Positions 1 to 42,600 of a DNA stretch of 42,600 nucleotides are shown piece by piece. Position 1 is the stretch's first letter. Each line of letters begins with the position of its first letter. This stretch comes from an uncultured Acetatifactor sp. Lineage in GTDB: Bacteria > Bacillota > Clostridia > Lachnospirales > Lachnospiraceae. A program made the translations under genes and the position numbers. The DNA is taken from contig CANPWC010000001.1 of NCBI GenBank assembly GCA_947581905.1, positions 1-42,600 of the forward strand. The letters are read 5' to 3'. The notes under the pieces are model-generated. The model was not told where the DNA came from. It worked only from the letters and a program-made list of their open reading frames with translations, and did not search any database.

Positions 1-72
1 CAGGGCTACAAGGATTCGAACCTTGAAATGACGGAGTCAGAGTCCGTTGCCTTACCGTTTGGCGATAGCCCT
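1..72 (-). tRNA. tRNA-Gln (anticodon CTG)
   Basis: Reverse complement folds as a cloverleaf: acceptor AGGGCTA/TAGCCCT plus discriminator G, D arm GCC..GGC, anticodon arm ACGGA-CT CTG AC-TCCGT, T arm CAAGG-TTCGAAT-CCTTG. Any CCA would lie outside the window. Confidence 0.95.
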
Positions 73-91
73 ATGTCTCGATTACCTGACT

Positions 92-120
92 ATTATACAG
101 GAAGTATTTCCATTTTGCAA
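92..120 (-). promoter_or_regulatory. sigma-A promoter of tRNA-Gln
   Basis: Minus strand reads TTGCAA-17 nt-TATAAT, ending 19 nt upstream of the tRNA 5' end. Confidence 0.75.
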
Positions 121-307
121 GCAGAAAATTCCCCCAAAATTAATTCCCTCCCGTCGCGGTTTTTTGTATAATACATACAATTTCCCGAACCCGCATAAAA
201 ACAAGGAATCTTCCTCATTTTGGCGCTTGCAGATTTCCGGCATTAATGTAATAATAGAAACGATAGGCCTTGCCGGCCTATTTGGAAGGAAGGAAAGAGG
301 TAAGGAA

Positions 308-1018
308 ATGTATTCTTTTCAAAGCAGGATTCGATATAGTGAGACGGATAGCGAGGGGCGGTTAAGCCTGTTTTCCCTATTGGATTATTTCCAGGATTGC
401 TCCACGTTCCAATCGGAGGATTTGGGCGTGGGCCTGGGTTATTTGAAGCAAAGACATATGGCGTGGGTCTTGTCCTCCTGGCAGATCGTGATCGACCGCT
501 ACCCCCGTCTGTGCGAGGATGTGGAGGTGGGGACGTTCCCTTATGAGTTCCGCTCCTTCTTGGGGTATCGTAACTTTTTCCTGAAAACGATGGAAAGGGA
601 GTGGCTGGCGAGGGCAAATTCCCTGTGGAGCCTGTTGAACATGGACACCGGCAAGCCCGCCGTGCCGCCCGCCGAAATGGTGGCGAAATATGCGTTGGAG
701 GAAAGGCTGCCCATGGATTATGCCCCGCGTAAGATCGCCATCCCCGAGGGCGGGCGCTTTGAGGAGCCGATCGTGGTGCGCAAGCACCATTTGGACACCA
801 ACCATCATGTGAACAACGCCCAATATGTCAATATGGCGCTGGAGCTTTTGCCGGAGGGGGCGTTCCCCGAGGGCATCCGTATGCTGCGGGTGGAATATAA
901 GAAGCAGGCGTTCCTGGAGGACGTCCTCTTACCTTACGTGGTGCAGGAAGAGGGACGCGTCCTGGCTTCCCTGCGCGATGGGGCCGGGAATGTTTATGTA
1001 AACGTGGAGTTTCGCTGA
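308..1018 (+). CDS. acyl-ACP thioesterase (double hot-dog fold)
   Basis: RIRYSETD..G.L start, WVL, and LDTNHHVNNAQY catalytic motif. ATG 308 follows GAGG/AAGGA; the ORF-track start at 47 overlaps the tRNA. Confidence 0.88.
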   Translation: MYSFQSRIRYSETDSEGRLSLFSLLDYFQDCSTFQSEDLGVGLGYLKQRHMAWVLSSWQIVIDRYPRLCEDVEVGTFPYEFRSFLGYRNFFLKTMEREWLARANSLWSLLNMDTGKPAVPPAEMVAKYALEERLPMDYAPRKIAIPEGGRFEEPIVVRKHHLDTNHHVNNAQYVNMALELLPEGAFPEGIRMLRVEYKKQAFLEDVLLPYVVQEEGRVLASLRDGAGNVYVNVEFR

Positions 1019-1163
1019 TGCTAGCGGAGTGGCGGAAGCGTCTTAAACATGTAATAAATGTAACATAAATGATGCAAATTTGAAACAAAATCGCAACAAA
1101 ATAAGACTACCAGTAGGGAAGAACAGATTGCCCGCGCCGGTTGGGCGGGCAGAAAGAGGAGTT

Positions 1164-2003
1164 ATGATCAAGTTAGGAGAAAAACAGATTCTGGAAGTCG
1201 TAAAAAAAGTGGAGTTTGGCGTCTATCTTGCGCCGAACCAGGAAGAAAAGGATGATAAGGTGCTGCTCCCGGCAAAGCAGGTCCCGGAGGGGACCCAGGT
1301 GGGGGATCAGCTGGAAGTGTTCCTTTATCGGGATTCCAAGGACCGGCTGATCGCCACGACCAACACGCCGAAGCTCATGATGGGGCAAGTGGCCCTGCTT
1401 AAGGTGGCGCAGACCGGCAAGATTGGCGCGTTCCTGGATTGGGGCCTGGAAAAGGACCTGATGCTGCCGTTCCGCCAGCAGACCAAGCCCGTCAAGGAAG
1501 GGGAAGAGGTGCTGGTGTCGCTTTATATTGACAAAAGTTCCCGGCTTTGCGCCACGATGAACGTTTACCGCGACCTGCAGAACGACAGCCCTTACCAGAA
1601 AGAGGACCGGGTCGTGGGCAGGGTCTATCAGATCAGCGAACAGTTCGGCGCCTTCGTGGCGGTGGACAACCGGTATTCCGCGCTGATCCCCCAAAAAGAG
1701 CTTTATGGGGGCGGCGTGGAGGTTGGGCAGGACGTCCAGGCGAGGGTGGTCAAGGTCCTGCCGGACGGGCGGCTTACGCTGGGCATCCGGGAAAAGGCCT
1801 ACATCCAGATGAACAAGGACGCGGAGGAACTGCTGCGCATCCTTGGCGAGTACGATGGCGTCCTCCCGTTCAACGACCGGGTTTCCCCGGAAATCATCAA
1901 GCGGGAAACGGGCATGAGCAAGAATGAATTCAAGCGTGCGGTGGGAAAGCTTCTGAAAGAAGGCAAAATTGAGCTCTCCGGCAAGGGGATTCGAGCAATT
2001 TAG
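1164..2003 (+). CDS. cvfB: S1 RNA-binding domain protein, CvfB/YitL family
   Basis: FGVYL..VLLP, GAFLDWGLEKDL, FGAFV S1 repeats and C-terminal winged helix (GMSKNEFKRAVGKLLK). RBS GAGGAG just upstream. Confidence 0.85.
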   Translation: MIKLGEKQILEVVKKVEFGVYLAPNQEEKDDKVLLPAKQVPEGTQVGDQLEVFLYRDSKDRLIATTNTPKLMMGQVALLKVAQTGKIGAFLDWGLEKDLMLPFRQQTKPVKEGEEVLVSLYIDKSSRLCATMNVYRDLQNDSPYQKEDRVVGRVYQISEQFGAFVAVDNRYSALIPQKELYGGGVEVGQDVQARVVKVLPDGRLTLGIREKAYIQMNKDAEELLRILGEYDGVLPFNDRVSPEIIKRETGMSKNEFKRAVGKLLKEGKIELSGKGIRAI

Positions 2004-2115
2004 CATAAAAACCTATTGCTTTTTTGTAGATTTTTTTGTAAATTTGTATTAAAATGAGAAACGAAAAGCGGTTCGGGACATTTTTGCATTTTTACAAGGT
2101 CAAAGGAGCAAGGGT

Positions 2116-3201
2116 ATGATATCGAATCAGATTTTGCAGAATACCTTAGACGGGTTGAAGGGCATTGCCAAGATAGATTTGTGCGTTATGGACGTGGATG
2201 GGAAGGAGGTCGCCTCCACGCGGGATTTCGCGGAGTGTTCCAAGGCCGTGGCCCAGTTTGCCGCGTCCCCCGCGGATGCCCAGGAGATCCAGTCTTTCCA
2301 ATATTTTAAGATTTTCGACGACCAGCAGCTGGAGTATGTCCTGGTCGTGGCGGGCAGCGGCGAAGACGTTTACATGATAGGCAAAATGGTGGCGTTCCAG
2401 GTGCAGAACCTGATGGTGGCCTACAGGGAGCGGTTCGACAAGGATAACTTCATCAAGAACCTGCTTCTGGACAACCTCCTTCTGGTGGACATCTATAGCC
2501 GTTCCAAGAAGCTGCATATCCAGACGGATGCCGCCAGGGTCGTCCTGATCCTGGAAGCGGACGATGGCAAGGACAGCAACATGCTGGAGCTGGCCAGGGC
2601 GCATTTTGGCGCGAACAGCAAGGATTTCGTGACCGCCGTGGATGAGAACGGCGTCATCATCGTCAAGGATGTGTCGGATAATGACAACGGCAAGGAGATC
2701 GAAAAGGTGGCCCGTTCCCTCGAAAGCGGCATGCGGCGGGAGGGGCTTAAGGGCATACGGGTGGCTTACGGCACCGTGGTGAACGAGATCAAGGAGGTAA
2801 GCCGTTCTTATAAAGAAGCGAAGATGGCCTTGGACGTGGGGAAGATTTTCTTTGATGAAAGGAGCATTATCGCATATAGCGAGCTGGGCATCGGCAGGCT
2901 GATCTACCAGCTGCCCATTCCCCTGTGCCGCCTTTTTATCCATGAGATCTTCGGCAATAAGAGCCCGGAAGAGTTTGATGAAGAGACGCTGACCACGATC
3001 ATGAAGTTCTTTGAGAACAGCCTGAACGTGTCGGAGACTTCAAGGCAGCTTTTCATCCACCGGAATACCCTTGTATACCGGCTGGACAAGCTGCAGAAGA
3101 GCACCGGCCTGGACCTGCGGGTCTTCGAGGACGCCATCACGTTTAAGATCGCGATGATGGTGGTCAAATACATGAGTTATATGGAAAGTTACGATTATTA
3201 A
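2116..3201 (+). CDS. CdaR/PucR-family transcriptional regulator
   Basis: C-terminal HTH LNVSETSRQLFIHRNTLVYRLDKL..TGLDLR and GGDEF-like middle. RBS AAGGAG. Confidence 0.88.
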   Translation: MISNQILQNTLDGLKGIAKIDLCVMDVDGKEVASTRDFAECSKAVAQFAASPADAQEIQSFQYFKIFDDQQLEYVLVVAGSGEDVYMIGKMVAFQVQNLMVAYRERFDKDNFIKNLLLDNLLLVDIYSRSKKLHIQTDAARVVLILEADDGKDSNMLELARAHFGANSKDFVTAVDENGVIIVKDVSDNDNGKEIEKVARSLESGMRREGLKGIRVAYGTVVNEIKEVSRSYKEAKMALDVGKIFFDERSIIAYSELGIGRLIYQLPIPLCRLFIHEIFGNKSPEEFDEETLTTIMKFFENSLNVSETSRQLFIHRNTLVYRLDKLQKSTGLDLRVFEDAITFKIAMMVVKYMSYMESYDY

Positions 3202-3307
3202 GGACGAGGGCGCTGCAGGGCGCACGGCGCGGGGCACGGCGGCGCGATGGGAACGCGGCGGCCGCGGGCGGGCGATGCGGCGTCCAAGCCAGAGAAGGAA
3301 CGGATAC

Positions 3308-4060
3308 ATGTCGAAAAGGAAAGAGCTGAAATTACAGAAGCAGAAGCAGATCATGGAAGAGAATGGCATCATCTACCTGGATAATGTCACGAAGGCGTAT
3401 TCCAAGGGGTCTCCGGCGATCAACGGCATCACTCTGAATATTTATCGGGGGGAGTTCGTGTTCATCGTGGGCGACAGCGGTTCGGGCAAATCCACCCTGA
3501 TCCGCCTGCTTTTAAGGGAGCTGACCGCCACGAGCGGGAGCGTCTATGTCATGGGGCAGGACCTGGCCCAGATCAAGCATCGCAAAATACCTACGTTCCG
3601 CCGCAACCTTGGCGTGGTGTTCCAAGACTTCCGCCTGTTGAACGACCGGAATGTTTATGAAAATGTGGCTTTCGCGCAGCGCGTGGTAGAGACGCCCAAC
3701 CGGGAGATCCGCCACAACGTGCCCGCGGTCCTTGCTACCGTAGGCCTGGCCGGCAAATATAAAGCGAAGACGACGCAGCTGTCCGGCGGGGAGCAGCAGA
3801 GGGTGGCGTTGGCCAGGGCCCTGGTGAACAACCCCTCCATCCTGTTGGCGGATGAGCCTACCGGCAACTTGGACCCCCATAATTCCTGGGAGATCATGAG
3901 CCTGTTGGAGGAGATCAACCAGCGCGGGACCACGGTAGTGGTGGTCACGCATAATCGTGAGATCGTGAATACCATGAAGAAAAGGGTGATCGCCATGAAA
4001 AAGGGCGTGATTGTCAGTGACATGGAGGAAGGCATCTACGATGATAATGAAGAAGATTAA
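3308..4060 (+). CDS. ftsE: cell division ATP-binding protein FtsE
   Basis: Walker A GDSGSGKST, VVFQDFRLL, LSGGEQQRVALARA, LADEPTGNLDP; overlaps the ftsX-like gene. Confidence 0.92.
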   Translation: MSKRKELKLQKQKQIMEENGIIYLDNVTKAYSKGSPAINGITLNIYRGEFVFIVGDSGSGKSTLIRLLLRELTATSGSVYVMGQDLAQIKHRKIPTFRRNLGVVFQDFRLLNDRNVYENVAFAQRVVETPNREIRHNVPAVLATVGLAGKYKAKTTQLSGGEQQRVALARALVNNPSILLADEPTGNLDPHNSWEIMSLLEEINQRGTTVVVVTHNREIVNTMKKRVIAMKKGVIVSDMEEGIYDDNEED

Positions 4061-4946
4061 TACTTTTTTCTATACCTTGCTGCAGGGCATCCTGAACATT
4101 TTCCGCAACAAGTGGTTTTCCCTTGCCTCCGTGGCGACGATTTCCGCATGCCTGTTTCTGCTGGGCGTGTTCTTTGCCGTGGTGGCGAACGCGCAGCACA
4201 TCGTGAAGACCATCCAGGAAGAAATCTGCCTGACGGTCTTCTTTACCGAGGGGACGAGTACAGAGCGCATGGCGGAGGTCCAGGGGATCATTGACGCAAG
4301 GCCGGAGGTGCTTCGTACGCAGTTCCACGGCGCGGACGAGGAATGGGAATGGTTCCGGGAGAACCATCTGCACGCGGATGCGGATGATTTTTGGGAGAAC
4401 CCCCTGGAGGGGATGGACAACATTTCCGTCTATATGAAAGACATTTCCCAGCAGCCCGCCCTGGTGACGTTCATCCAGTCCATCCCGGACGTGGACCATC
4501 TGAATTATTCGCCCAGCCTGGCCAACACGTTCAGCGGCGTGAACGGGCTGATCTCCTATGTGTTCGTGGCGATCATCGTCATCCTCTTAGTGGTCAGCAT
4601 CTTCTTGATCAGCAACACGGTGACGATCGGCATATCGGTGAGGAAGGAAGAGATCAACATCATGAAATATATCGGCGCCAAGGACTTTTTCGTCCGTGCG
4701 CCTTTTGTCCTGGAGGGCGTGCTCATCGGCCTGGTGGGGGCGGCAATCCCGTTGGTGATCATCTATAATGGGTATAACAGCCTGTTAAAATATGTGGTCG
4801 ACCGTTTCGCCATGCTAAGCAGCCTGTTGGACTTCCTTTCCGTGGAGGAGATCTTCCGCTTCCTGACCCCGGTCTCTTTGCTGGTAGGGGTGGGAATCGG
4901 CTTCTTCGGCAGCATGTCCACGGTGAAAAAGCATCTGGATGTCTAA
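4041..4946 (+). CDS. ftsX: cell division permease FtsX
   Basis: Four TM segments; ISNT...RKEEINIMKYIGAKDFFVRAPFVLEG motif; coupled to ftsE. Start could be 4041 or 4047. Confidence 0.9.
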   Translation: MIMKKINTFFYTLLQGILNIFRNKWFSLASVATISACLFLLGVFFAVVANAQHIVKTIQEEICLTVFFTEGTSTERMAEVQGIIDARPEVLRTQFHGADEEWEWFRENHLHADADDFWENPLEGMDNISVYMKDISQQPALVTFIQSIPDVDHLNYSPSLANTFSGVNGLISYVFVAIIVILLVVSIFLISNTVTIGISVRKEEINIMKYIGAKDFFVRAPFVLEGVLIGLVGAAIPLVIIYNGYNSLLKYVVDRFAMLSSLLDFLSVEEIFRFLTPVSLLVGVGIGFFGSMSTVKKHLDV

Positions 4947-5001
4947 CAAAGCGGGGACGCGTCCGGCCAGGATCGCCATAAAGCCGCGGATGGGGGCAGG
5001 T

Positions 5002-6255
5002 ATGAAGTTGGACTGGAAGGCAAAGGCCGCCTTGCCGCTCTTTTTGATCCATATGCTCGCCGCAGCCTTGCTTGTCGGCCAGGCGGTCCCGCTTGACGTA
5101 AGGGCGGCCACGGACGGCAAGGTGACGCAGGAGAGCATCGATGCCAAGGAAAAGGAGATTGACCAGGCAAAGGAAGACATCAAGGGCTTAAAGAGCGGTT
5201 TGAGCGACGTAAAGAAGATCAAGGAAGAGCTGGAACGGGAGAAGAGCGACCTGAAAAGCTATGTCTCCAAGCTGGACGAGAACCTGGCGCAGATCGAGGG
5301 CGACATCAGGAGGCTGGAAAACGAGATCGCCGTCAAGGAGGCGGACCTGCTCCTTTCTTCCTCTGAATTGGAGCAGGCCGAGCGTAAGGTGCAGGAACAG
5401 TATGATCTTACGAAGACCAGCATAAGATTTATGTATGAGGCCGAGAAAAAGAGCTCCGTATGGGAGCTCCTTTTGAGCGCCGGAGGCTTCGGGGAGCTGC
5501 TTAACCGCGTCGATTATATTAACAGCGTATATGAATACGATCGGAACCTGTGGGAAGAGTATTTATTGAACCGTAATTACGTGCAGCTTTGCAAGGAACA
5601 GCTTGAGGTCGAGCGCGATTACCTGGAGGAGCAGAAGCAGGCCGTTGAGGAACAGCAGGCCCAGGTGGAGGAGCTGATCGAGGCAAAGCGTGACCAGATC
5701 GTCGCATATGAGACCGACATTTCCAATAAGGAACAGGCGATCCGGGAATATGAACAGGAGATTGACGACCAGAACGCCCTCATCGCGGAGCTGGAGCGTC
5801 TGGTGGAGGAGGAAAAGGAGCGGCTGCGGCAGCAGAACGCGGCAGTGGTCACATATGACGGGGGAATGTTCAAGTTCCCGTTGGCGGACTATACCCGCGT
5901 CTCGGATGATTATGGAGAGCGCATCCATCCTACGTTAGGCGTTTTGCAGTTCCATAACGGCGTGGACCTTGCCGCGCCCAAGGGGACGGCGATCTATGCC
6001 GCCTATGACGGCGTGGTGGTGGCGGCTTCCTACAGTTCTTCCATGGGAAATTATGTGATGATCAACCACGGGGACGGGCTGTATACGATCTACATGCACG
6101 CCTCCGCCCTTTATGTGTCTGCGGACCAGTCCGTGAAAAGGGGGGACGCCATCGCGGCGGTAGGGGCTACGGGCAGGGCCACGGGGAACCACCTGCATTT
6201 CGGGGTCCGTAAAGATGGGGCGTATGTGTCGCCATGGAATTACTTGTCGAAATAA
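5002..6255 (+). CDS. secreted coiled-coil + M23 peptidoglycan endopeptidase (FtsEX partner, EnvC/CwlO-like architecture)
   Basis: Signal peptide, long coiled coil, and M23 domain with intact Zn motifs HNGVD and HLHF. Confidence 0.88.
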   Translation: MKLDWKAKAALPLFLIHMLAAALLVGQAVPLDVRAATDGKVTQESIDAKEKEIDQAKEDIKGLKSGLSDVKKIKEELEREKSDLKSYVSKLDENLAQIEGDIRRLENEIAVKEADLLLSSSELEQAERKVQEQYDLTKTSIRFMYEAEKKSSVWELLLSAGGFGELLNRVDYINSVYEYDRNLWEEYLLNRNYVQLCKEQLEVERDYLEEQKQAVEEQQAQVEELIEAKRDQIVAYETDISNKEQAIREYEQEIDDQNALIAELERLVEEEKERLRQQNAAVVTYDGGMFKFPLADYTRVSDDYGERIHPTLGVLQFHNGVDLAAPKGTAIYAAYDGVVVAASYSSSMGNYVMINHGDGLYTIYMHASALYVSADQSVKRGDAIAAVGATGRATGNHLHFGVRKDGAYVSPWNYLSK

Positions 6256-6325
6256 CGAAGCGTCCGATGGGCGGATATTCCCAGGGGGATTGGCGGGGGA
6301 GAAGAGGACGGAAGGAGCGTTTTGA

Positions 6326-7666
6326 ATGTCGAACGGAACGAAAGACAATAGCGGCAGCAATCAATTTTGGAATGAGGATTATTGGCGTAAGGAAGCCCAG
6401 CTTAAGGAGGGGGATCCTGGGGCAGGGGCCCAAGGGCGTAAGGAAAAGGATAAGGGATATTTCTATGGCGGGCTTGTGGCCGGCATGGCGGTCTCCCTTT
6501 TCATCATCTGCGTGGTATTCCTGGCGGTCCACGTGGATCGGTGGGTGAACGGCGTCGAGACCTCTAAGAACAGCCCCGCCTTGTCGGACGGCGGCGTCCA
6601 GGAGAAGATCGATACGATCGAGGAAATGATCCGGTATTATTATTACCGGGACGAGGACATTGACGACGAAGCGATGCAGGAGGGGATCTACAAAGGGATC
6701 CTGCGTTCTTTGGGCGACCCGTATTCCGAATATTATACCAAGCAGGAGCTGGCGGACCTGATGGACCAGACCCAGGGCATCTATTATGGCATCGGCGCGG
6801 GGATCCAGTTGGATACGGCGACCTCATATCCGAAGATCGTCAAGGTGTACGACGGGACGCCTGCCCAGGAAGCGGGGCTAAGGGAAGAAGATATCGTGTT
6901 TGAAGTGGACGGGGTGTCCACCTATGGGATGTCGACCACCGATGTGGTGGCTTTAATCAAGGGCGAGGACGGGACTTATGTGAACCTGACCATCGTCCGG
7001 GACGGGGTCGACGATTACATGAGCTTCGACGTGCAGCGCAGGCAGGTGGATATTCCCACGGTGGAATTTCGGATGCTGGATGAGCAAAAGGCTTATATCC
7101 AGATTACGGAGTTCGACGACATCACAGTCCAGCAGTTTGCGGACGCCCTGGCCAAGGCGAGGGAAAACGGGATGGACGGCCTTATCCTGGATCTGCGCAG
7201 CAATCCCGGGGGAAGCCTGGACGCGGTGGTGCGCATCGCCCAGATGATCCTGCCGGAGGGCATGATCGTTTACACGGAAAATAAATACGGCTATCGGGAG
7301 GAATATACCTGCGACGGGAAGCATGAATTGGAGGTTCCCCTGGTGGTGCTGGTCAACGGCAATTCCGCCAGCGCCTCGGAGATCCTTGCCGGGGCGATCA
7401 AGGATTACGGCATCGGCACCCTGGTGGGGACCACTACTTATGGCAAGGGGATCGTCCAGTCCATCATTCCCTTGGAGGATGAATCCGCCGTGAAAGTGAC
7501 CGTAAGCAGTTATTATACGCCCAATGGCAACAATATCCATGGCATCGGCATCGAGCCGGATGTGGAATGTGTTTTTGACGGCGAAGCCTATTATGGCGAC
7601 GATTCCCATCCCGACAACCAGTTGGATGCGGCTAGCCAAGTCCTGGAAGAGATGCTGGGAAATTAA
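6326..7666 (+). CDS. S41 carboxy-terminal processing peptidase (PDZ)
   Basis: TM anchor, LGDPYSEY, PDZ GIG, DLRSNPGG, catalytic SASASE and GKG. Confidence 0.92.
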   Translation: MSNGTKDNSGSNQFWNEDYWRKEAQLKEGDPGAGAQGRKEKDKGYFYGGLVAGMAVSLFIICVVFLAVHVDRWVNGVETSKNSPALSDGGVQEKIDTIEEMIRYYYYRDEDIDDEAMQEGIYKGILRSLGDPYSEYYTKQELADLMDQTQGIYYGIGAGIQLDTATSYPKIVKVYDGTPAQEAGLREEDIVFEVDGVSTYGMSTTDVVALIKGEDGTYVNLTIVRDGVDDYMSFDVQRRQVDIPTVEFRMLDEQKAYIQITEFDDITVQQFADALAKARENGMDGLILDLRSNPGGSLDAVVRIAQMILPEGMIVYTENKYGYREEYTCDGKHELEVPLVVLVNGNSASASEILAGAIKDYGIGTLVGTTTYGKGIVQSIIPLEDESAVKVTVSSYYTPNGNNIHGIGIEPDVECVFDGEAYYGDDSHPDNQLDAASQVLEEMLGN

Positions 7667-7737
7667 TTCCTTCGCTCCAATTACCTGGAACTGCTTTCCA
7701 AGACGAAATATGTGGTGTTCGATAAAAGGGTGTCAGG

Positions 7738-8283
7738 ATGATTCAGTTGTATACGGGAAAAGGAAAAGGGAAAACGACGGCGGCCGTAGGCCTGGCGGTC
7801 CGGGCCGCGGGCCGCGGGCTTCGGGTGGTGTTCGCCCAATTCATGAAAGGGAGGGAAACGGGCGAGATTGCCGTCCTGGAACGGCTCCCGCAGGTCAAGG
7901 TCCTGCGGCTGCCCCGCCATTATGGCTTTTATTCCAAGCTGACGGATGCGGACAAAGAGGAACTAAAGGCCGCGCAGGACGCCATCCTGGAAGAAATCCT
8001 GAAGCTTCTGCGGACGCATATGTGTGACCTGGTCGTCCTGGATGAAGTGACCTATCCCGTAAAGTGGGGGCTATGCGACGAGGGGCTTTTACGCGCGGTC
8101 TTAAATGAGGCGGGCGGCGCGGGCGCCCCGGACGCGCCTGCCCCCTGCTTTCCCGAGATCGTGCTGACGGGCCGGGACGCGGCGCAGTCCCTGGTGGACG
8201 TAGCGGATTACGTCACGGTGATGCAGGCCGTCCGGCACCCTTTTGAAAAAGGGGTCCGTGCCCGCCGGGGGATCGAGTATTAG
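7738..8283 (+). CDS. cobO: cob(I)yrinic acid a,c-diamide adenosyltransferase (CobA/CobO/BtuR)
   Basis: YTGKGKGKTTAAVG, QFMKG, LVVLDE, LTGR, ADYVT..HPFEKGV.ARRGIEY. Confidence 0.92.
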   Translation: MIQLYTGKGKGKTTAAVGLAVRAAGRGLRVVFAQFMKGRETGEIAVLERLPQVKVLRLPRHYGFYSKLTDADKEELKAAQDAILEEILKLLRTHMCDLVVLDEVTYPVKWGLCDEGLLRAVLNEAGGAGAPDAPAPCFPEIVLTGRDAAQSLVDVADYVTVMQAVRHPFEKGVRARRGIEY

Positions 8284-8284
8284 C

Positions 8285-8313
8285 GCATTTTTCGGAAAAG
8301 GCCCTCATACAAT
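8285..8313 (+). promoter_or_regulatory. sigma-E-type sporulation promoter upstream of csp-like gene
   Basis: GCATTTT-14 nt-CATACAAT matches the mother-cell sigma-E consensus and spacing; ends 52 nt before the ATG. Confidence 0.6.
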
Positions 8314-8365
8314 AATGTAACCGCTTCCGTGAAGGACCGCCCGCCCGGGCGGCAGGAAAAGCAAG

Positions 8366-10120
8366 ATGGACTGCAGGGAGAAGATCCTTTCCGAACAGTA
8401 CCGCGACGTGATCGTGGATTACCCGGTCCGCCGCATGCCCGATGAGGGCATGGACTTTTGTTCTGTGAATCTGGACAATCTTTATCATTTCGTTTATATC
8501 AACAGCTTGGGTCTTCCGCCGTTGATGGCGGGGCCCGAGGAATACCAGACAATACCGAAACTATATGCCCTTATGAGGATCCGGGGCGGCCAGGGGACGC
8601 CCGGCGCTGCCTTCGACCCCGGCAGCCTGACCGCCTCCGGCATCACCCGTGTGCAAAGGCAGCCGTTGAGCCTGACCGGGAATGGCGTAGTCGTCTGCAT
8701 CATCAGCTCCGGGATCGACTATACCCGGGAAGTGTTCCGTGACGAATCCGGCAATAGCCGCATCTTAGCCATCTGGGACCAGGAGGACCAGACGGGAACC
8801 CCTCCCGAGGGCTTTTTATTTGGAAGCGAGTATACGCGCAAGGACATCGACCGGGCGCTTCGTGCGCTAGACCCTTACGCCGTGGTCCCCAGCAGGGATG
8901 TGGAGGGGCACGGCACCGCCATGGCCAGCGTGGCGGCGGGGAGCCGCCTCGGGGGCGGCACCCTTTTCTTGGGAGCCGCGCCGGACGCCCAGATCGTCGC
9001 GGTCAAATTAAAGGACTGCAAGAAATATCTGCGGGACTATTACCTGATCCCGGAGGGCGTCCGCGCCATTGAAGAGCAGGATATCATGTTGGCGGTAAAA
9101 TATGCGGATTCCTTCGCGGATACGTTCCGACGCCCCGTGGTCATCTGCCTGGGGATCGGGACCGGCTATGGGGACCACAGCGGCAACTCCGCCCTGTCCA
9201 GGTACTTGAACAGCATCGCCGTAAAAAGGAGCCGCGCCCTGGTCGTCTGCGGCGGGAACGAAGGCAACGCCGCCCACCATTATAGCGGGCTGCTGGAGCA
9301 GTGCCCCAAGCCGCATGACGCGAAAGCCCCCTGTATGCAGCCCCAGGACTATAAGGACGTGGAAGTGCATGTAGGGGAAAATAACAGGGGCTTTTTGATG
9401 GAATTCTGGGGCAACATCCCGGACATCTTCAACATCGCCATCCGCACCCCGGGCGGCGAGACCGTGCCGCCCCTGCGCCTTGGCATCGACCAGAGCGTCA
9501 CCTATACCTTTATTTATGATAAGACGCGCCTTACCGTTTCCAGCGTGCTGGTGGAGCCGGTCTCGGGGGAGGAGCTCATCTTGTTTCGGCTCCAGGACCC
9601 GACCGCGGGCGTTTGGAATTTCCGGGTTTCCGCCGTTGGCAAGGTCCATAACGGCACGTTTAACCTGTGGCTTCCCATCACGGAGTTTTTATCCTCGGAA
9701 ACCTTCTTCCTGGAGCCGGACCCCTATATCACGCTGACGGAGCCCTCCCTGGCGGAAAGCGTCATCGGGGTGTCCGGCTATCATGATTTCAACAACAGCT
9801 TCTACCTGGATTCCGGGAGAGGGTTCTCCAGGACGGGGGAGGTCCGTCCCGTGTTCGCCGCGCCGGCGGTGGACGTCTTCACGGTCTATGGCAGGCAGAC
9901 GGGAGGGAGCCTGGCTGCGGCCGTCACGGCGGGAGGCGTGGCGCAGTTCATGCAATGGGCCGTGGTGGAGCAGAACCGGGAGCTGATGGAGAGCAAGGAG
10001 GTCAAGAATTACTTTATCAGAGGGGCTTCCCGGGACCCGGACCTCTATTACCCCAACCGCGAATGGGGGTACGGGCGGCTCAACGTGGCGGGGACCTTCG
10101 ACGTCCTGGCGGGCGTGTAG
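8366..10120 (+). CDS. Csp-family (clostridial germination) S8 subtilase, probably catalytically impaired
   Basis: SRILAIWDQ, GHGTAMASVAAG, GGNEG, jelly-roll insert and YPNREWGYGRLN. The catalytic Asp position reads IISSGID. Confidence 0.85.
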   Translation: MDCREKILSEQYRDVIVDYPVRRMPDEGMDFCSVNLDNLYHFVYINSLGLPPLMAGPEEYQTIPKLYALMRIRGGQGTPGAAFDPGSLTASGITRVQRQPLSLTGNGVVVCIISSGIDYTREVFRDESGNSRILAIWDQEDQTGTPPEGFLFGSEYTRKDIDRALRALDPYAVVPSRDVEGHGTAMASVAAGSRLGGGTLFLGAAPDAQIVAVKLKDCKKYLRDYYLIPEGVRAIEEQDIMLAVKYADSFADTFRRPVVICLGIGTGYGDHSGNSALSRYLNSIAVKRSRALVVCGGNEGNAAHHYSGLLEQCPKPHDAKAPCMQPQDYKDVEVHVGENNRGFLMEFWGNIPDIFNIAIRTPGGETVPPLRLGIDQSVTYTFIYDKTRLTVSSVLVEPVSGEELILFRLQDPTAGVWNFRVSAVGKVHNGTFNLWLPITEFLSSETFFLEPDPYITLTEPSLAESVIGVSGYHDFNNSFYLDSGRGFSRTGEVRPVFAAPAVDVFTVYGRQTGGSLAAAVTAGGVAQFMQWAVVEQNRELMESKEVKNYFIRGASRDPDLYYPNREWGYGRLNVAGTFDVLAGV

Positions 10121-10149
10121 GCAGGCAAGGCATAGGCAAAGGGACGGTA

Positions 10150-10188
10150 AATTAAACTTAATAAGCGCGAATGGAATTAAACTTAATA
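10150..10188. promoter_or_regulatory. tandem palindromic operator-like sites
   Basis: AATTAAACTTAATA occurs at 10150-10163 and 10175-10188; each copy contains the palindrome ATTAA-NN-TTAAT; the second abuts the -35 box. Confidence 0.55.
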
Positions 10189-10218
10189 TTGACTTTTGGG
10201 GAAGAAAGAAATTATAAT
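10189..10218 (+). promoter_or_regulatory. sigma-A promoter of XRE regulator
   Basis: TTGACT-18 nt-TATAAT in an AT-rich intergenic stretch. Confidence 0.65.
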
Positions 10219-10267
10219 GACATAAGGTTACTAGCAAGAATTGACTGGTCGAAGAGGGGGCCTTGGC

Positions 10268-11605
10268 ATGTCTATGTTCAGCGAATACCTGAATCAGTTG
10301 ATCCAGGGCAGAGGCATCACCATATCCAAGCTATCCAGGGAATCCGGCGTGGAACGGACCACGATCCATAAGGCTTTGACGGGCGGGCGTATTTTGTCCT
10401 ACCGCGCGATGGAAGCCTTAGCCTACTATTTGAAATTATCCCCCCAGGAATCACAGCAACTGAAACAATACCATGACATGTTATTTGAAGGAGAAGCCGC
10501 TTACCGGTCCCGGGAAGCCGTCACGGAGATGTTAAAAGACGTGTCGGACCTGTGGCTGTCCAGGCCCAGGGACGACCAGGAGCGCGGGCTGCCGGAATTG
10601 GACGACGTAAGGGAAAAGGAAGCGGCCATCTTCAAAGGCTATACGAAGATTGACAGGCTGGTGCAGCTGGTCCTGGCCGAGGAGATGGATTGCCCGGAGC
10701 CTGGCGTGCGGATGGCGGTCCCTGCCAGCGTCAAGGTCCTGGAGAACGGCGTGACGTGGCTGTACCGCCACTATTCCAAGGTGAAGATCACCCACATCAT
10801 CGCGCTGGACGCTTCCACTGAAAAATATAACCTCCACAACCTGGAATGTGTGCGCAATTCCCTGCCCGGCTGCGTGTTGTCCGGGCAGCAGTACCATGTT
10901 TATTATTATTACAGCGACCTGGTGAACGTCCAATATACGGACCCGCTTCCGTATTTCCTCCTGACCCACAACGGCGTGGTATGCTTTTCCCAGGATTGCC
11001 AGACGGCGATTTACCTGAAAGAAAAGGAACAGATCGAGTATTTCCGCATCTGCTTCGCCAATTTGGCGGCCTCATGCCGTAAGCTGGTGGAATACGTGGA
11101 GGATGCGGGGCAGGCATGGAAGGCTTTCTGGGACGCGTCCCTTGAGGACGGCTTATGCTGCCTGATGTCCCAGCCTGGCTTTTCCTTATCCCACGAGAAG
11201 CTCAATATGGCCTTTACGCGGGAGGGCGTCCGTACTTTCCTGGAAACGGGAAGGCAGTTCGACGTTCCCGGGAAGCCGCTTGAGGTGGCGGATGCCGCGA
11301 AACGGGAGGAGCTGGTCCTTAAGTTGTCCGCGTCCATCCAGAACGGGGCCAAGGCCAGGATTTTGAATGATTTCACGGTGGAATTTCCCCACGACCTGGC
11401 GATGCTGTCCAGCGCGAAACAGGGCATCCTCCTTTATGAGGTCAACGGGAAGTGGGCGATCCGGATCAAGGAGCCCAGCATCGGCCAGGCCTTGCATGAT
11501 TGGATGGTCCACCTGATGGACGGCAAAGGGGTGCAGGGGCAGGAGGAGACCCTGGAGACTTTGTGGGATGTTTTAAAAGTGTGGCAAAAGAGTCTTGCAG
11601 AATGA
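10268..11605 (+). CDS. XRE/Cro-type HTH transcriptional regulator with large C-terminal domain of unknown function
   Basis: N-terminal FSEYLNQLIQGRGITISKLSRESGVERTTIHKALTGGR is an HTH_3-like motif; the rest is not recognised. Confidence 0.75.
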   Translation: MSMFSEYLNQLIQGRGITISKLSRESGVERTTIHKALTGGRILSYRAMEALAYYLKLSPQESQQLKQYHDMLFEGEAAYRSREAVTEMLKDVSDLWLSRPRDDQERGLPELDDVREKEAAIFKGYTKIDRLVQLVLAEEMDCPEPGVRMAVPASVKVLENGVTWLYRHYSKVKITHIIALDASTEKYNLHNLECVRNSLPGCVLSGQQYHVYYYYSDLVNVQYTDPLPYFLLTHNGVVCFSQDCQTAIYLKEKEQIEYFRICFANLAASCRKLVEYVEDAGQAWKAFWDASLEDGLCCLMSQPGFSLSHEKLNMAFTREGVRTFLETGRQFDVPGKPLEVADAAKREELVLKLSASIQNGAKARILNDFTVEFPHDLAMLSSAKQGILLYEVNGKWAIRIKEPSIGQALHDWMVHLMDGKGVQGQEETLETLWDVLKVWQKSLAE

Positions 11606-11624
11606 GCACACATTTTGGCACATA

Positions 11625-11653
11625 TTGATTCGCAGTTGTGAAAATTTTATAAT
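11625..11653 (+). promoter_or_regulatory. sigma-A promoter of the Tad operon
   Basis: TTGATT-17 nt-TATAAT ending 37 nt before the tadZ-like ATG. Confidence 0.7.
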
Positions 11654-11690
11654 TTTATAAGAAATTTTTACGAAAAGGGATGGCGCGTAC

Positions 11691-12752
11691 ATGAGAATCA
11701 GATTAGCGATACTTGAGAAAGACCAAAGCTATTTGACGCGGATCGTATCTGCCTTCAGCAGCAGGTTCGCGGATAAGTTTGAGATTTATTCCTTTACCGA
11801 CAAGGATGTGGCCCTGGCTACGCTGGACAGCGCCAGGATTGACGTGCTTGTGGCGAGCGATGTTTTCGATATTGACGTGAAGGCTTTGCCCAAGAGGTGC
11901 GGCTTCGCTTATTTCGTGGATTCGTTCGGCGTTGACACCATCAACGACCAGGTGGCGATCTGCAAGTTCCAGAAGGCGGAATTGATTTACCGCCAGATTT
12001 TAAGCATTTATTCAGAGAAAGCGGGCAGCCTCTTCGGCATGAAGTCCGACGACGAGAGCACGAAGATCTTCCTGTTCAATTCCGTGAGCGGCGGGACGGG
12101 CGCTTCCTCCATGGCGGCGGCCTGCGCGGTGCATCTTGCTTCCCAGGGCAAGAAAGTATTGTACCTTGACCTGGAGAAGTTCGGCTCCTCCAATTCTTTC
12201 TTCAGCGGGGAGGGGCAGTTCGACCTAAGCGACATCATCTATGCCTTAAAGAGCAGGAAGACCAACCTTTCCTTAAAGCTGGAAAGCAGCGTGAAGCAGG
12301 ATTACAGCGGCGTATACTTCTTCGACGCCCCCAAGGTGGCCCTGGATATGATGGAGCTTGGCGGCGAGGACGTCCTGCAGCTGATCTCCGAGATCAAGAC
12401 GATGGGCGTATATGAATACCTGGTGCTGGACACCGATTTCGCTTTAAATAAGGATAGCTTGAGCCTTGCCCGGCAGGCGATCGCCGTCTGCTGGATCGGG
12501 GATGGCTCCGAGATTTCCAATGAGAAGACCCGCAGGGCGTTCCAGGCGCTTACGATCCTGGAGCAGAACGCGGACCTGCCTCTGCAGAACCGCCTGTATC
12601 TGATCTACAACAAGTTCAGCAACAAGACCAGCACGACCCTGGATGATTTAGGGGTTAAGAGCCTGGGCGGCGCGCCCAAGTACGAGCATGCCACATCGGC
12701 ACAGGTGCTGGAGCGCCTCGCGAAGCTGGAATTGTTCGACAACATCATCTGA
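11691..12752 (+). CDS. TadZ/CpaE-like pilus localisation protein (pseudo-receiver + MinD/ParA-like domain)
   Basis: Atypical receiver N-terminus, ICKFQKA linker, degenerate P-loop SVSGGTGASS, KKVLYLDLE, YEYLVLDT; first gene before tadA. Confidence 0.75.
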   Translation: MRIRLAILEKDQSYLTRIVSAFSSRFADKFEIYSFTDKDVALATLDSARIDVLVASDVFDIDVKALPKRCGFAYFVDSFGVDTINDQVAICKFQKAELIYRQILSIYSEKAGSLFGMKSDDESTKIFLFNSVSGGTGASSMAAACAVHLASQGKKVLYLDLEKFGSSNSFFSGEGQFDLSDIIYALKSRKTNLSLKLESSVKQDYSGVYFFDAPKVALDMMELGGEDVLQLISEIKTMGVYEYLVLDTDFALNKDSLSLARQAIAVCWIGDGSEISNEKTRRAFQALTILEQNADLPLQNRLYLIYNKFSNKTSTTLDDLGVKSLGGAPKYEHATSAQVLERLAKLELFDNII

Positions 12753-12757
12753 CGCGT

Positions 12758-12859
12758 CGCAGAGGGACGCTTGCCTGGCGCGGCGGGATGGATGACGTGT
12801 ATGCCGCAGGCTTAACGGGCGGCATGCCTGCCGCAGAGGTACGCTTGATTTGCCTGGCG
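12758..12859. repeat. imperfect intergenic direct repeat flanking a hairpin
   Basis: CGCAGAGGGACGCTTGCCTGGCG (12758-12780) versus CGCAGAGGTACGCTTGATTTGCCTGGCG (12832-12859), with the stem ATGCCGC...GCGGCAT between them. Confidence 0.6.
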
Positions 12860-12888
12860 GTCCGGATAGATTGGGGGATTGACTACAT

Positions 12889-14127
12889 ATGGATTATGAA
12901 CAAGAGCAACAGTTTGTTGCGGACGTGAAAAGATATGTCACAGAGAACCTTTCCTTAAGCAAGATGGAAGATGATGAGCTGGAGGAGAAGATTGAGGAGA
13001 TCGTGGCGGAGCAGCTGCGGGGACGGTACTGCTCCATCGACCAAAGGGTGTCCATCACCCAGCAGGTCTACAGCTCCATCCGAGGCTTCGGCCTTTTGGA
13101 TTCCATCATCCGGGACGATACGATCACCGAGGTCATGATCAATGGGCCGGACAATATCTTCATAGAGCAGAAAGGACGCCTGTTCAAGCTGGATAAGAAG
13201 TTTGAAAGCCAGCGCCGCTTGGAGGACGTGATCCAGAGGATCGTGGGCCTGGCGGGACGTGAGGTCAACCAGGCGAACCCGATCTGTGACACCAGGCTGC
13301 CGGACGGCTCCCGTGTCAACGTGGTGCTGCCGCCCATCGCCCTGTGCGGCCCGACCCTGACCATCCGTAAGTTCTCCAAGGAGCCGATGACCATAGAGAA
13401 GCTGATCTCCTACGGCTCCATCACCCAGGAGATCGCGGATAAGCTGGAGCTTTTGGTACGCGCGAAGTACAACATCTTCATCTGCGGCGGTACCGGCTCC
13501 GGGAAGACGACTTTCCTGAACGCCTTATCCAATTACATACCGAAAGATGAGCGTGTCATCACGATAGAGGACTCCGCCGAGCTGCAGATCGTCGGCGTGG
13601 AAAACCTGGTGAGCCTGGAGACGAGGAATGCCAATACTTCCGGCGCGGGCGCGATTACGATCAGGGACCTGATCAAGTCTTCCCTGCGTATGAGGCCGGA
13701 GCGGATCGTGGTCGGCGAGGTCCGTGGAGGCGAAGCGCTGGATATGCTGCAGGCCATGAATACCGGACATGACGGCTCCCTGTCCACCGGCCATGCCAAC
13801 TCCACCCATGATATGCTGAGCCGTCTGGAGACCATGGTGCTGCAGGGCGCGGAGGGGCTTCCCCTGGAGGCCATCCGGCAGCAGATCGCGTCTGCGGTGG
13901 ACATCATCATCCACCTGTCCAGGCTTCGTGACAAGTCCAGGAAGACCATGGAGATCACGGAGATCGTGGGCTATGAAGATGGGCAGATCATCTTAAATCC
14001 CCTGTATGTGTTCGAGGAGGACGAGAACAGTACGTTGGATAAGGTATCCGGGAGCCTGAAACGGACGAAGAACCCGATGAAGAACGATTTCAAGCTAAAG
14101 CTGTCCGGCATCAGGACGGAGATTTAA
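12889..14127 (+). CDS. tadA: Tad pilus assembly ATPase TadA/CpaF
   Basis: TEVMING, RLPDGSRVN, Walker A GGTGSGKTT, TIEDSAEL, LRMRPERIVVGEVRG, AMNTGHDGS.STGHAN. Confidence 0.95.
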   Translation: MDYEQEQQFVADVKRYVTENLSLSKMEDDELEEKIEEIVAEQLRGRYCSIDQRVSITQQVYSSIRGFGLLDSIIRDDTITEVMINGPDNIFIEQKGRLFKLDKKFESQRRLEDVIQRIVGLAGREVNQANPICDTRLPDGSRVNVVLPPIALCGPTLTIRKFSKEPMTIEKLISYGSITQEIADKLELLVRAKYNIFICGGTGSGKTTFLNALSNYIPKDERVITIEDSAELQIVGVENLVSLETRNANTSGAGAITIRDLIKSSLRMRPERIVVGEVRGGEALDMLQAMNTGHDGSLSTGHANSTHDMLSRLETMVLQGAEGLPLEAIRQQIASAVDIIIHLSRLRDKSRKTMEITEIVGYEDGQIILNPLYVFEEDENSTLDKVSGSLKRTKNPMKNDFKLKLSGIRTEI

Positions 14128-14137
14128 GGAGAAGGTT

Positions 14138-14998
14138 ATGGGATTATTCAAGAAAGAAACGAAAGTGCAAGAACCTCAGTACTATATGTCATCGACCAAC
14201 ATACCTACCTATAATTACAGGGTGTATTATATGAAGCCTTTGGAAAAGGCGCTGTACTTCCTGTTGGCGTTCGTGGTGGGCGCGGCCGTGGGCTACCTGT
14301 TCTACGGCGGCATCGGCAAGGATGAGTTCGGGCAGCCTACCATGGTGACCTGGGTGCTGAACATCCTCATCCCCTCCGTCGTGGGCATCGCGGCGGGCGT
14401 GCTGTTCATCCCGACCCGGACCAAGGCGATCATCGCGAAGAACCAAACCGAGCTGAACCACCAGTTCCGGGATATGCTGGACGCCCTGACCACCTCCTTG
14501 GGGGCAGGCAAGAACGTCAACGACTCCTTCTTCTCCACTTATGAGGACCTGAAGATCCAGTATAATGAGAACGCGTTCATCTTAAAGGAGCTGGATGTCA
14601 TCCTGGCGGGGATCCACAACAATGTGCCTATTGAGGATGTGCTTTACGATTTCGGCCTGCGCAGCAACAACGAGGACATCTTAAGCTTCGCCAACGTGTT
14701 CAAGATCAGCTACCGCAAGGGCGGCAACATGAAGGACATCATCCGCAACACCCACAGCATCTTGAGCGACAAGATGGAAATCCGGGAGGACATTGAGACG
14801 CTTGTCACCTCCAATAAGACAGAGCAGAACATCATGGTGGTGATGCCCATCGCCCTGATCGGCATCATCAAGATGATGAGCCCGGATTTCGCCAAGAACT
14901 TCGTGACCCCCACCGGCATCATGTCCACGACTTTTTCGCTGGTCATCTTCGTGGTCGCGTACTTCGTGGGCAAGTCCGTATTGGATATCAAGTTGTAG
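14138..14998 (+). CDS. tadB: Tad platform protein TadB (T2SSF family)
   Basis: Two N-terminal TMs, QFRDMLDAL..SL.AG, KGGNM..II and C-terminal TM pair; directly after tadA. Confidence 0.85.
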   Translation: MGLFKKETKVQEPQYYMSSTNIPTYNYRVYYMKPLEKALYFLLAFVVGAAVGYLFYGGIGKDEFGQPTMVTWVLNILIPSVVGIAAGVLFIPTRTKAIIAKNQTELNHQFRDMLDALTTSLGAGKNVNDSFFSTYEDLKIQYNENAFILKELDVILAGIHNNVPIEDVLYDFGLRSNNEDILSFANVFKISYRKGGNMKDIIRNTHSILSDKMEIREDIETLVTSNKTEQNIMVVMPIALIGIIKMMSPDFAKNFVTPTGIMSTTFSLVIFVVAYFVGKSVLDIKL

Positions 14999-15010
14999 GA
15001 GGTGGCGGGC

Positions 15011-15889
15011 ATGACAGGCTTGACGATATTAGACTTTGCAATCATCGCGCTGGGGGCGCTTTCCCTGATAGTCTGGCTCATCTTTTTCCTGAAAGGGAAA
15101 AAGTATAATTCCATGTTCGACGTGTTGGAGGAAAAGGAGTTCCCCCTGAAAGAAATCTACGGCATGGGCTATGCCGTGCTGGAGACGTTCAAGTATCAAT
15201 ATACCGGCAAAAAGGACAGGGAGCTGCGCCAGGAGATGGACGTCCTGTATGGCAATAAATATTCCGAATATTACCTCCGCGTGGTGCATGCGCAGCAAAT
15301 TTCCATCTCCATGACGGTGTTCGTGCTTTCGTTCACCTTCTACGGGCTGACCTCGGAAATCCTGGCGGTGCTCATCGGGTTGATGTTCACTTGGGCCGCC
15401 TACTACTATTACGGCACCTTGACGACGAAGAAGATCAAGGACCGTTCGGACGAGCTGCTCCACGACTTCTCCGAGGTCGTTTCCAAGCTGGCGCTGCTTA
15501 CCAACGCGGGCATGATCCTGCGCGAGGCCTGGCAGGAAGTGGCCATGGGCGGCACGTCCACCATTTACCAGGAGATGCAGGCTTCCGTCAACGACATGAA
15601 CAACGGCATGGCGGATGTGGACGCGATTTATAATTTCGGCACACGCTGCATCATCCCGGAAGTCAAGAAGTTCACCTCCACCATCATCCAGGGCGTCACC
15701 AAGGGCAACAGCGAGCTGACCATGATGCTCCAGGAGCAGAGCAAGGAAGTGTGGCAGATGAAGAAGCAGTTGGTAAGAAGGGAAGGGGAGAAAGCCGCGA
15801 GCAAGCTGATGATCCCCATCTGCATCATGTTCGTGGGAATCTTAGTCATGATCCTGATCCCCATCTTCACCAACCTGGGCGTTTCATAG
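15011..15889 (+). CDS. tadC: Tad platform protein TadC (T2SSF family)
   Basis: KLALLTNAGM..REAW, GEKAASKLMIP and C-terminal TM. RBS GGAGG lies 8 nt before ATG 15011. Confidence 0.85.
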   Translation: MTGLTILDFAIIALGALSLIVWLIFFLKGKKYNSMFDVLEEKEFPLKEIYGMGYAVLETFKYQYTGKKDRELRQEMDVLYGNKYSEYYLRVVHAQQISISMTVFVLSFTFYGLTSEILAVLIGLMFTWAAYYYYGTLTTKKIKDRSDELLHDFSEVVSKLALLTNAGMILREAWQEVAMGGTSTIYQEMQASVNDMNNGMADVDAIYNFGTRCIIPEVKKFTSTIIQGVTKGNSELTMMLQEQSKEVWQMKKQLVRREGEKAASKLMIPICIMFVGILVMILIPIFTNLGVS

Positions 15890-15949
15890 GGCTTTATTGT
15901 AATTTACATACATAAAAGCAAAATAATCCAACGAAAGGAGATGTTACCA

Positions 15950-16180
15950 ATGAGTGTACAGAGTCTTATGGTATTAGGCACGTACGCAAAGATGAAGCTG
16001 AGGGAGTTCTTCACGGATGAGGAAGGCGATGTGAACATCGTTTCCATCGTGGTTTTGATCGGCATCGCGGTCCTGTTGGCGCTGGTCTTCCAGGAGCAGA
16101 TTACGGGGCTTTTGAATTCCTTGTTCGATGTCATAAAGGGGAATGCGACCAGTGCTGTCAGCGGCGGTGGCAGAGAATAA
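15950..16180 (+). CDS. flp: Flp-type major pilin (clostridial Flp1-like)
   Basis: 76 aa; leader ending FFTDEEG followed by hydrophobic helix (DVNIVSIVVLIGIAVLLALVF). Strong RBS AAAGGAG 9 nt upstream. Confidence 0.8.
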   Translation: MSVQSLMVLGTYAKMKLREFFTDEEGDVNIVSIVVLIGIAVLLALVFQEQITGLLNSLFDVIKGNATSAVSGGGRE

Positions 16181-16224
16181 CTCTTAACCTTGATCGGCGT
16201 ATGAGAAGATGCCTTTCGTTACAG

Positions 16225-16328
16225 GCGGCGCCTCCCCTGAAAGGGGAGGGGCTGCCGGTGACGGAAAGGGGCACTTTGGGGGAGACGTTCCCTGCAGGGA
16301 TGACTTTCAGGGAATGCCTCCCATGTGC
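16225..16328 (+). other. two consecutive stable stem-loops downstream of flp
   Basis: GGCGGC-G-CCTCCCCTGAAAGGGGAGG-G-GCTGCC, then GGGAGACGTTCCCTG...CAGGGAATGCCTCCC. No poly-U tail. Confidence 0.65.
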
Positions 16329-16390
16329 TGCCGCGTAAACGTATGGATAAGCGTCCGGCAGCGGGCAAGATGCAGGAAAGGATAGTCAAG

Positions 16391-17050
16391 ATGATAGGAA
16401 AGCTCAAACGGGAATTGACAAAAGAAAAGGGTGCGGTGCAGATCATGGAAGCGTCCATCGTTTTTCCCATCATGTTTATTATCCTTTTCTTTTTGATTTA
16501 CATGGGGAACGCCTTCTATGAGAAGACCCAGATAGAATATGTCGTCAACCATTATGCCATTGAGGGCGCGGCTTATTGCGCGGACCCAATCCTAAGCGCC
16601 ATCAAGGCGAATGGGGCAGTGCCGTCCGTCAGCAATTTGGAGTCCGAGCCTTACCGCTATCTGTTCGGCGTAGGCGATGTGCCAAGCGATATTGCGCGTA
16701 AAGTGAAAGAAACGATCAATGGGAAAGCGTTTTCGTTCTTCAGCAACATGTCCCCGACCGTCACGGCAAGGGCAAATTTCAACAATAAGATTATTTATTC
16801 CACGTTTTCCGTGGAAGCGGACTATCAGATCCGCTTCCCCATCAGCTTCCTGGGGAGGAGCACGCCTCCTGTCGTAGACGGCAGCGTGCGTGCGGAGATT
16901 CCCGTATGTGACACGCCGGAACTCATCCGGAACACGGACATGGTCATAGATTTCATGCAGCAGTTTGAATTTGGCAGGAAGTTTGCCGAGGGCGTGTCCA
17001 ACTTATTTAGTAAGATCAACGGCTTTATCAGAGAATTTGCCGGGCAATAG
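16391..17050 (+). CDS. TadE-like minor pilin
   Basis: Class III signal LTKEKG/AVQIMEASIVFPIMFIILFFLI and C-terminal DTPELIRNTD motif. Confidence 0.8.
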   Translation: MIGKLKRELTKEKGAVQIMEASIVFPIMFIILFFLIYMGNAFYEKTQIEYVVNHYAIEGAAYCADPILSAIKANGAVPSVSNLESEPYRYLFGVGDVPSDIARKVKETINGKAFSFFSNMSPTVTARANFNNKIIYSTFSVEADYQIRFPISFLGRSTPPVVDGSVRAEIPVCDTPELIRNTDMVIDFMQQFEFGRKFAEGVSNLFSKINGFIREFAGQ

Positions 17051-17064
17051 TGAGGTAGACATAT

Positions 17065-20000
17065 ATGAAAGCATTTCAGAACCAAAGAGGCGCGGTATCC
17101 ATCTTCCTGGTCTTGATCTTAGTGCCGATGCTGACCGTGTCGGCGCTCTTCGTGGATGCCAGCAAACTGTCCTTGGCCCGGTCCGTCAGCGCTTCCGCCA
17201 CGGATCTGGCGCTGAATACGGCGCTGACCAATTATGATACGAAGCTTAAGGATATGTACGGCTTGTTCGCCACGGCCCAGGATATGGACGATCTGTTTGG
17301 GCGGCTGGAGGATTATTATCGCACCTGCATCACATCCTCAGGGGTGGATGAGGAGGACGCGGAGTCTTATACGCAGAAGATCATGGCCCAGCTGGGACTG
17401 GTCGCGGACAGCGGGAATGTGGCGGACCTGCTGAATATGGAACTGATGGATTTCAGCGTCGAGAAATATAAGGATGCCAACCTGGCGAACCCTACCATCT
17501 TAAAGAAGCAGATCATAGACTTCATGAAATATCGCGCCCCCATCAATACGGGGATGAAGTTTGTGGCTGCCTTGGAATCTTTTACCACGCTGGGCAAGCA
17601 GACGAAGATGATCGAGGGCAGGACGAACTACTACAAGGAACAGCAGACTGCCATGGAGTATGCGCAGGCTGCCTGGTCGGAGATCAATGCTTACAACCGA
17701 AGTGAATTTATTACCAATGCCAGCTTCTTTTCTTTGTTAAAGACCGCGTTTGACGGCTATCAGGTACAGTATGAGGGGACGGCGGATGCGCAAAGGACGG
17801 ACGGCTTTGCCGGCAAGACCATCCGGGACCTGTATGGTAACGAGAATCGGGATATGCGGGGTTATGTGACCTATAATTATTATGCCGAATCCGTTGAAGA
17901 AGATGTGGGGAACGGCGTGAAAGAAATGATTCCGAGGTTTTATACGAATAGCGATAAGACGAGCTGGGACCTTGCATATATTGACATGACGACTTACTCT
18001 GAAGACGAGCCGGCCAATGCAGACGATATCAGGAGGACCTTGAAGAACTACTATGACGCGGAAGCCGCCTATGTGCAAGCAGAAAGCAACCTGCTGCCCA
18101 TCGATTTTGATAATTTAGGCGCGGTCTATGGCCTCCAATACCTGATGCAGACGGATCGGGGCAAGTATTATTCGGCCTGGACCTCTGCCATGAGGACGCT
18201 TTACCAGCGCTATAGCGAGATGCGGCATGCCGTGGCTTTTAAAGGCCAGGATGGCTTTATGACCTACACGGCCGATTTTGATGGTGATGGCGTGGAAACG
18301 TCTTATGGAGATTACTATAACCAGTTTTGTGTAAATTATGAAACACACTCAGGCATCTTTGATACAAATGTGACGAAGATGACGCCCACCCTTAAGAATT
18401 TTGCCAATGCCGTAGGTAACACGCAGACATCCACGACGGATACGAACAATAAGATCGTGGCTAATTATGAGCAGATCAGTAAGTATAGGAAAGCGATTGC
18501 CGACGCGGTGCCTCATCTGGTAAATGCGGTGGAACAGCTTGGGAAGCTTTATGATTGTGTCAAGCCTGGCGGGACGCTGGAGCAGAAAGCGGACGCCTGG
18601 CAGAAGACCACGGAGGATTCGGACGTGAAAGATACCTCCATGGCGAAGCAGGATCAGGCGGAGATCAAGGATGCTTCCTCTTATTTGGATGCGGACGAGG
18701 TGCAGAAGCTGATCGACCGTATCAATAACGTCATCCCGCACCTGCAAGACATGTTGACCCAGATTGACAGCTACAAGTTCTTCGGGACCTATATCGGGGA
18801 GATCAGTGATTATAATTCCCTGAAAAATCTGTTGAAATCGAGTATTGGTGATTATGAGCTGCTGCATGTCCCGACCACGACGGCTGAATTGAACGCCAAG
18901 GTAAGCGGATGGGTGAGCGGGAAGTTCGTCATTGGAAAGCCGGTGGACATTACCTGGAACAAGGGGGACAGCGCGGCGGACCTGACCATCAGCAATAAGC
19001 CGAAGTTCTATGATTACCTGCATTCCAAGTTCAATGCCGCGGGGACCGGCGACACGGATACGACTGAGAAAAAGGAGGATCAGGAAAACGGCGAGAACCT
19101 TTATAACAAAGTAAAGAGCAGTTTTAGCTCAAATGCCAGCGGAAGCAAGGATGAAGCGAAAAAGGGCAACATTTCTAATTCCCATGAGATTTCGGGGCTG
19201 TCAAACTTGCCTTCCAGTGGGAGCAATTACACGACGAAGAGCATGGACCTGACGCCGGATGAAAATTCCGCTTCTTCCGCTAGCGGGATTTCTTCGTTGT
19301 TTTCCCAGGGATTGTTAAACGCGATCGCCGACCTGGCCACGGACCTTAGGGACAACCTATATGTATCAGATTATATCCTGAGCATGTTCAGCTATGACAC
19401 GCTGGTCAAGGAGTATGAGAAAAATCATGACGGCGAGGAGGCCGGGGAAGAGGATATTAAGACCCTGACCTTGAATCCCATCAATGCCAAGTATAATTAT
19501 GCTTATGGCAAGGAAGTGGAATATGTCATTTACGGGGGAAAGAACGCAGACAACCTGGCGAAAGCCTATGGGACCATCTTCGCCATCCGTTTCGTGTTCA
19601 ATGTGATATACGCTTTCATGAGCTCTGAAGTGCGAAGCGAGGCCTTGGCTATCGCCACGCCGATTTCTGCGGCGACCCTGGGCATCATCCCGGTGCCGTT
19701 GATCCAGGCCATCCTGATCATTGGAATCGCCTGCTGTGAATCGGGCATTGACCTGGTGGAGCTTCGAGACGGAGAGAAGGTGCCCCTATTTAAGAGCAAG
19801 GATACCTGGCGTACTTCTATTAGCGGCATGGTGACTCTTGCGAAGGAGGAAACCGCGGAATTTTTGAAAGAAACTGGTAAAAAGGTAATTGACGCGGGCA
19901 CGGAGAAGTTGACAGAGCTCCTGGATATGGCGGATGAGGAGCTGACGAAATTCATTAACGATAATACAGAAGAATTTGAGAACCGTGTGGGCGGCGCTTT

Positions 20001-20877
20001 TGATGATCTGATCACCCGCCATGTCGAAGTGGCCATGCAAAAGGTAAGCACCCTGGTGGAGAATGCGCTCAATGAGAACCTGATGGACGACAGCGGGACG
20101 GATATTGTGACCGCCACTGTCAATGATACCTTAGATGGCCTGGATGAATGGCTGGCCCAGGAGGGTCCGAACCAGTCGGAGATCGTTTACCAGATTGAGC
20201 AGCAGGTGGTGCAGCTCTTACGTGAGAATTCGGGAGCGGCCCTTCGTCCTTATGTGCAGGCGGTCCAGGATGTCCGGAATGGAATAACGGGCAGTATTGA
20301 AGAAGCAAGTAATAAAATTTTGGATCAGCTCAATTCCATTAAGGGTAAAATCACTGGCAAAATCTCCGAGGTAGGTGGGATAGTAGAACAATATAAGGGA
20401 GAGATGGTCTCGAAAGTGAAAGAGTCTGCAAAAGAAGGCGCTGGAAAGCTGAAAGATACCTTGAATGAGCAGCTTGACAGCATCTTCGACAATGCCAGCG
20501 CGGATCCCAGCGTCGGCAGTACGGGAGGAGAGGGCGGAGATGGCTCCGGCTTGTCGTCCCTGATCGCGTTCGCTTACAGCGATTATTTGCGGCTGTTTTT
20601 GATCATTGGCTTGTTCGCGAACCAGGAATCCGTCTTGAAGCGGACGGCGGACGTCATCCAGGTGAATATGGCGATGCAGCCTCCTGTAAGCGACCCGTCC
20701 AGCGCCACGTTATCAGATTACGTCCTAAGCAAGTCCTCTGTCTATGTGCAGGTGACTTCCACGATCCAGGTAAAGCCCACCATGCTGGCGCTGCCGCTGT
20801 TTGCGGATGTGGAGAACAATCCGGCTTCGGATAGCGGCTGGTATACGTTTACTTCCTCGGACATCAGAGGATATTGA
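17065..20877 (+). CDS. giant TadG-like minor pilin/adhesin (1270 aa, DUF5702-like C-terminal region)
   Basis: NQRG/AVSIFLVLIL, L..YD..L...YGLFA, QI.DFMKYRAP, EVEYVIYG..N, and YSDYLRLFL motifs typical of firmicute Tad loci; family name from recall. Confidence 0.72.
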   Translation: MKAFQNQRGAVSIFLVLILVPMLTVSALFVDASKLSLARSVSASATDLALNTALTNYDTKLKDMYGLFATAQDMDDLFGRLEDYYRTCITSSGVDEEDAESYTQKIMAQLGLVADSGNVADLLNMELMDFSVEKYKDANLANPTILKKQIIDFMKYRAPINTGMKFVAALESFTTLGKQTKMIEGRTNYYKEQQTAMEYAQAAWSEINAYNRSEFITNASFFSLLKTAFDGYQVQYEGTADAQRTDGFAGKTIRDLYGNENRDMRGYVTYNYYAESVEEDVGNGVKEMIPRFYTNSDKTSWDLAYIDMTTYSEDEPANADDIRRTLKNYYDAEAAYVQAESNLLPIDFDNLGAVYGLQYLMQTDRGKYYSAWTSAMRTLYQRYSEMRHAVAFKGQDGFMTYTADFDGDGVETSYGDYYNQFCVNYETHSGIFDTNVTKMTPTLKNFANAVGNTQTSTTDTNNKIVANYEQISKYRKAIADAVPHLVNAVEQLGKLYDCVKPGGTLEQKADAWQKTTEDSDVKDTSMAKQDQAEIKDASSYLDADEVQKLIDRINNVIPHLQDMLTQIDSYKFFGTYIGEISDYNSLKNLLKSSIGDYELLHVPTTTAELNAKVSGWVSGKFVIGKPVDITWNKGDSAADLTISNKPKFYDYLHSKFNAAGTGDTDTTEKKEDQENGENLYNKVKSSFSSNASGSKDEAKKGNISNSHEISGLSNLPSSGSNYTTKSMDLTPDENSASSASGISSLFSQGLLNAIADLATDLRDNLYVSDYILSMFSYDTLVKEYEKNHDGEEAGEEDIKTLTLNPINAKYNYAYGKEVEYVIYGGKNADNLAKAYGTIFAIRFVFNVIYAFMSSEVRSEALAIATPISAATLGIIPVPLIQAILIIGIACCESGIDLVELRDGEKVPLFKSKDTWRTSISGMVTLAKEETAEFLKETGKKVIDAGTEKLTELLDMADEELTKFINDNTEEFENRVGGAFDDLITRHVEVAMQKVSTLVENALNENLMDDSGTDIVTATVNDTLDGLDEWLAQEGPNQSEIVYQIEQQVVQLLRENSGAALRPYVQAVQDVRNGITGSIEEASNKILDQLNSIKGKITGKISEVGGIVEQYKGEMVSKVKESAKEGAGKLKDTLNEQLDSIFDNASADPSVGSTGGEGGDGSGLSSLIAFAYSDYLRLFLIIGLFANQESVLKRTADVIQVNMAMQPPVSDPSSATLSDYVLSKSSVYVQVTSTIQVKPTMLALPLFADVENNPASDSGWYTFTSSDIRGY

Positions 20878-20945
20878 CCTGCCTGTGCCGTCGGCGTAAG
20901 GGAGGAATCAAGCGCCGCCCAATTGGCGGCAGAATGCGAGGAAAG

Positions 20946-22331
20946 ATGGATACGCGACAGAAGAGAGAACAAGGGTCTATCACGATAGAGGCCACGGTTT
21001 CCTTGTCCATGTTCATGTTTACCATTGTGACGGTCTTGACCCTGGTGAACATCTGCATGATCCAGGAAAGGATCGGCGTGGCGATCAGTGCCACGGCGAA
21101 GGAACTGTCCCAGTACAGTTACCTGTATTCCCTGACAGGCTTCCCGCAGAGCGAGGCGGAGCTTGCGGCGGCAGGCAAGAAGGACACGGAAGAAATGAAT
21201 GAAATCATGGGCAACATCAGCGCGGTATTCTCTTCCATGGAAGACATGGAAGGGACGGTTGCGGAATTGCCGAACTCAGACTTGTCCGAGGAAGCCTTGA
21301 CCGGCGCATGGGATTCCATTAATTCATCCCTTGACGACATCGAGGCAAGCGGGCAGGCGATCGAGAACTCCATAGAGGCCATTGCGGACGATCCCTCCAA
21401 GCTGATTTTCGGGATTGCCAAGCTGGCTGCCAGCGAAGGCTTGGAAATGGCGAAGTCCCGCCTGATCGCGGCCCCCTTGGCGAAGTTTTTCTGTAAGAAG
21501 CACTTGTGCGACAGCGGCAAAGATACGGAGGCTTTCCTGCGGCAGTTGGGCGTGGTCCCTTCTGCAAGCGGCAAGTATCTGGATGGGCTGGATTTCACCC
21601 AATCCTCCCTTTTCCCTTATGGGTCCAATGAGATCACCATCCGGGTTTCCTATGATGCCAAGGTCATACCGTTGCTTCCGTTGGATTTCACGTTCCACTT
21701 CCGTCAGACGGCCATTACCCATGGCTGGCTGTCAGGAGAGGTCACTTATAAGTCGTCGGAGGATGTGGCGGAGACCATTACAAAGGCGAATGAGAGCATA
21801 TGGACGCAGATGGAGCCTTCTGAGCGTGCCAAATTCATCCGAAAGCAAGTGACCGCGGACATGGGGGATGAAGGATATCTGAAAGTCAGCAGCTTTATCG
21901 AAAAAGGAAATAACAGCGGCATCGACCTTTATAACCCGGAGACCAATGAATTTGTGGCGATCCATTCTTTCAACCCGCTTGGTGAAGCCGAGACGTTGGA
22001 GAATCTGAATGATGATGTCTTACAGTCGACGATCGAGGAGTATTGCGGTTCCATTACCGCGACGACCAGTGGCAAGACCCAGGTCTATACCAGCAAGGGA
22101 CAGACAGATCCTCATGACTGCACTGGCGCCACCAATAGGGTCGTCCTGGTCATCCCGGAGGATGAAGGGTTTAAGGAAAAGATGGAAGAGATCATCGCGA
22201 AGTCTGAGAAGCGCGGCGTGACGATCGAGCTGGTGACAGGATATGGCAACGGCGCGCCCAAGACGGTGGTTTCCAAGAATCCGGAGCCTGCGGGCGAGGA
22301 AGCCTCTCCGGAACCTGCGGGAGGCGAATAA
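20946..22331 (+). CDS. TadE-like minor pilin with C-terminal nuclease-toxin-like domain
   Basis: REQG/SITIEATVSL prepilin motif with E+5, and ELSQYSY. The C-terminal about 150 aa resemble the CdiA-CT EC869-type fold (see findings). Confidence 0.75.
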   Translation: MDTRQKREQGSITIEATVSLSMFMFTIVTVLTLVNICMIQERIGVAISATAKELSQYSYLYSLTGFPQSEAELAAAGKKDTEEMNEIMGNISAVFSSMEDMEGTVAELPNSDLSEEALTGAWDSINSSLDDIEASGQAIENSIEAIADDPSKLIFGIAKLAASEGLEMAKSRLIAAPLAKFFCKKHLCDSGKDTEAFLRQLGVVPSASGKYLDGLDFTQSSLFPYGSNEITIRVSYDAKVIPLLPLDFTFHFRQTAITHGWLSGEVTYKSSEDVAETITKANESIWTQMEPSERAKFIRKQVTADMGDEGYLKVSSFIEKGNNSGIDLYNPETNEFVAIHSFNPLGEAETLENLNDDVLQSTIEEYCGSITATTSGKTQVYTSKGQTDPHDCTGATNRVVLVIPEDEGFKEKMEEIIAKSEKRGVTIELVTGYGNGAPKTVVSKNPEPAGEEASPEPAGGE

Positions 22332-22336
22332 GGAAG

Positions 22337-23056
22337 ATGAATCAGAATGATATGTTGACAGTTGGGATCGAGGTCGCGATGATGCTGCTTTCCACGGGGC
22401 TTGGTTATGCGGCGGCATGTTGTTACTTAAGGGGGGAGAAGCTGCTTGCCCTTCCTTGGAGGGATCTCCTCCCCAATACGCCGTCCAGGTTCTTATACCT
22501 GGCGGCGGAGCTTGGCTCTTTCGTGGCGCTCATTTACATGTTTCAAACGGTATACAAGTCCGAGCCGATCCACCGTGTCGGGCTGTTGGCGCTGGTGGCG
22601 TTCCTGTTCCCCATTGCCGCGGTGGACCATCGGACGCAGAAGATCCCGAACAAGTTCCTGCTTGCCGCCCTGTGGGCGCGGCTGGCGGTCCTGGCGGTCG
22701 ATGTGCTTTCCAGGGGGTTAGTCTATGGGGATGCGGCCGCTTCCATGGCGGACCGCTTCCTGCAGGTCGCCGTTGACTGCGGGGTAGGGGCGTTGGTCCT
22801 GGGAGGCTTCTTCTTACTGATTAAAGTGCTTTTCCGGGGAAGCCTCGGCATGGGGGATGTGAAGCTGTTTGCGCTCATCGGCCTGTACCAGGGCTTATGG
22901 GGAGCCATCAACTCCTTGTTTTTTTCCCTGGTGGCGGCGTTCCTCCTTTCCATCCTCTTGATGGCGACGAGGAAAAAGGGGCATAAGGATGTGATCCCGT
23001 TCGGCCCCAGCGTCCTGGTCGGGACGGTAATAGCAATAGGATTATCTGGAATATAG
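22337..23056 (+). CDS. A24 prepilin peptidase (TadV/CpaA-like)
   Basis: Polytopic membrane protein with both catalytic Asp motifs (AVDHRTQKIPN, GMGDVKL) and IPFGP. Confidence 0.9.
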   Translation: MNQNDMLTVGIEVAMMLLSTGLGYAAACCYLRGEKLLALPWRDLLPNTPSRFLYLAAELGSFVALIYMFQTVYKSEPIHRVGLLALVAFLFPIAAVDHRTQKIPNKFLLAALWARLAVLAVDVLSRGLVYGDAAASMADRFLQVAVDCGVGALVLGGFFLLIKVLFRGSLGMGDVKLFALIGLYQGLWGAINSLFFSLVAAFLLSILLMATRKKGHKDVIPFGPSVLVGTVIAIGLSGI

Positions 23057-23068
23057 GAGAGCTTGCGT

Positions 23069-24388
23069 ATGAAGAACTACAGAAACTTGTTACCCATCGT
23101 GTTGATCGTGTTGATGCTGGTCTCATGGTTCAAGCTGGCTAGCTCCGCTACGGAAAGCGCGGATGAAGTCACGGACTACCTGAAGATCGCCCGGGAGAAT
23201 GCCGCCCAGGGGATTACCAAGACGGCGATCGATAATTACGTGGCCGCGCTGGCGATCGAGCCGGACGTGGACGTCTATGTGGAAGTGGCCGAGTATTACA
23301 AGTCCCAGGGCAATAAGAATGACTGGCAGAATTGGTGCGAAATCTTCCTGGAGAAATACCCGACGGAGCCGAAAGCCTATGACTGCAGCCTGGAGGCGTA
23401 TTTGTCAGCGGAAGATTATCCGCAGTGCTTCGAAATCCTGGAGACCGCTTCCAAGAGGAGGCTGTCCTCGGAATACATGACGCAGACCGCGGAGCAGATC
23501 GCCTACGTGTTTGATTACGAATATGGCTCTTTCCAGGACGTGGGCGTCTACAGCAATAATTTCTGCGCCATCCAGAAGAACGATAAATGGGGCTTCATCA
23601 ACCGCCTGGGCGACATCGAGATCAACTGCAAGTACACGACCGTAGGCGCTTACACCGGCAGCGGCCTTGCGCCGGTGGTGGACAAGGACGGCGATGTGTA
23701 CCTCATTGACAAGGATGGCAATAAAATGGCGGTGCCTCCCGCGGAATCCGGCTATCAGGAGCTGGGCCTGTTGGTGGAAGAGAAGATCGCGGCCAAGAGG
23801 CCGGATGGGAAATACGAGTATGTAAGGTACGCGGACGCCATGTGGCAGGAAGTGTTCGGCAATTATGACTATGCCTCATCCTTTAACGGCGGGGTGGCTG
23901 CCGTAAGGAACGGGAACCAGTGGTCCCTGATTGATGCGGAGGGCAAGGAACTGACGCAGACGAAGTATGAGGACGTGAAGCTGGACGAGAAGCAGATCGC
24001 TTATCGGAATGAGCGCCTCTTCGTGAAAACGGGCGGCTCCTACGTGATGGTGGACATGGCCGGCAACCAGATCGGCACCCAGACCTTTGAGGACGCGAAA
24101 GTGTTCGGCGACACGACTTTCGCCGCGGTCAAGATCGGCGGGAAGTGGTGCTTCATCGATAAGGACGGCAACCTGAAGTCCGACAAGACCTATGAAGACG
24201 CCAGGTCTTATGTGAACGGCATGGCGGCCGTGCAGGTCGACGGGAAATGGGGCTTTGTGGACGCGGACGAGGAACTTAAGATTGCCGCGCAGTTTGACGG
24301 GGCGAAGGATTTCAATGAGAAAGGCAGCTGCTTTGTGAAAAACGGCGACACCTGGGAACTCTTGAAACTATATAGACTGAACAGATAG
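23069..24388 (+). CDS. exported TPR-like + WG-repeat protein
   Basis: Signal/TM helix, helical repeats, then KWGFINRLG, KWCFIDKDG and KWGFVDAD repeats with F/Y..G.AAV spacers. Confidence 0.82.
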   Translation: MKNYRNLLPIVLIVLMLVSWFKLASSATESADEVTDYLKIARENAAQGITKTAIDNYVAALAIEPDVDVYVEVAEYYKSQGNKNDWQNWCEIFLEKYPTEPKAYDCSLEAYLSAEDYPQCFEILETASKRRLSSEYMTQTAEQIAYVFDYEYGSFQDVGVYSNNFCAIQKNDKWGFINRLGDIEINCKYTTVGAYTGSGLAPVVDKDGDVYLIDKDGNKMAVPPAESGYQELGLLVEEKIAAKRPDGKYEYVRYADAMWQEVFGNYDYASSFNGGVAAVRNGNQWSLIDAEGKELTQTKYEDVKLDEKQIAYRNERLFVKTGGSYVMVDMAGNQIGTQTFEDAKVFGDTTFAAVKIGGKWCFIDKDGNLKSDKTYEDARSYVNGMAAVQVDGKWGFVDADEELKIAAQFDGAKDFNEKGSCFVKNGDTWELLKLYRLNR

Positions 24389-24399
24389 GAGAGAGGAAC

Positions 24400-26277
24400 A
24401 TGAGTAATTTTTCTTATGAGAACCAAGGAAACAATACTTTTCTGGTGTATGCGCTGGAAGAAAACGAAACCATCGATTCCATGGCGTTAGGGATGCTTAC
24501 GAACAACCGTATTCCGGGCCTTGCGCCTGCCATGTTCATGCAGATGAACGATACCAGGTTCATCAAGTACAACATCTCCTCCAAGGTCCAGGCGAGCCAG
24601 TTCTTCATGGGCCCGGTCAACCGCAAGAGGCTTTTGGGCGTGTTCGGCGGCATCGTGGACGCGATGCTTTCCGCGGAGGAATATATGATCGACCCCAATA
24701 CGCTCATGTTGGATCTGAATTACATTTTCGCGGATGTGAGCACCTGTGACACGGTGATGATCTGCCTGCCCGTCATGGGGGCGCAGTCCTCCGGCGTGGA
24801 CCTGGGGGCGTTTTTCCGCAACATCATTTTCACGACCCAGTTCGACCAGACGGAGAATTGTGACCATGTGGCGCTGCTCATCAACTACCTGAACAGCACG
24901 CAGGTGTTCTCCTTAACGGATTTCAAGGCTGTTTTGGACAGCATCGCAGGAAACGCGCCGAGGGCGGCGGCTCCTGCCCCCGCGCCGGCTCAGGCTCCCG
25001 TCCAGCAGCCTGCCCCTTCCCAGCCTGCCCAGCAGCCGTTCTACGGACAGCCTGCGCAGCCTAAGCCCGCGCCTACGCCCGCGCCCAAGCAGACGCCTCC
25101 TGTCCAGAACGTGCCACCCGTGCCGCCCGCGCAGCCTAAGAATGCCGCGCCGTTCGGCCTTGGGGCGCAGAACCAGAAGCAGAACGCTACGGTGGACATG
25201 TCCCGCCAGATGAACAATACGGTACCGAACATCCCGAACGTTCCGAATATTCCAAATGTCCCGAACGTCCCGAATGTCCCGAACATCCCCATTCCCGGCA
25301 GGGCCCCCGCGCAGCCTGCGGGAGCGCCGCAGCCTATGCCCGGCATGCCCGCCCCTGGCGCGCAGCCAAGCGGCGAGAAGCCCATGAGCGTGTTCTACCT
25401 GTTACAGCATTATAACAAAGAGAATGCGGAGATTTACAAAGCGCAGAAAGCGGAGAAGAAAGCCGGCAAGGGTGCAAAAGCGCCCGCGCAGCCTGCGGGA
25501 GCGCCGCAGCCGTTCGCACCGGCAGGCCCCGCTGGCGGCAACTTTGCCATGCCGGGGGCCCCGAAGCAGGGAGGCTTCGCGATCCCTGGACAGCCTGCGC
25601 CCGGACCGATGAGCATCCCTCAGCCGATGAACGCCGGCCAGCCCGGCATGCCGCCGCAGGGGCAGCCGAACATGGCACGCCCGATGCCGCCGCAGGGTCA
25701 GCCTAACATGGCACGTCCCATGCCGTCGCAGGGGCAGCCGAACATGGCACGCCCGATGCCGCCGCAGGGTCAGCCTAACATGGGCCGTCCAATGCCGCCC
25801 CAGGGCCAGCCTAGCATGCCGCAGCCCGCTCCTGCGCCTACGCCCGCGCCGCAGCCCATGCCTCGTCCGGTCATCCCCAATATGCCTTTGGGCGCTGATT
25901 TCGGGGAGACCAGCTTCGTCGATGTGGCGGATGATGATTCCAGCACGGTCATCATGGGAATGGGACAGACCCAACAGCAGTTTTCGCCGCACCTGATCCA
26001 TAAGAGCAACAACGAGAAGATCCCCATCAACAAGGAGATTTTCCGCATTGGCAGGGACGCTGACTTTAATGATTACGTGGTGACGAACAACCAGAGCGTA
26101 GGCCGCAGCCACTGTCATATTCTGACCAGGAATGGGGAATATTTTATCGTGGATGATAATTCCAAGAACCATACCTACGTGGATGGCGTGAACGCCCCCT
26201 CCGGATGCGAAGTCAAGATTTCCCACGGCCAGAACATCCGGCTGTCGAATGAAGAATTTGAATTCAGATTGTTTTAG
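24400..26277 (+). CDS. FHA-domain protein (DUF6382-like N-terminal domain, Pro/Gln-rich linker, C-terminal FHA)
   Basis: GMLTNNRIPGL..YNISSK..EEYMID..L.LD..YIF N-terminal domain and FRIGR...VGRSH...SKNHTYVDG FHA. Confidence 0.85.
   Translation: MSNFSYENQGNNTFLVYALEENETIDSMALGMLTNNRIPGLAPAMFMQMNDTRFIKYNISSKVQASQFFMGPVNRKRLLGVFGGIVDAMLSAEEYMIDPNTLMLDLNYIFADVSTCDTVMICLPVMGAQSSGVDLGAFFRNIIFTTQFDQTENCDHVALLINYLNSTQVFSLTDFKAVLDSIAGNAPRAAAPAPAPAQAPVQQPAPSQPAQQPFYGQPAQPKPAPTPAPKQTPPVQNVPPVPPAQPKNAAPFGLGAQNQKQNATVDMSRQMNNTVPNIPNVPNIPNVPNVPNVPNIPIPGRAPAQPAGAPQPMPGMPAPGAQPSGEKPMSVFYLLQHYNKENAEIYKAQKAEKKAGKGAKAPAQPAGAPQPFAPAGPAGGNFAMPGAPKQGGFAIPGQPAPGPMSIPQPMNAGQPGMPPQGQPNMARPMPPQGQPNMARPMPSQGQPNMARPMPPQGQPNMGRPMPPQGQPSMPQPAPAPTPAPQPMPRPVIPNMPLGADFGETSFVDVADDDSSTVIMGMGQTQQQFSPHLIHKSNNEKIPINKEIFRIGRDADFNDYVVTNNQSVGRSHCHILTRNGEYFIVDDNSKNHTYVDGVNAPSGCEVKISHGQNIRLSNEEFEFRLF
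25225..25287 (+). repeat. 9-bp coding tandem repeat x7 (P-N-I/V)
   Basis: CCGAACATC CCGAACGTT CCGAATATT CCAAATGTC CCGAACGTC CCGAATGTC CCGAACATC. Confidence 0.9.
25648..25818 (+). repeat. 36-bp coding tandem repeat x4.75 (MPPQGQPNMARP)
   Basis: Units start at 25648, 25684, 25720, 25756 and 25792 (partial). Confidence 0.92.
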
Positions 26278-26288
26278 GTGCATGCTTT

Positions 26289-27059
26289 ATGGATTTTTAC
26301 ATTTCTGCCACGACGGATGTCGGCATCAAAAGGGATGTGAACCAGGACAGCTTGTTTGTGCGTAAATTGGAGACGCGGACCGGCGACATGGTGTTTGCCG
26401 TGCTCTGCGACGGGATGGGCGGCCTTAAGTTCGGCGAGGTCGCCAGTTCCAGCATAGTCAACGCGTTCTCCGATTGGATGTATACGTACTTGCCGAACCT
26501 GTCCCAGGCCCCCCTAGAGGACCATGTGGTCCGTTCCCATTGGGAATCGGTCATTACCGCCCAGAACAGCAAGATCCGGGAGTACGGCTGGAAGCACGGC
26601 TGTACCACGGGGTCTACCGTGACTGCGCTGCTTTTGACGCAGCAGAGGTATTTCTTGCTCAATATCGGGGATTCCCGTGCTTACGAGATCGATGGTTCGG
26701 TAAGGCAGATGACCACGGACCATACGGTCATCGAGAATGAGATCCGCATGGGCAACATGACCGAGGAACAGGCGATGAAGTCCCCCATGAGGAGCGTGCT
26801 GACACGGTGCGTGGGAGTGGAGGAAAGCGTAAGCCCCGATATGTTTTTCGGGGATGTGAAGCGGGACGCCGTCTATATGCTGTGTTCGGACGGCTTCCGG
26901 CACGCCCTTTCCAAGGAGGAGATCCAGGCGAAGCTGTACCGGGAAGTGCGCGGCGATGCGGCGCAAATGAAACGGCAGGAGGAATATTTGGTTGAGCTTA
27001 ACAAGTCTAGGGGAGAAACTGATAACATCTCCGTTGTTACAATATATGTTGGAGCATAA
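26289..27059 (+). CDS. PP2C/PPM-family Ser/Thr protein phosphatase
   Basis: TDVGIKR..NQDS, CDGMGG, NIGDSRAY, TTDH, LCSDG and DNIS are all present. Confidence 0.93.
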   Translation: MDFYISATTDVGIKRDVNQDSLFVRKLETRTGDMVFAVLCDGMGGLKFGEVASSSIVNAFSDWMYTYLPNLSQAPLEDHVVRSHWESVITAQNSKIREYGWKHGCTTGSTVTALLLTQQRYFLLNIGDSRAYEIDGSVRQMTTDHTVIENEIRMGNMTEEQAMKSPMRSVLTRCVGVEESVSPDMFFGDVKRDAVYMLCSDGFRHALSKEEIQAKLYREVRGDAAQMKRQEEYLVELNKSRGETDNISVVTIYVGA

Positions 27060-27060
27060 G

Positions 27061-27306
27061 ATGCTCTTCCTGGGGATTGGGATCGGGATCCTGGTCCTTC
27101 TTGCCGCGGCCGTGCTTTTGATCGTATTGCTGGACCGTAAAAAGAAGCGTAAAGCCGCCCCCGCGGGGAAGCCGCCTGGGGAAAGCACGGTGGAGCTCCC
27201 TCCTGTGCAGGAGGTTTATGAGGAATTATATCAAGTGACCGGCTTCCGGGTGGTGGAGGATATCACCTACCTCGGCACGGAGACCGGGGTCATGGAGTTG
27301 GTTTAG
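27061..27306 (+). CDS. small single-pass membrane protein
   Basis: GGAG 6 nt before an ATG 1 nt after the PP2C stop; hydrophobic helix followed by RKKKRK, so the C-terminal tail is probably cytoplasmic. Confidence 0.65.
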   Translation: MLFLGIGIGILVLLAAAVLLIVLLDRKKKRKAAPAGKPPGESTVELPPVQEVYEELYQVTGFRVVEDITYLGTETGVMELV

Positions 27307-27362
27307 GTTTCCGGACCAGCTTCGCAGGGTAGGAAGCGTCCGGAAGGGAAAGGAAGTTAGTT

Positions 27363-27548
27363 ATGGGCTTACTGATGAATGAGATGCTGTTTTACGGCGG
27401 GATCGCGCTGGCGGCGGCGGCGCTGCTGGCCGGGCTCATCTTCTTTTGCATATCCCAGGTCATAGGAACGCGCTTAATGGCGCAGCTCGACTCGGAATAC
27501 GGGCCGAGGGTGGATGAGAAGAAGCAGAAGAAAACGAAAAAGCGGTAA
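27363..27548 (+). CDS. small single-pass membrane protein
   Basis: AAGGAAG upstream; TM helix followed by a basic tail; fills the operon gap before the kinase. Confidence 0.65.
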   Translation: MGLLMNEMLFYGGIALAAAALLAGLIFFCISQVIGTRLMAQLDSEYGPRVDEKKQKKTKKR

Positions 27549-27569
27549 ACAAGGTAAAGGAATCAGGAC

Positions 27570-30434
27570 ATGTCAGAAATAATTGCTTCAACCTATGAAA
27601 TTGTGGCAAGGATAGGGGCCGGCGGCGGAGGCGTCGTCTACCTCGCCAATCATTTAAGGCTGGGGAAGCGGGTCGTCTTAAAGGCGGATAAGCGTAAGAT
27701 CACCACCCGCCCGGAGCTTTTGAGGCGTGAGGTGGATATCCTGAAGGATTTGAGCCACCCTTATATCCCCCAGGTGTATGACTTCTTCGTGGAAAACGAC
27801 GTGGTCTACACGGTCATGGACTATATTGAGGGCGAGAGCCTGGATAATCCATTGAAGCGTGGGGAGCGGTATCCCCAGGCCCAGGTGATCAAGTGGGCGC
27901 GGCAGCTTCTGGAGGCGCTCCAATACCTGCACAGCCCGATCCATGGCAATCCGCCGAAAGGTTACGTACATAGCGACATTAAGCCTGCCAACCTGATGCG
28001 CAGGCCGAACAATGATATCTGTTTGATCGATTTTAACATCGCCCTGGCCTTAGGGGAGGAGAATGTGATCGGCTGCAGCGCCGGTTATGCTTCCCCGGAA
28101 CATTATGGCCTGGACTTTTCCACAGATGGCGCCGGGACGGCGACCATCGCGCGCGGCACGGATACGGTCGCGCGCGGGGATGAGACGGTGACGCTTGCCG
28201 TAAACAGCTCTTCCTCCAGTTCGATGCGTAAACGGGCCGTCCTGCCGGACGTGCGGTCCGACATTTACAGCGTGGGAGCCACTTTATACCATTTATTAAG
28301 CGGACAGCGCCCGTCCAGGAGCGCGTTGGAGGTAGTGCCGCTTAGCACCCAGGAATTTAGCCCCCAGATCGTGCATATCATCAGCAAGTCCATGAACCCC
28401 AACCCGGACCTGCGGTATCAGACGGCGGAGGAGATGCTTTATGACCTGAACCACCTGCATGAGAACGATCCCCGCCTGATCAAGTGGAAAAAGGGCAGGC
28501 ATGTGGCGGCAGGGGCGTTCGGAGCTTTCCTGGTGGCGGGCGTGGCATGCGCCTTCCTGGGGCTTCGCCGGATGCAGATTTCGGAAAGTTGGCTGAAAAT
28601 GGCGGAGTATTCCCGCACGGCCCTTTCGGAGGGGGATACGGTGGCAGCCATCGATTATGCCCTCCAGGCGATCCCGGAGAAATCCAGCCTGTTCGTGCCG
28701 CCTTATCCGGCGGAAGCGCAGTTGGCCTTGACGGACGCCTTGGGCGTATATGACCTGTCGGACGGCTTTAAGACGGACCGGGCCCTGGAACTGCCGGCCG
28801 CCCCGTTCAAGCTTGCGGCTTCTCCGCAGGGCAGCCGTTTTGCCGCGGTTTACGCGTTCGAGGCGGCGGTGTTCGAGATGGAGGATCAGGAAAAGATCGC
28901 GTCCCTGCCCATCCAGGAGTCCGCGTTGTCGGATTGCCTGTTCGTGGATGAGGACCGGATCGTCTATGCCGGCGCGGACGGCGTCTCTGTCTATGACCTG
29001 GAAAAGGGGGAGGCGGTTTGGACCGGGGAAGCGGCTACGACCCTTGCCCTTTCAGCGGACGCAAGCCGCGTGGCCGCCGTGGACCGGGATGCGGAACGTG
29101 TCGTGGTCTATCAGGCCTCGGACGGCCAGGTGGTGGCGGAGCGTTCCTTTGACGGGAAGCATCTGCCGGTAGCGGCCAATGATATTTTCGCGGACCCGGA
29201 GGACGCCCTGTTCGCCCTGAATGCGGACGGCACCTTGTTGGCGGCAAGTTTTTCCGATGGGGCGCTGATGATTTTGGATGTAGAGGACCCGGAAGGGGAC
29301 ATGATTTTGTTTGACGAGTCGCAGTACCGCCATTTCGAGGGCGGCTTCTGCGGGAAATATCTGGCTTTCGCCGCAGGAGGGACCGGGGACGCGCTGTTTG
29401 GCATGGTGGATACGATGGAAGCTTCCTACCTGGGAGGCTTTGAATCCCAGGACGCGTTCCACCTGAAAGCCGGGGAAGACGGCATCTATCTTGCCACCGG
29501 CAGCCTTCTGGAGCGGGTGGAGGTCAAGGAAGGCGCAGAGGCCCAGATCGAGGAGCAGGAGCTGGCTTATGCGGAGAACGCGTACCTGACCGGCTTCGCG
29601 ATCGGGCAAGATTATATCTTGACTTCCATGGAAGATGGAAGCTTCGCCTTTTATGACAGCGGCGCTCATTTATCCTCGTTAGAGGCCGTGGATGTGGCGT
29701 ATGACTTCCTGGAGATCACTGCGGACCATGCCATCCTGGGCAGCCGCAACGACCCTGTGCTGCGCCTGATGAAGCTGGAGGGGCATGAGGACGCGCAGCT
29801 TCTGAAATATGACGCGCGGTACGTCCATGACGAAGCCCGTATCAGCGCGGACGGCAAGACGGCCATGTTATTCAGTAATTTCGGCTTCCGGATTTACGAC
29901 ATGGATGGCAGCCTGGTGACGGAGGTGGAGATCCCGGACCCCGATACGATTTATGACCAGCAGTTCCGCAAGGAGGATGACGAGTCCTACCTGGAAGTGA
30001 TCTGGTATGACGGGACCGTGCGCTGCTACAGCGCCCAGGATGGGACGGTGGTTTCCGAGGAAACCAGGGAAGCGCCGGACAAGGATCTGGAAGAGGAGTT
30101 TACGACGGACCGCTATCGGATCGCCTCTTCCCTGCATGACGCGCCCCAGGTCTATGATTTAAAGAGCGGCAAGTTCGTGGCAAGCCTGGAGGCGGATTCC
30201 TACCTCACATATGTGACCCAGGTGGGAGAGTATCTTATCACGGAGTACATCAGCACGTCTGGAGACCGTTACGGCATCCTGTTGGATGAGGACCTGCAGA
30301 AGTTGGCCTATCTGCCCAACCTTTGCGATGTGATGGACGGCGAGACGTTGGTGTTCGATTATGAATCAGGGAATTTGCGGCAAAGCCGCTTATATTCCAT
30401 CCGGGAGCTGGTAACTCTCGGGGAAAAATATTAA
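27570..30434 (+). CDS. receptor-type Hanks Ser/Thr protein kinase with beta-propeller-like extracellular region
   Basis: GAGGGGVVY, VVLK, HSDIKPANL, LIDFN, GYASPE, SDIYSVG; one TM (AGAFGAFLVAGVACAFLGL); acidic beta-repeat C-terminus. Confidence 0.92.
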   Translation: MSEIIASTYEIVARIGAGGGGVVYLANHLRLGKRVVLKADKRKITTRPELLRREVDILKDLSHPYIPQVYDFFVENDVVYTVMDYIEGESLDNPLKRGERYPQAQVIKWARQLLEALQYLHSPIHGNPPKGYVHSDIKPANLMRRPNNDICLIDFNIALALGEENVIGCSAGYASPEHYGLDFSTDGAGTATIARGTDTVARGDETVTLAVNSSSSSSMRKRAVLPDVRSDIYSVGATLYHLLSGQRPSRSALEVVPLSTQEFSPQIVHIISKSMNPNPDLRYQTAEEMLYDLNHLHENDPRLIKWKKGRHVAAGAFGAFLVAGVACAFLGLRRMQISESWLKMAEYSRTALSEGDTVAAIDYALQAIPEKSSLFVPPYPAEAQLALTDALGVYDLSDGFKTDRALELPAAPFKLAASPQGSRFAAVYAFEAAVFEMEDQEKIASLPIQESALSDCLFVDEDRIVYAGADGVSVYDLEKGEAVWTGEAATTLALSADASRVAAVDRDAERVVVYQASDGQVVAERSFDGKHLPVAANDIFADPEDALFALNADGTLLAASFSDGALMILDVEDPEGDMILFDESQYRHFEGGFCGKYLAFAAGGTGDALFGMVDTMEASYLGGFESQDAFHLKAGEDGIYLATGSLLERVEVKEGAEAQIEEQELAYAENAYLTGFAIGQDYILTSMEDGSFAFYDSGAHLSSLEAVDVAYDFLEITADHAILGSRNDPVLRLMKLEGHEDAQLLKYDARYVHDEARISADGKTAMLFSNFGFRIYDMDGSLVTEVEIPDPDTIYDQQFRKEDDESYLEVIWYDGTVRCYSAQDGTVVSEETREAPDKDLEEEFTTDRYRIASSLHDAPQVYDLKSGKFVASLEADSYLTYVTQVGEYLITEYISTSGDRYGILLDEDLQKLAYLPNLCDVMDGETLVFDYESGNLRQSRLYSIRELVTLGEKY

Positions 30435-30454
30435 GAAAGGAGGGTTTCCTTAAG

Positions 30455-33400
30455 ATGAAATCCATCAAAAGGGGCATAGCGGTGTTGCTGGCAGCGCTGC
30501 TTGTTATGCCCTCATTGCCAGCACGGGCGGAAGAGACCAACCCGCCCGCCGTTATGGCTGACGTCGTTCAGTTCAATACGGGAAACTGCGCGTACAGCGT
30601 TACCCAGCCGGGAAGCGCCAGCGACAAGGTATCCTTTGTCTCAGGAAACGACATCGTATCGGTTTCGCCATCCGAGGTACCGGCGGATGCGGAAGTCGTC
30701 GCTTACCCAGAGGTGTACTTTGAAGCAGATGGAAGTTATACCATCAACATACCGGAAGACAATCCGTTCTTCCCGTATGAGGTACAGTTCACCTGCAACG
30801 GTGAAGTGTCCAACCAGTGGTTCATGACTCCGGACAGTACCGTAGTAGTTGGCGGCCATACGTTCCGTGTGAACGCATATCTTGACGGGACCAAGGTGAC
30901 TCAGATGAGCCTGAAAGTCGCCGGTAAGGATGTCATCGTTTACCCGGAAGCAAAAGAGTTCACCGATGGCTCCGGCATTATGCCGGTCTCCTTGCTGCCT
31001 TTGCAGCAGAAGTCCCTAACCGTGGACCTGACGGGCTTGACGCCCATCGAGCTGACCAATGTGAGCATTGGGACGCTCCTTGCCGGGGCTACCGCGATCA
31101 CGGATACGAGCAAAGCGATGTGGACGCTTTCTGGAGATAATAGCTATACCATTTCCGGGACGACTGACAGCATCGACTTAAGCTATAACGTGTACAGCAG
31201 CAGCAAGTATCTTGAGATCATCGTTGGCGAAGCGAACCAGTTGGCCCCGGACAATACCCGGTATAGTGTCAGGCTGACCACTACGTCGGCACCTGAAAAT
31301 TGGCTGAATCCCGTGGTATATGTACAGGCGGAGGATGGCGCCCGCAGCAATGTGGAATTGACTTCTACGAGCTATTATGACTATACCTCCAGTTCTACTG
31401 CTAGTATGAGCCGTGAACTGTACCTTACAGTTCCCTATGAAAGCCTGGACCAGAACGAGTCCGCTTATGTAAGTTTAAGCATCGATCCTGCCACTTTCGG
31501 AGGGACGCTTCCTCATGATACGGTCGAGGTGTATGAGGGAAATTACAAGACGGCTGCCGAGGCTGCTGCCGGGAAGAACATCACGGCACAGATCATGAAC
31601 GTGGACATGACGCAGCCGAATGCCGGCTATGTGATGCAGAGGTATGAGAGCAAGTGGATCACCCTGGTCAGCTATCAGGGTGGCAATGCCATAGGCTGCC
31701 TGCCTATGTACTTGTATCTGACCACTACGTCCAGCGGCGTTACTTTTAGCCCGTATTCTATGTACTATATGGATGAAAATAAGAGCCGTTATAGTGTCGT
31801 GGACACCTTTTCCAGCACTTACTCTGGGGGCACCAGGACCTATACGCTGACCTATTATGCGGATTACCCTGTTAAGCAGGCTTATTATTTCAAGGGAATC
31901 AACTATTACAAAAATGGGAATACGGACAACAACAGCATCACGGCAATTTATACCGCGCCGGTGGCTTCCATCGCGGAGGCGAGTAGCCTTAACTATGAGA
32001 ACATTAGGGACAAGGTATTGAGCCCTGACGGATTCTTAGTGGATTTCTCCACTCCTGTCACGTTCACCATCTTTGTAGGCGCGGATGGTCCTGACCAGGA
32101 AATGTATCGTTGTGTCATGCAGGCGGTACAGGGAACCAATCCTTATAATCAGCCGAGCAGCAGTACTTATTTGAATTTCAACGGATTCGCGGATGGAACG
32201 GATAAGTACACCTACAACGGTTTTTATTCGGTTCCGGTGGATTATGATTCCTATGCGGACAATAATTACTTGACCATGTTGGTAGGCAAGGACGTAGATT
32301 TGACGCACATTGCGCCTTTGTTCTATACTTCTGATGGCGCCCAAGTGCACACTGCCGGCAGCTCCACGCCGGAGGTGAGCGGCGAGAGTTTTCATGATTT
32401 CTCCGCCGGTCCCGTGCAGTATACGGTAGCCGCCGAAGATGGGAAGAACCAGAAGAACTATTGGCTGCAAATCGTGAAAGCCGTCGAAGGACCCGGCAAA
32501 CTTTATATCAACAGCCTGGCGGATCCTGACGCGAAGACGACCACCGATGAGTCTGGCGTCATCCGTTCCACGCGTGAAGTCTTGATCGACCGTTATCACA
32601 ATGACGAACATAATATCTTCGTCGCTAACATCGGGACGGAAGCGATTCCGGATCTGAAGCTGGATCTGCAGAGTGACGCGGTCGTGGTAGACGATTATTG
32701 GACCTTGAAGGGCGGTTATGATTTAAACGGGTTTACGAAAGATGTTATCCTGGATAGAAGCTATTCTTTGGATAACCTGGCCATGATCCGCTTGAAGCAG
32801 AAAGAGGGCGTTGAAGATGGTACGGAAGTCAGCGGCACCCTGACCATTAAATCCGGGGACACCGTATTAATGGTACTGACCTTGACCGGTACGGTTGGTG
32901 ATCCGACCATCACGACGAAAGAGTTACCCGCGGCCGTTAAGTATGTGCCTTACGGTCCGGTCATCCAGAACAGCAATAAGTATAGCTGGAACAAGGTAAG
33001 CTATGTCCTGCAGAGAGGCGAGCTGCCTCCCGGCATGGAGCTTAAGGAGAATGGTGAAGTCTATGGCGTTCCCACCGAGGTAGGTTCCTATACCTTTACG
33101 GTTCGGATGAACAATAGCTATACCAGCTTTAGTTCTTCCGTCAGGGAGTTCACCCTTGTAGTCAATGAGAATACCAATGAAAACGTGGAACAAGCGACGG
33201 ATACGGGTTATGATCTTATCGAGCGCGTCGATGGAGCTACCCTTGCCGCCAGCACCGAAGAGGGCCAGTTAGTGGTTTCCGAGGGTCTGTTCCCCGAATT
33301 CAAGAAAGTGTACTTGGATGGTAGAGAATTGACGGTTGATGAATTCTCCGCGGAATCCGGCAGTACCAGGATCACGATCAAGACCCAGACCTTGACCAGC

Positions 33401-34054
33401 GTTGGACAGGGAACCCATACCATAGGTATTGAGTTCCGTCAAGCGGATACGGATCTGTTGATGCGTGCCGCACAGAACTACGAGTTGACCGAGACGACGA
33501 CTACTCCTCCTCAGGAGCAGCAGCCGAGCACCCCGACCACTCCCAGCACCCCGTCGACTCCCAGCACGCCCAGCACGCCGAGCACTCCCAGCACGCCGAG
33601 CACGCCCAGCACCTCTACGCCTGCCCCTGCGGCAAGCGAACCTGCCGCGGCTCCTGCCCCGACGACCGTCTCCTATACCGTGCAGCGCGGCGACACCTTG
33701 TCCAAGATTGCCGCTAACCTGCTTGGAGACAGCAAGCTGTGGAGGCAGATCTACGATGCGAACAAGGACGTGATCAGCAATCCGAACAGGATTTATCCTG
33801 GCATGGTCCTTACCATCCAAGTGGCAGGAGCGGAAAGCACTGCTGAGGAGCAAACCCCGGCCGAGACGACTACGGAAGTAGTTGGCGAGACCTATGTGGT
33901 GCAGTCCGGCGATAGCCTTTGGAAGATTGCCAAGAAGGCATATGGCGATGGCCACCTTTGGGAGACCATTTTCAATGCCAACACGGCGACGATCAGGACG
34001 CCTGGAAGCATTTATCCTGGACAGGAGCTTGTGATTCCTGCCGTTGAGGAGTAA
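30455..34054 (+). CDS. large secreted surface protein with Ig-like domains, PST linker and two LysM domains
   Basis: Signal peptide ending ARA/EE; DFSAGPVQYTVAAEDG; GELPPGMEL..NGEVYGVPTEVGSYTFTV Ig-like motif; YTVQRGDTLSKIA and YVVQSGDSLWKIA LysM motifs. Confidence 0.88.
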   Translation: MKSIKRGIAVLLAALLVMPSLPARAEETNPPAVMADVVQFNTGNCAYSVTQPGSASDKVSFVSGNDIVSVSPSEVPADAEVVAYPEVYFEADGSYTINIPEDNPFFPYEVQFTCNGEVSNQWFMTPDSTVVVGGHTFRVNAYLDGTKVTQMSLKVAGKDVIVYPEAKEFTDGSGIMPVSLLPLQQKSLTVDLTGLTPIELTNVSIGTLLAGATAITDTSKAMWTLSGDNSYTISGTTDSIDLSYNVYSSSKYLEIIVGEANQLAPDNTRYSVRLTTTSAPENWLNPVVYVQAEDGARSNVELTSTSYYDYTSSSTASMSRELYLTVPYESLDQNESAYVSLSIDPATFGGTLPHDTVEVYEGNYKTAAEAAAGKNITAQIMNVDMTQPNAGYVMQRYESKWITLVSYQGGNAIGCLPMYLYLTTTSSGVTFSPYSMYYMDENKSRYSVVDTFSSTYSGGTRTYTLTYYADYPVKQAYYFKGINYYKNGNTDNNSITAIYTAPVASIAEASSLNYENIRDKVLSPDGFLVDFSTPVTFTIFVGADGPDQEMYRCVMQAVQGTNPYNQPSSSTYLNFNGFADGTDKYTYNGFYSVPVDYDSYADNNYLTMLVGKDVDLTHIAPLFYTSDGAQVHTAGSSTPEVSGESFHDFSAGPVQYTVAAEDGKNQKNYWLQIVKAVEGPGKLYINSLADPDAKTTTDESGVIRSTREVLIDRYHNDEHNIFVANIGTEAIPDLKLDLQSDAVVVDDYWTLKGGYDLNGFTKDVILDRSYSLDNLAMIRLKQKEGVEDGTEVSGTLTIKSGDTVLMVLTLTGTVGDPTITTKELPAAVKYVPYGPVIQNSNKYSWNKVSYVLQRGELPPGMELKENGEVYGVPTEVGSYTFTVRMNNSYTSFSSSVREFTLVVNENTNENVEQATDTGYDLIERVDGATLAASTEEGQLVVSEGLFPEFKKVYLDGRELTVDEFSAESGSTRITIKTQTLTSVGQGTHTIGIEFRQADTDLLMRAAQNYELTETTTTPPQEQQPSTPTTPSTPSTPSTPSTPSTPSTPSTPSTSTPAPAASEPAAAPAPTTVSYTVQRGDTLSKIAANLLGDSKLWRQIYDANKDVISNPNRIYPGMVLTIQVAGAESTAEEQTPAETTTEVVGETYVVQSGDSLWKIAKKAYGDGHLWETIFNANTATIRTPGSIYPGQELVIPAVEE
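33524..33613 (+). repeat. 9-bp coding tandem repeat x10 (P-S/T-T linker)
   Basis: Encodes PSTPTTPSTPSTPSTPSTPSTPSTPSTPST. Confidence 0.9.
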
Positions 34055-34089
34055 GGCTTTCGGAGCCTTGAGGCCTTGAAGGGAACAGG

Positions 34090-34181
34090 AAAGGGGACCC
34101 GTCCACCCGGTGGCGACACCGGGCGGGCAGGTTCCTTTTTTTATACCGGATGGGCGGGGCGGATGGGCGGGTCCTTTTTTT
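34090..34181 (+). terminator. intrinsic terminator of the Tad operon with duplicated 3' arm
   Basis: AAAGGGGACCCGTCCACCCGGTG-GCGA-CACCGGGCGGGCAGGTTCC-T7, followed by a second arm GGATGGGCGGGTCC-T7. Confidence 0.8.
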
Positions 34182-34185
34182 CTGC

Positions 34186-34214
34186 TTGCAAATTTCCCCG
34201 TATCCGCCTATAAT
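34186..34214 (+). promoter_or_regulatory. sigma-A promoter
   Basis: TTGCAA-17 nt-TATAAT directly after the terminator. Confidence 0.75.
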
Positions 34215-34237
34215 GGAAACGGCGCATGGAACGGCAT

Positions 34238-34424
34238 GCGGCGTGTTCGCCTTTTGCCTGGGGACGGAGCCGACTTATTTGACGATAGATGGGCGGTGGT
34301 TAAACCAGGACCCATACGGGACCATCCACAGGATCGCCAGCGACGGGACCCACAGGGGCGTTTTCCAGGCTTGCCTGGGCTGGTGATCGTAGGGACCGGT
34401 TTCCCAGGGCTGGCGGGCAGCCGC
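34238..34424 (+). ncRNA. putative structured RNA, 6S RNA-like
   Basis: 187-nt segment whose ends pair (GCGGC-G-TGTTCGCC / GGCGGGCA-GCCGC). It has an inner stem GCCTGGGGACG/CGTTTTCCAGGC, an AU-rich unpaired stretch and a TGGG/CCCA apical stem, and lies behind a sigma-A promoter. Confidence 0.45.
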
Positions 34425-34487
34425 CCAAGGAGGCGCACAGCCGTAAAAGATTCAGGAAGAGTTTCAGGAAGGATGGAAGAGGGTCAG

Positions 34488-35492
34488 ATGTCATTTCAGT
34501 CACGGGTTCGCAAGAACCCTACAAGCCAGAAACAGCATACGAACCAAGGAGGCGCGCCGTTTGCAGCCGCCCAGGGAGGCGCGCCGCTTGCCGCGCCTCA
34601 TATCGCGCAGGGCCTCCAGGACAAGGAGTTAGGGCGCAACGATCCCTGCTGGTGCGGCAGCGGGAAAAAATATAAGCAGTGCCACGGCCCTTTTGACCAG
34701 CGCCTGAACAGCCTGAGGCTCATGGGGCACATCGTCCCGCATCGTGCGCTGATCAAGACGCCGGAGCAGGTAAAGATGATCCGGGAGAGCGCGAAAGTGA
34801 ACATAGCGGTCCTGGATTATGTGGCGGAGCATATTCAGGCTGGGATCACCACGGAGCAGATCGATCAATGGGTCTACGAGCAGACCACGAAATATCACGC
34901 GATCCCGGCTCCCCTGCACTATGAAGGCTATCCCAAAAGCGTCTGCACCTCTATCAACGAGGTCGTCTGCCATGGGATCCCCTCCCCTGACGTGGTGTTG
35001 AAAGAGGGGGACATCATCAATATTGACGCTTCCACGATCCTGAACGGTTATTTCTCGGATTCCTCCAGGATGTTCTGCATCGGCGAGGTATCCCCGGAGA
35101 AGCGCAGGCTGGTGGAGAAGACCCGCGAATGTATCGACGTGGGGTTAAAGGAAGTGAAGCCTTGGGGCTTTTTGGGCGATATGGGGCAGGCCATCCATGA
35201 CTTTGCCAGACAGAACGGCTATTCCGTCGTCAGGGATATTGGCGGGCATGGCATCGGGCTGGAGTTCCACGAAGACCCGTGGGTCAGCTACGTCTCCAGG
35301 CGCGGCGAGGAGATGGTGATGGCCCCCGGCATGATGTTCACCATTGAGCCTATGGTGAACATGGGGAAAGAGGATATTTTCATTGACGACCAGGACGGCT
35401 GGACCGTTTATACCGAGGATGGGCTGCCCTCCGCGCAGTGGGAGGTCCAGGTGCTGGTGACGGAGGACGGCTACGAGATCATTTCGTATTAA
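34488..35492 (+). CDS. map: type I methionine aminopeptidase with N-terminal SEC-C zinc motif
   Basis: [18 protein letters not shown]; [16 protein letters not shown]...[31 protein letters not shown]. Start codon is uncertain. Confidence 0.9.
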
Positions 35493-35666
35493 ATCAAAAT
35501 GCCAGGCAGGATGAAAGCAGGCGGGATGAAAATTTGCGAATTCTATTTTCTTTTGTTGAATTTCCGGCCCGTTTGTGTTATCCTTAAAGTAATCCGGAGA
35601 AAGGAGCGCCTTACGGCGTCCGACCGATGGAATCGAATACATACATATTGGAAAGGAGTTTTTCTT

Positions 35667-35840
35667 ATGAAAAAGTATTTCTGCAATCCCTGTGGTTACA
35701 CTTATGACCCTGCGAAAGGCGACCCTGAGCATGGCATCGCTCCCGGAACGGCTTTTGAAGACCTGCCCGATGATTGGGTTTGCCCTGTATGCGGCATTGA
35801 TAAGAGCATGTTCCAGCCTTGCATCGACAATTACAATTAA
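35667..35840 (+). CDS. rubredoxin
   Basis: [13 protein letters not shown]...[18 protein letters not shown]; RBS GAAAGGAG. Confidence 0.95.
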
Positions 35841-35900
35841 GGCTTAATTTCGCGAGGCTGCATGATCCATACGTGGCGGACGGCGTTTAGCCGCCCTTAA

Positions 35901-35953
35901 AAGGCAGGCACATTTGCGGGCGGGTTCGCGCCCTGCGGATGTGCCCTCCTTTT
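35901..35953 (+). terminator. stem-loop/terminator after rubredoxin
   Basis: GGCACATTTGCGG...CTGCGGATGTGCC followed by CTCCTTTT. Confidence 0.55.
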
Positions 35954-35984
35954 CATTCTGATCATTTTACTAGGAGAGATTATC

Positions 35985-36884
35985 ATGTCGGGATTGAGGA
36001 GTATTGAAAACGAGCATTTGCGGGTGACGGTGTCCGACCATGGGGCGGAGCTGGCCAGCGTCTATGATAAAGGGTTAGGCTTAGAGAGGATCTGGTGCGC
36101 GGACCCTTCCGTATGGAACCGCCACGCGCCCATCCTTTTCCCGTTTGTGGGCAAGGTAAACGGGGGCGAGTACCGGTATGGGGGAAAGAAGTATGCCATG
36201 AAGTCCCAGCATGGCTTCGCCAGGGACTCGGAGTTTGAATGTGTAAGTGTCGGGCTCGATTCGATTGTGCATCTACTTACGTCGGATGCAAAGACGAGGG
36301 AGGTGTATCCGTTTGATTTCGAGCTGACGGTGACGCATCGTTTTGACCCGCAGAATCCCCGTGTGCTTAAGGTGCAGTGGGAGGTTCGTAACTGCTCGGA
36401 TGGAGAGATGCTGTATTCCATCGGCGCGCATCCGGGCTTTGCGGTCCCCGCGCTGCCGGATGAGTCCAGGTCCATGTATTACCTGTCTTTCCCAGGTAAG
36501 GAGAAGCTTTCCTACATCCTGGTCAGCCCCAAGACCGCCCTGGCGGTGCCGGAGGTTTCTTATGACCTGCCCCTGGAGGGAGGGCTGCTTCCGATCGCGG
36601 ACGATTTGTTTGACCGGGACGCCTTGATTTTTGAAAAAGGACAGGTTGACGTGGTAGGGATCGCCAGGCCGGACAAGTCCCCTTATGTCACCATGCGCTG
36701 CGCGGGCTTCCCGTTCCTGGGCGTCTGGTCCAAGCCCACCGGCCGGTTCGTCTGCCTGGAGCCTTGGCTCGGCAGGACGGACGATGATGGCTTCGCCGGG
36801 GAGCTTCAGGACAAGGCCGGGGAACAGGCGCTTAAGGCTGGCGAGGCCAAGACCTATTCTTATTCCATGGAGTTCCATGCCTGA
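35985..36884 (+). CDS. aldose 1-epimerase family protein (LacX-like)
   Basis: HGAELAS, W.RHAPILFPFVG, QHGFARD, YPFDF, IGAHPGF, FVCLEPW. Confidence 0.9.
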   Translation: MSGLRSIENEHLRVTVSDHGAELASVYDKGLGLERIWCADPSVWNRHAPILFPFVGKVNGGEYRYGGKKYAMKSQHGFARDSEFECVSVGLDSIVHLLTSDAKTREVYPFDFELTVTHRFDPQNPRVLKVQWEVRNCSDGEMLYSIGAHPGFAVPALPDESRSMYYLSFPGKEKLSYILVSPKTALAVPEVSYDLPLEGGLLPIADDLFDRDALIFEKGQVDVVGIARPDKSPYVTMRCAGFPFLGVWSKPTGRFVCLEPWLGRTDDDGFAGELQDKAGEQALKAGEAKTYSYSMEFHA

Positions 36885-36931
36885 GCGTAAGGACGCGAGG
36901 GTTTGGATGGTTTCTGGCAGGGAGGGTTCGG

Positions 36932-37141
36932 ATGAGCGAGGAGCAGAAGAAGAAACTGATCGTGGGCTTGCAGCTTTCCATCGCGCTGTTGTATGTGGCT
37001 TATGCCTTGCGGGCGGAAGCGCACGCGCCCCTGAAAGCGAAAGTCAAGGCCCATAAGAAGCTGGTAAAGCAGGCACAGAAGCAAGTGCTTAAGGAAATGA
37101 AACGGCAGGAGAAAGAAGAGCGGAAGCGTTCTGCCGCATAA
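36932..37141 (+). CDS. small hypothetical protein (one TM, basic helical tail)
   Basis: RBS GGAGG, 69 codons, ends directly at a terminator hairpin. Confidence 0.65.
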   Translation: MSEEQKKKLIVGLQLSIALLYVAYALRAEAHAPLKAKVKAHKKLVKQAQKQVLKEMKRQEKEERKRSAA

Positions 37142-37185
37142 AGGGACCCGCCCGGAGCCGTAAGGCGTCCAGGGCGGGCCTTTCT
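37142..37185. terminator. probable bidirectional terminator
   Basis: CCCGCCCGGAGCC-GTAA-GGCGTCCAGGGCGGG between convergent genes. Confidence 0.65.
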
Positions 37186-37259
37186 ATGCCATTTAGAAAG
37201 AGGGCCAAAATGCCGGTCCTTTTGATGCTGTGCAGCATGGCACCGCGGCTGCGGCCCTT

Positions 37260-40484
<3,225 letters not shown>

Positions 40485-40577
40485 AAGGTTTCCTCCGATC
40501 AGCCGCGCTCGGACGCGGCTTTGTGCTTTTGCAGGTTATTATAGCATGGATCATGGGAAAAAGGAATAGCCTTTTTG

Positions 40578-40607
40578 ACATTGGGGGCGGCGCTCTTTCA
40601 TATATAT
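40578..40607 (+). promoter_or_regulatory. possible sporulation sigma (E/K/G-type) promoter of pdaA-like gene
   Basis: -10-like CATATATAT at 40599-40607 with only a weak -35 (ACATTGG) 14 nt upstream. Confidence 0.35.
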
Positions 40608-40668
40608 GTACAAAAAATAAGGCTGCAGGGCGGACGGGACGGTCGGCCTTGCGGCAGGCGAAAGCGGC

Positions 40669-41559
40669 ATGGGAAGGATAGAGGATTGGAAAAGCCGCCT
40701 GCAGGGCGGGAGGTTTCAAAATTGGAGCGGGAAGCGGCGGGAGGCGGTCCGAAAAGGGGTAAGCCTGGCAGGGAGCGCACTGTTTTTGTTTGCCATGTTT
40801 TTGGCAGGAAGGGGTGTCGGGTACCTGCAGCGAGCGGTAACGGCGGCGCGTATGGACGCGTTCGAGCTTGAGGCGCAGGATTGGGGGCTTGGCTTTGGCG
40901 AAGCGGGGACGCGTCCCGCGGGCAACGCCTCAGCGGAGGAGTTGGCCGGGTACGACGCTTATTACATAGGGGCGGATGGGGAGAAAAAGATTTACCTGAC
41001 GTTCGACTGTGGATATGAAAACGGGAATACGCCGGCCATCCTGGACGCTTTGGGCAAGCATGGCGTCAAGGCGACCTTTTTCGTGGTGGGGCATTACCTG
41101 GAATCCGCGCCGGACCTGGTGAAACGCATGGTGGAAGAGGGGCATACGGTGGGAAACCATACCTACCATCACCCGGACATGGCATCCATTTCGGACCGGG
41201 ACGCGTTCCAGAAAGAATTGGACGGCGTGGCCGAGGCTTACCGGGAGCTGACCGGCAAGGAGATCTCCCCTTACTACCGGCCTCCCCAGGGCAAATACAG
41301 CAAGGAAAACCTGCAGATGGCAAAGGACCTGGGTTACAGCACTTTCTTCTGGAGCCTGGCCTATGTGGACTGGAACGTGGACGACCAGCCGGACCGGGAA
41401 GAAGCGTTTGAAAAGCTGCTTGGGCGCGTCCATCCGGGCGCGGTGGTCCTGCTGCACAACACATCGAAGACCAACGGCGAAATCCTGGATGAACTCCTGG
41501 GCAAATGGGAAGAGATGGGATATACTTTCGGCACCTTGGGGGAGATTTGCGGGAAATAA
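40669..41559 (+). CDS. pdaA: polysaccharide deacetylase, PdaA-like (spore cortex muramic delta-lactam)
   Basis: TM anchor, WGL.F, IYLTFDCGYENG, GNHTYHHP, RPPQG, FWSLAYVDW, HPGAVVLLH. Confidence 0.85.
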   Translation: MGRIEDWKSRLQGGRFQNWSGKRREAVRKGVSLAGSALFLFAMFLAGRGVGYLQRAVTAARMDAFELEAQDWGLGFGEAGTRPAGNASAEELAGYDAYYIGADGEKKIYLTFDCGYENGNTPAILDALGKHGVKATFFVVGHYLESAPDLVKRMVEEGHTVGNHTYHHPDMASISDRDAFQKELDGVAEAYRELTGKEISPYYRPPQGKYSKENLQMAKDLGYSTFFWSLAYVDWNVDDQPDREEAFEKLLGRVHPGAVVLLHNTSKTNGEILDELLGKWEEMGYTFGTLGEICGK

Positions 41560-41596
41560 AAGGGCACGGGTGAAATTGTTTTTAAAATATTTTTAC

Positions 41597-41635
41597 AAAA
41601 AGGGACCGGGGCGGAATCTTCCGCCCCGGCTTTCT
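41597..41635. terminator. bidirectional terminator
   Basis: AAAAAGGGA-CCGGGGCGGAA-TC-TTCCGCCCCGG-CTTTCT between convergent pdaA and hsp20. Confidence 0.8.
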
Positions 41636-41671
41636 GAAACTTCTGAAACGTTGGACCAAGTTGTAGATGGC

Positions 41672-42139
41672 TTACCCTTCTATGGAAATGTATTTCTTGG
41701 ACTCGACAGCTTTCTTCTCCGCTTTCGGCAGGGACAGCTTCAGGATGCCGTCCTCATACTTCGCGTGGATTTCCTCTTCCGTAAGATCTTCCCCGACGTA
41801 GAAGCTTCTGCTCATGCTGCCCGCATAACGCTCCCTGCGGATATAACGACCGTTCTTATCCTGCTCGTCCTTGTCGATGCCCTTTGTGGCGGACACGGTC
41901 AAGCAGCCATTTTCAAGCTGGAGCTTCAGGTCTTCCTTCTTAAAGCCAGGCAGGTCGATGTCTACTTCATAGCCGTTGTCAGTCTCACGGACGTCGGTCT
42001 TCATCATGTTCTTCGCATGCTTCCCGTACAAGGGGTTCTTTTCATTGCCGTGGCCGTTGTCCCAGAAATCTTTTCCAAAAGGAAAATCGTCAAACCAATC
42101 ATCAAACAAACTCTCTCCAAACACGCTAGGTACTAACAT
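41672..42139 (-). CDS. Hsp20/alpha-crystallin small heat-shock protein
   Basis: MKTDVRET..Y..DIDLPGFKKED, RRERYAGSMSRSFYV, AKYEDGILKLSLPK; RBS GAAAGGAG. Confidence 0.95.
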   Translation of the reverse strand: MLVPSVFGESLFDDWFDDFPFGKDFWDNGHGNEKNPLYGKHAKNMMKTDVRETDNGYEVDIDLPGFKKEDLKLQLENGCLTVSATKGIDKDEQDKNGRYIRRERYAGSMSRSFYVGEDLTEEEIHAKYEDGILKLSLPKAEKKAVESKKYISIEG

Positions 42140-42338
42140 AATGCTCTCCTTTCCTGATGACCTCTGTCATCAAACCAAATTTATCGGACCATCGTCGGCT
42201 TGTGTATCGCCGGATCCTTGTAGCATGTCCGGAAGCTTCCGAACATGTTGCTGTTACAGTTAGAACATTTCCAGGAAGCGACTTTTTTATTCGGAAGAAG
42301 TTTTCCTTGCGTCTTTCCTGTTCCCTTGTTCTAGATGC

Positions 42339-42367
42339 AATATAACATATATTATTAGCACTGTCAA
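42339..42367 (-). promoter_or_regulatory. sigma-A promoter of hsp20
   Basis: Minus strand reads TTGACA-17 nt-TATATT. Confidence 0.8.
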
Positions 42368-42381
42368 GGGGTGAGTGCTAA
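42355..42381. promoter_or_regulatory. CIRCE element (HrcA operator)
   Basis: TTAGCACTG-TCAAGGGGT-GAGTGCTAA has one mismatch to TTAGCACTC-N9-GAGTGCTAA and overlaps the -35 box. Confidence 0.92.
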
Positions 42382-42600
42382 AACAATGATTAAGCATTTC
42401 TAAAAATACCATTAAATGGGGCTTTTCAAGGAGTGTAATTTCCTTGATATGTCCATATGCAGAACCTATAAATATAGCCGTCTAATTTTTCGCATTACAT
42501 CTATAGTCTCCTATTGATAAATATGATATAATTCTTAAGGAAAGTATCAGATTCAGGGCAGGAAGAAACGGGCAGCCCTGCATAATGCCGAGCTGCCCTG

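Follow-up and report, generated by a model that had tools for sequence, protein, structure and literature searches.

In the Pseudomonas H1-type VI secretion system (PpkA/PppA/Fha1) and in Agrobacterium (PpkA-TssL-Fha), a kinase, a PP2C phosphatase and an FHA protein gate assembly of the machine. The Myxococcus Kil system, which is Tad-like, has FHA proteins together with a secretin and an ATPase fused to FHA, and the words 'kinase' and 'phosphatase' are absent from its main text as accessible (PMC8460266). For the type VII subtype T7SSe, an accessory set that is itself predicted (TseJ, TseF, TseD, TseH, TseK and TseI) has been described and control by threonine phosphorylation proposed, while Tad genes occur beside T7SSg/h and T7SSf carries a TadZ-like domain, paired with a DUF6382-type domain (Garrett et al. 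2024, PMC11217815). In T7SSb, EssC/YukB has FHA domains that bind the pseudokinase EssB/YukC (PMC11217815, PMC13037476), and TraF has been described as an EssB/YukC-like pseudokinase (PMC13037476). The accessible text of PMC11217815 gives no account of the module on a Tad machine or of the DUF6382 fold, and in the open-access literature, as far as its texts were accessible (including PMC11217815, PMC8460266, PMC13037476, PMC12599244 and PMC12786226), we came across no report of a Gram-positive Tad cluster that carries a kinase/PP2C/FHA module.

We analysed a window of 42,600 nt from an uncultured Acetatifactor sp. (GCA_947581905.1, contig CANPWC010000001.1, positions 1 to 42,600), in which all 16 co-oriented plus-strand genes listed by a first-pass annotation, from tadZ through a LysM gene, were found in the order given there between 11691 and 34054 (Table 1). 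With RBS-supported starts the 15 intergenic gaps measure 136, 10, 12, 60, 210, 14, 68, 5, 12, 11, 11, 1, 56, 21 and 20 nt, so that most (10 of 15) are indeed 1-21 nt and the largest 136 and 210 nt. Pfam matches back the TadZ-like receiver domain, T2SSE ATPase, T2SSF (TadC), Flp1_like, TadE, DUF5702/Tad, Peptidase_A24, the WG repeats, DUF6382 and FHA, PP2C_2, Pkinase and two LysM; no Pfam match at E 0.01 was obtained for TadB, for the other TadE or for either of the small transmembrane (TM) genes, which were named from position, hydrophobic segments and homologues. The cluster holds the genes by which monoderm Tad (type IVc) pili are recognised, namely TadA/CpaF with a TadB and TadC pair, a short Flp pilin, TadE/TadG minor pilins, a prepilin peptidase and a TadZ with an atypical receiver domain, and judged from its genes it is an accessory Tad pilus locus, optional and additional to a resident one.

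Table 1. Features of the cluster and its flanks, numbered by position in the window
Feature	Position	Strand	Support
XRE-type HTH regulator gene	10268..11605	+	Pfam; 85 nt upstream of tadZ, co-oriented
Candidate sigma-A-like promoter, TTGATT-17-TATAAT	11625..11653	+	10/12 matches; position in AT-rich gap
tadZ, 353 aa: atypical receiver domain, ParA/MinD-like ATPase	11691..12752	+	PF21194 E 4e-47; PDB 3FKQ E 1.3e-101
tadA/cpaF assembly ATPase, 412 aa, accessory TadA group	12889..14127	+	PF00437 E 1e-60; tree
tadB platform protein, 3 hydrophobic segments	14138..14998	+	Homologous to TadC and resident copy
tadC platform protein, short type, about 290 aa (accessory-class mark)	15011..15889	+	PF00482
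flp major pilin	15950..16180	+	PF16982 E 9e-14; start set by RBS
RNA hairpin, very stable, in 210-nt gap after flp	16181..16390	+	-103 kcal/mol, z -5.8; 0/200 shuffles equally stable
tadE minor pilin 1	16391..17050	+	PF07811
Large TadG-like minor pilin (DUF5702), 1270 aa, variable middle region	17065..20877	+	PF18960 E 5e-31, PF13400
tadE minor pilin 2 (TadE2), C-terminal extension weakly like CdiA EC869-type nuclease folds	20946..22331	+	
Prepilin peptidase, TadV-like	22337..23056	+	PF01478
WG-repeat protein, membrane-anchored	23069..24388	+	PF14903 E 5e-34
Adaptor: DUF6382 domain (1-185), Pro/Gln linker, C-terminal FHA (pocket R-G-R-H-N)	24400..26277	+	Pfam, model
PP2C/PPM phosphatase, metal-binding D20, D41, D128, D201, D245	26289..27059	+	Pfam, alignment
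Small single-TM protein 1, 81 aa, conserved tail Thr (T-x-E-L/M-P)	27061..27306	+	RBS 6 nt upstream; 4 homologues in related loci
Small single-TM protein 2, 61 aa	27363..27548	+	Directly before beta-propeller kinase in 18/18 such kinases
Hanks-type non-RD receptor kinase, 954 aa: kinase domain, Thr-rich insert, TM 312-330, extracellular PQQ/WD40-like propeller region	27570..30434	+	
Secreted surface protein, 1199 aa: conserved body of about 1000 aa, Pro/Thr linker, two-LysM wall anchor	30455..34054	+	
Terminator-like hairpin and U-run	34087..34143	+	Folds, region z -2.45; partial second copy to 34181

The cluster may run from one promoter to one terminator, as proposed: the promoter candidate is well placed and the end hairpin folds, but promoter-like sites occur in the region no more often than by chance (11 found versus 12.3 expected) and the hairpin is not listed by a consensus terminator scan. 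The next gene has its own promoter-like site (34186-34214). Within the cluster, the hairpin in the 210-nt gap may set the pilin level above that of the downstream genes, as a step-down in expression. No terminator was found between the HTH gene and tadZ; as a conserved part of the locus this gene was rejected, the fetched loci yielding a single homologue, next to a kinase linked to T7SS.

The first-pass annotation had taken PpkA/PppA/Fha1 and Kil as the points of reference, yet the nearest known counterpart is the T7SSe/f/j accessory set of Bacillota, as described in the accessible text of PMC11217815. T7SSe, like the window, groups a DUF6382-FHA protein with a PPM phosphatase, a membrane Ser/Thr kinase, a large secreted surface protein and two proteins of small single-TM architecture. 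The adaptor matches TseJ (DUF6382 and C-terminal FHA, no TM), the PP2C matches TseF and the two small proteins resemble TseH/TseK in architecture; TseD is described with a helical extracellular part, whereas the window kinase, likewise with a TM, has a propeller-like ectodomain, and TseI is a large secreted Ig-like protein with a C-terminal TM, whereas the window protein ends in LysM and gave no match to the Ig-repeat family of the T7SS locus. The machine differs as well, for the window cluster is a Tad pilus, and a T7SS was rejected because EssC, WXG100 and YukD are lacking among its genes; EssC and WXG100 profiles run against genome G000 (95% complete) gave one FtsK-type match on another contig and no WXG100. 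The window PP2C is 45% identical to the phosphatase of an Agathobacter rectalis T7SS locus and 43% to another T7SS-locus PP2C; the window and A. rectalis kinases show 32% similarity, over the N-terminal 400 aa only. In A. rectalis (NZ_CP143948) an Ig protein, PP2C, kinase, small TM protein, DUF6382-FHA, WXG100, toxin/immunity genes, yukD and essC form a single run. Likeness to the type VI systems lies in the kinase/PP2C/FHA logic and is analogy only, since the window has no T6SS genes, a monoderm host and another adaptor. Kil, as far as its text was accessible, differs in that the window TadA has no FHA domain and the cluster no secretin gene, and the window system is known from its genes alone.

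The adaptor is the predicted link between the signalling genes and the pilus machine. Its DUF6382 profile matched no PDB sequence and the domain has no Pkinase Pfam match; its structure model (pLDDT 95.6) returned TraF-N as top Foldseek match (8cba, E 6.6e-6) and aligned with the pseudokinase 6cpy (Z 13.2, rmsd 3.4, 181 aligned) and with Rv3910 (3uqc, Z 11.3). The domain is predicted to be a pseudokinase, that is, a truncated, two-lobed kinase-like fold without catalytic motifs. EssB/YukC-EssC, TraF of pIP501 and MviN-FhaA of M. tuberculosis, in the accounts accessible, also place a pseudokinase-fold scaffold and FHA at an envelope machine, but in the window both are one soluble protein beside a kinase and a phosphatase, and the predicted partner is TadZ. 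The window TadZ matches over its full length PDB 3FKQ, which we take to be Eubacterium rectale TadZ (Xu et al. 2012), with the same receiver-like domain and ATPase, and differs by its predicted DUF6382 partner. Complex prediction of TadZ with DUF6382 scored 0.62 (best of 3 controls 0.00), a value that expresses the model's confidence from alignments built in this analysis and whose mark 116 of 157 solved complexes attained, versus 2 of 215 mismatched pairs. All contacts (100%) agreed between runs, the partner pLDDT was at least 86 and the interface columns are more conserved than the remainder (p 0.004 and 0.02). DUF6382 is thereby predicted to bind the TadZ receiver domain, which would give a physical tie from signalling, through the FHA protein, to the pilus machine. 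Where tadZ does not precede tadA, it adjoins the DUF6382-FHA gene (7/7 loci, 2 of them beside essC).

Catalytic motifs of both enzymes appear intact from sequence. Kinase residues K38, E54, D136, K138, N141 and D154 are invariant in 15 orthologues, and the active-type motifs (Gly loop, K, E, HxD-K-x-x-N, DFx, xPE) are invariant or nearly so in 15/15 aligned orthologues. The complete kinase-phosphatase-FHA circuit announced by the first-pass annotation is thus present as genes with kept catalytic residues, but its FHA pocket is non-canonical: R, H and N are kept and Gly replaces the phosphothreonine-binding Ser (expected G-R, S-x-x-H, N-G). Candidate phosphorylation sites occur as Thr motifs in the adaptor linker (T504 and T516), and such motifs are enriched 6.2-fold in accessory FHA linkers, 4.7-fold in resident-class adaptors that have no local kinase, 7.6-fold in the small-TM tails of the other kinase type and weakly in the propeller-kinase insert (7/18 sequences, 2.8-fold). 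Small TM protein 1 may be a kinase substrate and FHA dock; that it is an established member of the motif-rich anchor family seen in T7SS loci was rejected, for the family profile matched neither small TM protein (E 0.47 for protein 1, and 0.029), the architecture being alike.

The sensor end is exchangeable. The kinase ectodomain has Pfam matches to PQQ_2/WD40 families, and the propeller call rests on these because a single-sequence model of the ectodomain reached pLDDT 38.7; Kelch matches in a profile search fell on short repeats and were disregarded. The body of the surface protein matched no PDB sequence and is paired with four different wall anchors, LysM being one of these. LysM was therefore rejected as sensor, and the LysM surface protein of the first-pass annotation is present as a gene without LysM being a defining part. 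Propeller kinase, small TM protein and surface protein have been exchanged repeatedly (AU p 7.7e-6). The PP2C follows the TadA subgroups while the kinase type switches, in a grouping that omits 35 randomly chosen rows out of 49 Tad-linked short-kinase ones as well as the PP2Cs whose kinase is missing or unclassified, whose 'solo' class includes cut contigs and in which G277 is a T7SS locus; the A. rectalis PP2C falls there in the same starred 11-row set as that of the window.

Taken together, these data lead us to lean towards a model in which a dedicated threonine kinase and phosphatase gate assembly of the accessory Tad pilus via a pseudokinase-FHA adaptor that would hold TadZ. The propeller domain and the partner surface protein would detect contact with a surface or another cell, and the kinase would phosphorylate acidic T-x-x-aliphatic motifs in its own insert (T206), in small TM protein 1 and in the adaptor linker (T504, T516). 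The FHA domain could then dock at a phosphorylated membrane site, bringing TadZ, and through TadZ TadA, to the TadB/C platform, so that the pilus would be built where the signal arrives; the PP2C would reset the switch. The most likely output would be targeted attachment, and the switch is probably a portable module of common descent with Gram-positive type VII secretion loci. Control of a Tad machine by threonine phosphorylation, as first suggested, is favoured by synteny, the kept catalytic residues and the predicted TadZ-DUF6382 complex; T6SS and Kil are not its nearest known counterparts, the FHA pocket departs from the canonical one and LysM is an exchangeable anchor.

In a gene-neighbourhood survey, synteny between the signalling genes and Tad recurred in many genera and families; a cultured carrier is Anaerocolumna xylanovorans DSM 12503 (L120), with a short-kinase cassette. 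The phosphatase/kinase pair is restricted to one TadA group: in counts drawn from related genomes, which are not independent samples, and on a TadA tree whose root split is weakly supported (77), the complete accessory loci fetched carry the PP2C in 29/33, a downstream kinase in 26/33 and one just upstream in 3 more (4/33, namely G050, G047, G107 and G212, have no linked kinase), versus 0/37 and 1/37 in resident-class loci. The WG-repeat protein likewise marks the accessory class (29/33 versus 0/37). DUF6382 was found in every complete Tad locus of the family examined, making the adaptor a core part of both classes even where no kinase is nearby. In resident loci it persists with no kinase close by, and in some of them the FHA domain is missing, so that their pilus apparently manages without the circuit or via a housekeeping kinase.

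That resident loci do without the pair is also compatible with an unlikely explanation, in which the cassette of kinase, phosphatase, small TM proteins and surface protein is mobile and self-contained, governs display or activity of the surface protein, inserts behind Tad and shares its promoter with no part in pilus control. The 80 nearest PP2C relatives comprise 47 that follow Tad genes, one that follows both Tad and T7SS, one that follows T7SS, 15 on stretches too short to judge and 16 without Tad within 5 kb or more upstream (16/65 assessable), and a kinase follows the PP2C in 71/74. Three stand-alone cassettes (L119, L130, L143) directly follow a phage-type integrase, and the surface protein was seen only in genomes with the propeller kinase (5/300), as such a unit would predict. 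Yet a unit indifferent to the pilus should not track TadA subgroups despite changes of kinase type, nor spare resident loci, which are equally available landing sites (0/37 PP2C). The linkage also survives rearrangement (G060, G270, G331), persisting where the cassette lies upstream of tadZ, and TadZ is the predicted partner of the adaptor, which would read the signal.

Gating by phosphorylation could also serve attack. A contact-triggered pilus weapon or kin-recognition device, in which an exchangeable receptor-kinase cassette picks the neighbour that sets off assembly, the adaptor, common to type VII secretion, places TadZ where the cells touch, and variable tip pilins with their paired lipoprotein immunity genes act on the target, seems to us rather unlikely, and its narrower form, a counterpart of Kil with the same gate, a toxin in the TadG-like or TadE2 tip pilin and lipoproteins as immunity, improbable. 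Elsewhere such an arrangement is suggested by G163, where at least 8 paralogous lipoprotein genes lie behind the TadG-like gene, each one preceded by a repeated copy of the TadG 3' end, and by a 215-295 aa gene without family, mostly with a lipobox, after TadG in 15/76 loci; moreover, the same switch serves toxin-secreting T7SS loci and a hybrid Tad-T7SS locus exists (L155). The window itself offers neither a lipoprotein nor another immunity candidate after either pilin, and its closest TadG without a lipoprotein (L171, 42%) is as near as that with one (L136, 41%). Two TadE2 relatives match the CdiA EC869 nuclease family, but the TadE2 profile matches 4g6u (E 6e-4) only with these two Pfam-positive rows included and weakly (E 1.5-4) once they are held out, and the window extension lacks the S-x-K lysine. 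Known toxin domains in TadG-like proteins were rejected (0/41 scanned).

A phosphorylation-independent, purely structural FHA in the window lineage, with the kinase acting on TadZ, TadA or a regulator, is very improbable: the Ser-to-Gly pocket recurs in 11/14 propeller-kinase loci, T7SSb EssC provides a precedent in the accessible texts (PMC11217815, PMC13037476) and DUF6382 is predicted to share that fold class, but every Gly pocket has Arg in its first position (the aligned rows contain no K+G) and retains His and Asn, which suggests a phosphate site retuned rather than lost, and the Thr motifs are kept in the linker and in small TM protein 1.

What is new here is the predicted DUF6382 pseudokinase fold with its predicted TadZ partner, the repeated exchange of the sensor end and the place of LysM as one of four anchors. 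For the placing and triggering of Tad pili in Gram-positives this locus offers concrete, testable wiring, in which kinase and phosphatase are named, threonines are proposed as sites and the interface between adaptor and TadZ is predicted. As DUF6382 is present in all complete Tad loci of the family examined and in several type VII subtypes, the fold and partner result would carry over there. TadA-like genes occur in 269/300 family genomes searched, making the gut Clostridia a large, unstudied reservoir of Tad machines, and if the sensor cassette moves between pili and toxin secretion, envelope machines would have in it a general plug-in controller.

The coupling of the kinase, PP2C and FHA signalling module with the Tad locus is real and conserved. 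All 16 co-oriented genes are present in the order given by the first-pass annotation and, with gene starts picked by ribosome-binding sites, ten of the 15 gaps measure 1-21 nt and two measure 136 and 210 nt, in line with the short spacing it had described, the remaining three being 56-68 nt long. A hairpin with a U-run closes the cluster, as had been claimed, and the downstream gene has a promoter-like site of its own. The sigma-A promoter proposed at the other end fared less well, as a promoter-like site is well placed there but the pattern does not occur above chance (11 found versus 12.3 expected). The hairpin in the flp-tadE gap is very stable (z -5.8) and lacks a U-run. The HTH protein encoded 5' of tadZ has a single homologue among the fetched loci, adjoining a T7SS-linked kinase (G043:C31).

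Features of the window and of fetched loci, and kinase types
Feature	Location	Description
Upstream block	2116-7666	ordinary: CdaR-type regulator, ftsE, ftsX, M23 peptidase, S41 protease
HTH protein	10268-11605	XRE-type, 5' of tadZ
Promoter-like site	11625-11653	
Gene cluster	11691..34054	+ strand; tadZ-tadA-tadB-tadC-flp-tadE-tadG-like-tadE-peptidase-WG-FHA-PP2C-two small TM-kinase-LysM
Hairpin	16181-16390	flp-tadE gap
DUF6382-FHA adaptor	24400..26277	DUF6382 at residues 1-185, FHA C-terminal
Small TM protein 2	27363..27548	
Surface protein	30455..34054	
Closing hairpin and U-run	~34087-34143	
Hairpin and partial copy	34087-34181	terminator-like hairpin, then partial second copy able to pair with the left arm, ending just 5' of the promoter-like site of the SEC-C methionine aminopeptidase gene
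Second Tad locus, same genome	L011:6061-15693 (G000:C3)	resident class; DUF6382-FHA present, no kinase or phosphatase
Locus with lipoprotein array	G163:C4:300509-317151 (L059)	
TadE-type minor pilin	L014:10704-11783	C-terminal CDI_toxin_EC869_like domain
TadE-type minor pilin	L009:5673-6830	C-terminal CDI_toxin_EC869_like domain
Propeller-type receptor kinase		~960 aa; window's type
565-aa kinase type		then motif-rich small TM protein and giant Ig-repeat protein
TPR kinase type		third type

Of 300 genomes searched in the window's family, 269 have a TadA-like gene, the nearest named relatives being Lachnospiraceae and other gut Clostridia. DNA downstream of TadA was fetched for a selection of matches, comprising those with the best scores and about 35 lower-scoring ones picked for long contigs, and a tree of 79 TadA proteins (root support weak) sets 40 loci of the short-TadC (accessory) class, which includes the window's cluster, against 39 of the long-TadC (resident) class, which seems near-universal in the family. 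A PP2C gene follows the DUF6382-FHA gene in 29 of 33 complete short-TadC loci, and a kinase gene lies downstream in 26 and just upstream of the cluster in three more, versus 0/37 and 1/37, respectively, for complete long-TadC loci; since kin are not independent, these counts describe a conserved linkage and not a test. Eight short-TadC loci were first reached by kinase search, and the same eight also rank in the TadA list. DUF6382 is carried by both classes, mostly with FHA, and outside the family a phylum sample supplied 16 DUF6382 loci, 14 of them clear Tad clusters, with a kinase directly behind in five and a PP2C directly behind in two.

The closest known module is that of the T7SSe and T7SSf sets predicted by Garrett et al. 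2024 (PMC11217815), which comprise a DUF6382-FHA protein, PPM phosphatase, membrane kinase, large Ig-like protein and two small proteins with a single TM segment (T7SSe) or a DUF6382-FHA protein paired with a TadZ-like receiver-domain ATPase (T7SSf). The window's cluster itself is ruled out as a T7SS, from which its machine genes differ in including neither EssC nor WXG100. Its PP2C is 45% identical to that of a T7SS locus in A. rectalis (NZ_CP143948.1), assigned to a T7SSe-like kind by architecture, and T7SS-linked PP2Cs sit at three places among Tad-linked ones. Although listed as a plasmid of 252 kb, the A. rectalis record has nusG, secE, rpmG and fliD and may be a chromosome fragment; its T7SS locus adjoins a tetracycline ribosomal-protection gene. 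Among the 80 nearest of 567 confirmed PP2C relatives, 47 lie behind Tad genes, one in a Tad-T7SS hybrid and one in a T7SS locus; for 16, a stretch of at least 5 kb upstream is free of Tad genes, and 15 are on sequences too short to tell; a kinase gene follows within four genes in 71/74. One hybrid locus (L155) runs from Tad minor pilins through DUF6382-FHA and PP2C directly into essC and WXG100 genes, and another (L156) reads PP2C, kinase, Ig protein, DUF6382-FHA, TadZ, yukD, essC. Three stand-alone cassettes of FHA, PP2C, kinase, small TM and Ig-protein genes (L119, L130, L143) lie directly behind a phage-type integrase, and the module looks mobile.

The sensor end of the locus is exchangeable. 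Three kinase types were seen, and both TadA and PP2C of the window fall among loci bearing the 565-aa type; a single origin of the PP2Cs from propeller-kinase loci is rejected (p-AU 7.7e-6, 58 rows). Small TM protein 2 precedes the propeller kinase in 18/18 cases and the same surface protein follows it in 11, contig ends cutting off most of the rest. A search of 300 family genomes, which missed two known copies, found this protein in five, each of them with the propeller kinase. The LysM surface protein of the first-pass annotation is present, but LysM, the C-terminal anchor in four copies, is one anchor among several, the others reading from their C-termini as cell-wall repeats, sortase-type signals or SLH.

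The Tad-linked module is probably functional. Kinase catalytic residues are invariant in 15 orthologues and PP2C metal ligands are retained; the window's kinase is non-RD with a Thr-rich insert. Acidic T-x-x-aliphatic motifs are enriched in FHA linkers (6.2-fold accessory, 4.7-fold resident), small-TM tails of the 565-aa type (7.6-fold) and the propeller-kinase insert (2.8-fold). The FHA pocket mostly reads K-S-R-H-N or R-G-x-H-N, and whether the latter, found in the window and 11 of 14 propeller-kinase loci, binds phosphothreonine is uncertain.

The DUF6382 model is confident (pLDDT 95.6, 100-row alignment) and shows a shortened protein-kinase fold, with a pseudokinase as best VIA match (Z 13.2, rmsd 3.4 over 181 residues) and as best Foldseek match the TraF N-terminal domain (E 6.6e-6), an EssB/YukC-like pseudokinase according to PMC13037476. 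Where tadZ does not precede tadA, it adjoins the DUF6382-FHA gene in 7/7 loci, several of which were taken with the adjacent PP2C at their centre, a choice that makes this arrangement likelier to be seen. Binding of DUF6382 to TadZ's receiver domain is supported by complex prediction, which scores the pair 0.62 and the best of three controls 0.00, with 100% agreement in contacts and a partner pLDDT of 86 or more. The mark applied is reached by 116/157 solved and 2/215 mismatched pairs, counts that are approximate for the alignments made here. The predicted interface takes in TadZ K92 and DUF6382 M32, N36 and Y95, and its residues are better conserved than the rest. The pass could reflect structures memorised by the model, which seems unlikely because, to our knowledge, no solved complex of this kind exists.

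Attachment is the default role for Tad pili, and relatives hold hints of a role in conflict. CdiA-like nuclease domains occur on two second TadE minor pilins (TadE2), and 15 of 76 loci have a single lipoprotein-type gene following the TadG-like gene. In genome G163, the TadG-like gene has a tandem run of at least eight paralogous ~250-aa lipoprotein genes behind it, a repeat of the TadG 3' end standing before each, along with one 940-aa partial TadG copy, and this array resembles an immunity array. At locus L172, a TadE2 gene with an intact S-x-K motif precedes a 327-aa gene of no known kind. The window has no lipoprotein gene behind its TadG-like gene, a held-out test gave its TadE2 a weak likeness to CdiA-like nucleases, and none of the 41 TadG-like proteins scanned showed a toxin family.

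Searches of the open-access literature found no description of a kinase/PP2C/FHA module on a Gram-positive Tad cluster. What the window adds is a second sensor type and evidence of cassette exchange, together with a pseudokinase fold modelled for DUF6382 and a contact predicted between this domain and TadZ.

What the first reader, a model, noticed from the sequence alone, without database searches (positions are those of the whole stretch)
21801..22247. TadE-like minor pilin carries a CDI-toxin-like PD-(D/E)xK nuclease fold with a degenerate active site
Seen: after the pilin domain comes W..MEPSERAKFIR...NNSGIDLYNPETNEFVAIHSFN...VLQSTIEEY...NRVVLVIPED...AKSEKRGVTIELV. From recall this matches the CdiA-CT EC869/YPIII DNase family in order and spacing (N...FDYY......SVKSID...VYSSIK.....RE..LAIP......GV.V.V). 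The metal-binding Asp appears kept (GID, 21924-21926). The catalytic Glu position appears to be Arg and S-x-K reads A-I-H. No immunity ORF follows; the peptidase starts 5 nt later. Inference: a toxin nuclease fold repurposed as a pilus-displayed nucleic-acid-binding or receptor domain (DNA uptake or eDNA adhesion), or a variant effector delivered by the pilus.
Basis: partly seen in the sequence, partly recalled or inferred. Interest (0 to 1): 0.9.

Follow-up and report, generated by a model that had tools for sequence, protein, structure and literature searches.

The report
Disarmed toxin nuclease on Tad pilin
A pilus protein of this gut-type bacterium ends in a domain predicted to fold like a known antibacterial DNase toxin but lacking three of its four catalytic residues, likely kept as a harmless contact domain on the pilus, while a few relatives carry other toxin domains with likely immunity genes in the same slot.

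Summary
Observation confirmed. The C-terminal domain of this TadE-like minor pilin (21801-22247) is predicted to have the fold of the CdiA-CT DNases 4G6U and 4ZQU (AlphaFold pLDDT 93; top two hits in Foldseek and VIA-align, Z 11.7 and 9.5). Their E177/D198/S209/K211 site reads R/D/A/H here, and no immunity gene follows.

Two corrections. The 'kept' Asp is private to this protein (1 of 144 close relatives). The domain is strongly acidic (net -13), which argues against DNA binding.

The fusion is old and common: 53 of 54 PF21111 hits in 400 genomes of the class are TadE fusions, one per genome. Only 1 of 343 non-toxin domains keeps all four residues, yet close pairs show dN/dS 0.08-0.25.

The slot is modular. 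Of 68 related loci, 43 carry the dead domain, 20 carry none, 2 carry a TNT domain plus a likely immunity gene, and 1 carries an LXG/PT-TG-type domain plus a small ORF.

Best reading: a domesticated toxin domain serving as a non-catalytic pilus-tip contact module (about 0.55). Boldest reading: these Tad pili deliver polymorphic toxins (about 0.3). Not found in ten paper searches. Function is untested.

The parts
20934..22331 (+). TadE-like minor pilin gene; start is ATG 20934 or 20946 (the TTG at 20874 is probably too far upstream)
   Evidence: relatives begin about 8-10 residues before the prepilin Gly
20973..20990 (+). Prepilin peptidase motif, Gly then Glu at +5 (G-S-I-T-I-E)
   Evidence: Gly and Glu invariant in 24 diverse TadE and 72 full-length relatives
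20973..21728 (+). Pilin part: long N-terminal helix, low-confidence helical insertion, alpha/beta head
   Evidence: model; 11 of 24 aligned members hit Pfam TadE at E<=0.05, the query itself does not
21801..22247 (+). EC869-like (PF21111-related) PD-(D/E)xK fold domain with a degenerate active site
21840..21842 (+). Arg at the position of catalytic Glu177; Arg in 143 of 144 close relatives
21924..21926 (+). Asp at the position of Asp198; present only in the query among 144 close relatives
21957..21965 (+). A-I-H at the position of S209-x-K211; Lys in 0 of 144 close relatives
22044..22121 (+). Two cysteines (22044, 22119) flanking a beta-hairpin region; both present in 124 of 145 rows; disulfide inferred, not shown
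22248..22328 (+). Short acidic, Pro/Gly-rich tail, poorly conserved
11691..12752 (+). TadZ-like protein
   Evidence: Pfam PF21194
12889..14127 (+). CpaF/TadA ATPase
   Evidence: Pfam PF00437
14138..15889 (+). TadB-like and TadC platform proteins
   Evidence: PF00482 for 15002-15889; 14138-14998 only a weak ArlJ/FlaJ match, TadB by position
15941..16180 (+). Flp1-like major pilin
   Evidence: Pfam PF16982
16325..17050 (+). First TadE-like minor pilin
   Evidence: Pfam PF07811
17065..20877 (+). Large TadG-like DUF5702 protein, 1270 aa
   Evidence: PF18960 over cut-off, PF13400 just under
22337..23056 (+). A24 prepilin peptidase, directly after the TadE gene
   Evidence: Pfam PF01478
23063..24388 (+). 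WG-repeat protein
   Evidence: Pfam PF14903
24400..30434 (+). DUF6382-FHA protein, PP2C phosphatase and Ser/Thr kinase: a likely threonine-phosphorylation control module
   Evidence: similar parts are described at T7SSe/f loci (PMC11217815, passages)

Best explanation
This is a TadE-like minor pilin whose C-terminal domain is predicted to have the EC869-type toxin DNase fold, lacks three of four catalytic residues, and likely works as a non-catalytic contact domain at the Tad pilus tip. Steps: (1) the A24 peptidase would cut the prepilin at Gly 20973 (motif shown, cleavage inferred); (2) the pilin would join the two upstream minor pilins at the pilus tip, with the domain outside the cell (inferred from Tad biology); (3) the domain would bind a partner protein or a cell-surface ligand rather than cut or hold DNA, using the refilled active-site face (two near-invariant Arg, N-P-L motif) or the hairpin that binds the immunity protein in the toxin (inferred). 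It likely came from a polymorphic toxin early in this class of bacteria, lost catalysis stepwise, and needs no immunity gene.
For: Fold. Loss of the site: 1 of 343 distinct non-toxin domains keeps all four residues, 4 of 4 RHS/CdiA toxin domains do. Kept by selection: dN/dS 0.08-0.25 in the 8 pairs at least 60% identical with dS under 1.5; Arg at the Glu position in 143 of 144. Old and single-copy: 53 of 54 PF21111 hits in 400 genomes are TadE fusions, one per genome. No immunity gene: in 42 of 43 loci the peptidase starts within about 170 nt, and the 43rd (L035) has a 257-nt gap with no ORF listed. Acidic surface and a Cys pair suit an outside, non-DNA role. Precedent for the logic: inactive GHH toxin nuclease in teneurin adhesion proteins (PMC3482391, passages).
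Against: No partner or ligand was identified. The domain is absent in 20 of 66 complete related TadE genes and lost several times on the tree, so it is dispensable. Net charge is a crude measure: the two conserved Arg could still bind a phosphate. The wider TadE-fused family is near neutral (median -0.5, 24 of 54 positive), so the acid argument covers only the query's clade. The direction toxin-to-pilin rests on four toxin sequences and a quick tree.
Confidence: 0.55

Rival explanations
1. The dead nuclease is a DNA-binding tip that catches DNA for uptake or sticks to extracellular DNA.
For: Nuclease fold; two near-invariant Arg in the old active-site helix; the genome has ComEC; other TadE proteins end in a Cys/His zinc-finger-like tail (about 22 of 66 loci by eye), one with a weak Ada_Zn_binding match (E 0.046, under cut-off); Flp pili are tied to transformation in one actinobacterium (PMC4322843, search listing only).
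Against: Net charge -13, pI 4.5; close-clade median -8, 3 of 145 positive. No DNA-uptake gene in the locus. The genome has other pilus ATPases that could serve ComEC.
Confidence: 0.18
2. The domain is only a structural cap or spacer that stabilises the tip complex and binds nothing specific.
For: Lost repeatedly (20 of 66 loci; at least 5 changes forced by well-supported branches); the four site positions vary widely between lineages; replaceable by unrelated domains.
Against: Surface-type residues are nearly invariant in the clade (R14 100%, R19 99%, N63 100%, P64 99%), more than a spacer would need.
Confidence: 0.17
3. The domain is a still-active variant nuclease or toxin delivered by the pilus, using a rearranged site (His for Lys, or the Asp two residues upstream in relatives).
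For: CdiA-CT E479 uses His in place of Lys (PMC9086364, passages); the query has Asp and His; 118 of 145 close rows have an Asp two positions before; one TadE (L117) has an intact E-D-S-K site and no immunity gene, so an outward-facing nuclease may need none.
Against: His in only 12 of 144 and Asp in 1 of 144 close relatives; the query lacks the upstream Asp (Gly); Glu replaced by Arg removes a metal ligand; no immunity gene in 43 of 43 loci; no tip polymorphism among close relatives.
Confidence: 0.1

Closest known systems
CdiA-CT EC869-like DNases (PDB 4G6U E. coli, 4ZQU Y. pseudotuberculosis YPIII; Pfam PF21111)
   Same: Predicted fold, order of elements and hairpin insertion position.
   Different: Three of four catalytic residues replaced, no immunity gene, acidic, Cys pair, carried by a pilin rather than CdiA or RHS; 13-16% identity; under the Pfam cut-off.
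TadE/TadF/TadG minor pilins of Gram-positive tad loci (PMC3244431, passages)
   Same: Prepilin motif, position in a complete tad operon before the A24 peptidase.
   Different: Extra C-terminal toxin-derived domain; the slot varies across lineages.
Myxococcus Kil Tad pilus tips (PMC12075869, abstract start and passages)
   Same: Tad minor pilins with variable C-terminal domains predicted at the tip, predicted disulfides, one tip with toxic activity.
   Different: Gram-negative predator working with a needleless T3SS; no EC869-like domain mentioned in the passages seen ('nuclease' 0 occurrences).
Flp pilin-ARC toxin fusions (PMC12605009, passages and section 8)
   Same: A polymorphic toxin domain fused to a Tad-type pilin.
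   Different: One line in an architecture survey, on a different toxin; no TadE, no dead domain, no clostridial locus named.
Teneurin inactive GHH domain (PMC3482391, passages)
   Same: A polymorphic-toxin nuclease domain kept in inactive form on a surface protein.
   Different: HNH fold, animals, RHS scaffold; an analogy, not a relative.

Membership tests
CdiA-CT EC869-like DNase toxins (PF21111) | PD-(D/E)xK core fold closest to 4G6U/4ZQU | tested here: met
CdiA-CT EC869-like DNase toxins (PF21111) | Sequence homology to the family | tested here: inconclusive
   No direct Pfam match. Linked in two steps: A2 to A3 probability 98.2, E 5e-14; A3 to 4G6U E 8e-17.
CdiA-CT EC869-like DNase toxins (PF21111) | Active site E177, D198, S209, K211 | tested here: not met
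   R, D, A, H in the query
CdiA-CT EC869-like DNase toxins (PF21111) | Cognate immunity gene directly downstream | tested here: not met
   Peptidase 5 nt after the stop; same order in 43 of 43 loci. The RHS/CdiA controls L089, L190, L193 have a downstream ORF.
CdiA-CT EC869-like DNase toxins (PF21111) | Metal-dependent DNase activity and toxicity | not testable with these tools
   needs bench assays
TadE-like minor pilin | Gly then Glu+5 prepilin motif with a hydrophobic helix | tested here: met
TadE-like minor pilin | Encoded in a tad operon with ATPase, platform, Flp pilin and A24 peptidase | tested here: met
TadE-like minor pilin | Pfam TadE match or pilin fold match | tested here: inconclusive
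   Query has no PF07811 hit; 11 of 24 aligned relatives do. Foldseek of the full model listed no pilin.
Polymorphic toxin system | Conserved carrier with exchanged toxin C-termini, each with an immunity gene | tested here: inconclusive
   Seen in 3 of 68 related loci at three separate places on the carrier tree; not seen in this locus or among its close relatives.
Polymorphic toxin system | Orphan toxin/immunity cassettes downstream | tested here: not met
   None among the 30 window proteins scanned
Polymorphic toxin system | Delivery of the domain into a target cell | not testable with these tools
   needs competition assays

The most novel reading that the evidence does not exclude
Tad pili of this class of Gram-positive anaerobes are an unrecognised polymorphic-toxin platform: the last TadE is the carrier, its C-terminal slot takes live toxins with immunity genes in some lineages (two independent TNT captures, one LXG/PT-TG-type domain, one intact EC869-like nuclease), and the default cargo across the class is an ancient, disarmed toxin nuclease turned into the pilus-tip receptor, under a kinase/phosphatase/FHA switch shared with type VII systems.
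Probability: 0.3. Interest if true: 0.88.

Novelty: new variant of a known kind. Interest (0 to 1): 0.7.

Why it matters
PF21111 is named as a toxin family, yet in this class nearly all its matches (53 of 54) are disarmed or partly disarmed pilin tips, so automatic 'CDI toxin' labels on these gut and soil anaerobes are mostly misleading. It is a clean, widespread bacterial case of a toxin domain domesticated into a surface structure, with intermediates still alive (intact, three carboxylates without Lys, fully refilled). It also gives a handle on what Gram-positive Tad pili bind, and names three toxin-immunity pairs that make Tad-dependent antagonism in Gram-positive bacteria directly testable.

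Tried and rejected
Kelch-repeat hits: one short hairpin matched six times with per-stretch E above 3; rejected. Direct Pfam and NCBIfam scans of the query: nothing useful. PF21111 search of the own genome: no match even at E 1. Foldseek of the full-length model: no pilin listed, only 4G6U/4ZQU again; inconclusive. Type VII link in this genome: no WXG100 and no EssC over cut-off (genome 95% complete). TNT on TadE in the 400-genome sample: 12 of 401 genomes have TNT, none on an ORF matching the TadE profile in the loci returned, so toxin-tipped TadE is rare. Relatives of the TNT-tipped L049 carrier: 10 hits, only itself with TNT; no rapid tip exchange shown. Viral contigs: no relative of the L089 domain. 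Promoter and terminator scan: at chance level. RNA runs: no RNA holder listed. dN/dS for distant pairs: 40 of the 48 pairs with dS under 1.5 are below 60% identical and were set aside as saturated; they give 0.35-1.0. WG-repeat protein as the domain's partner: dropped because it also follows TadE genes without the domain. No complex prediction was run. Earlier findings: three look-ups showed nothing.

Full report
Observation. The stretch 21801-22247 is the C-terminal domain of a 485-codon ORF (20874-22331; likely start 20934 or 20946) and contains every motif quoted. The ORF is the third minor-pilin-like gene of a complete tad operon: TadZ, CpaF, two platform genes, Flp1-like pilin, TadE, a 1270-aa DUF5702 protein, this gene, then the A24 peptidase 5 nt later, a WG-repeat protein, DUF6382-FHA, PP2C and a Ser/Thr kinase. 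Named relatives are Lachnospiraceae, Oscillospiraceae and other Bacillota; that the window's class is Clostridia is my inference from those titles.

Fold. A model built from 42 domain sequences has pLDDT 92.9. Its only Foldseek hits under E 1e-3 are 4ZQU and 4G6U. VIA-align against 48,161 chains ranks the same two first (Z 11.7, rmsd 3.7, 133 aligned; Z 9.5, rmsd 4.0, 119 aligned), followed by another CdiA-CT and restriction-type nucleases. The language-model search also points to PF21111. The query alone is too diverged for Pfam, but its family profile matches a profile of 46 PF21111-positive domains (probability 98.2, E 5e-14), which matches 4G6U at E 8e-17.

Active site. The review PMC9086364 (passages) gives E177, D198, S209, K211 for both structures. 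With an offset of 5 between chain index and paper numbering, which I read, these map to Arg 21840, Asp 21924, Ala 21957 and His 21963. Among 144 distinct domains at least 35% identical to the query, the Glu position is Arg in 143, the Asp position is Asp only in the query (mostly Gln, His, Pro), and Lys occurs in none. The Asp is therefore not evidence of a kept metal site in this clade; more distant lineages do keep it often (75 of 110 representatives). Across 343 distinct non-toxin domains, 174 keep none of the four residues, 93 one, 61 two, 14 three and 1 all four; 4 of 4 RHS/CdiA domains keep all four. That set has some genes found twice with different ends and some metagenome fragments whose TadE part is not seen; 47 of 274 fetched proteins were dropped first for lacking or only partly covering the domain.

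Distribution. PF21111 matched 54 of 400 genomes of the class, once each (one genome not scored). I read all 54: 53 begin with a prepilin motif (46 by pattern, the rest by eye) and one (L089) is an RHS toxin with an intact site and a 184-aa downstream ORF. In a phylum-wide sample 2 of 401 genomes matched, one over the cut-off, with two RHS toxins. The query's clade is missed by Pfam, so 53 is a floor. A quick tree of 151 of 348 domains, thinned at 45% identity, puts the four toxins together (support 85) inside the PF21111-positive group and the query's clade at the far end of a long, well-supported branch (99). This fits one early capture and stepwise decay but does not prove direction.

Selection and chemistry. 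The 8 pairs at least 60% identical with dS under 1.5 give dN/dS 0.08-0.25 (820 pairs computed, none including the query). Near-invariant positions in the clade include W6, E13, R14, R19, N63, P64, L65, P124, D126 and two Cys. The query domain has net charge -13; the clade median is -8; intact-site L089 and L117 are +3 and +5; the PF21111-positive group is near neutral. The Cys pair flanks the region that aligns with the toxin's hairpin; the review says this hairpin binds the immunity protein, and its residue range 242-252 is recalled, not from a call.

The slot is modular. Of 68 loci from named genomes: 43 carry the nuclease-fold domain, 20 end after the pilin head, 2 carry TNT (L032, L049; Pfam E 6e-15 and 6e-26), 1 (L050) carries a domain whose predicted structure matches parts of LXG and PT-TG proteins (TM 0.81-0.85), and 2 were set aside (L064 cut by the contig end, L067 split). 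The peptidase follows directly in 42 of 43 and 20 of 20 loci of the first two kinds, but in 0 of 3 toxin-type loci, where a small ORF of 77-164 aa intervenes (no peptidase within 1.3 kb in L032). The two ORFs after TNT match ORFs lying directly after non-TadE TNT genes in five other genomes (E 3e-8 to 8e-5), so they are likely immunity genes. On a quick tree of 71 carriers the three toxin-type tips sit in three places, two of them next to nuclease-fold carriers, and the domain-less state recurs. In 66 further loci from the 400 genomes, about 38 have the nuclease fold, about 22 a Cys/His zinc-finger-like tail and 6 almost no tail (by eye); none has TNT.

Mechanism. Shown: fold prediction, loss of the site, conservation, gene order, exchange of tips. 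Inferred: processing, tip position, outside location, and binding of a protein or cell-surface partner. I put this at 0.55, DNA binding at 0.18, plain structural cap at 0.17, active variant at 0.10. Missing immunity is weaker evidence than it looks, because L117 has an intact site and no immunity gene; an outward-facing nuclease may not need one.

Prior work. Ten searches of the held library listed no paper on TadE fused to this domain; 'PF21111' and 'Tad, pilin, Clostridia, DUF5702' gave 0 papers. The survey PMC3482391 has no 'pilin', 'pilus' or 'TadE' in the 300,000 of 357,715 characters held (passages). PMC12605009 names Flp pilins among ARC toxin carriers (passages and section 8). PMC12075869 describes variable, partly toxic Tad tips in Myxococcus (passages). 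PMC11217815 notes Tad genes beside T7SSg/h and DUF6382-FHA with phosphatase at T7SSe/f (passages). PMC3244431 describes clostridial tad operons (passages). I read no supplements; those of PMC11217815 and PMC3482391 could list such loci, subscription papers are not searched, and domain databases may already show the architecture automatically.

Verdict. Real, correctly spotted, and wider than one gene: a new variant of a known kind, not a member of the toxin family by function. Interest 0.7; 0.88 if Tad-dependent toxin delivery is shown.

Noticed in passing
L032:322-2171 and L049:9947-11643: TadE carriers with a C-terminal TNT domain and a small likely immunity gene, in Anaerocolumna xylanovorans and Clostridium lacusfryxellense; separate captures on the carrier tree.
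   Followed up: yes
L050:9953-11697: TadE with an unnamed C-terminal domain structurally like parts of LXG and PT-TG proteins (weak lead to ADP-ribosyl cyclase clusters, score 0.82), followed by an overlapping 164-aa ORF of no family.
   Followed up: partly
L117 (G194:C9, about 3370-4600, minus strand): The only TadE found with an intact E-D-S-K site; basic domain; followed by a peptidase-like gene, not an immunity gene. A candidate live pilus nuclease.
   Followed up: partly
L140-L147, L150, L151 (family f25): Ten TadE domains keep three carboxylates (E, D, D) but have Phe for the catalytic Lys: a possible metal-binding, non-cutting intermediate.
   Followed up: no
L153 (G000:C3:3500-12500): The genome has a second Tad locus whose TadE ends in a Cys/His zinc-finger-like tail; a second CpaF-like ATPase lies on the same contig.
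   Followed up: partly
window 24400-30434: DUF6382-FHA, PP2C and kinase genes resemble the regulatory parts described for T7SSe/f, but the genome shows no WXG100 or EssC match.
   Followed up: partly
window 17065-20877: The 1270-aa TadG-like DUF5702 protein has long unannotated regions that could hold the main adhesin.
   Followed up: no
window 30455-34054: A 1199-aa protein with two C-terminal LysM domains follows the kinase; it may belong to the same operon.
   Followed up: no
L067:10001-11283: The TadE gene is split into two ORFs (169 and 254 aa) in this assembly.
   Followed up: no
L131:2855-3382: A TadE with a very diverged nuclease-fold domain is followed by a 175-aa lipoprotein-like ORF instead of the peptidase.
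   Followed up: no
window 8366-11605: An S8 peptidase and a 454-aa XRE-type regulator lie just upstream of tadZ.
   Followed up: no
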